64,000 nucleotides of DNA. Origin: Chrysemys picta bellii. Taxonomy: Eukaryota. The notes under the pieces were generated by a model, which was not told where the DNA came from, made no database searches, and worked only from the letters and a program-made list of their open reading frames with translations. Position numbers and translations under genes: made by a program. The DNA is taken from positions 9,672,001 to 9,736,000 of the forward strand of contig NC_088802.1 in the NCBI RefSeq assembly GCF_011386835.1, read 5' to 3'. Of this stretch, positions 1-64,000 are shown in pieces (positions within the stretch are counted from its first letter, which is position 1; the number at the start of each line of letters is the position of its first letter).

Positions 1-267
1 GAGAAAAATCTTCCTTTGTCCTGAATGGAGTGTAAGAAAATTCCCCCGAAGGCCAAACCCCAAACTCTGGTCTCCATCAGAGCGCCACTGATGGAAACTG
101 AGAGATGAAGTCCTTCAGAGAGCTGCTTTCAGGGAGTGCGGATCCAGAATGTGGAGAACCGGGCATCAGACTGATTGTGATGCAGAGTGAGTCCCCTCCA
201 GAGCAGGCTGGGTGGGTACCCAGCATGTGGCACTGAGCTCCCGTTTCTCTCTCCCTCTCTCCTCTAG

Positions 268-3200
268 GATGTCAGAAGCACTTTGAGCAGGTAGGTGGCT
301 CCTTCTCACTCCCCCTTGTGCTTCCCGATGCTGAGAAGGGGCTCAGGTACCAGGTGAGGGACACAGGGCCGGCTCCAGGCACCAGCTTAACAAGCAGGTG
401 CTTGGGGCGGCCAAGGGAGAGGGGCGGCATGTGTGGCAATTCGGGGTGACAGGTCCCTCACTCCCTCTAGGAGTGAAGGACCTGACACTGAACTGCCGCC
501 GCCAATCGCGGCTTTTTTTTTGGCTTGGAGCAGAAATGCTGGAGCCAGCCCTGGAGGGACATGTCTCCTCAGGGCCCGACAGGGAGCGCGTGGGACGGTC
601 TTCCTGTGAAGCTTCTAATCTTCCCTCCATCCTCAACGTCCTGGGGCTGCTGCCATTTCCCCAGAGTCCAGACCGGCCCAGACCTTAGGGTCAGGTGACT
701 CTGAGAACTCAGCTCCAGTCCCAGCTGTTCTCCCTGGTGCCTGGGCTGGGCCATCAGCTGGTAACACCCTGGATCTCTCTCTCTCTAGATGTGAGATGGG
801 CACATTCCAGGCTCCAGCGCCTGCTTCTCCTGAACCGAAATGGAGACTCTGGTTGTTTTCTCAAAATTTCGCTTTCCTCCAGGATGCGCTGAGGAAGCTG
901 AAAGGTAACGGAGAGATGGAGAAGTTCAGGAGGCGCGAGTGTGTTTACACAGGGGCTGGTCTGATTCGGATTTCACTGACGCTGGTTTCGCATCATCCTA
1001 ATTCTAGTGACTCCAGTGGGGTTAGTCTTGATTAACACCGGGGGCAAATCAGCCCCAAGGTCTCTTTCTTATTGGGTGAGTGTGAAAGAGCTAAACCACC
1101 CTAAATGCATGTAGCCTTTTATTTGATTTACAGTGAATTTAGTAATGTGGGATTACACCGCTGTAGGTTCGGCTCTGGTGACTAGTGTCAAGCTTAACAG
1201 AGTGAAAGTCACCTCTGCTACGTGCTTCAGTTTTAGAGTCTCTAGGAACACGTAGTGACCAAGGGCAGTGACCACAAAGACATTCACAAGTACAAGGTCT
1301 AGTCTGATTTACAAGTTTTATTAAAGTTACCATTAAAGTTATGAGTACCCAGGCATCTAGAAATTCCATACAGACCTATGCACAAGTTACAAACAGAGTT
1401 AGACTCACATCCTCCTAGATAGTGTTAGGGTCTGATGGGTCTCTCATGGATCGATCATCAGTAGAGGGATGGTTCCTGCTGGAGTTTCCCAGAGGGAGCT
1501 CTCAATTTTCCTAATGCAGGCATCTTTTCCCGTAAGCTTAAGGCATCAGGTTATTCTACGGTCACATACTTATACACCTCTACCCCGATATAATGCGACC
1601 CGATAGAACACGAATTCGGATATAACGCGGTAAAGCAGTGCTCCGGGGGGGGCGGGGCTGCACACTCTGGTGGATCAAAGCAAGTTCGATATAACGCGGT
1701 TTCACCTATAACGTGGTAAGATTTTTTGGCTCCCGAGGACAGCGTGATATCGAGGTAGAGGTGTATCAGCATTCCTTAACTCTACGGCCTAGTATGGTTA
1801 AGCTAAAATCTACAGGCCTCAGCTGGTAGGCCTTGTGTTTCAGCCCTACTTACTTAGATAAGACATAATTATCCCTAATAACTACTAATCAATCTATTTT
1901 ATACTTCTATAATCCTACAATTTAACTCTAACATACAATGATTATATATAATATGTTAGTTATACCATCCCACAATAAAATGAACAATAAACTAAAATCA
2001 CTGATTACATGCTGTTTCTTAACTAGCCCATATAAAATTCCAAGTCACTAGAAAGATCTGTCTGTGGGTTTTCTGTGCCGTTTCTTCCTCTGTCCAGCCC
2101 CTCATTCCCCTCTTGTGACTAAGTCCATGATAGTCATCGACAAAATCTGATCTCCTCTCCGTGCTCTTCTTCCTTTAGTGAATCTGTTGCCTGAACCGAA
2201 ACCGGACAGAGGTAAATTTCTAAGGGGTCGTTGGGAGACTGGCATTATTGATGGGATTGTTTTCCTGATGTGAGGAGAACACGTTTGGTTTGGGACATCA
2301 GAAGCAGCAGGAATCAAACTAATTGCTGGAGTCAGGGCTACAAACAGGACCTTGCACTGCCAGAGCCTCTAGGAATCTCTGTCATTGGAGATTTTTAAGA
2401 GCAGGTTGGACAGACACCTGTCAGGGATAGTCTAGATAATGCTTGGTCCTGCCTTGAGTGCAGGGGACTGGAGTAGAAGACTTGTTGAGGTCCTTTCCAG
2501 TCCTACTGTTCTGTGATTCTATGCAATGCCCACTGCAGGGGGTTATTACTAGCTACTAGGGTATTGTCAAGTTAATCTCAAGTCTCATGACATTTGTGTA
2601 TTTTTTATCTTATTTTTTATTTTTTTAAGATCCAGCTCTTGGACTCAAGTGATTATGGGAAAATCTCATTTTCATTTACTATTAAAAAAAAAATTCTAGC
2701 CCTTGTGGCTGCAGAGAAACTCTCCCCCTCCTCCCCAAAATATGACCACTAGGCATCTTAAAGGTTGAGAAAAAAGGCGGAAGATAGCAAGAACCCCATG
2801 ATTATTTTAAAAGAAAATTCCATGGATTGGGGTTGGGCTAATTCATAATGTCTGAATTCTTGGGTTTGGTGATGCTTCCAGACAGGCAGGGCCCACCTTA
2901 CGACTGACTCGGTCACTGTTTAACAATCAGATTGGACGGGAAAGGAAATTGTATCTGTGATTTGAAGGACAGAAGTTGATCAGAGCAAAAAAATGGGTGA
3001 GGGGGGAAATGAAAAATAGGCTTGGAGAGGGGCTGTAACAAATTACTGTGAGTGTCCACAAGATGGCAGCAGAACCTAAGGCATGAGACACAGCCCTTGC
3101 TGTGCTATATGCTGAAGCAAACCTTGCCCCACAGCTGAGCTCCGCCTCTAACACTGATATTTTTAATTCTCTCTCTCTGGGCAGCTGAAGTGACTCTGGA

Positions 3201-3702
3201 TCCAGACACGGCAAATCCCTGGCTCACCGTGTCCGCGGATGGCAAAAGTGTGCACTGGGGAGTCGCCCGGCAGGATCTGCCCGACCATCCCGAGAGATTT
3301 GACCCTGCTCCCTGCGTGCTGGCCTCTGAGGGCTTTGCCTCTGGGAGGCATTGCTGGGAGGTGGAAGTTGAAGAAGGGGCAGTCTGGGTCGTGGGAGTAG
3401 CCCTGGAACCTGTTAAGAGGAAAGGAGCGAGCACGTTTACACCAGAGCAGAGGATCTGGGCCGTGCGGAAATACTGGGAACAGCATTGGGCGCTCACCTG
3501 CCCTGAAACTCCTTTGTATCTACATGGGGTCCCTAGGAGGATCCGGATTTATGTGGACTATGAAGGGGGATTGGTGGCGTTTTATGATGCTGGCAACAAG
3601 GCCCCGATCTTCACTTTCCCACCAGCCCCTTTTGGTGGGGAGAAAATCTGCCCTTTCTTTGAGCTGCTGAGTACAGGCTCCCAGATCAAACTGTGCCCCT
3701 GA
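268..3702 (+). CDS. TRIM-family (B30.2/PRY-SPRY) gene 1, 3' four coding exons; 5' exons lie outside the window
   Basis: AG/GT-bounded exons 268-290 (23 nt, DVRSTLS), 789-904 (116 nt, RCEMGTFQ...DALRKLK), 2179-2211 (33 nt) and 3185-3702 (AEVTLDPDTANPWL...GRHCWEVEV...FF). They join into one open frame. Exon sizes and phases match the complete TRIM gene at 18.9-36.6 kb. Confidence 0.9.
364..553. mobile_element. Non-autonomous hAT-type DNA transposon (MITE)
   Basis: TIRs CAGGGCCGGCTCCAG / CTGGAGCCAGCCCTG, with a perfect 8-bp TSD GAGGGACA at 356-363 and 554-561. Confidence 0.85.
1573..1765. mobile_element. Tc1/mariner (Tigger/pogo-like) MITE
   Basis: TIRs TACACCTCTACC / GGTAGAGGTGTA with TA ends and internal inverted repeats. 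Confidence 0.6.
2372..2523 (+). mobile_element. CR1 LINE 3' fragment
   Basis: Typical CR1 3' tail (ggagatttttaagagcaggttggac...ccagtcctactgttctgtgattctatg), repeated many times in the window. Confidence 0.75.
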
Positions 3703-4082
3703 GACATATGATAAACCATCCCAGATTGGCCTTGGTCCTACATACATTAGTAATAGTGCTTTTCCATAGAAGCAATCAGTTTGGTTGCCTCAGGGATGGT
3801 TTTGTTGCCAGCGGGGGAGAAGATGGTCCTCAGAATGATAAAGAAAAAGCTGGTGAAGTAAACAATCAATTGGGATGTGCACCACACTATGAGAGACGTT
3901 TGGAGGAGCCCTAGCATGCAGATCACAGGGGGAGATTTAAAGATGAATATCTACGTGTCCACAGTATGTCAGCACCTAGAGGTCCCAACTGAAAACAGGG
4001 CCCCATTGGGCCAGGCGCTGCACAGACACACAGCGAGAGACAGTCCCTGTCCCAGCTGAGATCAGCGATCCATTGTACAGAG

Positions 4083-4438
4083 CATAGGTACCGACCCCGT
4101 GAGTGCTCCGGGGCTGGAACACCCCTAGTGAAAAATTGGACTGGCAGCTCCCTGCCCCAGCTCACCTCCTCCTCCTCCCCTGAGGGCACCGGGTGCCCAC
4201 TTTTTCCCCCTGGCTCCCAGCGCTTGCACCGCAAAATAGCTGATTCGTGCAGCAAGTGCTGGGGAGGGAGGGGAACAAGGCGTGCTCGGGGAAGAGGCGG
4301 GGCCGGGATTTGGGGAAGGGGTCCAATGGGGCAGGGACTTTGGGGAAGGGGTTGGAATGGGGGCGGGGCAAGGGTAGAGTCGGGGCAGGGCCAGGGGGAC
4401 GCGAGTACCCACCGGCCCCAGGAAAGTTGGGGTCTATG
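4083..4438. mobile_element. hAT-type MITE (CATAGG family, G-rich interior)
   Basis: Perfect 8-bp TSD GTACAGAG at 4075-4082 and 4439-4446. Confidence 0.8.
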
Positions 4439-4463
4439 GTACAGAGTATGAAACAGTCTATGC

Positions 4464-4685
4464 CAACGGTTCTCAAACTTTTGTACTGATGACCCCTTTC
4501 ACACAGCAAGCCTCTGAGTGTGACCCCCCCCTTATAAATTAAAAACACTTAAACATATTTAACACCACTATAAATGCTGGAGGCAAAGCGGGGTTTGGGG
4601 TGAAGGCTGAGAGCTCATGACCCCACCCCATGTAATAACCTCACGACCTGCTGTCGGGTCCCAACCCCCAGTTTGAGAACCCCTG
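4464..4685. mobile_element. hAT-type MITE (CAGGGGTTCTCAAAC family)
   Basis: TIR-like ends, with a perfect 8-bp TSD GTCTATGC at 4456-4463 and 4686-4693. Confidence 0.8.
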
Positions 4686-5257
4686 GTCTATGCCTTGAAG
4701 AGTTTGCAATCAACAAGATAAAGAGTGGGGAAAAGGCCCTTTGTTAGGTCGAGCACCATCTTCTATCTCAGATACTTATCTGGACCCCCCATTTTCCCAT
4801 TGCAATGGAGCTACACTGATTTACACCAGTTGGGGACCTGCCCTTTAACTTCTATCTGTGGTCCTTATGTGCCCCCCACCCCAATACTACCTGAGCACGT
4901 CACAACATTTAATGAGTTTATCCTCAGAGAACCCCTGTCATTTAAAGAAGTGAAAATATCCCCATTTTACAGATGTGGAACTGAGGCAGAGCTATACTTG
5001 ACTACACAGGGACATTGACTGGCAGAACTATACCTGCATGGATGCTTTATTCCTGAATAAAAGTGATTTTATTTTGCTTCCCTAAACAATTATACCTCTG
5101 TGATCCTGTCAGTCCATTTCACCACCCGGACAAGCCCTAAGTCGCTTGCCCAAGGTCAGACACATGACAGAACAGAGAACTGATCCCAGGTCTCCCTAGA
5201 CTAATGCCCTGACCATCGGTGCATCCCATCTCTCCGAGCAATTAAGTGATTTTTCTA

Positions 5258-5550
5258 AGGGCACGTCTTCACTACCCACCGGATCGGCAGGTAGCAATCG
5301 ATCTATTGGGGATCGACTTATCGCGTCTAGTGAAGACGCGATAAAATCAATCCCCGATGGCTCTGCCGTCGACTCCGGAAATCCACTGCGGCAAGAGGCA
5401 GAAGCGGATTCGACGGCGGCGTGGCAGTGGTCGACTCGCCGCCAGGTAAGTCAACCTAAAATACGCAACTTCAGCTATGCTATTCATGTAGCTGAAGTTG
5501 CGTATCTTAGGTCGACGCCCCCCCCCCCCCCACGTAGTGTAGACCTAGCC
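5258..5550. mobile_element. Non-autonomous DNA transposon (GTCTACACTA-ended family)
   Basis: Ends gggcacgtcttcacta / tagtgtagacctagcc. Related palindromic elements recur near 17.5, 18.6, 22.4, 25.6 and 33.7 kb. Boundaries are approximate. Confidence 0.5.
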
Positions 5551-6214
5551 TAACATACATAGAGGGGAATCTGGAGCAGGGCTAAGCCCTGAACCCAGAT
5601 GCACTGCCTTGACTTCAGAACCATCCTGTCTCTTGCTATATTTTTCCTCTTCATAGAACTAAGCTTTCCTTTTGCATTCTACTCTTAAATTTATACCTTG
5701 CTAAATGGAAGCAGATGGAGGCATTTCCCTACCAATTTATTACCTAATAAACTTTGCATTGGCATAGAATTTTTTGAATGTTTTGTGGCTATTTATTTGG
5801 GAGGAGAGGCAAAGCATCGTTTAGTCTTATATAAATAAAAGTTCCGCTGGTAGAACACTGTACAGGAGTAACTGTGCCAGTGCAGGTGGGAGACCTATTG
5901 CACTCTGTAGCAAAGTTGCTCAGACCTATAACCCTCCAGCACTCCTGCTTCCTAAGACCGCCCCCTTTGCTGATAGAGATTCACAGGTGGTGCTTTAGGG
6001 CCCCATCCCCTTTGCGAGCTTGAGCTAATATCTCACCCAGCTCTATCTTCTGCACACATGAGCATAAAGCACAGAAATCCCATTAGAGGAGCAAGGATAG
6101 AGCTTCAGCATTGCCCCTGCTTTCCCCTTTCTAGGCATAAGGCATACCTACTGAGAACAGCAATCCTTCATCCTCCCATAACCACAAACGGGCAGAGCAG
6201 AGCCCTTCTCACAG

Positions 6215-6655
6215 AATAGAATCATAGAATATCAGGGTTGGAAGGGACCTCAGGAGGTCATCTAGTCCAACCCCCTGCTCAAAGCAGGACCAACACCAAC
6301 TAAATCATCCCAGCCAGGGCTTTGTCAAGCCTGACTTTAAAAGCCTCCAAGGAAGGAGATTCCACCACCTCCCTAGGTAACCCATTCTAGTGCTTCACCA
6401 TCCTCCTAGTGAAAAAGTTTCTCCTAATATCCAGCCTAAAACTCCTGCACTGCAACTTGAGACCATTACTCCTTGTTCTGCCATCTGGTACCACTAAGAA
6501 CAGTCTAGATTCATTCTCTTTGGAACCCCCTTTCAGGTATTTGAAAGCAGCTATCAAATCCCCCCTCATTCTTCTCTTCTGCAGACTAAATAATCCCAGT
6601 TCCCTCAGCCTCTCCTCATAAGTCATGTGCTCCAGCCCCCCAGTCATTTTTGTTG
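6215..6655 (-). mobile_element. CR1 LINE 3' fragment (ORF2 C-terminus plus tail)
   Basis: ORF 6387-6647 reads [31 protein letters not shown]...[10 protein letters not shown], the CR1 ORF2 C-terminus. The agaatcatagaat tail is at 6215-6230. Confidence 0.85.
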
Positions 6656-7493
6656 CCAGCTGCTAGACCCTTTCCAATTTTTCCACATTTTTATACTCCT
6701 CTGGGCTGGAACTCCTGCCCTTCTATTGTGATAGTTGAAACAATGGAATTAATAGGATGCAAGAATCTCTTTTGTCCAGTGGAAATAGGGGATTTTGAGT
6801 CCCATCTTTGGACCAGAAAGATTGACAGAAACCCAAGAAATACACTCAATGTGAGTTGAATTGACACAAAATTAAATGAATTTCTTTGCTCTGTAGATGT
6901 ACCTCTCACTGATCCGGATCCACAAGGACTTCTCAAAATCAAGCACTGGAAGGCTTTTTTTTTTTTAATTCAAGGTTTACAACAAATTGTTCTCCTCTGA
7001 GGGGCAGAGACATGCCTACTGAGTTTATCATTTATAGTCAGCCACAAGCCTGAGAAAGTAGTGTCCTACAGCGAGTACACCCACATCACCATTTAACTGT
7101 TTTTAAACAAGACAGTGGTAGGAAAAAAGAGACTGCTTAATACAAGTTATAGCAAAGTTGACTGCTTGTGAAAAGCTAAAGAGAAAATTTCAGTCACCCC
7201 CACATTTCATCAGCTTCTTCTATCCTCACTTCCAAGAGTGATAAGCCAAACAAATCTGCATAGCCTCACCTTGAAATCTTTACAAGAAAATACAAAGTTT
7301 AAGGGAATAGCAATGTTTTACAAAAATTTAATGCAAGTTGTTCCTACTTTTAAAGCTACTAATTATCATAAGTGTCTTTTGGTACAAGTTTGCATAGCAA
7401 TTATTTTGAAGATAGATAAGTAGCTTGTAAAGAGACCTTTGAATTATAATTACTTTTAAATAATCAATTTCTAATCTAGCTAAACAAGAAATT

Positions 7494-7653
7494 TCACTTA
7501 AAGCAGATATATACAGTAACAACCTTAGCGCCTTCGGACCTCATACAAGTAAATAAAGTGAGAATCTTTATAACGCTGCTGCTGATCACCATTTTGCTTT
7601 CTAATCAGCATTAAGCTGTTCCAAAGCTTTCTTAGTCCTCTACAACTACACAC
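7494..7653 (-). pseudogene. Histone H2B pseudogene with an internal deletion of the histone fold
   Basis: The minus strand reads RYKDSHFIYLYEV (cf. [13 protein letters not shown]), directly fused to EGAKVVTVYICFK* (cf. [13 protein letters not shown]). The start appears as GTG at 7653. A degenerate stem-loop (aaaggtctctttacaagctac) lies near 7420-7440. Confidence 0.7.
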
Positions 7654-7699
7654 CTCTACCAGACTCCGTCTCTTTCTGAGCATACAAGAAGTCATAGTT

Positions 7700-7890
7700 C
7701 CTCTTTATATTGCCTATAGTCGGACCTGAGTGAAAACCTAGATAGCCTGCTCCTCCCCCCCCTCCCCTCGGCTAGCACTGACCCCAACCTCCTTCAAGCC
7801 AACATGGAACAATCCCCCTTTCCAACGGCGATATGCAAATTAAGGATTCCAACATTCCACTTTTCATTGGTTCCCTTGGGAAACCAATCA
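7700..7890 (-). promoter_or_regulatory. Promoter of the pseudo-H2B: TATA-like, H4-box-like, octamer and CCAAT elements
   Basis: atataaagaggaact (shared with the intact H2B promoter at 52516-52530), GGTTTTCACTCAGGTCCG at 7738-7721, ATGCAAAT at 7833-7840, ATTGG near 7866 and CCAAT near 7884. Confidence 0.6.
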
Positions 7891-8134
7891 AACACCGCGA
7901 ATGTTTGAAAGAAAACAGAAAACATGGAGAAGTGACTTTGCTCCCACTATTAATTAGAAGCTATTGCTTAGATTGTGAACTAGGAGTAAGGAAGGTGTAT
8001 TCGTACAGCACCTAGCACATTGGGACTTCATTCCTGAATGGGGTTTGTTTGATACTGCAATACAACTCAATATTTGTTAAAATAATCCTTTAATTTAACC
8101 CTTTATCCATTTATGAGATATTCATACTATGGAT

Positions 8135-8527
8135 GAGTGGCTCTCAACCTTTCCAGACTATTGCCCCCCTTTCAGGAGTCTAATTTGCCTTGTGTACCCC
8201 CAAGTTTCACCTCACTTAAAAACTACTTGCTCACAAAATCAGACATAAACATACAAACGTGTCACAGCCACTGGTACTGAAAAAGTGCTGACTTTCTCCT
8301 TTTTACCATATAATTATAAAATAAATCAATGGGAATATAAATATTGTGCCTGCATTTCAGTGTATAGCCTATAGAGCAGTATAAACAAGTCATTGTCTGT
8401 GTGAAATTTTAGTTTGTCCTGACTTCCCTAGTGCTTTTTCTGTAGCTGGTTATAAAACTAGGCAAATATCTAGATGAGTTGAGTACCCCCTGAAAGACCT
8501 CTGTGTACCCCTGGTTGCGCACCACTG
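8135..8527. mobile_element. hAT-like non-autonomous element (agtggctctcaacc family)
   Basis: Ends agtggctctcaacc / ggttgcgcaccactg. Closely similar copies are at about 27132-27535 and 36879-37280. Confidence 0.65.
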
Positions 8528-8624
8528 CTGTAGACCAGGGTGTGTGTGTGTGTGGGGGGGGGGGAAGTGGACTGTTTTACACAATGTCCCTCCTCCATTC
8601 CTGTTAAAATCAGAGTCCTTGTCA

Positions 8625-8858
8625 TACTAAAGCAGGGTGGGGAAAGGAAGTGCTGGCCCAGAAAAGGCCCTTTGGAGAGGCCCAAAGCGCTCAAGAAGCA
8701 GGAGAAGAAGCTTAAGAGGAAGAACAAAGCAGCGAAGAAAAAAAGCCAGGAAGAAACTAAAGGACCTTATAAAATCAGGAGCTACTTCTGCATCCCTTAT
8801 GCAGTGGGAAGCATCTAGAGAAAGTCCTCAAAGTCACACAACTATTGATTCACCCTAA
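8625..8858 (+). pseudogene. 5'-truncated H1-like relic (C-terminal tail only), paralog of the gene at 58763-59258
   Basis: LKKQEKKLKRKNKAAKKK, a frameshift in an A-run, then ARKKLKDL...SASLMQWEASRE...*. DNA matches the minus strand of 58760-58910 (cttctgcatcccttatgcagtgggaagcatct vs cttctgtatcctttatgcagtgggaaacatct). A histone stem-loop follows. Confidence 0.7.
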
Positions 8859-8872
8859 GGAAAGAATCGGAA

Positions 8873-8888
8873 GGCTCTTTTAAGAGCT
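8873..8888 (+). terminator. Histone mRNA 3' stem-loop (one G-U pair) of the H1 relic
   Basis: GGCTCTTTTAAGAGCT followed by ACCCC. Confidence 0.75.
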
Positions 8889-9301
8889 ACCCCATAACGT
8901 TCTCCAGATGAGCGTTAGCACAGATGGCCCCAGTTTTGTTTGATTTCGTTGCATGTGTGTGGAGCCAAAATCCTGGTTGTGAGATGCGAACCCTGCGGTG
9001 AATGGGAAGAAGGAAGGCAAACAGGGGCTGTAGGAACTCGTGTTTCAGAAAGCATTGCATTGTTTACCAGCACTAAAAACCTGTTTTAACACCAGCATTG
9101 GGGTAATCTCGATAAAGTCCCCGGGCTTTATAGCGCTGTCGGCTTTCCCGAACTGCGTATCATAAACTACATTGCTCAACGCTGCTAGTACTTGAATGAA
9201 TGGGGCTTTCTTTGCAACGCAAGTATGTTTCCCTGATTACTGGGGGTTGTCACTTCAACCCTTCCTTACGACACCCGGCACCCAAGCGTTCGCACACAGA
9301 A

Positions 9302-9344
9302 TCCGCTCTTTTGATGAACGCTGGGGGTGGTTCTGAAAAGAACC
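9302..9344 (-). terminator. Histone 3' stem-loop plus HDE (U7 site) of H1-like gene A
   Basis: Minus strand GGTTCTTTTCAGAACC-ACCC at 9344-9329, with purine-rich AAAAGAGC about 17 nt downstream. Confidence 0.9.
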
Positions 9345-9379
9345 GTTTTGGTTTTGTTTTTCGCTCCTGGCCTGAGCCG

Positions 9380-9916
9380 TCACTCCAGAAGGAAGGTGCC
9401 CTTAATAATATCTTCTAAGATTTGCTTCCTGCGCGTTGCCACCGTCCCCCTGATTTTGCCCGGGCTCCCGCTGACCCTCTTGGGCCGTGCAGCAGCCGGT
9501 TTGATTTCCCCGCTGGGGTCATTTGGCCCTGGGGCAGCTGTTCCTGTCTTCGCCGAGCTCTGGCGCCTCTTGGCCGCGGCTGTTTCCCTCGTTTTTGCTT
9601 TGGCGGCGCCGCCTCCCCGCTGGAGCCTGAAAGAGCCCGAGGCGCCGCTGCCGCTGACCCGACGCAGGGCCCCTTGGCTCAGGAGATAACGGAGCACAGC
9701 CTTGATGCGGCCCTTGTTCTTCCGCACGTCGTATCCCTCGCCCTCCAGCGTCTTCTTGATGGCGGCAAGAGAGACGCCTCTGCCGGCAGCGGGGACAGCA
9801 GCAGCCCGGAGAATGACCTGGCTGAGAGTCGGTTTCCTCCTTCTCTTGCGCCGGGGATTCTCCCGAGCCGCGCGGGAGGCCGCAAAAGCCGCGGGGAGAG
9901 AAACTGAACCGGGCAT
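9380..9916 (-). CDS. Divergent, arginine-rich linker histone H1-like protein A (178 aa)
   Basis: Winged-helix motif VSLAAIKKTLEGEGYDVRKNKGRIK...SGSGASGSFRL, intronless, with stem-loop and HDE. ATG 9916 was chosen because the ORF-track ATG at 10099 lies upstream of the H1 promoter elements. Confidence 0.9.
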   Translation of the reverse strand: MPGSVSLPAAFAASRAARENPRRKRRRKPTLSQVILRAAAVPAAGRGVSLAAIKKTLEGEGYDVRKNKGRIKAVLRYLLSQGALRRVSGSGASGSFRLQRGGGAAKAKTRETAAAKRRQSSAKTGTAAPGPNDPSGEIKPAAARPKRVSGSPGKIRGTVATRRKQILEDIIKGTFLLE

Positions 9917-10007
9917 GTCCCTGCGACCCAATCCCAGCTGCTGCCACCCAGACCCGCACGTGGGGCCGCCGCCCTGACACTGAGCCCGGCGGCCGCCACT
10001 CGAGGCC

Positions 10008-10087
10008 AGATAGAGAGCAGAGCCCGACGCAACCGAATCAATCCCCCGCTTTACTCCTGCTCCAGCGCCTCCCCCCAGCCTGTGTTT
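10008..10087 (-). promoter_or_regulatory. H1-type proximal promoter of gene A
   Basis: AC box AAACACA (10087-10081), motif TTGATTCGGTTGCGTC (10041-10026), and the TATA position degenerate (ctgctcTCTATCT vs ctgctcTATATAA in gene E). Confidence 0.75.
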
Positions 10088-21900: not shown

Positions 21901-24900
21901 TATAAGGGAGGGATGTAAAAATGTTCTGCTGCAGGTTTGATCCCATGTCTAACTATTGGGGATTAGGATGAGACCTTTGCAAACCAGGAGGGGGGAAAAA
22001 AATGGGTCAAACTTTTGGGTTTTTTTAGTTAAAAAAAAAAATTGGAAGGAAAATCCAAGCGAAAAAGTAATATTTGCCTGAAAAATCAGAACTGTTTACT
22101 TGCAAAATGGTGAAAAGGAAACAGTTTGACTTTTTTCAGGATTTATCTTCTTTAGGTTTGTTTGCGTTTATTTTTAGTTTTGTTTCCTCCCATTTAAAAG
22201 AATTCACCAACCAGTGGAACGAATTCATGAAATGTTTTGGTCAACCCAAATCTGCATTTTAAAATGAAAAAGAAAAGAAAAGTTTTGGATGAAAAATTTC
22301 ACCTAGTTAGGCTTGTGCTTAGTCCACTAGGCCACGCTTCCTCTCAGACCAGGTCTACACTACAAACGTACATTGGTTTAACTACATCGCTCAGGAGTAT
22401 GAAAAATCCACATCCCTGAGCGACACAGTTATACTGACCTAACTCCAGGTGTAGACAGTGCTATGTTGACGGGAGAGAAGCGCCATCTTTCTGTGTTCCC
22501 GGGGGGGGTGTCAATGTATACTCCGCCCCAGGCCCTGCCCCCACTCCACTCCTTCTCCCAAGTCCCCATCCCCGCCCTGACTCTTCCCGCCCCTGCTCCG
22601 CCCCCAAGCACACCCCTTGTCCTCCTCCCCCACCCCTAGTGCCTCCTGCATGCTGCTGAACAACTGGTGGGCGGGAGATGCTGCGGGGAAGGGGGAGGAG
22701 CTGATCGGCGGGGCCACGGGCGGGCAGGAGGCACTGGGGGGGAGGAGCTGATCCACAGGGCTGCCAGTGGGTGCTGAGCACCGACTATTTTTTTTTCTCA
22801 CGGACTCAGTGCCTATGATGTGAGAGCTTCTCCTGCCAGCATAGCTACTGCCTCTTGGGGAGGTGGATTAACTATGCTGATCAGCGTAATAGCATCTTCG
22901 CTGAAGTGCTACGGCAGTGCAGCTTTTTAAGTGTAAACTGGCCCTCAGTCTGTTGTGTTTCCCTTTTCCTGCAGCTGGAGGGCCTATCAGCTGTTTAGCC
23001 AATGGGGCTGGCTCAGCTGTCGGTGGCCAAGCGAGAGGGAGATTTTGGCGCTTCAGTGCATTCAGAGGCAGCATGAGAAGTGCATCCCTCCATCGCTGCA
23101 AACTGATCCAGGGTCATCCCCAAAATAAGAGACTGCTGCCCGTGCTGCTCCTGGACTACAGAGGCCAGCCCTGCATGGCTGGAGTGCAGGCCATGAGTCA
23201 TCTATGAGCTTCAGACAAGATCAGTGATAAGCTCTCAACCCCAACGATCAGTCTCAGGACGAGGGTCTGTTACCTTTGAATTTCTTCACAGCATCCTGTA
23301 GCGATACGGTTTCTTGAGAGAGTTCTTTGATTCTTCTTCTCCAGTCAGGAGACTCCGCTGTTGGATTTTGAAACTTCCCCTTCCCCGTCTTACATCTAGA
23401 GAGAAAACAACCTACATCATCTTCATCGGAATGGTAACCGAGATGGAACAAAATCTGAGGGGCCCAATCAGTACTTGGTCCTTGCTCATATGCATACAAA
23501 TGGTCAAGCACAATTGCAGCCCTTAGGACTTGTCAACATGGGGCATTATTCCAGAATAACTATTCCGGATTAACTTCCTGTGTGGATGCTCCGCTAATTC
23601 AGAATGAGGGCACTCTTATTCTGGAATAAGAGAATTCACAGAGGGAGGTTATCGAGAATATCTAATCTGCTTTAAAATTTACCCGACCTGAACCCACATT
23701 AACTTCCCAGTGTAGAAAAGACCTTACTTTCTCCTGGAAGGATCAAAATATTTCAGGGTTGTTGTTGTCTTTCTACAGTGCTTTTCTAACTGGGTTGGGA
23801 GGGATAGCTCAGTGGTTTGAGCATTGGCCTGCTAAACCCAGCATTGTGAGTTCAATCCTTGAGGGGGGTCACTTAGGGATCTGGGGCAAAATCAGTACTT
23901 GGTCCTGCTAGTGAACGCAGGGGGCTGGAGTTGATGACCTTTCAAGGTCCCTTCCAGTTCTAGGAGATAAGACATCTCCATTTATAACTCAAAACCCAAA
24001 GTGATATTTACTGACAGCTCTGAATTAAGGGTCAAAGTTAAGGTTGGTTTTGGAAAATGTCTAATCAATTTTTTTTGCCTCTAGATTATTTGAAGAGCAT
24101 GTCTGAATAAGAGAATCTTTTATATATAGCCTGCCTTTCCCCAACCACTTTCATATTTTAAATACACAGAATTCCTTAATTGTAATATTACTGACATCTA
24201 CTTTTTTGTAACATTCCTGTCGCCTAGAGACACTAAAGTTAACAAGGGCACGTTAAATTAACAAAGGCGTCTGTTATTGTCTGAAATTGAATGTTCTTTG
24301 GTAAGAAAAGGCCTGGTCATGTTTGGTTTTTCTTTTAAAAGAAATATTGCATGGTAAATTAAGAGGGTGAATAAGGCTGGATTTTCAGAAGTTCAAAAGA
24401 ACACAAGCACCATTAATTTTCAATTGAAAAGAATTCAAGACTATAAAGTTCAAGTTCCAGAAACTTTATGTGCTTGGGGGAAGAAAGCTTGTTGACGCCT
24501 ATGCGGTTTAACAACAGTTCACAGATATTACCAGGGTTTGAGCTTCAGGGTTCTCTCTTCTGTAGGGTTGATAAGCTCTTCATGATCTGCTGCCTAAGTT
24601 ATTACAGGGCACCATATTTATAAGTAAGTTTGTATAGGGCTATCTGTTTAAAGGGGAAATAATTCATAGTGCTCCAAATCCATAGGCATATTCAATTTGA
24701 CCTGCAATTGCGTATGTCAGTAGGAAGATGGGAATACTGGAGAGCAGATTAGGGGTCATTTGGTTGAGGGGTTCCTGAGAGACAGAACCCCACAAAAACT
24801 ATTTTAAGATTTGTTTCCTCTTCTAATACTTTTATTTGCCAAGCTGGGAAAAACAAAAACGATGGACAACATCCAAATAAAATTTCTATCTCTGGACAAA

Positions 24901-27900
24901 CCCTGCGCTCATCCAGCATCCCGCATCAAGATCCATCCTCAAAACTGAGTAAGTCAAACATTATTAGCCTGTCATTTTGGTTCTGCAGAGTGGCATACAA
25001 CACTGATATGAGCTGTGCACAGAATCCCAGCAGGGCTGGGTTTAAATACATATACAGAGAGTGTCTTAATTTAAGGACACATCCTCAAAGCCCTCTAAAA
25101 TTCACAGACAGACTCAGATCGGCTACACCAGTTGAAGTGTGGGCTGGGAAGTGTGAGTTGGCAGTAAGAAGGGGCCACAATACCTGCTCAAGGTGCTTCT
25201 GATGACCTGGAAAGAAAGAGAAAGAATAGAATCATAGAATCGTAGGACTGGAAGGCACCTCGAGAGGTCATCTAGTCCAGTCCCCAGCACTTCTGGCAGG
25301 ACTAAGTATTATCTAGACCATCCCTGACAGGTGTTTGTCCAACCTGCTTTTACAAATCTCCAATGAAGGAGATTCCACAACCTCCCTAGGCAATTTATTC
25401 CAGTGCTTAACCACCCTGACAATTAGGAAGTTTTTCTAATGTCCAACCTAAACCGCCCTTGCTGCAATTTAAGCCCATTGCTTCTTGGCCTATCCTTAGA
25501 GGTTAGAGAACAATTTTTCTCCCTCCTCCTTGTACAAGGGAGCTCAATCCATACCCCACATTTCCCTGTCCTGTCCCCCACACATTTCCCTGTCCTATTG
25601 CCCCCACCCTGCCTTGTCTACACTAAAGGGCCTTTGCAGGTATAACTATGCCAGCAGAGCCCCCTAGTGGACACAGTGCGAAAGCTCACAGAACGAATTA
25701 TAGCTACTTGATCTCCTTGAATGACATAAACTAGGCTGGTCTCATAGGCGCCAACTTCTCCTGGTGCTGGTGGGAGCTTGCACCCCCCTGCTCCGCCCTG
25801 ACTTCTCCCCTGCCCCACCCCCTCCCGCCCCTGCCTTGCCTCCATTCCAACCCCTTCCCCAAAGTCCCTGCCCCAAGTCTGCCTCCTCCCTGCCCCTATT
25901 GGACCCCTTCCCCAAATCCACGCCCCAGCCCCACCTCTTCCCTGCCTCCTCCCCTAAGCGCACCGCATTCCCACTCCTTCCCCCTCCCTCCCACAGCTTG
26001 TTACGCCGCAAAACAGCTGTTTTGTGGCGGCAAGCCTGGGAGGAGAAGCGGGGACATGGCGCGCTCAGGGGAGGAGGCAGAGGTGAGCTGGGGATGGGGG
26101 GCAGGGAGCTTGGCTGCCGGTGGGTGCAGAGCACCCACCAATTTTTCCCCATGGGTGCTCCAGCCCCAGAGCACCCACAGAGCCGGCACCTATGGCTGGT
26201 CTGTCAGAATAGTTGCATCAACACTGGGGATTTAGTAGGCATAACTACGTCGGCTGGTGGCATGATTTTTTTCACACCCCTGACCAGCGTAGCTATGCCG
26301 GCAAAACTTTGTAGCGCAGACTACGCCTTTGTCCCCTCTTTTCTTGCATCTCTGTTTAGCTAATCCCCTCCTAACAAAATCCCAGTCACTTTTTGGAGAA
26401 ACAAAAATTCATGGCACTAACATAACATTTGCAAATCTGTTCACGCTGCACGGATGTTCTCTCTCTTTTCCCTCCCTTTGTCTGTCTTGGCTATTTAGAT
26501 TGGAAGCTCTTCAGGGCAGAGCCTATTATTTCAAGTTCGTACAGCTCCCAGCACAACAGGGCACGAATCTCGGTTGGCTCTTAGACACCACTGTGGTGAA
26601 ATTACAATATCAGATAAGAATGGCCATACTGGCTCAGGCCAATGGTCCATCTAGCCCAGTATCCTCTCTCCCACAGTGGCCAGTACCACAATTTCAGGGG
26701 AAGTGTACAGAACAAGGTAATTGGAGTGACCCACCGCTGTCTTCCCCTCCTGGCTTCTGGCAGTCAGAAGTGGGAAACCAAATGAAGAGATTAAAAAAAA
26801 AGGGGGGGGAGTCATGTGATCCAAGAGACAGGCAAGGAAAACGAGTTTCGCTGGCTACTCAAAAAAACCCAGTGCAATTTCAGCAGGAAGCGAATGTTCA
26901 AAGCATAGCACAGCAGGACAGGAAGGGAATAGAACCTGGTATAACTGTACATGGGATAGTGAATCCCATTCCAGGGGCCACAGTAGCAAAGAGATGCAGA
27001 CCAACTGGAAGATGTAAGAAGGGCAACAAATTGATTGAGGGGCTGGATTGACTGATCTATGAGGAAAGAGTAAGACAGCTTCCAGAGATTCATCATTTTT
27101 AGGTCTGGCGGGACCACTAGCTCATCTAACCCAGTGGCACTTAACCTTTCCCTACCACCAATCAGGAGTCTGATTTGTCTTGCCTACCCCCAAGTTTCAC
27201 CTCATTTAAAAATGACACTTACAAAATCAGACATAAAAATACAGACGTGTCCCAGCCACTATTACTGAAAAATGGCTGACTTTCTCATTATTACCATATA
27301 ATTAGAAAATAAATCAACTGGAATATAAATATTGTGCTTACATTTCAGTATATAGTGTGTGGAGCAGTATAAACAAATCATCGTCTGTATGAAATTTTAG
27401 TTTGTGCTGAGTTCACTAGTGCTTTTTATGTAGCCTGTTGTAAAACTAGGCAAATATCTAGATGAGTTGATGTCCTCCCTGGGAGACCTCTGTGTACCCC
27501 CAGTGGGACACGGACCCCTGGTTGAGAACCACTGGCCTAGGCTGACCTCCCATGTAACACAGGCCAGCGAATTTCACCCAGGTACAGCTGTGTTGAGCCT
27601 GATAAAATAGCCCATCTTCTAGGAAGGCATCCTGTCTTGACCTGAATACACCAATAGGTGGAGAAGTCCACCTCTTCCCTGGGTAGTTTCTTCAGAGCCC
27701 TCACTGAAAAAAATGGGCCTCTTATTTCTAAATTTGAATTTGTCTGGCTTTAACTTTCAGCCCTTGGTTCTTGTTATGCCTTTCTCTCCTAGATTGAACA
27801 GCCTAGTATTTCTCCCCGGGAAGGTATTTGTAAATCATAATCAAGTCACCTCTCAATCCTCTTTTTGATAAGCTACACAGATTGAGCTCTTCAAACCTCT

Positions 27901-30900
27901 CCCTTTAAGGCATTGTCTCCAGTCCTCACATTATTCGTGTGACTCTTCTCTGCACCTTCTCCAAGTTTTCCACATGCTCTTAAAAATGTCCACCAGAACT
28001 GGAGGTAATATTCCCGTACGGAGCTAAACATCACCAGCATGGCTAAGCATGGGGCAGAGAAAGTGGAGGAACGCTTTAGGGTGAATTAACGGGGAGCAAT
28101 GGGGTAATGCCCTGTGTCGTCTGCGGGGATGAGCGCATAGATGGCTGGATCTAGCAGTGTAGTGCCTTTTGCTTTTCATCCAACAAATGCAATTTGAAAG
28201 CATTACAGAAGGAGAGGGGGGTCCAAATAATTGTGTGTACTAACTGTATGCAACAAGGAAAGCATGGCTACACGCATACTGCAGCTCTGGCAGGATTCTG
28301 AAACATAAGAACGGCCATACTGGGTCAGACCAATGGTCTGTCTAGCCCAGTATCCTGTCTTCCGACTGTGGCCAATGTCGGGTGCTTCAGAGGGAATGAA
28401 CAGAACAGGGCAATTATCGAGGGATCCATCCCCTGTCATCCATTCCCAGCTTCTGGTAGTCAGAGGCTAGGGACACTCAGAGCATGGTTTTGCATCCCTG
28501 CCCATCCTGGCTAATAGCCATTGATGGACCTATCCTCCATGAACTTATCTAGTTCGTTTTGAACTCTGTTATAGTCTTGGCCTTCACAACATCCTCTAGC
28601 AAAGAGTTCCACAGGTTGTCTGTGTGTTGTGTGAAAAAATACTTTAATCTCTCTTCATATGGAAGCTGTTCCATTCCCCTAATGATTTTTGTTGCTTTTT
28701 TCTGTACTTTTTCCAATTCCAATGTCTTATTTTTTGAAATGGGCCAACCAGCTCTGCACGCAGTTCTGCACAAATGGAGAAGACCGTGCGCTCCTTTAGA
28801 GGATGCAGAAACTATTTAGAGGGATAGTGCCCAGGATGGTCCAGGGGTTAGCGCACTGGCCGAGACGTTGGGAGACTGGGGCATAATTCTGTGATCTGCC
28901 ACAAACTTCTTGCGTGACCTTGGGCACGTCCGTTAGCGTCTCTGGGCCCCAGCTTCCCACCTGGTGGTGTTAGGATAAATATATCACAGCCTGCCTGTGA
29001 AATGCTTTGCGATCTACTGATGAGAAAAGTGCTGTATAAGAACGGGGTGTTATTATTATTACCAGCCCCTTTCCTTTTAGTGTGAAAGTCCGTCAAACAA
29101 ACAGAGCAATCTACAAATGTTCTGCTCTACAGCAGAACCTCAGGGCTACAAACAGGGCCGGCTCCAGGCACCAGCCCACCAAGCTTGTGCTTGGGGCGGC
29201 ACCTGGAGGGGGGCGGCACGGTGCTCCGGTTCCGGCCGCCAGGGAGAGCGGAGCTCCGGCTCGGCTCTCCGGCCTCCCCCCGGCACTCTGGCTGCCGGGG
29301 AGAGTGGAGCCGCGGCGGGCTCTCCGCCCTCCACCCGGCACTCTGGCCTCCACTCCGCCCTCCCCCCGGCACTCTGGCCACAGGGGAGAGCGGAGCCGCG
29401 GCGGGCTCTCTGCCCTCCTCCCGGCGCTCTGGCCGCCGGGGAGAGCGGAGCCCTGGCCGGGCTCTCCGCCCTCCTCCCGGGGCTCCGGCCGCCAGCGGCG
29501 CCGCGGCAGGCTCGCTGCCCTCCCCCCGGGAAAGCGGACTGCGGCCGGGCTCGGTGCCCTCCCCTGCCGTCTTGGGGGGGGGGGGGGGGGAGGCGGCAGG
29601 AGGCTTTTTTGCCTGGGGCGGCAAAAAAGCCAGAGCCGGCCCTGGCTACAAACACCTTGGAAATTGAGGTTGTTCGTAACTCTGAAATGTTCGTAACTCT
29701 GAACAAAACGTTCTGGCTGTTCTTTCAAAAGTTTACAACTGAACATTGACTTAATACAGCTTTGAAACTTTACTACGCAGAAGGAAAATGCTGCTTTTTT
29801 TTTCTTAGTAGTTTACGTTTAACACAGTACTGTACTTCCTTTTTTTTTTGTCTCTGCAGCTGCCTGACTGAGTACTTCCGGTTCCAAATGAGGTGCATGG
29901 TTGACTGGGCAGTTCATAACTCTGGTGTTCGTAACTGTGAGGTTCTACTGTAACTCAATATGCAGCATATTACAAAGCGGGTCGGAAAGGAGGAATATGA
30001 CTTCTACCCCTTGATTAGCTCATTCAGTACGTTAGAGGCCAGAGACAGACAGACACAGCCACACACAGAATTTTAGCCTGGGTCACACTAAATTTGAAGT
30101 ACCAACTACTGCATGATCCAGCCAGTGGGTGCGTGGGACAAAGAACCACACGGAGTTTGCAGAGCTTGCAAGAGAATGAAACCAAGGAAGGAAAAGTTGA
30201 GGGTGAACGTCAGGGAAAACTTCCTAACAGGGAGGCGTGCTAGGCTGTGGAATGTTCTTCCCAAGAACAACAGTGAGAGCTCCCAACTCTTGAGATATTC
30301 TGGCCAAAACCCTGGGACATGTGGTAAAGGGCACAATCCTACGCTTGCCTCCCGGGAAATGGAATGAATGACACAGCTGGTTTTTGCCGTGTGTGGCGCG
30401 AAAGGCTTCTCTCTCCCCCAACAGAAGTTGGGCCAATAAAAGAGATTCCCTCCCCCAGCTTGTCGCAGTTGGTCTTTGACACCCATCACTTCCATGAATC
30501 TGTGATGCAGCTTTCAAAGAACTAAATAACAACACAAACAGCAGCAGCACACAGACTGTGCAGGGATCTGGGGGTGGGGGGGTTTCACCTGCAAGAATTC
30601 ACTCGCTGGCTGCTGGCACTTCCCCTCCATCTCGCAGACCAGATCGCTGAGGCAAGAGAGCGCCTTAGAGTATTTGGTGGCATTTTCATCCCTCATCTTC
30701 ACAATCTCCTTGTCCAGCTCGCCCAGCCGGCCCAGCCGATGTTTCTCTTGTTCCTCCAGAAACAGGCGCAACTGCTGAAATTCAGACACAATCTTCTGCC
30801 TCTCGGCTTCCACTTCTTTCTGCAGTGAACATGCGCACAGACAGGGAAAAGATCAGATCAGGGACACGCAGAGAGTCATTGGGACATTATAGTTACCAAT

Positions 30901-33900
30901 GGAATATCAATTTTCACAGAATTCGGATACAATAAAACGAATACAGTATCAAATAGTAGACAGGTACTCACCAGTCCCGTCATAGTACTGCACTGCAGAG
31001 TGGTTGGTTTCTTGAAGCAGTTAGGCGTATACAGGGCAAGTTTTCTATACAGCAGGTTATCTTAGGACACTACATATCACTATGGGCAGCACATCGCGTA
31101 CACCCAGATCACTGAAAATACACTGAACACTAAAGCGATACTGAACATAATTTAATCGTTGTTTGATGATTCAGAAGGCACTTCAGGACCTTGCAGTGCC
31201 TCAGGGTCAGCATTATCAACATCAATTATCGTTGTAGACGTAGAAGGGGTAGGAGATTGGGCTGAATCTGTACTGACCCTCTGACACACCCTGGAAGCTG
31301 CTCTTCTGACCAGCGATGAGCTGCCAAAATTGTAACAACCGGTCCCCTACCGGGTCTTGGGTGGCACTTCGGCGGCGGCCTTCCGCCAAAGACCCGGAGC
31401 GAGTGAAGGACCCGCCGCCGAAGTGCCGCCGAAGACTCGGAGCGCTGGCTGCCCAGTGAGTACAAGCCCCACGTGCCTCCCAAACTGCCTGTCCCTCCCC
31501 ATCCGACCCCCACCCACGTCCTGCCCCCGACTGCCCCCCTCAGAACCCGCAACCCATCAACCCTCCCGCTCCTTGTCCCCTGACCACCCCCTCCTGAGAC
31601 CCCCCCACCCTAACTACCCCCCAGAACTCCACCCCCTACCCAACTCACCCCGCTCCCTGTCCCCTGACTGCCCCGATCCCATCCACCACCACCCCGACAG
31701 ACCCCCGAAACTCCCATGCCTACCCAACCACCACCCCATTCCCCAACCGCCCCCCCAGAACCTCTGCCCCCTCCAACCACTCCCTGCCCCTTATCCAACC
31801 CCTCCTCCCAGCCCTGGCCCAGCCCCCGTACCATGCTGCTCAGGGCAGCTTGTATGGATGCCACGCGGCCCACTGGAGCTCGCAGCCCCACTCCCTTATC
31901 ATGCTGCTCAAAGCGGCAGGAGCTGCCGAGCTGCCCAGGAGTGGTCCAGAGTGCTGGCACCGGCGGTGCGGCGCGCTGAGGCTCCATGAGAGGGGGAAGG
32001 CGGGGGAGGGGCCGGGGGAGCCTCCCCAGCCGGGAGCTCAGGCGGGCCGGACAGGACGGTCCCGCGGGCCGGAGTTTGCCCAGCAGCCCACCCCTTTAAC
32101 AACCGGTTCTAAACCGGCTTCTAAATTTAACAACCAGTTCCCACGAACCGGTGCGAACCAGCTCCGGCTCACCACTGCTTCTGACTAAATCCCTGATATC
32201 AGCTGGCTGACTTGTCTTCTGCCTCTTTTGAATAAAAGCAGAATGCAGAATGTGCAATTGCGTAACCTCCTGGGCAGTATACAAGTCCCGGTTCCTGGAC
32301 TGAAGATTGGTATTGGGAGAGATCAGAAATGCCGGTTAATAGAGCTTGCTGGTTGATAAAGCGCCGGATACCACAGCTGTTACTGTATATGGCAACCCGT
32401 AACAATACGAGTTCAGACATTTCCCGTTGACAGAGAATTTTCTGATCGCTTCCCCAGCAGCAAAAGCACCTCCTCTGGTCAGCAGCCTCCGTAAACCAGA
32501 TCCTTTGACTAGCAAGAAGGGGAGGAGGTCGGCCTCAGAAGGAGGGACGTCCGAGAGCAGCCATGCCATTATCAATCTCATTGTTCGGATGATGCATTTT
32601 TCTGCAGTCTCCATTTTCCTCCGTAGGCTCCATGTATATTGTGTTAGCACCCAGAGGCACAGGCGCCGGCTTTTCAAAGTGCCGGGGGCTGCTCGACCGC
32701 TGGCTCTGCCCCAGGCCCCGCCCCCACTCCACCCCTTCCGCAAGGCCCCACCCCATCTCTTCCCACCCCCGCTCCATCCCGCCCCACTTCTTCCCACCCC
32801 TACCCCACCTCTTCTTGCCCAGTTCAACCCCCTCCCCTAAGCATGCCGCATCCTTGCTCCTCCGCCACCCCAGAGCCTCCTGCATGCCGTGAAACAGCTG
32901 ATCACAGCGGGCGTGAGGCGCGAGGGGGAGGCGTTGATTTGCAGGGCTTGCTGGCGGGCGGGCAACGCTGTGGGGTGGGGGGGAGCTTATGGGGGAGGCT
33001 GCTGGCTCCAGCCCCAGAGCACCCACGGAGTCTGCGCCTATGCCTAGGGGCCCAGCCCCATATATGTCTCTGCAGTACCTATCACAAACAAAGAATCTCT
33101 GAAGCAGACCAGAGTTTGCAAAAGACAGCGGAGTAAATAAGTCCTACTCTCTCTCAGAGGGGAGCAGGTTACTCTTACATTACTCCAAGTATCAGTGATG
33201 CCCTGGAGCTGGTAAGCAATAACAGCACCTACCAGAAGTTCCTGGCTTTTCACTTCCCCACTCAATTGACACTCGAGTATCTCAGCTCTCTCTTTCTTCA
33301 AAATCTCCAGCTGGCTCTGAATTTGCACCTAAGAAGTTAGGGGATGAACAAAAATAAAAATGCTTTATGAGCTCTGTTTAAACACACACATATTTTTGAG
33401 GCTTTTCCATCAACAATAACTAATAGATTATTTTTAGCCCTGTTGCTTATTAATATGGTGTGTTCATTAATGTGTTTTAAACCAGGTGCTAATGCCTACG
33501 ATATTCTTAGTTACAATGTGATAGCAGCCAGGAGGCCAGCCATAGACCAGGAGCTCATTGTACAAACATACTGTCTCTGCCCCAAATGGCTAACCATCTA
33601 GATGGGTAATAAATAAATTAATCATTTTCCAGATTCCCCTTGGAAATGTACCCAAGACGCTCAGAGAAAGACAGTCCCTGCCCTAAAGATTGGATAGTCT
33701 AAGGCCTGGTCTACAGTACGGGCTAAATCAACGCAGCTGCAATCGATTTAGCGGGTCTAGTGAAGACGCGCTAAATTGATGGGCGAGCATACTCCCGTCG
33801 ACGTCTGTAATCCACCTCGACGAGTGGCAGAAGTTCTGTCACTGGGAGCGCGTCTCCCATCGACATTGTGTAGTGTGGACATGGCTGTAAGTTGACCTAC

Positions 33901-36563
33901 GGTACGTCAACTTAAGTTACGTTACGTAAGTTAACTAGTTCAACTTCGATTGACTTACAGCACTAGTGTAGACCAGGCCTAAGTCAGTGATATTCAGACC
34001 TGAGTGATTCAGGAGGCAAATTAGCGATCAACATGACCCAAAAGACCCACAGTCGTGTGAATTCATTGTTTCATTTACTACAGGGGTCGGCGACCTTTCA
34101 GAAGTGCTGTGCCAACACTTCATTTATTCACTCTAATTTAAGGTTTCGCGTGCCAGCCATACATTTTAACGTTTTTAGAAGGTCTCTTTCTATAAGTCTA
34201 TAATTTAGAACTAAACTATTGTATGTAAAGTAAATAAGGTTTTAAAAATGTTTAAGAAGCTTCATTTAAAATTAAATTAAAATGCAGAGCCCCCGGACCG
34301 GTGGCCAGGACCCGGGTAGTGTGAGTGCCAGTGAAAATCAGCTCGTGTGCCGAGTTCGGCACGCGTGCCATAGGTTGCCTACCCCTGATTTACTACAATA
34401 TTATTCAGATTTAAATAGTAGGCCAGGGGAAAGATTTAGTTTGTATATCATTCTCATAGCAAATAAGTTAATAATTTGGTGCAAGTTAATAACTTACTTG
34501 GTTAATAAGATAATACAAAGCATTCTGATTGGTTAACAATTAAATCACACAGTGTTTTAAGATCATGTGCTGCAGGAAGACACATTAAAGAGCCATTTGT
34601 GGCTTGCCAGCTGCAGTTTGACTATCACTGGTCTAAATAGCCAAGGCAGATGGGGGAGGGGGGAGTTACTCGCCCAAGGTCACCGGCAGAGCTAGAACAA
34701 GAACCCAGGTGTCCTGAACACCAGTTTCAAACTTAAACTCTGCACCAGGCTGGGTCAAGTTGAGCAGGTGCTAACAAAAAACAGACCAAAGCTTGTGACT
34801 AAAAACAAACTCCCCTCTCAGTCGTTCAGGTTTCCCCTTCCTTATTACTGGTGACGTCATAACGCTGTTATGGGGCTTTCAAGGAAACAAAACAAAACAG
34901 GCACAATAAGACCTAAATGCAGAATGGGGCTAGTGGTGAGAAAGCTCCTTGTGAATAGGGGTGTGTGTGTGGTGGGGGAGACGATAGAGAAATAGGAGAG
35001 ACAGCAGCTACTGAGGCTGGTCGAGTACAGCTGGCTCCAAACTGGGAATCAGTTACTACCTGGTTCCTGGCCCAATTCAGCCCCTCTGGGTCCCATTCTC
35101 ATCCCCTGACCCAGCTTGTGGGTGAATTTATGCAGGGACAGAGCCCCCACAATATTTCCAGTGCACTGCACCCCTGTTTCACCACCCCATGCAGAGTAAT
35201 CCCATGCCTATGAAAAAAATGAGATTTAGATCCTTTATTGTGTGTAAAACCGTACTTTAAAAAATTCTTTGTATAGTCCCTTTAGCTATAGAGTTTGCTA
35301 TGCAAGATCTCTGTAATAATGCAGTGTTTCACCAGTGATTTCCGCTCTACTCCGCGCTGATTAGGTCTCAGCTGGAGTACTGAGTCCAGTTCTGGGTGCC
35401 ACATTTCAGGAAAGATGTGGACAAATTGGAGAAAGTCCAGAGAAGAGCAACAAAAATGATTAGAAGTCTAGAAAACATGACCTATGAGGGAAGATTGAAA
35501 AAACTGTGTTTATTTAGTCAGGAGAAAAGAAGACCGAGAGGGGACATAATAACAGTTTTTAAGTACATAAAAGGTTGTTATAAGGAGGAGGGAGAAAAAG
35601 TGTCCTCAACCTCTGAGGACAGCACAAGAAGCAATGGACTTAATTTGCAGCGAGGGAGGTTTAGGTTGGACATTAGGAAAAACTTCCTAACTGGTTAAAC
35701 ACTGGAATAAAATATCTAGGGAATTTGTGGAATCTCCGTCATTGGAGATTTTTAAGACCAGGTTAGACATACACGTGCTAGGGATGGTCTAGATTAGGGG
35801 TTCCCAAACTTGGTTCACAGCTTGTTCAGGGTAAGCCCCTGGTGGGCCGTGAGATGCTTTGTTTACCTGAGCGTCCGGAGGTACGGCCACTCTCAGCTCC
35901 CACTGGTTGCGGTTCATTGTTCCCGGCCAATGGGAGCTGCGGGAAGTGAAGTGGTGGCCCAGCCTGCGAACGCTCAGGTAAACAAAGCGTCTCACGGCCC
36001 ACCAGGGGCTTACCCTGAACAAGCCGCGAACCAAGTTTGGGAACCCCTGGTCTAGATAATACCTAGTCCTGCCATGAGTGCAGGGGACTGGACTAGATGA
36101 CCTCTCGAGGTCCCTTCCAGTCCTACGATTCTATGGTTCCTACCTTGTACTCCTGGGCAGCCTCCTCGATGGGAACCACCGTGTGAGCTCGGTGCTCCTT
36201 GGATCTGTCACACACCACGCAGATGGGAGTTTGATCCTCCTCGCAGAAGAGTTTCAGAGTCTCCAGGTGTTTCTCACACACCCTCTCCCCTCGGGGCTCT
36301 TTGAACAGCCGCAGGCTGAGCTGTTTGGCCACCTCTGCCACGTTGGCCAGCTGCCTGTTTGGCTTGAGGTTTCTCCGGAGAAAGCTGCCCCTGCAGCAAG
36401 GGCAGGAGAGGTTTGTCTCCCATCCCCACAAGCACTGGGTGATGCAGGCTCGGCAGAAATTGTGCCCGCAGTCTATAATCATCACCGGGTCTTTAAAATA
36501 ATCCAGGCAGATGGAACAAGTAGCTTCCTCCTGGAGCGTTTTGGCTGGATTCGCAGCAGCCAT
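18943..36563 (-). CDS. Complete TRIM E3 ligase gene 2: RING, B-box, coiled-coil, B30.2/PRY-SPRY (TRIM7/27/39-like class), 484 aa
   Basis: Seven AG/GT-bounded exons: 36563-36144 ([19 protein letters not shown]...CGHNFC; B-box CEKH...C..C...H), 33328-33233 (96 nt), 30819-30589 (231 nt), 25206-25184 (23 nt), 23395-23274 (122 nt), 20125-20093 (33 nt) and 19472-18943 (B30.2). The total is 1455 nt in a single open frame. Confidence 0.95.
20929..21150. mobile_element. Tc1/mariner-type MITE
   Basis: TIRs TACAGGTCTGTC / GACAGACCTGTA with TA ends. Confidence 0.55.
23797..23972 (+). mobile_element. tRNA-derived SINE with a CR1 3' tail (tortoise Pol III SINE type)
   Basis: tRNA-like head GGGAGGGATAGCTCAGTGGTTTGAGCATTGGCCTGCTAAACCC...GAGTTCAATCC with A and B boxes, followed by the CR1 tail gatgacctttcaaggtcccttccagttct. 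Confidence 0.85.
25223..25490 (-). mobile_element. CR1 LINE 3' fragment immediately upstream of the 23-nt TRIM exon acceptor
   Basis: atagaatcatagaatcgtaggactggaagg... tail and CR1 body in reverse orientation. Confidence 0.75.
25743..26194. mobile_element. hAT-type MITE (CATAGG family) nested in an older element
   Basis: Perfect 8-bp TSD GCTGGTCT at 25735-25742 and 26195-26202. Confidence 0.8.
28290..28770 (-). mobile_element. CR1 LINE fragment
   Basis: ORF 28549-28773 ([25 protein letters not shown]) resembles the CR1 ORF2 C-terminus, followed by 3' UTR-like sequence. Confidence 0.7.
28835..29045 (+). mobile_element. MIR/CORE-like SINE remnant
   Basis: ctgccacaaacttcttgcgtgaccttgggcacgtccgttagcgtctctgggccccagcttccc resembles the MIR core. 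Similar remnants are near 4950 and 21750-21870. Confidence 0.5.
29153..29644. mobile_element. hAT-type MITE with internal GC-rich tandem repeats of roughly 45 bp
   Basis: TIRs CAGGGCCGGCTC / GAGCCGGCCCTG and a perfect TSD GCTACAAA. This element explains the stack of GC-rich ORFs at 29082-29749. Confidence 0.85.
35343..36135 (+). mobile_element. CR1 LINE 3' portion in TRIM gene 2 intron 1
   Basis: ORF 35396-35698 ([36 protein letters not shown]...FRLDIRKNF), with the tail tcctacgattctatg ending at 36135. Confidence 0.85.
35795..36049. mobile_element. Palindromic hAT MITE nested inside the CR1
   Basis: Long inverted arms and a perfect TSD GTCTAGAT at 35787-35794 and 36050-36057. Confidence 0.85.
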
Positions 36564-38752
36564 TGTACCCAGCAGCAGGGCAAAGGTGCACACAGAGTTG
36601 AGCTGCACTTATCTACTTCCTGAAGCTCAGGGATGGGTGGAGCTCTCATCAGCAATCAGCCCCCTTCCTGAAGTTGCAAGTTGTTTTGGCAGTTGTTGCA
36701 GCAGCAGCCACCCGGCCTGCTCAAGAGAACGGAGCCTACACGTCCGGTGCGTTTCCCAACTTCTGGCCAGCCTACACGTTTTGCTCGTGGTGGGACTGAT
36801 GGGTTCACGCCAGTTTGCACACACCTTGATATATGCTAGCACAGTGACACCCCAGGCGTGTTTTGGTTTGCCCCAGTGCAGGGGCTCTCAACCTTTTCAG
36901 ACGACTGGAGTCCGATTTGTCTTGGCTTCCCCCACGTTTCCCCTCACTCAAAACCGACTTCCTTACACAAGCAGACATAACAATACAAAAGTGCCACAGC
37001 ACGCTAGTCCTGAAAAAGGGCTGACTTTCTCATTGTTCTATCATGATAAAATAAATCCATTGGAATATAAATATTGTATTTATATGTTCAGTGTACAGTC
37101 TATAGAGCAGTATAAACAAGTCACTGTCCGTTTGAAATTTTAGTTTGTCCTGACTTCACTAGTGCTTTTTATGCAGCCTGTTGTAAAACTAGGCAAATAT
37201 CTAGATGAGATGATGTACCCCCTGGAAGATCTCCGTGTACCCCCGGCAGGACACATATCCCCGGTTGAGAACCCCTGCCCTAGTGTGGACTGCAAAGCAA
37301 CCTCACAGGCAAATATTTATGTCCTGGGAGTAATAGTACTGGTGTTGGTCGTGGGGCTTGAGGAGCGTCTGTCTAGATTATAATATTGCCAACCCCAAAG
37401 GTTGAAAAATCATGACTCAAACCCCCCCATCCTCCTGCAAAAATGTTGAGATTGGCCCCAAACCCATGAGATTAAAAAACTAAACAAAACAAAACAAAAC
37501 AAAAAAACGGTGGGTTTTTTTTTTCTTTGGTCTGTCTGATTTTTGAACTCCTTCCAGTATGTGTCAACTAATGTTGCCCCCTCTCCCAAATGTGTGACTT
37601 TGGTCTCTGCTGCAGGCAGTCCCCTCCCCATCTGAATATCCCCTGCCCAGCAGTTAACTCTCCCCCCCAATACCCAAATCAATCCTGTCCCCCCTCCCAG
37701 ATCTGTCTGTCACCCAACCCCCGCATCTGTCCTTCCCTGTTGTCTGCCCCCATCAGCTCCTACCTGAATTCTGCCCTCAGATCTGCTGTCACCCAGCTCC
37801 CTCCATCAGTTCTGACTCCACATCTGGCCCTCATACCCTATATCCCCTTTGCAGCTCCCGGGGTTCTGAGCCAGATGAGCAGGTGAAAGAAGTGGATTCT
37901 CAGATATTCTGATCGCCATATTTGGGCCGGGAAGGAATTTTCCTCCAGGGCAGACTGGCAGAGGCCCTGGGGGTTTTTTCGCCTTCCTCTGCAACGTGGG
38001 ACACGGGTCATTTGCTGGAAGATTCTCTGCACCTTGAAGTCTTTAAACCATGATTTGAGGAGTTCAATGGCTCAGACACAGGTTTGATACAGGAGTGGGT
38101 GGGTGAGATTCTGTGACCTGCGTTGTTCAGGAGGTCAGACTAGACAATCAATAATGGTCCCCTCTGACCTTAAAGTCTATGACTCTATGATTCATAAGTG
38201 GATTCTCAGCCCTGGTGGAGCAGCTGTAGTGGGGTCCCCGTTCCCAGGCTGCGTGTTGCAGGGATGGAAAGGGGGCGGGGGCAAAGCAGAGAAGCCATCC
38301 CATTGTTCATAGTAGGGGAAAGGAAGAAAAATGAGGGAATGGATTTGCCTTGAGCTGCTGGGTAGAGCTGGGCAAAAAATCAATTTTTGGTTCAGTGGCC
38401 AACCCAGAAAAGAAAAGAAAAGAAAAGAAAAGAAATTGTTGAGGGTTAACCTGAACTGACTGACTGCTTGGTTTTTTCCTCAGCAAATATTCCAAAGCCA
38501 TCTCATTTTAAATGACAATCTTCTTGAACTAAAAAAAAAAAAAAAAAATTCCAACCTGTGTTTGGCAGGCAAGGAGCTGGGAAAGGATTGACAGGCAATG
38601 AAGTGAATAATGGGACTAAACGTTTATTGCAAAATCAGGGATATTTCTGCTAGTTACAGAAAAGCAGGAAGGACAAATAGGACACACTCCGAACAGAAAT
38701 CCCCTCATTAACAGGCCTGGGACTGGGCTTTGTTTTATTCTGTGCATCTCAC

Positions 38753-38772
38753 GGGACTTTCCCATTGACTCA
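38753..38772. promoter_or_regulatory. Adjacent NF-kB and AP-1 consensus sites upstream of TRIM gene 2
   Basis: GGGACTTTCC at 38753-38762 and TGACTCA at 38766-38772, with ATTGG boxes near 38895 and 38908. This is a motif match only. Confidence 0.4.
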
Positions 38773-40822
38773 CTTCACATTTATTTCCTATTCCCGTTTG
38801 TAGGGACGCACAGCTCCCGAATCGCCAGTTCACGGGTGCGGCATACTGCGCCCATGGCTGCGAGGCCGGAGCAGCCTACACCCCAGTGCCTGCGATTGGG
38901 AAACTTATTGGCTGACCTGATCGTCACCCTCACTGCTCGCTTTCACGTGCACAAAATATGGGTTTGTTAGGTCATGTTGATGGGTATTGTATGCTCCTCC
39001 TATGCGCAAAAATTCAACCACTCATAAGTGTTGTAAACATAAAAGTAAAAAAATAAAAACCCCAGTAGAAAGTCCCTGAGAGGCTTTTTCGGCTACCAAG
39101 ACCTGGCGCTCTGTCTCCTTCCTTTTTCGTCGCCACACCCGTTATTGCTCGAGTAGTCCCCACCCGGGCCATTGGCTTGTTTGTTAACTTGAATAAAACA
39201 GGGATGGAGATGAGGAAGGACCAGCCCATGATGGGCCAGGAGCATCATTCTCAAATGCCTCATGTCTCGTTCCCTTTCTATCACAGAGCAGAGAGAAGAG
39301 ACCATGCGTATGTCTACACAGCAACCAGGCACCCGTGGCTGGCCCATGCCAGCCAACTTGGGCTTGCGGGGCTCAGGCTACGGTGCTGTCTAGACTTCCG
39401 GGCTCGGGCTGGAGTCTGAGCTCTGAGACCCTCCTGTCTTGTGCCTGGCCTCAAGCTGGAGCACGGACGTCTATACCGATATTTTTAGCTCTACAGCCAG
39501 AGCCCCAAGAGCATGAATCAGCTGATCTGCGCTCTGGACTCTCTGCCATGGGTTTTTTATTGCCGTGTAGACGTTCCCTATGCTGCTCGGAGAGTCTCTG
39601 CGGAAGCACGACCAGAGACTAGGGAGTGAGTCTCACTTCCTCAAAACTATTTAAGTGCCTAAGTCCCGCTGAGAATCTGGGCCTAGGAGGTTAGGAAGAG
39701 GACAAGACTAAGTTCTGAGTGAACTAGGGAGTCTTCCAGGCTCATCAAAGCTAAAAACGAAGGGTAGAGCTGCACTGCATTTTGGAGCCCATGGGAATGA
39801 GAGACTCAAGCTCATGGGGCTGGTGCTAACGCTCTGAACGGTGCAGTGCGGACGGAGCTTTGAAATTGTGGCTCAGGCTCTGAAGCCCTCCCCCTCCCCA
39901 GGCTTCAGACCTGAGCGGCAACTTCTATGCAGCACATTCTGGAGCCCTCACGCAAGCCCCGCTAGTCCGAGACTCTTGACCCGGGCTGGGATGACCCACA
40001 ATGGGGCATAGACATTCCTGGAGGGCTTGTCTCCATGCAACGCTGCACCTGTTTAACGAAAGCTGGGATTTAAGCCGCATGTAGCTAAACCCCTTCAAAC
40101 GCCTGCATGGACCCTCTTAAATCAAGACAAATGATCCTTTTAAAGTCAATTAGGAGCAAGTTTAAGCGAAAGCCAGTCTTGCCAACCCCCAGTGTTCAAA
40201 AATGATGAGTCAGGGCTCCTCAAAAATCAAGAGATTTAAAAAAAAAAAAAAATCGTTGTAGCACCTATACATGGATCAGGACCCTGTTGTACAAGGTGCT
40301 GTACAGACCCAGATTAGAAAATGACCCCTTGATGCAAAGAGCTTACAGTAATAAATGTGGGATATTTTAATTTGTTGGAGCCTTTAGGAGTCACATTTTC
40401 AATCTTTCCTCTGCAACTCGGAGGGCTGGAAATTTCTTCCAGGTATTGAATGAATCTTCTTATTCCGTTTGTGTTATGAATTGTTAATTAATTAATTACC
40501 ATCATTATTATATTAATGGATTGATTTAATAAGAGCTCAGATCCTGATGGAATCACAAGAAAAAAACCCACCAAATATCATGACACTCACAAGAAAACCA
40601 CATGCGCTGGCAATGCTTAAAATTGAGCCACGCTGCTCGTAAGCCAAATTAAGATCATCCAGACTGGTGTTTGCTCCAGGTTCAAATTAAATCAGACCCT
40701 GGTGCAAAGCCTGCATGTAGACAAGGCCGCAGAGGCTCGGGGGAGGCTGTGCAGGAAATGGCTAGAGAGAGGGGCACATTTCATGGGGGAGGGGGTCCCA
40801 TTGGGATGTTTCCCCCAGTGCC

Positions 40823-42391
40823 TCAAGAGATCAGTGTGAGGTGGACTCCTCCGCCCAAGTAGAAGAAAGGGAAAACTTTTTCCCCATTGAAGGAGGCCAA
40901 TATCATAGTCGTATGGTCATCTTCATAAAATGCCACCCAATCCCCTTCGTAATCCAGACAAACCCCGATCTTCCCAGGCCTCCCACTATGAGGTTGGGGG
41001 GTCTCAGAGGAGCCGAATGCCTCCCTCCGAAGCCACCAGCGCCCTTGAGACCAGATCCCATTCTCGGGGCTAAGAGTGAGCCATTCCTTTCTCTTCACGG
41101 ACTCTCTGGCGACCCCCACGGCCCACTCCCTCTGATCCCCAAACTCTACCTCCCAGTAATGTCTCCCTGAGGTGAACCCCTTGGAGCCCAGTACACAGGG
41201 AGCAAGATCAAATCTGTGGGGATTCTCAGGCAAGTCCTGTTGTGGTTTCTCTCCCGATCTCACAGATTTCCCATCGGCAGACACAATGAGCCAAGGGTTC
41301 GCGGTGTCAGGATCCAGAATCACATCCGCTGCGGGTGGGGAGAGAGAGAGAATCAGAGCGTTAGATCTGGCTGTGTACAGCACATGAGGTCAGAAAGATC
41401 TACAGATACTGGGCTTCTCTCCCATAGACCATCCCTGGCAGTGCTCCAAGTATCTAGAGCTGAGTGAGTTCCGTGGGCATCTGGCCAACATTGCCAGCAA
41501 CCAGTTTCATGCGTGCCTCATGTATCTAGGTTCAACAGCCACAGCATTTGGGGTGCTCACTACCTGCATCCCACCTGGGAGTGCCTGGGAACGGTCATCC
41601 TCCACGAATTGCTTTAGGAGACTCCTCAACCACCAGCGTACCTGGGAAAGGGCATCCGCTCCTGTAGCCCCTTAGTGGTGGGGCTGGTCAAAAGTCTTCC
41701 TTCCCCTGAAACTGTTCCAGTGGCAATTGTGGGGTTTGATGAAAGGAAAAGGTTCTGCTTTCCTTGATTTTTTTTTTTAAGTTGCTGTTTTTTCATTGAA
41801 AAACTAAACAACACACATCCGTGCAAAAAAACAGACCAAATTGATTATTTTTCCGTTGTTGGCCAAAACATCTTCCATTTTCACTCTCCCTTCACCTTCC
41901 CCCAGACCGAAAATGTTGCTTTCCAAGTTGGTGGTTGTTTGCTTGCTTTAAAGAAAGGTCACATTTTTCAGCGCGGGGGCAAATTTTCCAATCATCTCTA
42001 TTTAAAAGCATGGGGCTCTTCCCCTCTGCCCAAGGCCCCACCCCTCCTCTTCTGCCTCCCCTCACCTGCTGGAGCCCAGAGCGCGCACACACACACACCC
42101 CGCCAGCCCCAGTGCACCGGCTTCAGGGAGGAGCATGGGCCATGCAAGGCGGTTTGGGGAGGCACAGCCTTCCCCAGTTTATGCTATCCACCACCCATGC
42201 AAAAGCTTCCTCAGTCGCTGGAGTGCACCAGGAAGCTCATCAGCACCTCCAGTGGCTGTGAGAAAGCATCACACCGGGGAGTGTGTTAGGCTCAGGGTTA
42301 GGATGGATGGATTACCTTTGAATTTCTCCAGAAGCTCACTTCTCTGAGGGAAAGCCTCACGGATGAATTTTGGATCAGAAGGAAGAGTCAT
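40823..42391 (-). CDS. TRIM-derived locus 3: intact B30.2 exon, possibly a stand-alone B30.2 protein of about 193 aa
   Basis: Terminal exon 41328-40823 is open (ADVILDPDTANPWL...GRHYWEVEF...FPFF). The preceding exon 42418-42316 (SEGKFQ...LEKFK) contains an in-frame ATG at 42391, and joining 42391-42316 to the terminal exon is in frame. The start choice is inference. Confidence 0.55.
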
Positions 42392-45348
42392 CTCTGCCTG
42401 AAACTTCCCTTCTGACCGCTAGAGATAAAAAACCAACCAACCAACCAAACCCAGAGATTAATAATGCCTCTTCAGCTGATTGTTCAATCCTAACATATCA
42501 AAGGCTTTATCTTTTGCCTTTGCCTTGGTGTGCAAATGTGGCAGGGTTGGCGTAAGCTTGAGTGTGACGGGGGATGCCGTCAGGAGAGGAATTAGTAAGG
42601 GTGAGACAAGGGGTTGCAGAGGAAGATACAGGGAGGAACGTGAGCGTGGTCAAGTTCAGGCTGAATATTGGACAACGTCTAGATCATGAGACGGGAGAGT
42701 ATCAGGCTGTGGAATCATCTCCCAAGAGAACTGCCAGGATTGGGCGCTCCATCACTTTGGAGCAAACGTGGGCAAACTACGGCCCCTGAGCTTCCGGCCG
42801 GGGAGCCTAGTCCCCGGCCCCTCCCCTACTGTGCTCCCTTCCCCGCAGCCTCAGCGTGCCACGCCGCCAGCGCTCTGGCCCGCCGCTCCCGCTGGGCAGC
42901 GTGGGGAGCACAGCTGGCTCTGGCCGGGTGTGGCAGCTGCAAGCTCCTGCTGCTGGTAAGGGGTTGGGGGGGGTTGGGTAAGGGAGCAGGGGGTCCTGGG
43001 GAGCAGTCAGGAAGGAGGGGTGGTTGGATGGGGCAGAGGTTTTGAGGGGGCGGTCAGGGGAGGGGAACACGGAGGGTTGGGAGTGGGAGTCCTGAGGGGC
43101 CTGTCGGGGGGCCTGTCGGGGGGCAGGGATGTAGATAGGGGTCAGGAGGGCAGTCAGGGGACAGGGAGCAGGTGGGGTTGGATCCCAGAGGGCAGTTAGG
43201 GGCAGGGGGTCCCGGGAGGGGGTGGTCAGGGGACAAGGAGCAGAGGGTAGTTGGATAGGGGGGTGGGAGTCCCAGGGGGCTGTCAGGGGGTGGGAGTGTA
43301 GATGGGGTCAGGGCAGTCAGGGGACAGGGAGCAGGGGGGTTGGATAGGGGGTGGGGTCCCAGGAGGGGGCAGTTAGGGGACAAGGAGCAAGAGGGGTTGG
43401 ATGGGTCGGGAGTTCTGAGGGGGGCAGTCAGGGGGCGGGGAGTGGAAGGGGGCAGAGGCCAGGCTGTTTTGGGAGGCACAGCCTTCCCTACCCGGCCTTC
43501 CATACAGTTTCCTGTTCTGCCCCATTGTAACCCTGATGTGGCCCTCGGGCCAAAAAGTTTGCCCACCCCTGCTTTGGAATGTGGACACAAGACTGGACAA
43601 AAACCTAGAAAACTGGCTGCAGGGAGCAAATTTGCCTATGGGCGGCAGGAGAAACTTCCCCTGGGGGAGGCTAGCTCCCTGTCCCATCTCTTCCGCCCAC
43701 GGCCCTGCCCACATTCTACCCGGGCACTGCTCAACCCCCACCCCACCACTTGCAGTGTCCCTCCTCTCCTCCAGCCTCTCCCCCTGTGGAGGGGAGCAGC
43801 GGGCGGGGGGTCTTGTGGGGGAAGGGTGGAGGAAAGGAGGGACACGGCCGGGACCTTCAGAGAAGGGGTGGAGTGGAGGAGAGGAGGGATTCACCAGGCA
43901 GTGGTGGGGCCTTGGGGAAGGGGTGAAGCAGAGACATGGCTTAGTCTCTCCTGGTCTATTAGACCCACCACCTATGATCATGCCCTAGACATAGGCGCTG
44001 ACTCCGTGGGTGCTCCGTGGCTCCAATCAAAGATAGAGAGTTACCTTCCCGTTCCCCGCCCTGTCTCTCTATTTCACAACCTGGCATTTCAGGACAACAC
44101 GCCCTGCTACGGGCGGCAGGTATCGTAGGCAGGTGGAGGCTGCGCCTCCCCAAACAGCCTAGCATGGCCCCCGCCCATGCTCTGCCCCCAGGCCAGGCCC
44201 CCTCCTGCTGTTCTCAGTGCTCTGCCCTGGCCCAGGCTGGCTGGCCTGCCTCCCGCAGGGACTCAGAGTGGCTGGTGCGGGGGGCCATGCCTCCAGGAGA
44301 CGCTGCCGCTCGGCGCTCCAAGACTGGCCACTTGGCACACCAGGGCTGGAGTCTCATCCCCTGGCCGCCCGGCGCTGGGGCCAGGGGCAGTGGTGGGGAG
44401 CAAAAGGGAGTGGGAGGGGTGGCGGAAGGGGAGGAGCCTCGTGCACAAGGAGAGGGGCAGGGGGTTAGCCTCTCCCAATGGCTGGGTCACCAGCCACCCC
44501 TGCGCCCTGCACTTAGCAGAGGAAAATATTTTCTGTAGATTTCCATTAGTCCTAACTGCACTTAAGGGTTGGTATTTTTCAAGCCATGACCAGATGACTC
44601 TATTGAGTAGTCTCTGGAAAGTCAGATCCTCTCAATAGGAGGGTAGGTGGCACAAGAAGGGACTTCTTGAGACCAGCCAGGCTAGAAGAAAAACAAACCA
44701 CCCCAGCTTTCATTTGAATGGTGGAACCGATGCTCTTCACACAACACACACTGAAGTGGGCACGGTCCATACAGACATACAAAACTTGATTTCCAGAGGT
44801 GCTAACAACCCAGAGCTTCCACTGTCTTTATGTGCTGCTTCTTTAAGGCAGGGTTTTTTTTTTTCATTATTTACGTGAAAAAATATATTTTTTCATAGTT
44901 TTGAGCTGAACAAAAATCAGAATTTGCCAGTTTGGGGCGGATTTTTTTTTTTTTTTTTGGCAGTTTTGGGGAAAACTTTTTCAAGTGTTGGCACCTTTTG
45001 GCTGAATATTTTTTTCCTTTTTGTGTGCGTCTGACAACTGAAAAATAAATCAGGTTTTCATTTGCTTTTAAGTCAAAATTTTCTGTGGAGAAAACAAACA
45101 TCCCAATTTCCAGGCAGTTCTAGTATTCGACCCTCTTCCCAGAAAAGACAAAAATAAAGTTAACTCCTGTTAAAAAGCAGGAAACAGCATTCCTAGATTT
45201 CACAAACCCATCCTGAGCAGACGGATTGCAATCCCTGTTAGAGATGTACCAAACGTCTGCTCCGATCAGAGACCGTACAGCCGAGTCAAAGGACCCCTCA
45301 CAAAGCTGTAACAAGTTGACCAAACACACAGCCCGCCAGATCCCTTAC

Positions 45349-46240
45349 CTCCAAGCACAAGGTCTGCAGCTACTTCTCCAAAACTCCCCGATAGCCTTCT
45401 CAAGGGGGCTGGTTTGCAACCGGCTTATATACCTAGCCTCACAAACCCTCTCTGTTGCCAGCTCTCTCCCAGATTGCGAAATAAAATATATGTCCTGTTT
45501 GACAGCATTCCCAGCAGGCATGTTTGAGCTGAAGTTTCTCTGGCGAAAGATCTCTCTGTGCTCAGGGGAGGAGGTGGTTCTACCTGGTTCCTCTGATCAC
45601 TGGGTGATGCAGGCTCAGCGGGATTTGTGCTCATGGTTTGTAAACACCAGATTTCATACACAATCCCAGTGGTGCTGGAATACATCTAATAGTGGGGGTG
45701 CTGAAAGCCAGCCCCCTTTCCCCTGTCTGTGCCCCATCCCCAGAGCTGGGGCTGAGAGCAGGGCCATGTCTCTGGAAGGGTGGGACCCGGAAAGGGCTAA
45801 AGGGGCCAAGGATGGGGCCACAGCTGAGGGCGGGCGTGGGGCCGGCAGTGGGACCCCGGGCATGGGCCGACAGCTGGGACCCCAGGCGCGGGACTGGGAG
45901 CCAGCGTGCGGGACTGGGACCAGAGCCTCAGGAGCAGGGCCAGCAGCCAGGACCCCGCCTGAGAGCCAGAAGTGGAGCCCCAGACACGGGGCTGGGACCC
46001 CACATGCAAGGCCAGGAGTGGAGCCCGGCTGTGGGGCCAGCAGCTGGGACCCCGCATGGGGATCCAGAAGTGGAGCCCCACGTAAAACCTGGGGGTGCTG
46101 CAGCAACCCCTGCACCCCAAATCCCGCGCCTATGCACAAATCCAGACAGCTGGATGAAACAGCCTCCTGTTGGAGTATTTTCCTGGATTCACAGAAGGCA
46201 GAGCTCCTGCTGTGAAGTTCAGTTCCAATCTCCTCTTCAC
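45349..46240 (-). pseudogene. Decayed RING/B-box first exon of TRIM locus 3
   Basis: LQQEAVSSSCLD [MITE] ...VFTNHEHKSR*ACITQ*SEE...SSPEHREIFRQRNF...ERVCE is collinear with exon 1 of gene 2. It has two stops, five RING cysteines lost, the B-box core missing and a frameshift. Confidence 0.75.
45667..46134. mobile_element. MITE inserted into the dead RING exon
   Basis: Ends cagtggtgctgg / gcgcctatg, with an imperfect TSD cacaatcc / cacaaatc. Removing it restores RING collinearity. Confidence 0.6.
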
Positions 46241-46389
46241 AGAATAGGGTGATCAGATGTTCCAATTTTACAGGGACAGTCATTATTTGGGGCTTTTTCT
46301 TATATAGGCTTCTTATAGAGATCATGCAGACAAACAATAGGGAAGTGGGGACCATAATGACAAAACAATACAGAAATGGGGATTTCCCA

Positions 46390-47550
46390 ACCACAACTAC
46401 TGATAAGTGGTCTCCTGCCAAGCTCTAAGATACAACCACATTTGCTTCGATCCCTCTTGCTTTGATCCCTCAGACAGAAACAAACACCTACAGGATCTCT
46501 ATCAAGCATTCTTAAAACTACAGTACCCACCTGGTGAAGTGAGGAAACAGATTGACAGAGCCAGAAGTGTACCCAGAAGTCACCTACTACAGGACAGGCC
46601 CAACAAAGAAAGTAACAGAACACCACTAGCTGTCACCTACAGCCCCCAACTAAAACTTCTCCAGCGCATCATCAAGGATCTACAACCTATCCTGAAGGAT
46701 GATCCCTCACTCTCACAGACCTTGGGAGACAGGCCAGTCTTCGCTTACAGACAGCCCCCCAACCTGAAGCAAATACTCACCAGCAACTACACACCACACA
46801 ACAAAAACACCAACCCAGGAACCAAACCCTGCAACAAACCCCGGTGCCAACTCTGTCCACATATCTATTCAAGGGACACCATCATAGGACCTAACCACAT
46901 CAGCCACACCATCAGGGGCTCGTTCACCTGCAAATATACCAATGTGATATATGCCATCATGTGCCAGCAATACCCCTCTGCCATGTACATTGGCCAAACT
47001 GGACAGTCTCTACGCAAAAGAATAAATGGACACAAATCTGACAGGAATCATAACATTCAAAAACAAGTAGGAGAACACTTCAATCTCTCTGGTCACTCAA
47101 TAACGGACCTAAAAGTGGCAATTCTTCAACAAAAAAACTTCAAAAACAGACTCGAACATGAAGTTGCAGAACTGGAATTAATTTGCAAATTAGATACCAT
47201 CAGATTAGGCCTGAATAAAGACTGGGAGTGGTTGAATCATTACAAAACCTCAACCTAATTTACCCACTACTAATTTCTCCCTATTGTTACTCACACCTTC
47301 TTGTCCACTGTCTGTAAAGGGCCACTTTCATTACCACTTCAAAAATTATTTTTCCTCCCTTGGTATCCTGCTGTTAATTGATTTCTCTCGTTAGACTGAC
47401 CTCACACTTGGTAAGGCAACTCCCATCCTTTCATGTATTTATACCTGCTCCTGTATTTTCCACGTCATGCATCTGATGAATTGGGTTCTAGCCCACGAAA
47501 GCTTATGCTCAAATAAATTTGTTAGTCTCTAAGGTGCCCCAAGGACTCCT
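46390..47550 (+). mobile_element. Penelope-like retroelement, 5'-truncated (end of RT region plus GIY-YIG endonuclease)
   Basis: ORF 46407-47258 contains VIYAIMCQQ...MYIGQTGQSLRKRINGH...HFN (GIY-YIG). The 3' end reads cccacgaaagcttatgctcaaataaatttgttagtctctaaggtgcc. Confidence 0.85.
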
Positions 47551-48255
47551 AGTTGTTCTTACCAGACAGAATGCCATCAAACTAAGTCTTCTTTAACCGT
47601 TTTAAGATCTGTTTCCTTATCTGGTGATAGTGGGTGCCATTAGGACAGGATCTCCTTCTTAACAGCCTGGTATTACATTATTTTAATCTAATTTAGATGA
47701 AATGTGAGGATGTGACTTCCTGCTTCTCAATTAATGGTTGCTGCTCTTTTAATCTGGCTGCAGACAAAGGCCTTAGGCTTTCAGCCTTACAATATGGCTA
47801 TAGGCCAAACAACCTAGCTACACGAAAAGGCCTTATCTTTACAGTCCCCCCCCACACACACACACACCAGGGGTGGTAGGGCTCGGACGGGCTCAAGCTC
47901 TGGCCCCCCTCGTGGAGTCCTGTAGTCATTTTTGTTGTCAGAAGGGGGTCGTAGTGCAATGAAGTTTGAGAACCCCTGGTCTATTGTATAGCTAGAGAAT
48001 AGTGATTGTGAAGGGGCAGCTAAGTGGGAGAGGTTTAGGTTGGATATTAGGAAAAACTTTTTCACTAGGCAGGTGGTGAAGCACTGGAATGGGTTACCTA
48101 GGGAGGTGGTGGAATCTCCTTCCTTAGAGGTTTTTAAGGTCAGGCTTGACAAAGCCCTGGCTGGGATGATTTAGTTGGGGATTGGTCCTGCTTTGAGCAG
48201 GGGGTTGGACTAGATGACCTCCTGACATCCCTTCCAACCCTGATATTCTATGATT
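47550..48255 (+). mobile_element. CR1 LINE 3' fragments interrupted by a MITE (about 47868-47978)
   Basis: aggtttaggttggatattaggaaaaactttttcact...ccttccaaccctgatattctatgatt CR1 tail. Confidence 0.65.
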
Positions 48256-48631
48256 CGAAGGATCATTCACTGAAGGATAGAAAATAGAGTTGGTCAAGAA
48301 ATGTGGCTTTTTATTTGTTTGTTCCCCTTCCCCCTCCACTTGGGTTAATTTTGACACACACAAAAAGGCGGGGGAGGTTGCCTATGTTTTGAGTGGAGAA
48401 TGTTGCCTTTTTGTACAAAAAAACAAAAAACAAAAAAAAAACCCACCCCGAAAACCAGAAAACTCACCCGACAGCAAAACATTTCAGCTGAAAAATGCAC
48501 CAAACCACACGGGTTTTTGGCTAGCAGCATTGCTGAAAACTGGAAAAATTTTGGGTGAGGATTTCAAGTGACCAAAAAAAAAAAAAAAAAAAATTAAATA
48601 TTGTTAGGAAAGCAAAACAGCCAGCCATTTT

Positions 48632-48668
<37 letters not shown>

Positions 48669-49928
48669 TTAATCAAAACCCAATTTTCCAGTGAAAAAGA
48701 GGTTTCGATGGAAATATTTGACCAACCCTAGTAAAAATCATCTCAGGAACGTTGTGATTCTCATTAAAAACCTACAGAAAACCCTGTTAAAGACTGAGGC
48801 TGTATTGCATAGACAGGCCAAATAAACAGGGATGGCTGACTGGGGATAGCAGCCTTAGGCCCAGTTTATAAGATGATGCAACATATTGGCATCTAGTTTC
48901 CTTCTAGGATCCAGTTCGCAGTGCAACAATACCTCATCTGGAAGGAACAATTGCATCTCTCTAGCTCAGCTAGTTTTTCCTGTCCCTAGTGCCACATACT
49001 TTCCCTGGCAGCTTTTACCAGTTCAAGGGCAGGGACCAATTGTCCTCTGAGAGATGTCAAAGGATAAGTCTGAATCTCCTTCCTTTGGAGTGTCTTTTCC
49101 TGTGTTTTAGGGAGCTTGCAGGGATTAGAACTGGATGAAAAATGGGAGGGGGTGGGGAAGTTGCATAAAAATGAAATTTCCAAGTTATTTTCATTTCAAA
49201 GTGTGTGGAAATACCCATGTTTAGAGCTCTGTTTTTCTCTCTCTCTCAGAAACTTTGTTGGAAATGATTGAGATCCAATAAAGTGAGTGGTAGGCATGGG
49301 CGCCAGGTTTGCATAATTTTTGGTGGTGCCAAGGAGCTGCCTTCTCTGCCATTGTGCAACGATTTTGTGACTCATATTAAGACAGTGAGTCTTCATCTCC
49401 CTCTAGTTACTGGTCCATGTACTATACCAATTAATAAGCCTGGTCCTTTAGTACCCAGTGGTAGCGGCTGGTGCTTTTAGAGTTGAAGGACTCAGGTTCA
49501 AACCTCACTATTTCCATAATTTAAGTGCAGCTCCCTACAGTGGAAGCTTTTGTAAAAGCTGCTCTTCCGTCCCCACTTCCCTGGTGGGGCTGCTCTCAGA
49601 GCAGGGACAGAGCAGGAAAGGGACGAAGAGGAAGCTACTATATTCAGTCCCTGTGTTGCTGTCACGCCCAGCTCTCCAGCCGCACACAGACAGGGAGAAT
49701 GGAGGAGACTGTGCCTGTGAGCGGGGATATAGAGCCCTCTATAGTCCAGAGGGGAAGTGACACATTTTAGATACGCTGCTCCAGCCCTGTAGGAGAAAGG
49801 AAGTGGTAGCCTTGAAGAGAAAAGGGTCAGCGCCCATTTCTCTGAATGCTAGTATTTAAAACGTCAGTGTCTACTGGAACTAGAGCGTCAGAGTTAAGGT
49901 GCTTCAGGTGCTGTTTCTATTCAATATA

Positions 49929-50071
49929 NNNNNNNNNNNNNNNNNNNNNNNNNNNNNNNNNNNNNNNNNNNNNNNNNNNNNNNNNNNNNNNNNNNNNNNN
50001 NNNNNNNNNNNNNNNNNNNNNNNNNNNNNNNNNNNNNNNNNNNNNNNNNNNNNNNNNNNNNNNNNNNNNNN
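49929..50071. other. Assembly gap (143 N)
   Basis: Run of N characters. The true distance and orientation across the gap are not guaranteed. Confidence 0.99.
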
Positions 50072-52492
50072 TAGCTTGTGATTTCCTTAGTTGGTAATGT
50101 TTCTATTTGTATTTTTGTGGTGGATCTTATTTTGATATGAACATAGTAGCTTTAGCTGGAAGGTAATTAAAGGATTTGGGGCTTTTTTTTGAGGGGGATT
50201 GGAAGAAAAAGTTCCACATGGGAACTTACCCTTTTATATGGTCCCATAGTTGTAATCATTTCTTTCTCCAGGTTAGGTGGCTAAGCATCTGGTGGCTGGA
50301 ACAGGTGAAAGAGACAAAATTAGTATATTATAATTCTGTATATTGCAATAGCCCATAGAAGTCCCAAGGGCTAGATCACATAAAAAATCCACATGGAAAA
50401 TGTTGGCTTTTTATCTCCCATCTCCCCCCATATTTTTCTTTTTGTTTTGTTTTTCAGCACCCAAAAATTCTCAGCCAAAAACTGCTGAAAAACAAAAAAC
50501 AAATAAACCAAAAGTTTAGCAACAATTTTAAAAAATGTTTTTGTCTAATTTTTTTTGTTTCAGTTTCCTGATTGGAAATAGATTTTTTTTCAGTTAAATT
50601 AGACAAATTCAGATATTGAAAATAATATATAAAAAAAGTTTTGTAGGAAATTGTTTTGACCATCCCAACTAGAGCCCCAATGTGTTAGTACAAACACGTC
50701 AGGAAAAGACAGCCTCTACTTCTCAAAATTTACAATCTCAATAGACATCTAGAGACAAGTGGATACAGCAAAGGATTGGTGGAGGAGCACAGGTTATCTA
50801 TAAGATTTCATGCTGTCTGCCTGGCCCAAGTTTATGGTGATGTTTTTAAAAATGTGGTTAAGGTATTCCCTTAAAAGTAGATTGAAATTTTTCTATCAAA
50901 ACTGGGTTTCTTGACTGAAAATTGGGTTCCCCCCCCCCCCCCCAAAATTGAAAAATCAAATGCCTGAAAACCAAAATATGGAAACAGAAATTTTTACATG
51001 TGGAAACACTTCCATGGTATCTCAAATGAAGCAGCCCAGAGAGAGACTGGTTGTATAGGTGTGGAGAGGTGAAAGGAGTTGATGAGACCCCCCCACACAC
51101 CCACTCTGGCCAGCCCCCTCTTAGCAGCAGTCCCTGGCCTGGAATCTCATTCTCCCTCCAACCACTAATTTCATATCGGGGAGACCTGATGGAAAACTAG
51201 CCGAGCTGAAAGCGACCCCAACAGGTCTTTGCTGCTCCCCTGCTGGACCTGGCTGGAAACGTACCGTATTGTCGCCAGACCTCTTTTTCTTCCGTATATA
51301 CTGCTCTATATGCACACAGCCTTTCAGTCACCCGGGCATGTGCCTATATTTGCTCCACCCAGCAGCAGCAGAATCTCCTTTTGGGGAGAATTTTGCACCC
51401 AGGGAGTGAAGGGGCAAGAAGGAAGCAGACAGCTCTTGTGTGCTAGCCATGCCAAGGGAATCGTTATCAGGCAGAGCAACCAACCTACAGCTTCATAGAG
51501 AGGTTGATCTTCTCTAGCTATATGCTAGTATAGTCTCAATGATTTAAACATAAGACCGCCATATTTAAATGGGTTTAATTGTTTAAGTTAAAACTTCTTC
51601 CAACAAAGTCTGTTGTCAAGTCAAAAATCTGGGAAAATGAGGGAAGGGGGGAAGTATAGTATCCAGAAAAGAAAACAGAAAACAACAGGGGCTCTCTCTG
51701 GTCAAAGGTTTTGAAACCTGGGTACCTAGAGTTAAAGTCTTAAGTACATAAGTAAACTCCAAAAATGTGTAGGCTTCCCCCTCCCTTAGAAAAAGTTCTA
51801 AGTTATCAGCAGCATCTATTTACCTCCAGAGTAGCTGCTGGGTGGATAGTGGTTTTAGAATCAGGACACCTTTTCAGACACCTAGGAATAGATTTAGAAA
51901 CTTAACTTCAGACACATAGAGAGAGATTAGATTAAATGATTTTCTCCCAAACAAGTTAATTGTTTAATAAGGGATAGCAGTAACAAAAGTTAAAAAAAAA
52001 ATCCATTCTTTGACCCCTGCAAAAGAAGCCACATGGCTCTTTTGTGCACATGGCAAGTGCTGATCAAAATGTCTATTTTCTGTCAACGTGAAACTGTGTA
52101 CCAAGAGTCAAAAGACCAGTGATCAGAAGTGCACTGAACTGGTTCTTGTTACATCTATGATTCACATATAAAAAGGGGAAATAAAATGATTTTAAAAACA
52201 CAGGAAAACAAGATAACTTTCAACATGCTAGCCATTCTCCAATGGAAATTTAAATCGTAAATATTTTCTGACTTTTACAAACCTTTGTTGGAATCATAGA
52301 GGATCAAACTGCTTTGTTAAGAGTGGGCTCATCTAAGAAGAAAGTTTGGGACAACACTAGATCCTATCATTTATACCACCTTCTCAGTAGCAGAGGATGA
52401 ATAAAGGGAGCCGGCCTGTTCAAGCCATCAGACTGGACGCGCGAACGAGGAGTGGTTTCTAGGGGAGGGGAGGACCGAAGACCTTTCAGTCT

Positions 52493-52522
52493 TCATTCAG
52501 GTCGGCACCCAGTCTATATAAA
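52493..52522 (+). promoter_or_regulatory. Proximal promoter of the variant H2B: H4-box-like element and TATA, no octamer seen
   Basis: TCATTCAGGTCG at 52493-52504 and TATATAAA at 52515-52522. No ATTTGCAT or ATGCAAAT was seen in the preceding 300 nt or so. Confidence 0.6.
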
Positions 52523-52583
52523 GAGGAACTTCTAGACGGCTAGCGTCTTTTTATGTTGGTCAGAAGCGTGGAAGTGAGGGAGG

Positions 52584-52949
52584 ATGTCTGCGCGTGTGCC
52601 GAAGAAAGGTGGGAAGAAGCTGATTGCGGAGGGTGCGAAGAAAGCCGATAAGAAGCGTAAGAGGAGCCGCAAAGAGTCTTACTCGATTTATGTCTACAAG
52701 GTGTTGAAGCAGGTCCATCCGGACACGGGCATTTCTTCCAAGGCCATGAGTATTATGAATTCCTTCGTGAGCGATCTCTTCGAGCGCATCGCCTCAGAGG
52801 CGTCCCGCTTGGCTTTATACAACAAGAGATCGACTATCAGCTCCAGAGAGATCCAGACCGCGGTGCGCCTGCTCTTGCCTGGAGAGTTGGCGAAGCATGC
52901 TGTGTCGGAAGGCACTAAGGCTGTCACCAAATATACCAGCTCTAAGTAA
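52584..52949 (+). CDS. Variant histone H2B (121 aa) with a novel N-terminal tail
   Basis: Near-canonical fold [46 protein letters not shown]...AVTKYTSSK, tail [20 protein letters not shown], plus TATA, stem-loop and HDE. Confidence 0.95.
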
Positions 52950-53006
52950 AGCTTTGCGTCCTATACCTGTGCTAAGGTGAAACCATCCACCGAATTAAGA
53001 CCCAAA

Positions 53007-53047
53007 GGCCCTTTTAAGGGCCACCCACTTTTCCCATAAAAGAGCTG
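53007..53047 (+). terminator. Histone stem-loop plus HDE of H2B
   Basis: GGCCCTTTTAAGGGCC-ACCCA at 53007-53022 and AAAAGAGCTG at 53038-53047. Confidence 0.92.
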
Positions 53048-54689
53048 CTCATAGTAAGGGAATTTAGTCTAATCAGATTAGTTACGGATTGAGATGTCAT
53101 CAGTTAAAATGTTCATCATTCCTGATTCTATAAAATTGATAAAAGCAATATTGGTAAAAGAAAACCGGTAAAAAGGTTGGTAGTTTTTTAACATATCCAC
53201 ATAAACAAGAATTATTTGTGGAAGTTCGATTGGGCTTATAAAATGCGGTTTACGTGCTATACATTCTTTGCATAGCAGATACTCTAATCCCTTAATAACC
53301 TTGCTTTTTATATTGAAATACGGGTATCAAACGCAGCTAGAGAATTTTTTTTGTAGAAACTTTAACTTGTATTGATGAATATTGCAAACTGTTGAAGCGT
53401 TTTCATTCGCAAAGGACTTGGATACCAAGGAGTCTTCATTTCCCGAAGACTGGAAAAACAGCCGCCCCAAAGCTATAACGAAGCGGAAACACCACAATCC
53501 GAACAGAAAGGGGATGTGGAAGGAACAAGGTATAAACTAAAAAACTTTTTATCTTCCCCAAAATAAACCTGAAGCCACCCGGCTGTTTCTCTCTTTACCA
53601 CTTCCCAGCAATATATTAACAAAATCCGCTGATAAAATTTCAGTCTGAAATGGTGGTTTTCCTCACACAATTGCAGCTTGCTGTCACTGTCCCTTTCAGG
53701 CAGCAAACCAGGCACTGTCTTCTGCGAAGCTGTCGCAGGAGCCTGGGCATGGCCGTGGAGTGATGCTAACTAAGCAGCAACCTACTTGTAAATCTACATT
53801 GCAGGTGCAGCCAGCTCGGAAATACACCAGGAGCCGTGGGGCAAGATCCACTCGCTGCCTTTCCAGCTGAGGGAAAACCAACCGCGCTCAGAAATATACG
53901 GAGCGGGTGGCGGCTCCTGCTGCTCGAGATCACTGGTTTATCAGGTCGGGGCGGCAGCAGGCGTGTGATGTTTATCTGAGGGGGGAGCAGGTCCTTTGTG
54001 TTGTGAAAGTCTCTTTAGAAATCGAATTCCTCCTAAGTCTTCAACTGGAGTTTTTATAAGACGGGGCCACCTACCTATCTACCGTCCCTGCTCCCCCCGC
54101 ATGTACATATTCCAATCTGCCCTTGAAAACGCAGGAATCTTGGCCCTCCACCCCAGCCAGCCCTGGCTTCAGGCCGGAGTGCAGCTGAGGCAGAAACAGG
54201 ACAGTGCTGTCCCGTCCTTGAACCCCTCCCCAACCACGGGTAGTCACGAAAACCTTTCGAGCATCCTACCATGACTGCATTATGGGCAATACGAGAATGC
54301 ATATAATCCGTGGGGATTTAGGTTGTTTCCAGATTACTTGTACGTTTCCTCCACCTGTCACATCACATTCTGAGATAAGGTTGGGAATAATTCTGGGGTT
54401 TACAATGTTCATAGTTCGATACACACAACTCCTATAGCTTCTGGTCACTTGGTCGCCATATCTGATTTTTCACACTCGTTCCCGTCAGGCAGTGACAGAG
54501 GCTCGTCATATTTAATAATATAGTAAACCAGCCCGCATATCTCGCCTCTTTCTAAAGGGGAGGGGGAAGACCTAAAAAGCCTGTTTCTGATTTCCCCAGC
54601 GCACCTACTGTTTTCCGCTGAAATCAAAGGGAGATTTGCCAGAGCTAGGGATGCAGTGTAAGGGAGACATCAGGGCATTCGTGCTTAAA

Positions 54690-54729
54690 GCTCTCCTGGA
54701 CATGGTTTGGGGTGGCTCTTAAAAGAGCC
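54690..54729 (-). terminator. Histone stem-loop plus HDE of H1-like gene C
   Basis: Minus strand GGCTCTTTTAAGAGCC-ACCCC at 54729-54714, with AGGAGAGCT downstream. Confidence 0.9.
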
Positions 54730-54763
54730 GTTGTTGTTTCGTTGCGGTGAATCCATAGGTCTG

Positions 54764-55345
54764 TTAAGATTTCCGCTGGGGAGCCATTGCCCCGCGAGCA
54801 GAGGAAGCCGCAGAAGTCTTGCCAGCTCCTTTGCCTTCGGCCATGTTCCGTATCTTCCCGGGGGGCTTTGTCCCCGTCCCTTTGTTTTTCTTCTCGATCT
54901 TTTTAGCCTCCTTGTTGGCAAGCGGCTTTTTATCTGCCTGTCTCTTCTGCTTTGCCGGCTTCTTGGCCTCCTTGGTCTTGGGCAGCTGCAGAACAAGCTG
55001 AGTTTTGCCGACCCCAGGCTCTTTGCAGAGCTTGTAGGAGCCGGGAGCCCCAGTCACTCCAGGCACCTTGCACAGGATGTTGTTGGTGACCAGCTTCTTG
55101 AGCGCCGCTTTGATGCGGCTTTTGTTCCTCTGGACGTCGACTCCCGTCGCCGCCAGCTCCTTCTCGATGGCCACCAGGGAGAAGCCCTTGCGGCTCTTGG
55201 AGAAATCCACGCTCCACAGGATGAGCTGGGCAAAAGCCGGCCGCTGTCTTCGAGGCGGCTTCTTCTTCCTTCTCTTCTTTTTCCTTTGGCTGGCTGGAGC
55301 TGGAGCTGCGACTGGAGCTTCAGCTGCCGTTTGCGCTGTATTCAT
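54764..55345 (-). CDS. Divergent H1-like protein C (193 aa)
   Basis: Globular domain FSLVAIEKELAATGVDVQRNKSRIKAALKKLV...GAPGSYKL with a Lys-rich tail. Intronless, with stem-loop/HDE and a good start context (gagATGa). Confidence 0.9.
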   Translation of the reverse strand: MNTAQTAAEAPVAAPAPASQRKKKRRKKKPPRRQRPAFAQLILWSVDFSKSRKGFSLVAIEKELAATGVDVQRNKSRIKAALKKLVTNNILCKVPGVTGAPGSYKLCKEPGVGKTQLVLQLPKTKEAKKPAKQKRQADKKPLANKEAKKIEKKNKGTGTKPPGKIRNMAEGKGAGKTSAASSARGAMAPQRKS

Positions 55346-55477
55346 CTCGGCCTAAAGGGGGCGCCGCTTCTGCAGCCACCAGCACTGCTCCAGGCGCCTG
55401 CGGCGCAGTCTGTCCCCCAGTCGCTGCTCTCGCCGCTCACGCCGCCGACTGGAAGCCAGGGCTGCTGCCCGCGGCTA

Positions 55478-55565
55478 ATTATAGCCGGGACCCCGACGCA
55501 ACCGAATCAACCTCCCGCCCCTCCTGCTGCCGCAGCTCTAGGCTCCTCTCCTCCAAAGTGTGTCT
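55478..55565 (-). promoter_or_regulatory. H1-type promoter of gene C
   Basis: TATAAT (55483-55478), TTGATTCGGTTGCGTC (55510-55495), GGGCGG GC box, and AC-box variant AGACACA (55565-55559). Confidence 0.75.
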
Positions 55566-56319
55566 CTCCGGCACCGAGAACCTGAGTTTCTAAGAGCACA
55601 CGAGGCCTCCTGTCATTCCACAACAGCCATCTTGTCCAGATCGGGAGGGTGTTTCATTCCCTGGCGTTGGTGTTAAGGAATGAACCTCCTGCTGAGGGGT
55701 GTGGGGGGAGAGAGAAAGTGAAAATAAAACCACCAAAGCCTCGCACACATCTCCAGCTCTTCACTCAGACTGGAGCAGTATTTGATATTTTTCTCTTAAC
55801 GAATGTTAAAATTCTCAGCCTTACCTCTGACAGAAAAAGGAACAGGGATGAATGAACAAATCAACCTATGAAGGAATTCAATAGATGATTTTGTGGAGTG
55901 GGGAGGAATTGTTTTTAAATAGAGCAGGTGAATTTATCAGTCAAGATCATCAGGGATCCATCCCATCCCAGCTGCTGGGACTGGAAGACGGGATAGATCA
56001 CTAGGTAATTGCCTTGTTCTGTCCATTCCTTCTGAAGCATCTGGCATTGGCCACTTCAGAAGACAGGATATTGGGCTAGATGGACCCAGTATGACCATTT
56101 GTGCTGATGGTAGAGCATGACAGTTTTAGGAAGAAAAAAAGAGAGAAAGAAAAGGGGCTTTCTCACTGGTTCATTTAGGATCCTCATTCTCATTGGCTCA
56201 GGGGACCTGGACTCCTACTAGCCAATCAGAATGGAGGAACTGCTCAGCTCTAAGGTTATAACAAAAGTCGCTCAACCATTCTGTTTTGTTGAGAGAAGAA
56301 AGGTGTTCTGTTAATAGAG

Positions 56320-56641
56320 GTGTGTAAGGCTGCTTGTGAGGAAAGGAAGTTGCCTCGGTGAAGTCTTGTTCAGTAGGGTGGGGCTACGGTTTCCTGTGGA
56401 TAGGCTGTATAAGCTGCTACATGAGATGTAGTAGAAATGTTGCCTTTAGATAATTTAGTTGTTGTGCTGAAGTATCTGAGAATGAGTCCTGGGAAAGTGA
56501 GACGAGCCAAATTGTTCTGCACCATCCATAGTTTGCTGTCTACAAAGATTGAAGAGCTGAACATGCTCTTGTGGGGTCTTGCCCAATATTGAGGCTGTGT
56601 TTTTGTGTGAGAAAGCACCACCCAGCAACAGTAGTAACTAA
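56320..56641 (+). pseudogene. Histone H2A pseudogene
   Basis: Collinear fragments RVGLRFPVDRLYKLL (cf. RAGLQFPVGRVHRLL), LVVVLKYL (LAAVLEYL), KD-EELNMLL (NDEELNKLL) and GVLPNIEAVFL (GVLPNIQAVLL), with stops, frameshifts and deletions. ATTGG, CCAAT and TATA-like elements lie at 56190-56252. Confidence 0.8.
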
Positions 56642-57507
56642 CACTGAATGTAGTATCAAGAACTAAGGCTGTGTCTGTTTTTGCCTTCCTATCCCCTTTA
56701 TAGGAACAGGCATAGCAAATTCTCCCTGACACAGATAGGAAGAAACTTCTGATAATACATTAGCCCTACTCTTCATTCTAGCTAGCTATTGTTAGCTACG
56801 GGGATTTCCTTTAAATTTTACCCACATTTGGTTTCCTTCATTGATCTATATGATCTTCATGATAGAAAACACTGCAAAGGGAGCACTGATTGCAGGTAAT
56901 GCATATTCCACCGGTTTACAATGCATATAATTCCATAGTGTGTGCATACAACAAAATAAGAATTTGTCTCAGTATGTGGCCAGCTAAGAAGTATACAGCT
57001 CCACTGGGTATCTATGTATATGGGATATGTTCATTTGCACATTTCTGAAAATTTGTTCCTTAAATGAGAAAAGTTCAGATACATAAACGGGAGATTTTCA
57101 TGGCCGTTAAACTCAGAGTTGGGAGTCTTCATTAGAATTAGGCTATTCCAGTTAGGCCTAATTGTTATTTGTGACTTTGAAGCTCTTTCTTTAAAAGTCT
57201 ACAAGGACAAAAGGATGCAGAGTTACAGGAGAATTAAGAGCACAGTCATGAAGGATCTCACTGCTGCAGGGCTTTGTGTAATTTTTTTGGCAGGTGAATG
57301 TATTGCTTAATGTTTGTAATCCTCAGCCAAACACATTTGTCATGTAGTTACATAGCCCAGTTTTGTGACCTATCCCAGACAGCAACTCATAAATATTTCG
57401 GACAACGCCAGCGGGGGAACTAGCTCAGTGCCCTGGAGCGGGGAGGGCGAAAGGATTGTGCAAATCGGGGCTGGTGCTTTTGGGGGGCAACATGAGTGGG
57501 ACGGAAG

Positions 57508-57590
57508 AAACACAGGCTGGGGGGAGGCGCAGGGGCAGGAGTAAAGCGGGGGATTGATTCGGTTGCGTCGGGCTCTGCTCTCTATCTGGC
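57508..57590 (+). promoter_or_regulatory. H1-type promoter of gene B
   Basis: AAACACA at 57508-57514, TTGATTCGGTTGCGTC at 57554-57569, and a degenerate TATA position as in gene A. Confidence 0.75.
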
Positions 57591-57678
57591 CTCGAGCGGC
57601 GGCCGCCGGGCTCAGTGTCAGGGCGGCGGCCCCACGTGCGGGTCTGGGTGGCAGCAGCTGGGATTGGGTCGCAGGGAC

Positions 57679-58215
57679 ATGCCCGGTTCGCTTCGTCTCC
57701 CCGCGGCTTTTGCGGCCTCCCGCGCGGCTCGGGAGAATCCCCGGCGCAAGAGAAGGAGGAAACCGACTCTCAGCCAGGTCATTCTCCGGGCTGCTGCTGT
57801 CCCCGCCGCCGGCAGAGGCGTCTCTCTTGCCGCCATCAAGAAGACGCTGGAGGGCGAGGGATACGACGTGCGGAAGAACAAGGGCCGCATCAAGGCTGTG
57901 CTCCGTTATCTCCTGAGCCAAGGGGCCCTGCGTCGGGTCAGCGGCAGCGGCGCCTCGGGCTCTTTCAGGCTCCAGCGGGGAGGCGGCGCCGCCAAAGCAG
58001 AAACGAGGGAAACAGCCGCGGCCAAGAGGCGCCAGAGCTCGGCGAAGACAGGAACAGCTGCCCCAGGGCCAAATGACCCCAGCGGGGAAATCAAACCGGC
58101 TGCTGCACGGCCCAAGAGGGTCAGCAGGAGCCCGGGCAAAATCAGGGGGACGGTGGCAACGCGCAGGAAGCAAATCTTAGAAGATATTATTAAGGGCACC
58201 TTCCTTCTGGAGTGA
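57679..58215 (+). CDS. Arginine-rich H1-like protein B (178 aa), near-identical inverted copy of gene A
   Basis: Differs from gene A at 4 residues (VS/LR near the start, K/E, G/R), or 7 nt differences in 537 by hand count. Stem-loop and HDE are present. Confidence 0.9.
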   Translation: MPGSLRLPAAFAASRAARENPRRKRRRKPTLSQVILRAAAVPAAGRGVSLAAIKKTLEGEGYDVRKNKGRIKAVLRYLLSQGALRRVSGSGASGSFRLQRGGGAAKAETRETAAAKRRQSSAKTGTAAPGPNDPSGEIKPAAARPKRVSRSPGKIRGTVATRRKQILEDIIKGTFLLE

Positions 58216-58250
58216 CGGCTCAGGCCAGGAGCGAAAAACAAAACCAAAAC

Positions 58251-58290
58251 GGTTCTTTTCAGAACCACCCCCAGCGTTCATCAAAAGAGC
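58251..58290 (+). terminator. Histone stem-loop plus HDE of gene B
   Basis: GGTTCTTTTCAGAACC-ACCCC at 58251-58266 and AAAAGAGC at 58283-58290. Confidence 0.9.
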
Positions 58291-58695
58291 GAATGTCTTT
58301 GCTCCTTGGTGCTATATTTTGTAACGCGGCTTTTTTTAGAGATTAGGGAGGGTTGTGTGTGTTGTATGTATTCCTAGAATAGAAAGCAAACGGCAGCACT
58401 ACCATTGATGAATGCATTTTATGATAGGCAGGTCAGGGAAAACCAACAACACCAGGACAAGGCAGGGAACCTTCAAGATTAGTTAGATCCTGCCATTGAA
58501 TTAACTGACTTAAAATAAAGGGGGGTTGACCTTATTTTGTTGTTTTTTTGATTTGGTAAAGAAGGCAACTGACCCACGTTTATATGGTTTTCACCTTCCC
58601 TAACGCCTAGGATCTGGTCCTAGACAAATACAGAAAAAATGTTTTTTTAAAGGTATATTTGTGCTAACGTTCTTTTAGGGAAAGTTTTTGGGGGT

Positions 58696-58711
58696 GGCTC
58701 TTAAAAGAGCC
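58696..58711 (-). terminator. Histone stem-loop of pseudo-H1 D
   Basis: Minus strand GGCTCTTTTAAGAGCC-ACCCC. Confidence 0.85.
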
Positions 58712-58762
58712 TTTGGATTGATTGATTTTTTTCGGTAGAATGAGTCAGTAGAATTATGCCTT

Positions 58763-59258
58763 TTAGGGCTTCCCCTCGAGAGATGTTTCCCACTGCATAA
58801 AGGATACAGAAGCGACAGTTTCTCCAGTTCCCTCTTCCTGATCCACAAGAGCCTCTGCTTTCTTCTTGGCTTTTTTCTTCGCTGCTTTTTTGTTCCTCTT
58901 GCCCCCTGCTTCTTTGGCGATTTGTCCTTCTTCACCAGCGGAGGGGTTAGCTTCGCTTCTGCGATGAGCTTGTAGGAGCCCGGGACCTTAAGCAAGACAT
59001 TCGTGGTGACCAGCTTCCCAAGCTCCGCTTTGATACGGGCTTTGTTCTTCTTAACATCGATCCCCGCCGCCGCCAGCTCTTTCCTGATGACGCCCAGGGA
59101 GACCTCCCCGGAGTGCTGGGAGAAATCCACGGTCTGGAGAATGAAATGGGCAAAACCTTCGCGGTCTTTTCGAGTTATCGGTACCGCCTTCCTCTTCTTC
59201 CGCTTCGTTCTCTTGCTGGCTGGCGCCTGGGAAGGGGCAGCGGCTGATCTGTGTTCAT
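58763..59258 (-). pseudogene. Frameshifted H1-like gene D (same subfamily as C)
   Basis: ATG AAC ACA (MNT, as in gene C) at 59258 is out of frame with the globular domain (VSLGVIRKELAAAGIDVKKNKARIK). A second shift near 58.9 kb is needed to reach KRNKKAAKKKAKKK...ASVSFMQWETSLEGKP*. There is no in-frame ATG before the upstream TAG at 59310. Confidence 0.8.
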
Positions 59259-59982
59259 CTGGGTAGATACAAGAGGCGCCGCGTTTTCTATTTTTGATAG
59301 TTGTTCTCTACTTGCTACGGCGCCGCCTGCACCTCACGCTGCAGCAGATTGAAAGCCGGGCACTGCTGCTGCAGCCCGAGGGGTAGTTATACCCCAGTGT
59401 CTGACGCAACCGAATCAACCTGGTTCTATCCCCGCCTCTCTCTGGTCCTCTAGCACTAATAACCCGTGTTATGTTCGCCTGGTGACGCTGTTTCGTTCAC
59501 TCAATCTCTGTCAGGGAAAATATACAAAAATCTCGAATCTGCTCCCCGGCTAAGGAAGCCAATAAACAAAAATCGTGATTTTTCTCCAAATTATTGTTAA
59601 AATTCCATCATTTTCTCAGGATAGTCTAGGAGAAGAGAAGGGTTTACACACTATGGCATTTTAAATCCATGACAGATACTTTGGAGGCGGGGAAACATTG
59701 GTTCTATTTTTGCTTGGTTTCCCGGATGAGCTAATGAAAAGGAGAAATGTTTGGATCCTTAATTACATATCAAGAAGGCGAGGCTGATGGGTAGATACAG
59801 AAGTGAAGGGTGAGACCTGTACTAGCGAAAGGTTAGGTGGTAGGCGGTCTCAGTGTCCCTTCAGGTCTGCCACTATTTAATACATGGGAACTCCGCGATC
59901 CTACGTTTCGTTTTTTTTTTTTTTTTTTTGGGGGGGGGTTGTTTGTTTGTTTGTTTTTGTAGGGAAAAGAATAGGGAGAAAG

Positions 59983-60272
59983 GTGTGTGTTTGTACGATG
60001 AAGAAATGTAGACAGATGCTGATTGGTGATGTCTCAAAGAAGGGTGCGGAAAAAGAGTAGGAAAGCGTTTTATTCCGCATACCTGTAAGAGATGCTGAAG
60101 TAGGTTCACATGGGCACTCGGGCATGTTTTCTAAGGTCCTGAGCATCTTGAATTCTGCCGCAAATTATCTGTCTGAGCGCATTGCCACAGAATTTATCGT
60201 GCCTGTCCGTATACAGCAAGCTCTGGGAAGTCAGCTACAGGAAAGTCGAGGCTGCTTGGATCTTGGTCTGAA
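59983..60272 (+). pseudogene. Histone H2B pseudogene of the same variant lineage
   Basis: KKCRQMLIGDVSKK (cf. [14 protein letters not shown]), KSRKAFYSAYL*EMLK*VH, SGMFSKVLSILNSAANYLSERIATE and SCLSVYSK...SYRKVEAA, with stops and frameshifts. The start appears as GTG. Promoter relics ccttaattacatatc and tcaggtc lie upstream. Confidence 0.8.
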
Positions 60273-60611
60273 GCGTGAGTGGGTTTGTCCTTTCTAGTCC
60301 CGTCCCCCCCGTCTCTTCCCTTTCCCTGTAATGCTAAGTGTCAATGATCTTGTTATTTATATAACTAGCCAATCCTAAAGTCTTTTCCTCAATAATTTTG
60401 AGTCCTGCTGGGTATTTATTCCGTTAAATCATTCTTGTCCGTTTTAAAGTTATTCCATTTCGATGATATGGTTATGTTGGATGACACCTTGGTCCTGTAA
60501 TGTGAGACAGCAAATGTAGCACCTGAATTATCAACTTCAATCAAACCATTACTTTCCACCCCAATAGGCGTGTGCTGGGAACTCGACATTTGAGGCACCC
60601 ATAGCCTCTAG

Positions 60612-60836
60612 GTTTCAGAGTAACAGCCGTGTTAGTCTGTATCCGCAAAAAGAAGAACAGGAGTACTTGTGGCACCTTAGAGACTAACACATTTATTAGA
60701 GCATAAGCTTTCGTGGACTACAGCCCACTGAAGAAGTGGGCTGTAGTCCCATCCGAAGAAGTGGGCTGTAGCCCACGAAAGCTTATGCTCTAATAAATGT
60801 GTTAGTCTCTAAGGTGCCACAAGTACTCCTGTTCTT
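60612..60836. mobile_element. Penelope-like terminal remnant forming a long hairpin
   Basis: 77-bp inverted arms at 60653-60729 and 60760-60836 with one mismatch. The sequence resembles the 3' end of the GIY-YIG element. Confidence 0.75.
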
Positions 60837-61653
60837 CCCATAGCCTCTAGACACTTTTGCAGATTATAGGCTAATACCTTTAAACCAGACGCATAAAACA
60901 ATCGGGATCTAAATACAACGAAATAAAATAAAATGCCTCTATTGTAAAACCCAAAGTATGATATCAAAATTAGCTTCCCCTTTTACTAAAAACCTAAACC
61001 TTAAAACAATATAATTATTTTCCAAACACATGAAAATAATTATTCTTCCTCCCTGTTACATTTTTTTCTGCATGTGTATCCTATAGTTTTCTGCAACTTT
61101 TGCTCTTTCTACTGAAGTTAATGGATGTTTTGACATTAATTTCAGCCAGGTGAATGAGAGTAGGATGCATCCCTATATAAATTAAAACAGCAGTACGTTT
61201 AAAGTACATTGTAATGTTTTACTATGACAGAAAACTAGAGATATTTATTTCCTTTTGAAATTAGACAAAGCCTCATAGGCGAGTATGGGGAAGCCTAGGT
61301 GTGTTTCTTGTTTGTCTTTGGAAGGGCACTGCACAAAAAAACAAAGAAAGAAATCATTTAATTTCTTTGTGTGGGATACCTCACTCCGCCTTAATACTGT
61401 TCCCTCGATATCTTGAGGGCAGGCACAGAATTGAAATTGTAATTTAAGATTAAACCCAAATTTTGTTTACTTTTGGAGGACAGGCAGGTGGATAAATCGA
61501 GGGTTTTGTCGATTTCTGGCGCGGGGAGCTTATTCAGTGGATCAAAAAAATGCAGCGAATAAAACCACCTAACAGTCCTAGCCTGGGGACGTCTACGTTA
61601 ATTGATCAAAAAGCCAGTGGGGCTTTTAAAATTAGAGATCAGTGGAGTTTCAG

Positions 61654-61781
61654 AAACACAGATTTCTGAGACGCTAGGAGGCAAGGAGAGGCTGATTGAT
61701 TCTGTTGCGTCCGCCGTCGGGGGAGGCGGTGCGCGCGGCGACCTGGTTGAGTCGGTTGCGTCGGGTTCTGCTCTATATAAA
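61654..61781 (+). promoter_or_regulatory. H1-type promoter of gene E
   Basis: AAACACA at 61654-61660, two one-mismatch copies of the 16-mer (61696-61711 and 61747-61762), TATATAAA at 61774-61781, and a TG-box-like TGTGTTT at 61300. Confidence 0.8.
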
Positions 61782-61860
61782 GCCCGTTAGGCGACCTGCG
61801 CGATCAGTTTGGAGCGGAGAGTCGTGGAAGCTTCGTGGGAGCTTGTCGCTTTGCAGCTCA

Positions 61861-61938
61861 GAGGCGGCGGCGGCGGCGGGAGCAGCAGCAGCAGCAGCGG
61901 TTGCAGCGAGGCGGCGGCGGTTGCGGCGGCGGTGGCGG
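61861..61938 (+). repeat. GGC/GCA trinucleotide repeat tract in the presumed 5' UTR of gene E
   Basis: gaggcggcggcggcggcgggagcagcagcagcagcagcggttgcagcgaggcggcggcggttgcggcggcggtggcgg lies between the TATA box and the ATG. Confidence 0.8.
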
Positions 61939-61968
61939 TTCTTGTGGCTGTGAATACAGTGGGGAGAA

Positions 61969-62505
61969 ATGCGAAATTTAAGCTCCGCCTCCCAGGCTTC
62001 TCTCTCAGAAGGGGCTCTAGCTACTTTTCTACCTAAGAAGAAAGGGAGGCCGTCTCTTCCCGACCTCATTCTGCGGGCTGTTTGCGTCTCTACAGCCCGC
62101 AAGGGCGCCTCTCTGGCTGCCATCAAGAAGGCGCTCTTGGCCGAGGGGTACGACGTGCAGAAGAACAACGGTCGCCTGAAGGCGACGCTCAGCTCTCTCG
62201 TTAGCAAAGGGCTGCTGCAGCGGGTGACGGGCAGCGGCGTCTCGGGATCCTTCAGGGTCAACAAGCGCCAGAAGAAGGGGGGCGCCTTGAAAGCAACGAA
62301 GAAAAAAACCGCCGTCAAGAGACCCAAAACCCAGATAGCGGCCCGGAGGTCTCCGAAAAAAATTAACCTCACAGCAGCTAGGAAGGCAAAGGGGCCCGGC
62401 AGGGAAACCAAGTCAGCTGTTAAAAAACCCAAGGCCCACAAAAACCCGGCCAGACCCAAGGGGAGGGCTGCCCCCCGCGGCAAAGCTGGAGGCAAGAGGC
62501 ATTAA
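61969..62505 (+). CDS. Divergent H1-like protein E (178 aa)
   Basis: Globular domain GASLAAIKKALLAEGYDVQKNNGRLKATLSSLVSKGLLQRVTGSGVSGSFRV with a basic tail, full promoter and stem-loop/HDE. Confidence 0.92.
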   Translation: MRNLSSASQASLSEGALATFLPKKKGRPSLPDLILRAVCVSTARKGASLAAIKKALLAEGYDVQKNNGRLKATLSSLVSKGLLQRVTGSGVSGSFRVNKRQKKGGALKATKKKTAVKRPKTQIAARRSPKKINLTAARKAKGPGRETKSAVKKPKAHKNPARPKGRAAPRGKAGGKRH

Positions 62506-62543
62506 AAACACATTCCTCGTCAACTAATAAATATAAACTCAAA

Positions 62544-62585
62544 GGCTCTTTTAAGAGCCACCCTCAATATTCACTAAGTGAGCTG
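62544..62585 (+). terminator. Histone stem-loop plus HDE of gene E
   Basis: GGCTCTTTTAAGAGCC-ACCC at 62544-62559 and AAGTGAGCTG downstream. Confidence 0.9.
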
Positions 62586-63194
62586 TTGGTTCGCCGGGAG
62601 AGCATAGGCGGTGCGGCGTGAGCTTTTACCGACAAAGAGGCTTCTTGGAGGGAAATCTTTGATTTGGCATTTTATTCTGTATTTTACTAACAAGATTGCC
62701 TAGGACAATGTAAAAAACTCGAAAATTTCCTATTGAAAAATATTCCAAGTTGATTTTTAAAGTAATCAATAAAATTGTCCTCCCTAGAAAAAAAGTTACG
62801 TGAAAAAAATCTTCACGTAAACAAATACTTGAAAATGATCGTTTTACTCCGCAGTAATGATCAAAATTGTAACCTCAATCCACTTATTACGGATTTTATA
62901 TCCACATTTGTCGTTTAACGATTCTAGCAGCGAACTAGAGCCCGGACTTTCGCTGGTGCCTGTTTCCTATCAGGTCCGGCGGTAACTTACTGCCCAATGA
63001 AAGTGCAGGCCTCCTTCCCCTGACCAGCCCCTGTCCTCCCCCCACAAACGCTCTACCAGTTATTTCATCCAATTAGCACCCGCCCTTGCCGCTATACATG
63101 AGGTCAAAGTTGTACCGTATTTCCCGTTGTGGTTATTTGATTGCGGTTTTCTGTTTTTGTGGTGTAGCGATGGTGAGACATTCACTGTCTGGTT

Positions 63195-63361
63195 GTGGTG
63201 AGAACACGGCAGAGTGCTCGGAAATCTGCTTGGGGGAGATGCCACAGAATCAGCAGGCACCTAACACTGTTCGGAAGAGTGATCTTGCTGCAAATGGGAT
63301 GAAGAAGATTAATCCGTATCGATTTAGCACTTGTGGCGCTGCAGGAGGTTTGCTAATACGG
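63195..63361 (+). pseudogene. Histone H3 pseudogene, 5' part, interrupted by a MITE
   Basis: VVRTRQSARKSAWG / PQNQQAPNTVRKSDLAANGMKKINPYRFST / VALQEVC*Y aligns to H3 residues 1-54 with two frameshifts. CCAAT boxes lie near 62994 and 63069, with a TATA relic near 63093. Confidence 0.75.
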
Positions 63362-64000
63362 TAGGGTTACCATATTTCCACAAACAAAAAAGAGGACAGG
63401 GGGGGGGGGAAGCCCCGCCCTAGCCACTCCCTCCCACTTCCCACCCCCTGACTGCTCCCCTCAGAACCCCAACCCCCCCTGCTTCTTGTCCCCTGACTGT
63501 CCCCTGCTGAGAACCCCCTACCCTAACTGCCCCCCCCCAGGACCCTACCTGTTCCCTGACTGCCCTGACCCTTATCCACTCGCATGGGTGGCAGGGTTGT
63601 AGAAATTTTGGTGGTGCCCAGAACCCCCCACCCCACCTGCCTAAGGCTCTGGGAGGGGGTTTGGGTGGGGGGAGGAGGTCTGGGGTGCAGGTCCTGGGCT
63701 GGGGATTAGGGTGCAGGAGGGGTGCAGGTTCTGGGATAGAGTTTGGGTGCTGGGTGCAGGCTCCGGGCTGGGGCAGGGGGTGGGTGTGCAGGAGGGGGTG
63801 AGGGGTGCAGGCTCTGGAATGGAGTTTGGGGGTGAGAGGCGGTGCAAAGGGAGGGGGTGCAGGCTTTAGGAGGAAGTTTGAGGGCAGGAGGGGGTGTGTG
63901 GGAAGAGGGAGGGGGATTGGGAGGGAGTTTGGGGATAGGAGGGGATGCAGGGGTGAGGGCTGTGGGTCTGGGGATGAGGGGTTCATGATGCAGGAGGGGG
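63362..64000. mobile_element. MITE(s) with C-rich and G-rich low-complexity interiors, running off the window
   Basis: Begins TAGGGTTACCATATT. Interiors resemble the elements at about 31450-31850 and 43000-43500. Confidence 0.5.

Follow-up and report, generated by a model that had tools for sequence, protein, structure and literature searches.

A compact locus of variant histone genes, probably functional, among B30.2 genes on the MHC chromosome of Chrysemys picta bellii

A 64,000 nt window, the whole stretch of Chrysemys picta bellii DNA that was analysed (NC_088802.1, positions 9,672,001–9,736,000 of the forward strand, assembly GCF_011386835.1), contains six intact histone ORFs without introns, of which four are H1-like, one is a divergent H3-like gene and one an H2B variant, together with six relics. 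This group on the turtle MHC chromosome, set among TRIM/BTN-type B30.2 genes and apart from the canonical clusters, is likely to be a functional satellite histone locus, and we have little doubt that the genes themselves are functional variant histones. The compact, conserved locus adds three linker-histone lineages not described before, a variant of H2B and an H3 that has diverged very far.

Gene content and genomic setting

All six intact ORFs matched the Pfam Linker_histone or Histone profile. No canonical-type histone gene was detected in the window using tblastn, and there is no H4 in the window. The first-pass annotation had described a cluster made only of non-canonical histones, with six intact genes and at least six relics, and all of these were found. 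A whole-genome search returned no other histone matches just beyond the window edges and located the canonical histone clusters on different contigs (C1 at 88.6–88.9 Mb and C17 at 24.3 Mb). MHC class I and class II exons share the contig with the variant cluster. The features, in window coordinates, are:

3190–3702, plus strand: PRY-SPRY (B30.2) exon, TRIM/BTN-type neighbour
7497–7538, minus strand: H2B relic (tblastn), 14 C-terminal codons recognisable
8591–8906, plus strand: H1 relic (3' half), tail of an H1-D-like gene; degenerate stem-loop 8873–8888
9329–10041, minus strand: H1-A unit; stem-loop GGTTCTTTTCAGAACC 9329–9344, CDS 9380–9916, promoter motif 10026–10041
11499–12119, plus strand: H3-like gene; CCAAT 11499, TATA ~11521, CDS 11634–12053, ATTAAA 12114, without stem-loop
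18943–19467, minus strand: PRY-SPRY (B30.2) exon, TRIM/BTN-type neighbour
36123–36608, minus strand: RING/B-box exon, TRIM/BTN-type neighbour
40823–41383, minus strand: PRY-SPRY (B30.2) exon, TRIM/BTN-type neighbour
49929–50071: assembly gap in non-coding DNA
52515–53047, plus strand: H2B variant; TATA ~52515, CDS 52584–52949, stem-loop 53007–53022 and HDE, without octamer or CCAAT
54714–55510, minus strand: H1-C unit; stem-loop 54714–54729, CDS 54764–55345, promoter motif 55495–55510
56372–56614, plus strand: H2A relic, two fragments (tblastn)
57554–58266, plus strand: H1-B unit; promoter motif 57554–57569, CDS 57679–58215, stem-loop 58251–58266
58675–59418, minus strand: H1-D relic; recognisable gene 58675–59258, stem-loop 58696–58711, ATG ~59258 out of frame, promoter motif 59403–59418
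59965–60256, plus strand: H2B relic with stops and frameshifts (tblastn)
61696–62584, plus strand: H1-E unit; promoter motif twice (61696–61711, 61747–61762), TATA, CDS 61969–62505, stem-loop 62544–62559 and HDE
63195–63331, plus strand: H3 relic, canonical-type tail spread over two frames

The B30.2 exons around the cluster are BTN/TRIM7-like. The assembly gap is 2.5 kb upstream of H2B and touches no histone feature; no histone match lies within kilobases of it.

The H1-A and H1-B units are 97.9% identical over 945 bp. An old inverted duplication is visible among the relics, where the H1 3' half at 8591–8906 shares 67% identity with 58657–58924, and identity of ~98% is confined to the H1-A/B unit. 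H1-D carries deletions of 1 and 13 nt relative to the sea turtle Caretta, the 13 nt one in the tail, and its open frame reads through its own stem-loop. The H2B relic at 7497–7538 has a better-preserved counterpart in Caretta (L006, 5650–5983), and the H3 relic has positional counterparts in Caretta and Emydura. The relics and the inverted duplication, together with the broken state of H1-B and H1-D in Caretta, bear out the earlier proposal of birth-and-death turnover.

3' ends and promoters

A stem-loop and HDE are kept by five intact genes, H2B, H1-A, H1-B, H1-C and H1-E, as the first-pass annotation had reported. Matches to RF00032 above the gathering threshold were found at 53002, 58716 and 62539, and the pattern search (17 matches, 2.2 expected) added 54714 (minus strand), 9329 (minus) and 58251 (plus). 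Directly 3' of each stem-loop, ACCC is followed by a purine-rich, HDE-like stretch, and stem-loop and HDE are kept in every orthologue checked. The combination that defines a replication-dependent gene, namely an intronless ORF, an RF00032 stem-loop and an HDE, is present in H2B and H1-A/B/C/E and absent from the H3-like gene. No stem-loop was found at the latter, and its mRNA is probably polyadenylated. The H1 and H2B mRNAs would end by SLBP/U7 processing, as those of replication-dependent histones do.

All of the H1-like promoters share a 16 bp element, TTGATTCGGTTGCGTC, which occupies the place of the CCAAT box and resembles an inverted CCAAT element that an inserted G has disrupted. There are 10 copies in the 2.37 Gb genome, six of them at the cluster (the reversed control has one), and the motif was found in every turtle, ostrich, crane and alligator H1-like promoter. 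The subtype elements are missing from the variants: the H1s have no CCAAT and H2B has neither octamer nor CCAAT, whereas the promoters of this turtle's canonical H1 and H2B genes carry CCAAT or octamer, at −95 and −88. The H1 box, AAACACA, is still present upstream of H1-A. Transcription may no longer be under the H1-box/CCAAT and octamer control of canonical genes, with that of the H1 genes passed to a putative factor reading the 16 bp element.

The linker histones

H1-A, H1-B, H1-C and H1-E align to positions 1–73 or 2–74 of the 74 in Pfam PF00538 (E 2e-12 to 2e-16), and the H1-D ORF fragment did not match this profile. The lysine-rich C-terminal tail of that family was not found; the tails are basic but arginine-rich. 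K/(K+R) is 0.37–0.40 in H1-A and H1-B, 0.64 in H1-E and 0.73 in H1-C, compared with 0.96 in canonical H1. Across these H1s it ranges from 0.33 to 0.79, and most bird and alligator proteins fall at 0.33–0.48.

In a tree with canonical H1, H1.0 and H1x, the turtle, bird and alligator proteins formed a group apart from these three. Within it, a turtle A+E clade (99/98) is sister to a bird clade and alligator is basal. The bird clade includes the crested-ibis MHC H1 (P0021), which was merely listed in an MHC gene map, with no analysis as a histone variant family (PMC5173252). We assign H1-E to a linker-histone family common to turtles, birds and crocodilians, and regard H1-A and H1-B, which have a conserved hydrophobic-acidic C-terminus, as a cryptodiran branch of the same family. 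H1-C, which is present in all turtles sampled, is placed as a separate lineage with H1-D as its decaying paralogue.

The genes could be ordinary S-phase subtypes, like mammalian H1.1–H1.5 or the six H1 subtypes of chicken, active in any dividing cell and without a germline or other specialised role, in which case differences between samples would reflect tissue proliferation. The closest solved H1s by sequence are somatic H1.2–H1.4 and GH1, not H1.0 or H1x, and this fits such a reading, as do the stem-loop and HDE of five genes and the H1 box of H1-A. However, it does not account for the loss of promoter elements seen in the turtle's own canonical genes, for a private element conserved for >250 My, for an H3-like gene without a stem-loop, or for H1-like proteins that are strongly enriched in arginine and differ from canonical H1 by 55–64%. 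We consider ordinary S-phase subtypes unlikely.

The H2B variant

Human HIST1, with H1t, TH2A and TH2B, belongs to the extended MHC and has BTN and TRIM genes around it, and the turtle cluster is similarly placed. The turtle genes might descend from an ancestral MHC-linked amniote cluster as orthologues of named mammalian germline variants, H2B corresponding to H2B.1/TH2B, the H1s to H1t and the H3-like gene to H3t or CENP-A. For H2B, the fold region alone marginally favours TH2B (94.0 bits) over canonical H2B (92.3 bits). Over its full length, however, turtle H2B scores higher against chicken canonical H2B (206.7 bits) than against TH2B (198 bits), and the serine states that it has in common with TH2B are also present in an unrelated canonical H2B. 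There is no H2A gene upstream of H2B for head-to-head pairing from a shared promoter; the sole H2A piece in the window is the relic beyond H1-C. Furthermore, H2B.1 has been inferred to be of eutherian origin (PMC8857922). Identification of the turtle gene as H2B.1/TH2B is not supported, and we interpret it as an H2B found throughout turtles, shortened in the tail and under strong constraint.

The H3-like gene

The H3-like protein matches the Pfam PF00125 histone fold (E 2e-20) and is ~44% identical to H3, far less than H3.Y or H3.5. As in primate H3.Y/H3.5 and cenH3/CENP-A, its N-terminal tail and alpha-N region are rewritten and its alpha2–alpha3 core is conserved. A shared EDW/LVRCLRG signature is found in intact H3-like ORFs of ostrich, crane and duck, and the gene in Alligator sinensis has an in-frame stop. 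We read it as a fast-evolving H3-like protein, also present in birds, that keeps the H3–H4 and four-helix-bundle surfaces.

Residues 40–139 are predicted to pair with H4. The complex scored 0.75 and the best of three controls 0.00; 51 of 78 solved complexes score that high, as do 2 of 108 mismatched pairs. Runs agreed in at least 83% of contacts, with partner pLDDT at least 73. Such a pass may reflect the predictor's memory of solved H3–H4 complexes.

CENP-A, in vertebrates an essential single-copy gene with several exons, was considered and is not supported: among solved proteins the closest are H3, H3.2 and H3.3, and the gene is intronless and has the Alligator sinensis stop. A four-exon 'CenpA' gene in the galliform MHC has a dN/dS of 0.037 (PMC3500228), while the turtle gene is intronless and fast-evolving. 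The first-pass annotation did not recognise these proteins as named variants, and no one-to-one orthologue of a named variant could be placed here either. Orthology with the mammalian germline variants is improbable.

Conservation and selection

Caretta has the same genes with equal ORF lengths in the same TRIM-flanked order, and subsets of the cluster occur in the side-necked turtle Emydura, the pig-nosed Carettochelys, the soft-shell Pelodiscus and the big-headed Platysternon; H1-A orthologues were found in Caretta, Platysternon and Carettochelys. ORF lengths are unchanged over roughly 100 My, and the turtle lineages with intact ORFs split ~200 My ago. Ostrich, crane, duck and alligator also have the H3-like gene and members of the H1-E family, adjoining TRIM/B30.2 genes, and we therefore date both to >250 My ago. 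Of the reptile-lineage nursery that had been proposed, the birth-and-death component stands and the lineage restriction, which is too narrow, holds in part.

Among orthologues, dN/dS was 0.04–0.05 for H2B, 0.19–0.38 for H1-E, 0.34–0.41 for H1-C, 0.32–0.52 for H1-A and 0.37–0.58 for the H3-like gene. These values lie well under 1; bootstrap intervals exclude 1 for deep comparisons and touch it for the closest species pairs, including the H3-like gene. Values of 0.3–0.6 are relaxed by histone standards.

With as many relics as intact genes in the window, and with the H3-like interval reaching 1, the cluster might be suspected of being a graveyard in which ORFs are open by chance, drift is neutral and transcripts are noise. 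The equal ORF lengths, the ORFs intact across turtle lineages and birds, dN/dS significantly below 1 and the conserved regulatory elements already contradict this, and we give it almost no credence. We conclude that the cluster is not decaying and that its genes are under purifying selection across turtles, and partly also in birds and crocodilians. The earlier description of the genes as functional-looking variants, with conserved ORFs, stem-loops and promoter elements, is upheld.

Transcription

Four runs, each from a different study, gave contigs that cover the H1-C, H1-A/B and H1-D units; that the runs are RNA is a guess, and the contigs carry no strand, level or tissue information. No member of the same contig set falls on spacers or on relics of H2A and H2B. 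The H1-D relic is still covered, by contigs from runs of one species. Some contigs overrun the predicted start site or stem-loop: one (X1) extends to 55526 and another (X3) spans the whole 945 bp A/B unit. Words of the H3-like gene were recovered at 0.3–0.5 in RNA-like runs (DNA maximum 0.54) and at 0.00 in other runs of the same species. The cluster genes appear to be transcribed, and the transcripts occur in some RNA-like samples and are absent from others of the same species. We lean towards expression restricted to certain cell types or stages. That these are germ cells or the early embryo is a conjecture, which we consider slightly less likely than not.

Discussion

In the reading that we prefer, a functional satellite locus, the variant proteins would take the place of canonical H1, H2B and H3 in a restricted population of cells, as components of their chromatin. 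The mammalian HIST1 germline histones (H1t/H1.6, TH2B/H2B.1, TH2A and H3t/H3.4) are like the turtle genes in being intronless, stem-loop-bearing, MHC-linked variants of replication-dependent histones with altered promoters, beside B30.2 (BTN/TRIM) genes. Unlike HIST1, the turtle cluster has no canonical member and is distant from the main clusters, and H2B orthology is not supported. Like the turtle H1s, H1t is richer in arginine than somatic H1; its promoter has the TE/X-box, from which the turtle element differs.

The spermatid H1T2 (H1.7) and HILS1 (H1.9) and the sperm PL-I proteins share with the predicted turtle and bird H1s a winged-helix H1 domain and arginine-rich, fast-evolving tails. 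The H1T2, HILS1 and PL-I genes are polyadenylated and not of the stem-loop type, whereas turtle and bird H1 genes keep a perfect stem-loop and HDE. As a tentative and rather unlikely extension, archelosaurs (turtles, crocodilians and birds) may have kept for >250 My a set of MHC-linked, arginine-rich, stem-loop H1s with one dedicated promoter element, and a private H3, as a germline or early-embryo toolkit that arose independently of H1t, TH2B and H3t in mammals. Such a set could represent a living H1-to-protamine-like intermediate and a remnant of an ancestral amniote histone–MHC linkage.

Work on histone variants rests almost entirely on mammals, flies and plants. Clear bird orthologues make duck or ostrich usable at the bench, and the short, almost locus-private promoter element is a handle on regulation. 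Should expression prove somatic and bound to S phase, the locus would nonetheless exemplify subtype diversification of an unusual sort. It bears on why mammalian histone and B30.2 genes sit with the MHC, and on the drift of lysine-rich H1 toward arginine-rich sperm proteins.

Histone genes and relics in the window

ORF listing, Pfam and tblastn searches with canonical histones from contig C1 of the same assembly agreed on six intact, intronless histone ORFs, and tblastn at higher sensitivity located six relics. All six genes and six relics proposed in the first-pass annotation, which had described a cluster made up only of non-canonical histone genes, were recovered. Its claim that canonical histones are missing also held, with neither an H4 nor a canonical-type gene found in the window by tblastn.

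Histone genes (ORF listing, Pfam and tblastn) and relics (sensitive tblastn) in the window
7497-7538, minus strand, H2B relic
8591-8906, plus strand, H1 relic
9380-9916, minus strand, H1-A gene
11634-12053, plus strand, H3-like gene
52584-52949, plus strand, H2B gene
54764-55345, minus strand, H1-C gene
56372-56614, plus strand, H2A relic
57679-58215, plus strand, H1-B gene
58675-59258, minus strand, H1-D relic
59965-60256, plus strand, H2B relic
61969-62505, plus strand, H1-E gene
63195-63331, plus strand, H3 relic

Compared with its counterpart in Caretta caretta, H1-D has a 1-base loss just past the ATG and a 13-base loss in the tail, and because of these losses its longest open frame reads through its own stem-loop. 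The 40 kb separating the two histone blocks contains PRY-SPRY exons, a RING/B-box exon and a 283 aa ORF (46407-47258, plus strand) whose GIY-YIG nuclease domain is of the type that Penelope-like retroelements have. An assembly gap (49929-50071) 2.5 kb upstream of H2B affects non-coding DNA and is distant from every histone match.

When the whole 2.37 Gb assembly was searched with Pfam models, canonical histone clusters were found elsewhere, on contigs C1 (88.59-88.86 Mb) and C17 (24.3 Mb), and no extra histone genes adjoined the window. The window's own contig, C12, carries MHC class II beta exons at 0.09-0.73 Mb and class I exons at 0.8-2.1 Mb. Exons of these classes span 0.09-2.13 Mb in all and recur at 15.7 and 16.4 Mb, and approximately 100 further class I-like exon matches, many with an in-frame TGA, are on small unplaced contigs. 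The B30.2 exons in the window most closely resemble those of BTN2A/BTN3A and TRIM7, and a B30.2 group of this type flanks HIST1 in the human extended MHC. This MHC/B30.2 setting is an addition to the first-pass account, as is the private promoter element described below.

A different histone-like gene is arrayed elsewhere in the genome. It is H2A-like, with a long basic, Ser/Glu-rich N-terminal extension, and is present in more than 100 head-to-tail copies with a period of approximately 2546 bp on C330, C342 (for example 7000-12600), C173, C1314, C1791, C423, C902 and other contigs. Most array copies have one in-frame TAA within the histone fold, and the reading frame stays open, at 228-230 aa, in a few copies on C26, C299 and C1.

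Encoded proteins

The H1-like proteins have a complete winged-helix domain (Pfam) and are nearest in sequence to somatic-type H1.2-H1.4 and GH1, not to H1.0 or H1x. Their basic residues are shifted towards arginine, with K/(K+R) of 0.33-0.79 vs 0.96 in canonical H1, and the H1-A C-terminus includes a conserved hydrophobic-acidic stretch. H2B differs from canonical H2B chiefly in a shorter tail and at six positions in the fold. The H3-like protein is approximately 44% identical to H3; its tail and alpha-N are rewritten, and alpha2-alpha3 is well kept. In complex prediction, residues 40-139 of the H3-like protein with H4 scored 0.75, and the best of three controls scored 0.00. Of 78 solved complexes, 51 reached the 0.75 mark, as did 2 of 108 mismatched pairs. 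Runs agreed in at least 83% of contacts, with a partner pLDDT of at least 73. The model supports pairing with H4 but, because H3-H4 complexes have already been solved, it should be read as likeness rather than proof.

Two candidate relationships to named variants were not upheld. Orthology of H2B with TH2B/H2B.1 was disfavoured over the full length, where chicken canonical H2B scored better (206.7 vs 198 bits). The fold alone gave a tie (94.0 vs 92.3 bits), and the shared serines also occur in another canonical H2B. Among the 120 best database matches of the cluster H2B, turtle orthologues come first, followed by canonical H2Bs. Raman et al. placed the origin of H2B.1 in eutherians, using chicken as the sole non-mammalian outgroup and no turtles or other reptiles (PMC8857922). 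The H3-like gene is not an orthologue of the chicken MHC 'CenpA' gene, as the galliform gene has four exons and a dN/dS of 0.037 (PMC3500228), whereas the turtle gene is intronless and fast-evolving. A profile search with the H3-like alignment against 1.8 billion representatives returned 10,787 matches that were swamped by canonical H3, and the sole new addition was a Pelodiscus orthologue.

The best protein matches come from Terrapene, Emys and Chrysemys, which marks the sequence as that of an emydid turtle. In databases the cluster genes are named only 'histone H1-like', 'H2B 7-like', 'H3.3' or 'uncharacterized'. No description of them as histone variants came up in the literature searched, which covered histones of turtles and of the MHC, the evolution of linker histones, testis transcriptomes of turtles and basic proteins of sperm. 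For painted-turtle embryonic gonads, one paper lists a transcript as 'histone H2B 7-like', a name that is not unique to the cluster H2B.

Stem-loops and a shared promoter element

Three stem-loops exceeded the Rfam gathering threshold, and a consensus pattern (17 matches vs 2.2 expected) added those of H1-C, H1-A and H1-B. Every such stem-loop is followed by ACCC and then an HDE-like purine stretch. In H1-A and H1-B the stem is GGTTCT...AGAACC vs the canonical GGCTCT...AGAGCC: both bases of the third pair have changed so that pairing is preserved, and four other turtles keep this form. The H3-like gene has no stem-loop; it has CCAAT and TATA boxes, and ATTAAA 61 nt past the stop codon.

Alignment of the regions upstream of H1-A, B, C, D and E, together with those of orthologues from Caretta, Emydura, ostrich and alligator, revealed a common element, TTGATTCGGTTGCGTC, approximately 10 bp ahead of the TATA box and in two copies in the H1-E type. 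It was found in all orthologous promoters examined. The window contains six occurrences vs 0.3 expected, and a slightly degenerate form has only ten sites in the whole genome, six of them in the window, with one for the reversed control. The remaining four (C2:156499781, C7:29544934, C22:12143814 and C25:15124387) are in GC-rich, CpG-type promoter-like DNA. Two of them have a second degenerate copy close by, and at the C25 site an ORF with a UPF1-like start follows 141 nt downstream.

In this genome, an H1 box, CCAAT at -95 and TATA mark the canonical H1 promoters, and canonical H2B promoters combine several CCAAT boxes with an octamer at -88. The variant genes' promoters have no CCAAT box of the canonical H1/H2B kind, and the variant H2B promoter has no octamer in three species. 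The element's reverse complement, GACGCAACCGAATCAA, is like the canonical ACGCACCAATCA except that CCGAAT stands where CCAAT would be. From this likeness we infer that the element may be an inverted, disabled CCAAT box turned into a site that would serve another factor. Comparison with known binding factors gave no verifiable match to TTGATTCGGTTGCGTC.

Conservation and turnover in turtles

Both blocks recur in Caretta caretta, approximately 53 kb apart and flanked by TRIM genes, with the same genes and no difference in ORF length (121, 193, 178, 178 and 139 aa). In the side-necked turtle Emydura, H2B, H1-C, H1-E and the H3 relic lie between TRIM genes. An extra H3-like remnant (Emydura locus L007, 6480-6788, plus strand) between H1-C and H1-E occupies the place of the cryptodire H1-B and H1-D. 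In Carettochelys the genes are H1-C, H1-E and one of H1-A type. The H3-like gene is present in Pelodiscus and in Platysternon, where it adjoins H1-A, and at least ten turtle species have an annotated 121 aa H2B.

dN/dS by the Nei-Gojobori method with codon bootstraps
H2B, 0.04-0.05
H1-C, 0.34-0.41
H1-E, 0.19-0.38
H1-A, 0.32-0.52
H3-like vs Pelodiscus, 0.37-0.43 (intervals 0.21-0.74)
H3-like, closer pairs, 0.49-0.58 (intervals reach 1)

By the first-pass annotation, ORFs broken in most related species with dN/dS near 1 would have refuted its reading, and this is not what the comparisons show. The birth-and-death turnover that the same annotation proposed is borne out: H1-B is frameshifted in Caretta, and the H1-D lesions differ among two Caretta assemblies and the window. 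Within the window, the 945 bp H1-A/B unit is 97.9% identical and the neighbouring relic pair 67%, which fits an old inverted duplication followed by gene conversion.

Relatives in birds and crocodilians

When the H1-E protein was used as a query, matches were returned from ostrich, ducks, geese, several Neoaves and Alligator sinensis. Those from Neoaves include an H1 in crested-ibis MHC sequence, and '1 histone' is listed for the extended BF/BL region of that species (PMC5173252). No squamate, mammal or amphibian matches were returned by this word-indexed search, which is not evidence of absence because such a search can miss distant relatives. At the bird and alligator loci, on small chromosomes or scaffolds, the H1-like gene ends in a perfect stem-loop and an HDE, and its neighbours are RING-PRY-SPRY genes, MGAT1, a gene for a TFIIS-type zinc ribbon or one for a C-type lectin.

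The H1-E family was compared by maximum likelihood with the turtle's own canonical H1, H1.0, H1x and two H1-like genes on C24. Turtle H1-A and H1-E formed one clade (99/98), with a bird clade as its sister (80/85) and the alligator protein basal (87/69), and this group stood apart from all the comparison sequences. H1-C formed a long, well supported, turtle-only branch. The two C24 genes (7398800-7408000; ORFs 1016-1681 and 7254-7709, minus strand; 221 and 151 aa) are a divergent pair with Pfam Linker_histone domains, 6 kb apart, in their own clade off the canonical and window H1s.

An intact H3-like ORF lies 2-10 kb from the H1-like gene in ostrich, crane and duck. The Alligator sinensis copy (locus L010, 5484-5960, minus strand) is otherwise alignable but has a single in-frame stop, either a recent loss or an assembly error. 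All share the derived residues EDW (vs EDT in H3) and LVRCL(R/Q)G (vs LARRIRG). Turtles and archosaurs split approximately 250 My ago. As they are found in birds and alligator too, the H1-E family and the H3-like gene are older than this split. H1-C, H1-A and the H2B variant were found in turtles only, by a word-indexed search that cannot prove absence elsewhere. The first-pass description of reptile-lineage variants was therefore too narrow for the H1-E family and the H3-like gene, which belong to turtles plus archosaurs; the others were found in turtles only.

Expression

Small sequencing runs guessed to be RNA, none being recorded as such, contain 10-19% of the words of 52500-62499. Contigs from four of these runs, from four studies, were placed on 54650-60649, a region that takes in H1-C, the H2A relic, H1-B, H1-D and an H2B relic; they give no strand or level. 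They cover the H1-C, H1-A/B and H1-D units and two repeats.

Contigs from RNA-like runs
54650-55526, H1-C unit, all four runs
57354-58291 and 57817-58249, H1-A/B unit
58759-59213 and others, H1-D

Within 54650-60649, the spacers and both the H2A and the H2B relic were free of contigs. Contigs on gene units and none on spacers or these relics fit transcripts rather than stray genomic DNA. One contig overshoots the expected H1-C start by approximately 75 nt, and the long A/B contig spans the entire conversion tract, including the promoter. In each of the four runs, summed contig depth is very high over two short stretches (56006-56086 and 60608-60649), where many loose ends also occur; both are dispersed repeats carried by numerous transcripts or loci.

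H3-like words were at 0.3-0.5 in RNA-like runs (DNA-run maximum 0.54) vs 0.00 in other runs labelled as the same species, which suggests that its expression is sample-specific. The germline role conjectured in the first-pass annotation is a reasonable, if tentative, guess. The histone genes of this locus are real and conserved, and very probably expressed.

Follow-up and report, generated by a model that had tools for sequence, protein, structure and literature searches.

Two nearly identical genes in the turtle Chrysemys picta bellii, here called copy A and copy B, encode a protein that resembles histone H1 but carries more arginine than lysine and ends in a hydrophobic-acidic sequence. The question that they raise is whether this protein is a working linker histone with a task of its own, and if so, in which cells. 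Both genes lie in a stretch of 64,000 nucleotides (the window), for which a sequence-only reading had proposed that copy A encodes an H1-derived protein of spermatids or sperm. To our knowledge, germ-cell linker-histone variants are known in detail only from mammals, Xenopus, Drosophila, and some invertebrates, with reptiles and birds almost blank. Copies A and B are probably two copies of one functional, intronless, turtle-specific H1 variant gene, which would belong to an undescribed archelosaur family and be kept alike by gene conversion. That the product is a functional, specialized H1 variant with restricted expression is likely.

Composition and structure of the encoded linker histone

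The copy A open reading frame (ORF) begins with ATG and encodes 178 residues. A recount by script agreed with the 24 Arg and 16 Lys counted by hand in the sequence-only reading, and its other descriptive points held as well: the N-terminal RRKRRRK tract was located at residues 22 to 28, SPGK at residue 151 was the sole [ST]PxK motif, and the last 14 residues were QILEDIIKGTFLLE. Copies A and B differ at 7 nucleotides and 4 amino acids. The exact copy A protein is annotated on the genome record, and a Logan search with the exact sequences of both proteins matched only that record. The features identified are listed in Table 1.

Table 1. Features of copies A and B and of paralog E, with positions in the window
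Feature	Position	Strand	Evidence or remarks
Duplicated block A (promoter, CDS, 3′ end; CpG island)	9298..10245	−	self-BLAST, composition
CDS of copy A, 178 aa plus stop, intronless	9380..9916	−	ORF list, composition, Pfam
3′ stem-loop (stem GGTTCT/AGAACC at 9329-9344) and purine-rich downstream element CAAAAGAGC	9304..9349	−	Rfam RF00032
C-terminal QILEDIIKGTFLLE, aa 165-178, within the conserved end TVATRRKQILEDIIKGxFLLE	9383..9424	−	
Globular winged-helix domain, aa 28-100	9617..9835	−	Pfam, AF2 pLDDT about 85, Foldseek, omega 0.32
Basic tract RRKRRRK, aa 22-28, immediately N-terminal of the globular domain	9833..9853	−	R/K-rich in orthologs too
TCTATCTGGC at the TATA position of the paralogs, copy A	10005..10014	−	
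Family-specific 16-bp box TTGATTCGGTTGCGTC, copy A	10026..10041	−	
H1 box AAGAAACACA, copy A	10081..10090	−	exact; invariant in all turtle orthologs
Duplicated block B, inverted partner 47 kb away	57351..58298	+	self-BLAST
H1 box AAGAAACACA, copy B	57505-57514	+	exact; invariant in all turtle orthologs
Family-specific 16-bp box TTGATTCGGTTGCGTC, copy B	57554-57569	+	
TCTATCTGGC at the TATA position of the paralogs, copy B	57581-57590	+	
CDS of copy B, 178 aa	57679..58215	+	26 R and 15 K; 4 aa different from A
3′ stem-loop, copy B	58251..58266	+	exact stem
Paralog E, H1-like	61969-62505		Lys-rich, 17 R and 30 K

Pfam PF00538 (Linker_histone) matched residues 28 to 98 of copy A (E value, 1.3e-12). 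Among PDB sequences, chicken GH1 (58 bits) and human H1.1 to H1.4 (48 to 55 bits) scored above H5 and H1.0 (18 to 30 bits) and H1x (17 bits). An AlphaFold (AF2) model built on 19 relatives gave a globular domain with a pLDDT of about 85 and low pLDDT for residues 1 to 25 and 102 to 154, and copy A has the tripartite layout of a linker histone, with disordered basic N- and C-terminal domains (net charges of +7 and +11, respectively), the C-terminal domain being only 22% basic. Foldseek aligned the globular model with nucleosome-bound H1.2, H1.1, and H1.4 at TM scores of 0.84 to 0.89 (rmsd, 1.5 to 1.7 Å; 49 to 51% identity). Copy A is a true linker histone with a canonical winged-helix globular domain, as had been claimed, and from the model this domain should seat on the nucleosome like that of H1.2 or H1.4.

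The novelty lies in the tail, which is short and charge-poor, draws half of its basic residues from Arg, and closes with a constrained hydrophobic-acidic end that is predicted to be helical. The C-terminal domain of copy A comprises 78 residues, 17 of them basic (22%), compared with 29 of 78 (37%) in paralog E; over the whole protein, about 22% of residues are basic. AF2 placed a helix at residues 159 to 171 with moderate confidence (pLDDT of about 69). The sequence-only reading had described a terminal amphipathic helix; the helix was retained, but its amphipathic character was not supported, as the hydrophobic moment was reached by 15% of shuffled sequences. No look-alikes of the C-terminal 29 residues were found in the ESM Atlas. 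By eye, the C-terminal spacing L-xxx-I-xxx-F-x-L (L-EDI-I-KGT-F-L-L) fits an export-signal-like Φ-xxx-Φ-xxx-Φ-x-Φ pattern, which can be taken only as a lead.

Duplication and locus context

Self-BLAST showed that blocks A and B (9298-10245 versus 58298-57351) were 97.9% identical over about 950 bp, with unrelated flanks. The block has a GC content of 0.62 and a CpG observed/expected ratio of 0.80, the flanks are AT-richer (GC, 0.39 to 0.45), and the CpG island is limited to the transcription unit. Copy A and a divergent H3-like gene are arranged head to head, and this context recurs in Emys, Eretmochelys, two Mauremys species, and Chelydra. The context of copy B, namely, an H2B variant followed by the H1-like genes C, B, D, and E, was found in Gopherus. 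The dS was 0.014 for A versus B and about 0.10 for B versus the Gopherus copy. Block B and the Gopherus copy in the B context have their 5′ boundary sequence in common, and the duplication is therefore old and has since been evened out by gene conversion.

The neighbors in the window comprise the H3-like gene, the H2B variant, the other H1-like genes, and TRIM/B30.2 genes, and all histone genes of the cluster are noncanonical. Gene D looks frameshifted. An assembly gap is present at 49929-50071.

Promoter boxes, 3′ end, and transcription

The gene is intronless and carries a 3′ stem-loop with a histone downstream element, as replication-dependent histone genes do. The stem-loop GGTTCT-TTTC-AGAACC starts 35 nt past the copy A stop codon, has an exact stem, and fits GGYYYU-UUUC-ARRRCC; the Rfam RF00032 score of 30.1 bits was under the gathering score of 34, with a local-search E value of 5.3e-7. 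Both the stem-loop and the downstream element were invariant in eight sequences while neighboring bases varied. Given these two elements, the mRNA should be processed via SLBP and U7, like that of cluster histones.

The promoter is not that of a canonical H1 gene, in which an H1 box, a CCAAT box, and a TATA box are expected. The H1 box is kept, the CCAAT site is occupied by the family-specific 16-bp box, and the TATA site reads TCTATCTGGC. The 16-bp box precedes each of the five H1-like genes in the window, with six matches against 0.31 expected. Exactly 11 nt past this shared box, paralogs C, D, and E carry the TATA boxes TATAATTAGC, TATAACTACC, and TATATAAAGC, respectively. The earlier observation that both copies have lost the TATA consensus was borne out, since A and B carry TCTATCTGGC at this site. 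The same non-TATA state is common to all six other turtle species, which places the loss in an ancestor of the lineage and makes it not specific to A and B. A sense transcript would be expected to start about 30 nt past TCTATCTGG and to end where the RNA is cleaved at the stem-loop. Constraint across the promoter as a whole was also considered and rejected, because the 320 bp upstream of the gene diverges as fast as the more distant flanks (0.09 to 0.11 versus 0.08 to 0.14) and only discrete boxes are conserved.

A run search found the block in 14 small contig sets (56 to 285 Mb, transcriptome-sized) from five studies and three organisms. Four sets were compared with positions 57000-62700 of the window. 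Their contigs covered the block (57354-58291) and gene E (onwards from 61943 or 61775), and three intervals (58337-58718, 59674-60437, and 61202-61774) were empty in all four runs. Across the remaining intergenic DNA, a repeat at about 60600-60960 was covered, with otherwise a few low-depth scraps. Random genomic DNA would not yield coverage of the block and gene E with empty intergenic DNA between them, and the gene is therefore transcribed in some, though not all, RNA-like sets. The contigs, being strandless, could derive from antisense or read-through RNA. Two contigs (X1 and X3) carried A-type letters at the diagnostic sites, and X1 had 415 and 188 extra letters that do not fit the B flanks and are presumably A flanks. 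Unaligned 5′ contig letters had suggested that gene E might have a splice acceptor at 61943, an idea that was discarded, as there is no AG at this position and the region is a GGC repeat. The sequence-only reading had named ubiquitous S-phase somatic expression as one outcome that would speak against a sperm protein. The block was absent from six further small RNA-like sets with the same species label, which argues against ubiquity, although poly(A) selection could explain this absence.

Orthologs and selection

A word search identified full-length orthologs with 83 to 95% identity in Emys, Chelonoidis, Gopherus, Eretmochelys, Mauremys, Terrapene, and Chelydra. It also gave a relative at 59% in the side-necked turtle Pelusios and, in Alligator, a match to the globular domain. 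The ORF was intact in seven cryptodiran turtles, and synteny beside the H3-like gene was conserved. The end TVATRRKQILEDIIKGxFLLE was kept in Emys, Chelonoidis, Gopherus, Mauremys, Eretmochelys, and Chelydra; the Pelusios C terminus, known from a gene model only, departs after RRK.

When changes were mapped on the species tree, 52.8 synonymous and 73.2 nonsynonymous changes were counted, corresponding to an omega of 0.51 (P = 1.5e-4). Omega was 0.32 for the globular domain (P = 6e-4) and 0.22 for residues 158 to 178 (P = 0.011), and values for the N terminus (0.65) and tail (0.79) were nonsignificant. Purifying selection acts on the globular domain and on some 21 residues at the very C terminus, with the N terminus and tail nearly neutral. 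The constraint on the C-terminal end is as would be expected for a functional module. An overall omega of ∼0.5 with a near-neutral N terminus and tail would also fit relaxed constraint. Turtles evolve slowly, so survival of the ORF is by itself weak evidence. The joint absence of expression and ORF conservation, which the sequence-only reading had also named as speaking against a sperm protein, was not observed, the ORF being conserved and the gene transcribed in some runs.

Phylogeny and relationship to known H1 variants

A HMMER search returned 366 representatives at an E value of ≤0.001, and no H1.0, H1.7, H1.8, or H1.10 was present among the best 150 of these. In an IQ-TREE analysis of 72 globular domains over 72 columns (with H1.0, H1.7, H1.8, and H1.10 outside the sample), the A-type turtle proteins, including that of the pleurodire Pelusios, formed a clade with support of 100/100. 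This clade grouped with Alligator, the E-type turtle proteins, and birds (parrots, ducks and geese, owls, and potoo) at 99/94. A split supported at 97/89 separated this archelosaur clade from the canonical and chondrichthyan H1s and left on its side a monotreme/lizard group, paralog C, mammalian H1.9/HILS1, and a turtle/crocodile H1.9-like group; the helix-1 motif IL[RW][AS] was almost exclusive to this noncanonical side. A tree in which the archelosaur clade joins the canonical H1s was not rejected by an AU test (ΔlnL, 4.25; P = 0.37), and the affinity with H1.9 is only suggestive. The A-type appears to be restricted to turtles and to have arisen from an E-type H1 variant common to turtles, crocodilians, and birds.

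Literature searches covering reptilian HILS1, testis H1 of turtles, and the names "H1.11R-like" and "H1.01-like" found no description of this archelosaur family, whose members bear only automatic database names such as "histone H1.4-like," "H1.11R-like," or "H1.01-like." The name "histone H1.01-like" also appears in a proteome of crocodile blood cells, for a protein that cannot be linked to the family.

The nearest relatives are the E-type variants, represented by paralog E, an Alligator sinensis "H1.01-like" protein (P0017), and "H1-like" proteins of duck, parrot, owl, and potoo (P0034, P0028, P0141, and P0086, respectively). They share with A the 99/94 clade, ILRA in helix 1, the 16-bp promoter box, and a site beside a divergent H3-like gene (alligator locus L007), and the bird and alligator members are likewise Arg-rich. 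In contrast, A has lost the TATA box, has a C-terminal domain with a net charge of +11 rather than the +28 of turtle E, and alone ends in RRKQILEDIIKGxFLLE; turtle E is Lys-rich.

A phylogeny of the globular domain had been proposed as the check on kinship with H1t and HILS1. Kinship with H1t was contradicted, because the representative named H1t (P0023) sat inside the canonical mammalian H1 clade (100/87), away from A, while the best tree placed A on the H1.9/HILS1 side, a position that the AU test does not secure (P = 0.37). H1t/H1.6, the testis-specific cluster H1 of mammals, which is expressed in pachytene spermatocytes, resembles A in having an intronless cluster gene that carries both the H1 box and the histone stem-loop, and its Arg content is somewhat raised, but it stays Lys-dominated and is without a hydrophobic-acidic end. 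H1.9/HILS1, the spermatid-specific linker histone-like protein of mammals, resembles A in its Arg-rich composition, in the shortness of its C-terminal domain, and in a divergent globular domain whose helix 1 contains ILRA or ILWA, and in the best tree it lies on the same side of the 97/89 split from canonical H1. The C-terminal ends of the two are unrelated, however. Rat Hils1 lies within an Sgca intron (PMC6069787), whereas A occupies a histone/TRIM cluster and has a histone stem-loop. A separate and closer H1.9-like gene is present in turtles and crocodiles (P0150, P0162, and P0091/P0189), and A is therefore not the H1.9 ortholog.

The sequence-only reading had also invoked the protamine-like (PL-I) sperm proteins. 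Like A, these combine raised Arg with an H1-type winged helix, the combination on which the H1-to-PL-to-protamine idea rests (PMC11607694). PL-I globular domains are related to the H5/H1.0 type (PMC11607694). The globular domain of A lies nearer H1.1 to H1.4 and GH1, with 48 to 58 bits to H1.1 to H1.5 and GH1 versus 18 to 30 bits to H5 and H1.0, and does not support a PL-I type. With only about 22% basic residues, far under a sperm-packaging protein, copy A is no packaging protein of the PL type. Kasinsky's hypothesis, in the form in which PMC11607694 cites it, proposes that internal fertilization restricts amniote sperm proteins to true protamines.

Expression and possible role

The H1/H5 family is Lys-dominated ("very lysine-rich histone"), and copy A departs from this composition. 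How unusual this is was assessed in the best 150 of the 366 representatives together with first hits. The 100 representatives that fell on the canonical side of the H1 tree had a median R/(R+K) of 0.23, and only one of them had more Arg than Lys. By comparison, R/(R+K) was 0.57 to 0.64 in the A-type turtle proteins, 0.56 to 0.86 in the bird relatives, and 0.52 in Alligator, with a median of 0.51 in mammalian H1.9; paralogs E and C had 0.38 and 0.27, respectively. Arg exceeded Lys in 8 of 8 A-type, 10 of 10 bird, and 7 of 12 H1.9 proteins. The Lys-to-Arg shift on an H1 winged-helix scaffold that the sequence-only reading had put forward was upheld, being seen in all A-type proteins.

Turtles thus keep under selection an H1 with two departures from the family rule, namely, Arg in excess of Lys and a hydrophobic-acidic, predicted helical end in place of a basic one, and they do so in a cluster made up solely of noncanonical histone genes with a private promoter box. 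Because of this private box, the noncanonical histone neighbors, and the patchy presence in RNA sets, expression would plausibly be restricted, most likely to germ cells. A role in spermatogenesis, the narrower proposal, would be quite possible, although short of being the expected outcome; homology hints at a spermatid role solely through the unsecured position on the H1.9/HILS1 side of the best tree. If germline specific, the protein would be a sauropsid counterpart of HILS1 and H1t, would make it possible to ask whether Lys gives way to Arg on an H1 scaffold whenever chromatin is remodeled for sperm, and would provide a defined C-terminal module for probing partners.

HILS1 has been reported to be a poor chromatin condenser (PMC6069787). 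By comparison with H1.9/HILS1 (PMC6069787), the short C-terminal domain of A, with its low charge and half of its basic residues as Arg, would be expected to give weak chromatin condensation and binding dynamics unlike those of somatic H1. The conserved end RRKQILEDIIKGxFLLE is predicted to form a short helix, which may dock a partner such as a chaperone, a transport factor, or another chromatin protein; alternatively, it may fold back onto the basic regions and mask them. These elements can be joined in a broader proposal, which we consider doubtful as a whole, that A and B belong to an ancient amniote H1.9-like germline superfamily whose members would be mammalian HILS1, the monotreme and lizard "H1-like" proteins, and the archelosaur cluster variants. 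A and B would then be weakly condensing transition H1s of spermatids, the partner recruited by the C-terminal helix would control their removal or export during the histone-to-protamine exchange, and the adjoining noncanonical H3, H2B, and H1 genes would form a germline toolkit coregulated via the shared 16-bp box.

The gene could instead serve the female germline or early embryo, as a low-charge maternal H1 of oogenesis or cleavage like H1.8/H1oo/B4 or BigH1. The reduced net charge, the acidic residues at the C terminus, the restricted presence among RNA-like runs, and the cluster composed of noncanonical histones alone all fit this explanation, and SLBP-type processing is compatible with storage in oocytes. 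It is nevertheless unlikely, as the C-terminal domain is short beside the long ones of known oocyte H1s, no H1.8-type sequence occurred among the best 150 of 366 relatives, and the globular domain is not close to the H1.8 type.

An improbable explanation of another kind is that A and B are a minor somatic, replication-dependent H1 subtype without a germline role, in which the Arg excess and odd tail reflect relaxed constraint; they would then be merely curious. In its stem-loop, downstream element, and H1 box the gene looks like a typical S-phase cluster H1 gene, and the N terminus and tail are near neutral (omega, 0.65 to 0.79). Against it, the canonical CCAAT box has been replaced by the family-specific box and the TATA box has been lost, the C-terminal end is constrained (omega, 0.22), Arg exceeds Lys in just 1 of the 100 canonical-side proteins, and six RNA-like runs bearing the same species label lack the gene, an absence that poly(A) selection could explain.

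Origin of the arginine excess and retention of the gene

A specialized H1 variant, the reading preferred here, leaves the question of how the Arg excess arose. The C-terminal domain of A aligned with that of E in frame 0 (z = 4.2), and other frames gave z < 0.2. A frameshift origin of the Arg-rich tail, by which AAG and AAA Lys codons would be read as AGA and AGG, was accordingly rejected, and the alignment in frame indicates that the Arg shift came by point substitutions.

Mutational GC bias was weighed as the sole cause and was weakened by third-position GC contents that were nearly the same in A (0.70), C (0.69), E (0.68), and the H2B gene (0.70). Because A equals the Lys-rich C and E in this respect, its extra GC falls at the first and second codon positions and mutational bias does not simply explain the shift. 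It is quite improbable that the excess is a compositional by-product without functional adaptation, brought about by GC-biased gene conversion between A and B and, in birds, by a GC-rich microchromosome context. Gene conversion does occur between the copies, the block has a GC content of 0.62 in flanks of 0.39 to 0.45, Gly, Ala, Arg, and Pro together make up 0.47 of A versus 0.36 to 0.39 of C and E, and the bird relatives with the most extreme Arg content also have Ala-rich tails. These points are set against the position of the excess GC in the codon, the 10 of 24 Arg codons of copy A that are AGG or AGA, and Lys-to-Arg changes that also lie inside the constrained globular domain.

Finally, it is very unlikely that A and B are decaying, nonfunctional paralogs whose ORF survives through slow turtle evolution and mutual repair by gene conversion and whose RNA is noise, for although pairwise dN/dS reached 0.8 to 1.0 in some comparisons (A and B themselves differ by 5 nonsynonymous and 2 synonymous changes), the upstream 320 bp are no better conserved than distant flanks, and neighbor D appears frameshifted, tree-wide omega is significantly below 1, above all in the globular domain and C-terminal end, no nonsense changes were seen where 3 to 5 were expected under neutrality, all three indels among the orthologs were in frame, the stem-loop and downstream element are invariant amid variable adjacent bases, and the A-type persists from Pelusios to emydids.

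Relatives of the H1-like genes in archosaurs and turtles

In Alligator sinensis, an E-like H1 gene and a divergent H3-like ORF, whose product is 41% identical to its turtle counterpart, lie near one another on opposite strands. Because of this arrangement, the head-to-head H1/H3-like pair seems to be older than the turtle-crocodilian split.

Bird members of the archelosaur H1 clade (P0034, P0027, P0057, P0141, and P0086) were strongly Arg rich, with R/(R+K) values of up to 0.86, and many bird proteins of this group terminated in acidic, Ala/Glu-rich tails. These tails represent a second non-basic C-terminal end in the H1 family of this clade, apparently of independent origin.

A separate gene in turtles (P0150, Gopherus evgoodei; P0162, Chelydra) and one crocodile (P0091/P0189, Crocodylus porosus) clustered with mammalian H1.9/HILS1 (support, 98/90). 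Given this grouping, HILS1-like genes may occur beyond mammals.

Gene models, promoters, and transcripts of the cluster

The automatic database models P0007, P0010, P0012, and P0014 of the H1-like cluster were chimeras, in which either an upstream exon or fragments of C, D, B, and E had been attached to the body of the Arg-rich variant A/B. In the one case checked among them (Gopherus, L004, positions 11999 to 12532), the intronless ORF was whole in the DNA.

Features located in the window and in the alligator locus
Feature	Location	Strand	Basis or remark
H1-like gene D	58675-59130	-	ORF and Rfam stem-loop match
Short repeat	60610-60960		RNA-like contig depth
Family-specific 16-bp promoter box, two occurrences upstream of gene E	61696-61711 and 61747-61762	+	One mismatch each
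A. sinensis H1/H3-like pair	L007:5484-5831 and 10001-10474	- and +	Opposite strands, ∼4 kb apart

The H1-like paralogue D looks broken. The N-terminal part starting with ATG was absent, a Pfam search gave no match, and alignment with Gopherus was broken across two frames; the ORF end fell within the Rfam stem-loop match (58672 to 58716), and RNA contigs covered the gene only in scraps. In each of the four RNA-like runs, many contigs covered the intergenic repeat, with a very high depth that ran into the thousands; the repeat is probably an expressed SINE-like element. Upstream of gene E, only the second 16-bp box was followed, 11 nt later, by a TATA box (TATATAAAGC).

What the first reader, a model, noticed from the sequence alone, without database searches (positions are those of the whole stretch)
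10026..10041. A 16-bp motif TTGATTCGGTTGCGTC replaces the CCAAT box in all five H1-like promoters
Perfect copies are at 10026-10041 (A), 57554-57569 (B), 55495-55510 (C) and 59403-59418 (D), and one-mismatch copies at 61747-61762 and 61696-61711 (E). They always lie between the AC box and the TATA position (the TATA-proximal copy about 10-15 nt upstream of it), although the C/D and A/B/E proteins are very divergent from each other. The motif looks like an inverted CCAAT box (TGATTGGTT) split by an inserted C. The opposite strand contains CAACCG (fits MYB-type YAACNG) and GACGCAA (CRE/CEBP-like half site). Exact retention of two CpGs implies selection and low germline methylation. The binding factor is unknown to me, and A-MYB is only a hypothesis.
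Basis: partly seen in the sequence, partly recalled or inferred. Interest (0 to 1): 0.75.

Follow-up and report, generated by a model that had tools for sequence, protein, structure and literature searches.

The report
Conserved promoter box of H1 variants
An 18-letter DNA box lies exactly 11 letters upstream of the TATA box, where ordinary linker-histone genes carry a CCAAT box; it has stayed almost unchanged in a little-known family of H1-like histone genes of turtles, a crocodilian and birds, so it is very probably the docking site of a gene regulator that is still unidentified.

Summary
The 16-mer occurs six times in the window, against 0.03 expected by chance. Every copy lies in the promoter of one of five H1-like genes, and the TATA-proximal copy always ends exactly 11 nt before the TATA position. 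It is not a leftover of recent duplication. Apart from the A/B duplicate, the paralogue flanks are no more alike than shuffled sequence, and the proteins are 33-46% identical over their best local alignments.

The same box, at the same spacing, is present in orthologues from four other turtles, Chinese alligator, ostrich, duck, owl and crane. A lizard carries a decayed version with the same geometry. In 19 intact genes, 13 of 18 positions never vary (TTGA-N-TCGG-Y-TGCGTC-S-G), which is better conservation than the TATA box. A dead copy in Carettochelys has let the box decay.

No CCAAT lies between the AC box and TATA. A canonical bird H1 gene and the neighbouring H3 variant have a true CCAAT in the same slot.

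NF-Y is also disfavoured, because there is never a CCAAT pentamer. The binding factor remains unknown; an H4-box/HINFP-like site is the best named candidate. Tissue of expression was not established. This scan had not noted the motif on other DNA.

The parts
10026..10041 (-). Box, gene A (perfect 16-mer; the conserved S-G extension reaches 10024)
57554..57569 (+). Box, gene B (inverted duplicate of A; not an independent observation)
55495..55510 (-). Box, gene C (perfect)
59403..59418 (-). Box, gene D (perfect; the gene is frameshifted in this genome)
61696..61711 (+). Box, gene E, distal copy (G8 to T), followed by the conserved CGCC
61747..61762 (+). Box, gene E, TATA-proximal copy (T5 to G)
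10006..10014 (-). Degenerate TATA position of A (TCTATCTGG), 11 nt after the box; the same word occurs in Gopherus and Carettochelys and, with one change (GCTATCTGG), in Eretmochelys
57581..57589 (+). Degenerate TATA position of B, 11 nt after the box
55475..55483 (-). TATA box of C (TATAATTAG), 11 nt after the box
59383..59391 (-). TATA box of D (TATAACTAC), 11 nt after the box
61774..61782 (+). TATA box of E (TATATAAAG), 11 nt after the proximal box. A conserved GATCAG initiator-like word about 32 nt downstream (A at 61806) is the inferred start site
   Evidence: the start site is inferred, not mapped
10081..10088 (-). AC (H1) box of A, GAAACACA
57507..57514 (+). AC box of B
55648..55655 (-). 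AC box of C, GAAACACC
59488..59494 (-). Imperfect AC box of D, GAAACAG
61653..61660 (+). AC box of E, GAAACACA
9383..9916 (-). H1-like gene A coding sequence (178 aa, arginine-rich)
57679..58212 (+). H1-like gene B coding sequence (98% identical to A)
54767..55345 (-). H1-like gene C coding sequence (193 aa)
58678..59257 (-). H1-like gene D. The frame that opens at the ATG (59257) stops after 27 codons, and the globular-domain frame is shifted. The Gopherus orthologue is intact (162 aa)
61969..62502 (+). H1-like gene E coding sequence (178 aa), with orthologues in turtles, alligator and birds
9304..9349 (-). Histone 3' stem-loop of A (30.1 bits, just under Rfam's cut-off of 34)
58246..58291 (+). 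Histone 3' stem-loop of B (30.1 bits)
54688..54734 (-). Histone 3' stem-loop of C (31.9 bits)
58672..58716 (-). Histone 3' stem-loop of D (35.8 bits)
62539..62584 (+). Histone 3' stem-loop of E (35.5 bits)

Best explanation
The motif is the core of an 18-bp promoter element specific to one histone subtype. Its consensus is TTGA-N-TCGG-Y-TGCGTC-S-G, read in the direction of the gene. It belongs to a family of H1-like linker-histone genes that end in a histone stem-loop and lie beside TRIM genes in sauropsids.

Shown: the element occupies the slot that canonical H1 genes give to their CCAAT box. Its 3' end is held exactly 11 bp (about one helical turn) from the TATA position. It is under strong purifying selection in intact genes and decays in a dead one.

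Inferred: a sequence-specific protein binds it and acts together with the TATA-bound machinery, so that the family is transcribed under a programme different from the CCAAT-dependent one of canonical H1. The turtle and alligator promoters keep the AC box that marks H1 genes. Because the element is long (13 invariant positions over 18 bp) and has an internal direct repeat (TTGAnTC / yTGCGTC, 9 bp apart), I think a multi-zinc-finger protein or two adjacent subunits most likely. The factor's identity, and the tissue or cell-cycle programme it confers, are not established.
For: There are six sites in the window against 0.03 expected.

The spacing is a fixed 11 nt to TATA in all 21 TATA-proximal copies examined: window, Gopherus, Carettochelys, Emydura, Eretmochelys, alligator, ostrich, duck, owl and crane.

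Across about 260 kb of window plus loci, every hit at up to 3 mismatches lies in an H1-like promoter.

Information content is 1.74-1.95 bits per position in the box, about 0.5 in the flanks and 1.2-1.4 in the TATA. In 19 intact genes, 13 of 18 positions are invariant.

The flanks of the window paralogues are 47-54% identical upstream and 48-59% downstream of the box, about shuffled level (means 48-54%), and the proteins are 33-46% identical over their best local alignments.

Paralogue types A, C and E were assigned by ORF similarity and are already separate in Carettochelys. C and E are already separate in the pleurodire Emydura.

Natural control: the Carettochelys D relic, a promoter plus stem-loop whose coding sequence has been deleted, has the box decayed to 3 mismatches.

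Slot equivalence: canonical bird H1.10 has CCAAT + 18 nt + TATA, the neighbouring H3 variant has CCAAT + 17 nt + TATA, and there is no CCAAT between AC box and TATA in any H1-like promoter.

Subtype-specific histone promoter elements are an established class: the H2B octamer with Oct-1 and the H4 element with HiNF-P (PMC5706932), and the H4 box of H1.0, whose promoter lacks the CCAAT (PMC6027317, PMC12240685).
Against: There is no binding, footprint or reporter evidence. The transcription start was not mapped.

The run contigs only suggest transcription. In one run the coverage is limited to the gene bodies of A/B, D and E. In another run a contig spans a promoter, so that run may be DNA. The tissue is unknown.

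The host genome could not be scanned as a whole, so specificity rests on 64 kb plus 12 loci.

In the one lizard examined the 3' half is not conserved, so the full element may date only to the ancestor of turtles and archosaurs.

The D copy in the window is perfect although its gene is frameshifted. That frameshift could be a young lesion or an assembly error.
Confidence: 0.8

Rival explanations
1. The box is an H4-box-like element bound by HINFP (HiNF-P/MIZF), the zinc-finger factor of histone H4 genes. Precedent: the H1.0 promoter has an H4 box and lacks the CCAAT box. This rival names the factor within the best explanation; it does not contradict it.
For: The HINFP consensus is CGGACGTT, i.e. 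AACGTCCG on the other strand (PMC12095737, a secondary source). 16 of 29 sites read GCGTCCG. All nine distal copies except the alligator's are followed by CGC, and all bird copies, distal and proximal, read GCGTCCG. The H4 box is a feature of H1.0, whose promoter lacks the CCAAT (PMC6027317, PMC12240685). From memory only: in the human H4 site II, GGTCCG lies 9 nt from TATA, the same distance as GTCCG here.
Against: Position 17 is G in 11 of 29 sites, which breaks the GTCCG core; these include most TATA-proximal turtle copies and both alligator copies. The equally conserved 5' half, TTGAnTC, has no counterpart in the HINFP consensus. The H4 site II sequence could not be verified with the tools.
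Confidence: 0.22
2. The box is a MYB-family site (A-MYB/MYBL1), read as CAACCG on the opposite strand, that drives meiotic expression.
For: CAACCG fits YAACNG in the window copies. 23 of 29 sites keep the T that gives the AAC core.
Against: The AAC core becomes AGC in 6 of 29 sites. These include the only box of intact Carettochelys A and C genes and of Eretmochelys A, and both alligator copies. Position 10 is one of the least constrained positions, while 12 other positions that a 6-bp MYB site does not need are invariant.
Confidence: 0.05
3. The box is a degenerate inverted CCAAT box that is still bound by NF-Y.
For: The slot is the same as that of the canonical CCAAT. Removing the C from TTGATTCGGTT gives a good inverted NF-Y site.
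Against: No site in any species has an intact CCAAT or ATTGG. The ATT varies (T, C or G at position 5). By established knowledge, NF-Y needs all five bases.
Confidence: 0.03
4. The box is a composite bZIP site: an AP-1/Maf-like TGA(C/G)TC half next to a C/EBP-CRE-like TTGCGTC half.
For: TGAGTC and TGACTC occur in turtle E and in birds. TTGCGTCA, i.e. TGACGCAA on the other strand, occurs in the window D copy.
Against: The bases that complete each bZIP site are missing or variable. Position 8 is G, not A. Position 17 is C or G, not A, except in D. Position 5 is T in most sites.
Confidence: 0.07
5. The box has no function: the identity is carried over from duplication or kept by gene conversion among paralogues.
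For: A and B are a recent duplicate or conversion pair, with 95-99% identical flanks.
Against: Apart from A/B, the flanks next to the box are no more alike than shuffled sequence. The box is kept in lineages that separated long ago and in species that have a single family member. It decays in a dead copy.
Confidence: 0.02

Closest known systems
H1 subtype-specific CCAAT element of canonical H1 genes (from memory: bound by H1TF2/HiNF-B, an NF-Y-type factor)
   Same: Same slot between the AC box and TATA, at the same distance: CCAAT + 18 nt + TATA in bird H1.10 against ATTCGG + 18 nt + TATA here. A GCG triplet lies at the same offset. It also marks one histone subtype.
   Different: There is no CCAAT pentamer in any copy. 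The sequence is different and longer, and is conserved over 18 bp. E-type genes carry it twice. The birds examined have lost the AC box.
H4 box of the H1.0 promoter and site II of histone H4 genes (bound by HINFP/HiNF-P, with HBP1 also binding in H1.0)
   Same: It is a precedent for an H1 variant gene that carries a different histone-type element and lacks the CCAAT box (PMC6027317, PMC12240685). Many copies contain the CGTCCG core of the HINFP consensus (PMC12095737).
   Different: The proteins are of the somatic H1.2-H1.4 type, not the H1.0/H5 type. The GTCCG core is broken in 11 of 29 sites. The 5' half has no counterpart in the H4 box.
TE element / X-box of the mammalian testis H1t promoter (bound by RFX2; from memory)
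   Same: It is an extra, variant-specific element in an H1 promoter that otherwise keeps the AC box, TATA and a stem-loop 3' end.
   Different: From memory, H1t keeps its CCAAT box, and its TE element lies elsewhere in the promoter. The box here is not an X-box palindrome; it contains only a GTTGCG half-like word whose T is variable.
MYB / A-MYB binding site (YAACNG)
   Same: The opposite strand reads CAACCG in most copies.
   Different: The AAC core is not conserved, and the constraint extends far beyond 6 bp.

Membership tests
Histone subtype-specific promoter consensus elements (class) | Present in the promoters of all members of one histone subtype | tested here: met
   Present in all 21 intact or near-intact family promoters examined, from 10 species.
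Histone subtype-specific promoter consensus elements (class) | Fixed position relative to the TATA box | tested here: met
   Exactly 11 nt in every TATA-proximal copy.
Histone subtype-specific promoter consensus elements (class) | Absent from the promoters of other histone classes | tested here: met
   Absent from the H3-variant and H2B-variant promoters of the window and from a canonical bird H1.10/H2A locus. No H4 gene and no canonical turtle H1 gene was available.
Histone subtype-specific promoter consensus elements (class) | Bound by a dedicated factor and needed for transcription | not testable with these tools
   Needs pull-down and reporter assays.
CCAAT box / NF-Y site | Intact CCAAT (ATTGG) pentamer | tested here: not met
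   None in any of 30 sites. No CCAAT or ATTGG between AC box and TATA in 21 promoters.
MYB binding site | Conserved AAC core of YAACNG | tested here: not met
   The core is AGC in 6 of 29 sites, including the sole box of intact genes.
HINFP site / H4 box | GTCCG (CGGAC) core | tested here: inconclusive
   Present in 16 of 29 sites, replaced by GTCGG in 11 and by GTCAG in 2.
HINFP site / H4 box | Binding by HINFP | not testable with these tools
   No motif library or binding data were available.
RFX X-box | Inverted repeat GTNRCC N0-3 RGYAAC | tested here: not met
   Only one half-like word, GTTGCG, with no second arm; its T is variable. The consensus is from memory.
CRE / C/EBP composite site (TGACGCAA) | Full 8-mer, including the terminal T/A | tested here: not met
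   Only the window D copy reads TGACGCAA. Position 17 is otherwise C or G.

The most novel reading that the evidence does not exclude
The 18-bp box is the recognition site of a dedicated, still unnamed sequence-specific factor, probably a multi-zinc-finger protein. That factor would give this TRIM-linked, stem-loop-type linker-histone family of sauropsids its own transcription channel. It would stand beside Oct-1 for H2B, HINFP for H4 and CRAMP1 (plus the CCAAT factor) for canonical H1, and would possibly be germline-specific.
Probability: 0.4. Interest if true: 0.7.

Novelty: new variant of a known kind. Interest (0 to 1): 0.6.

Why it matters
Histone genes are a classic case in which each subtype has its own short promoter element and its own factor. 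Here an apparently undescribed subtype element marks an apparently undescribed H1 variant family shared by turtles, a crocodilian and birds.

The element is unusually well defined: 13 invariant positions, fixed phase to TATA, and a natural decay control. That makes finding the factor a direct experiment (an oligonucleotide pull-down). It also gives a search key for listing every gene of the same regulon in sauropsid genomes. Together these could show when and where these linker histones, and the variant H2B and H3 genes beside them, are used.

Tried and rejected
1. Recent duplication or gene conversion as the cause: rejected. The flanks are at shuffled-level identity and the box is deeply conserved.

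2. MYB, NF-Y, RFX and bZIP readings: each fails on the substitution pattern.

3. [quoted passage not shown] It remains a plausible reader of the retained AC box.

4. Tissue and start site from public runs: only Logan contigs were available, their kind (RNA or DNA) is a guess, and sample names are coded. Coverage limited to gene bodies in one run suggests transcription of A/B, D and E, but another run has a contig across a promoter.

5. Kinship with mammalian H1.9 (HILS1): a marsupial H1.9-like gene lies in a sarcoglycan intron. Its promoter has an AC box and CCAAT boxes and no box of this kind. The protein scores no better than canonical H1 in the profile search.

6. Literature: no paper in the held library describes this family or the motif. 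The H4 site II sequence could not be fetched.

7. No H4 gene lies in any held locus, so the H4 box of sauropsids could not be compared.

8. Earlier notes of this scan, searched by sequence and by words, gave nothing on the motif elsewhere.

9. No motif library (JASPAR with TOMTOM) is available offline, so factor candidates rest partly on recalled consensus sequences.

Full report
OBSERVATION. Shorter cores give the same sites and nothing else convincing. Each copy lies upstream of, and points the same way as, an ORF with a Pfam Linker_histone domain (A, C, E) or its relative. B is a 98% duplicate of A. D has the globular-domain ORF but is frameshifted.

Read in gene orientation, all five promoters have the same layout:
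- an AC box (GAAACAC; the D copy, GAAACAG, is imperfect) 47-145 nt upstream of the proximal box;
- G-rich sequence;
- the box;
- exactly 11 nt of spacer;
- a TATA box (TATATAAAG in E, TATAATTAG in C, TATAACTAC in D) or, in A and B, a degenerate TCTATCTGG.
Gene E has a second copy 51 nt further upstream.

IS IT MORE THAN SHARED ANCESTRY OF RECENT COPIES? Yes. Apart from the A/B pair, the 200 nt upstream of the box are 47-54% identical between paralogues, against 48-50% for shuffled sequence. The 100 nt downstream are 48-59% identical, against 49-54%. The proteins share 33-46% identity over their best local alignments. The box is an island: among the four independent window paralogues, 15 of 16 positions are identical, while the flanks carry about 0.8 bits.

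COMPARATIVE EVIDENCE. The word search with protein E found orthologues in all turtle lineages, in Chinese alligator and in many birds. C and A types were found essentially only in turtles. I fetched 13 loci.

The box is present, in the same orientation and with the same 11-nt distance to TATA, in these genes:
- Emydura (C and E);
- Gopherus (A, C, D, E);
- Carettochelys (A, C, E);
- Eretmochelys (A);
- alligator, ostrich, tufted duck, barn owl and whooping crane.

E-type genes carry two copies everywhere. Their distance apart is variable (32-62 nt), which argues that each copy is a separate site. Paralogue assignments were checked by ORF similarity. In about 260 kb of window plus loci, every hit with up to 3 mismatches lies in a promoter of this family.

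Over 29 non-redundant sites the counts give T28 T29 G29 A29 N T28 C28 G24 G29 T23/C6 T29 G27 C29 G28 T29 C29 (C16/G11/A2) G29. In the TATA-proximal copies of 19 intact genes, 13 of 18 positions never vary. The element therefore extends two positions further (S-G).

By established divergence dates, turtles and archosaurs separated roughly 250 million years ago. The C and E types were already separate in the common ancestor of living turtles.

A NATURAL CONTROL. In Carettochelys the D-type locus is a relic: promoter, about 130 nt, then the stem-loop, with the coding sequence gone. Its box has decayed to GTGACTCGGTTGCTTC, the only copy with 3 mismatches apart from the alligator's proximal copy and the duck's distal copy. 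The window's own D copy is frameshifted soon after the ATG relative to the intact Gopherus gene, yet it keeps a perfect box. This is either a young lesion or an assembly error.

DOES IT REPLACE THE CCAAT BOX? A canonical bird H1.10 gene fetched as comparator has the textbook layout: AC box, GC box, CCAAT, 18 nt, TATAAAAG. The divergent H3 gene in this same window has CCAAT, 17 nt, TATATAAGG. In the H1-like genes ATTCGG, 18 nt, TATA lies in the same place, with a GCG triplet at the same offset as in the canonical element. No CCAAT or ATTGG exists between AC box and TATA in any of 21 promoters.

Papers confirm that CCAAT and TATA are conserved features of H1 promoters and that H1.0 is the known exception. 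H1.0 lacks the CCAAT (PMC12240685) and carries an H4 box that is unique to the differentiation-dependent H1 genes (PMC6027317). Subtype-specific elements with dedicated factors are an established class (PMC5706932). The turtle and alligator promoters keep an AC box. The four bird promoters have none within 260 nt.

WHAT KIND OF GENES ARE THESE? Protein E is closest to somatic H1.2-H1.4 among solved structures and far from H1.0/H5. All five window genes end in a histone 3' stem-loop. D and E score above Rfam's cut-off; A, B and C score just below it. A strict pattern also finds the stem-loop 32-48 nt after the stop codon in the alligator, ostrich, duck, crane, Carettochelys and Emydura E genes and in the Eretmochelys A gene.

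These are therefore stem-loop-type histone genes with a non-canonical promoter. They lie among TRIM/PRY-SPRY genes, together with variant H2B and H3 genes. In birds, GNT-I and C-type lectin genes are also nearby. In the lizard the neighbour is a WD40 gene.

A profile search of the 1.84-billion-protein library found 22 strong hits. All those checked are from birds, turtles or the alligator. Next came a lizard protein and then the general mass of H1 proteins.

The lizard locus has two H1-like genes whose promoters keep the geometry (16 nt + 11 nt + TATA) and the 5' half. They read TTGATTCTTTTATGCC and CTGATTCTATTGTGTC, so the CpG-containing 3' half has decayed or is different. A marsupial H1.9-like (HILS1) gene has an AC box and CCAAT boxes and no such box.

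WHICH FACTOR?
- MYB: the T that gives the AAC core is C in 6 of 29 sites. These include the only box of intact Carettochelys A and C genes and of Eretmochelys A, and both alligator copies. This is the second most variable position inside the 16-mer, so MYB is disfavoured.
- NF-Y: there is never a CCAAT, and the ATT varies.
- bZIP and RFX readings each lack required bases.
- HINFP: its consensus is CGGACGTT (PMC12095737, secondary). That gives CGTCCG on the gene strand, which 16 of 29 sites contain, including all bird copies and the turtle distal copies, which continue with CGC. But 11 sites have GTCGG, and the equally constrained 5' half is unexplained. From memory only, the GTCCG-to-TATA distance equals that of the human H4 site II. 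I could not verify this.

I therefore rank an unidentified multi-domain factor first and HINFP as the best named candidate. CRAMP1 is reported to read the CH1UE and/or H1-box motifs (PMC12240685). It could act on the retained AC box, but nothing links it to this slot.

EXPRESSION. One search of public runs returned only Logan contigs whose kind is guessed. In run X3 the contigs cover only the gene bodies of A/B (57817-58249), D (58759-59213) and E (61943-62529), as transcripts would. In X1 one contig spans the B or A promoter, and in X12 a contig ends in the TATA of E, so DNA cannot be excluded. The tissue is unknown. The germline idea is untested.

LIMITS. There is no whole-genome scan of the host, no motif library and no binding data. 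Comparators are one canonical H1 gene (from a bird), one lizard and one mammal. Divergence dates and several consensus sequences are from general knowledge. 

Noticed in passing
window 9304-9349, 54688-54734, 58246-58291, 58672-58716, 62539-62584: All five H1-like genes end in a histone 3' stem-loop, as does the H2B variant at 53002-53047. No stem-loop was found downstream of the H3 variant, searched to 12600. The mRNAs of these six genes would lack poly-A and be missed by poly-A RNA-seq.
   Followed up: yes
window 58678-59257 (-); L008 5917-6740; L009 6540-7366: Gene D is frameshifted after about codon 6 in this genome, but is intact (162 aa) in Gopherus. In Carettochelys it is reduced to a promoter plus stem-loop relic. 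A run of another turtle shows a 42-nt deletion and small insertions in D.
   Followed up: partly
window 11499-11529: The very divergent H3 variant keeps an ordinary CCAAT + 17 nt + TATATAAGG promoter, unlike its H1-like neighbours. From memory, the chicken MHC-B map has an H3-like gene annotated 'CenpA' next to C4. It may be the counterpart of this variant and would be worth checking.
   Followed up: partly
L004, L005, L006, L010 (birds); L012 (lizard): The bird orthologues lie beside TRIM/PRY-SPRY, GNT-I and C-type lectin genes, a neighbourhood like the MHC-B TRIM region. The lizard gene lies beside a WD40 (RACK1-like) gene. No galliform orthologue appeared in the searches.
   Followed up: no
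window 61855-61942; L004 9790-9990: The 5' leader of gene E is a GGC/GCA triplet repeat. The ostrich, duck and owl leaders are also long GC-rich repeats (GGCGGC, GGAGCG). The read tool skipped this stretch as repetitive.
   Followed up: no
window 60610-60836: This is a roughly 227-nt perfect-hairpin (inverted-repeat) element flanked by a direct duplication CCCATAGCCTCTAG. It reaches very high depth in all four runs laid (tens of thousands), so it is an abundant MITE-like repeat of turtles.
   Followed up: no
window 10006-10014 and 57581-57589; L008, L009, L011: A-type genes have replaced the TATA box by TCTATCTGG. Gopherus and Carettochelys carry the identical word and Eretmochelys a one-base variant (GCTATCTGG), always at the same 11-nt distance from the box.
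   Followed up: partly
L012 14018-15133 (-): The lizard's second family member encodes a 371-aa protein with a weak linker-histone domain and a long basic tail. Its promoter has both an inverted CCAAT (GTGATTGGCTG) and the decayed box.
   Followed up: no
L013 9870-9940: The marsupial H1.9-like (HILS1) gene, inside a sarcoglycan intron, keeps an H1-type AC box (AGAAACACAAG) and two CCAAT boxes.
   Followed up: no
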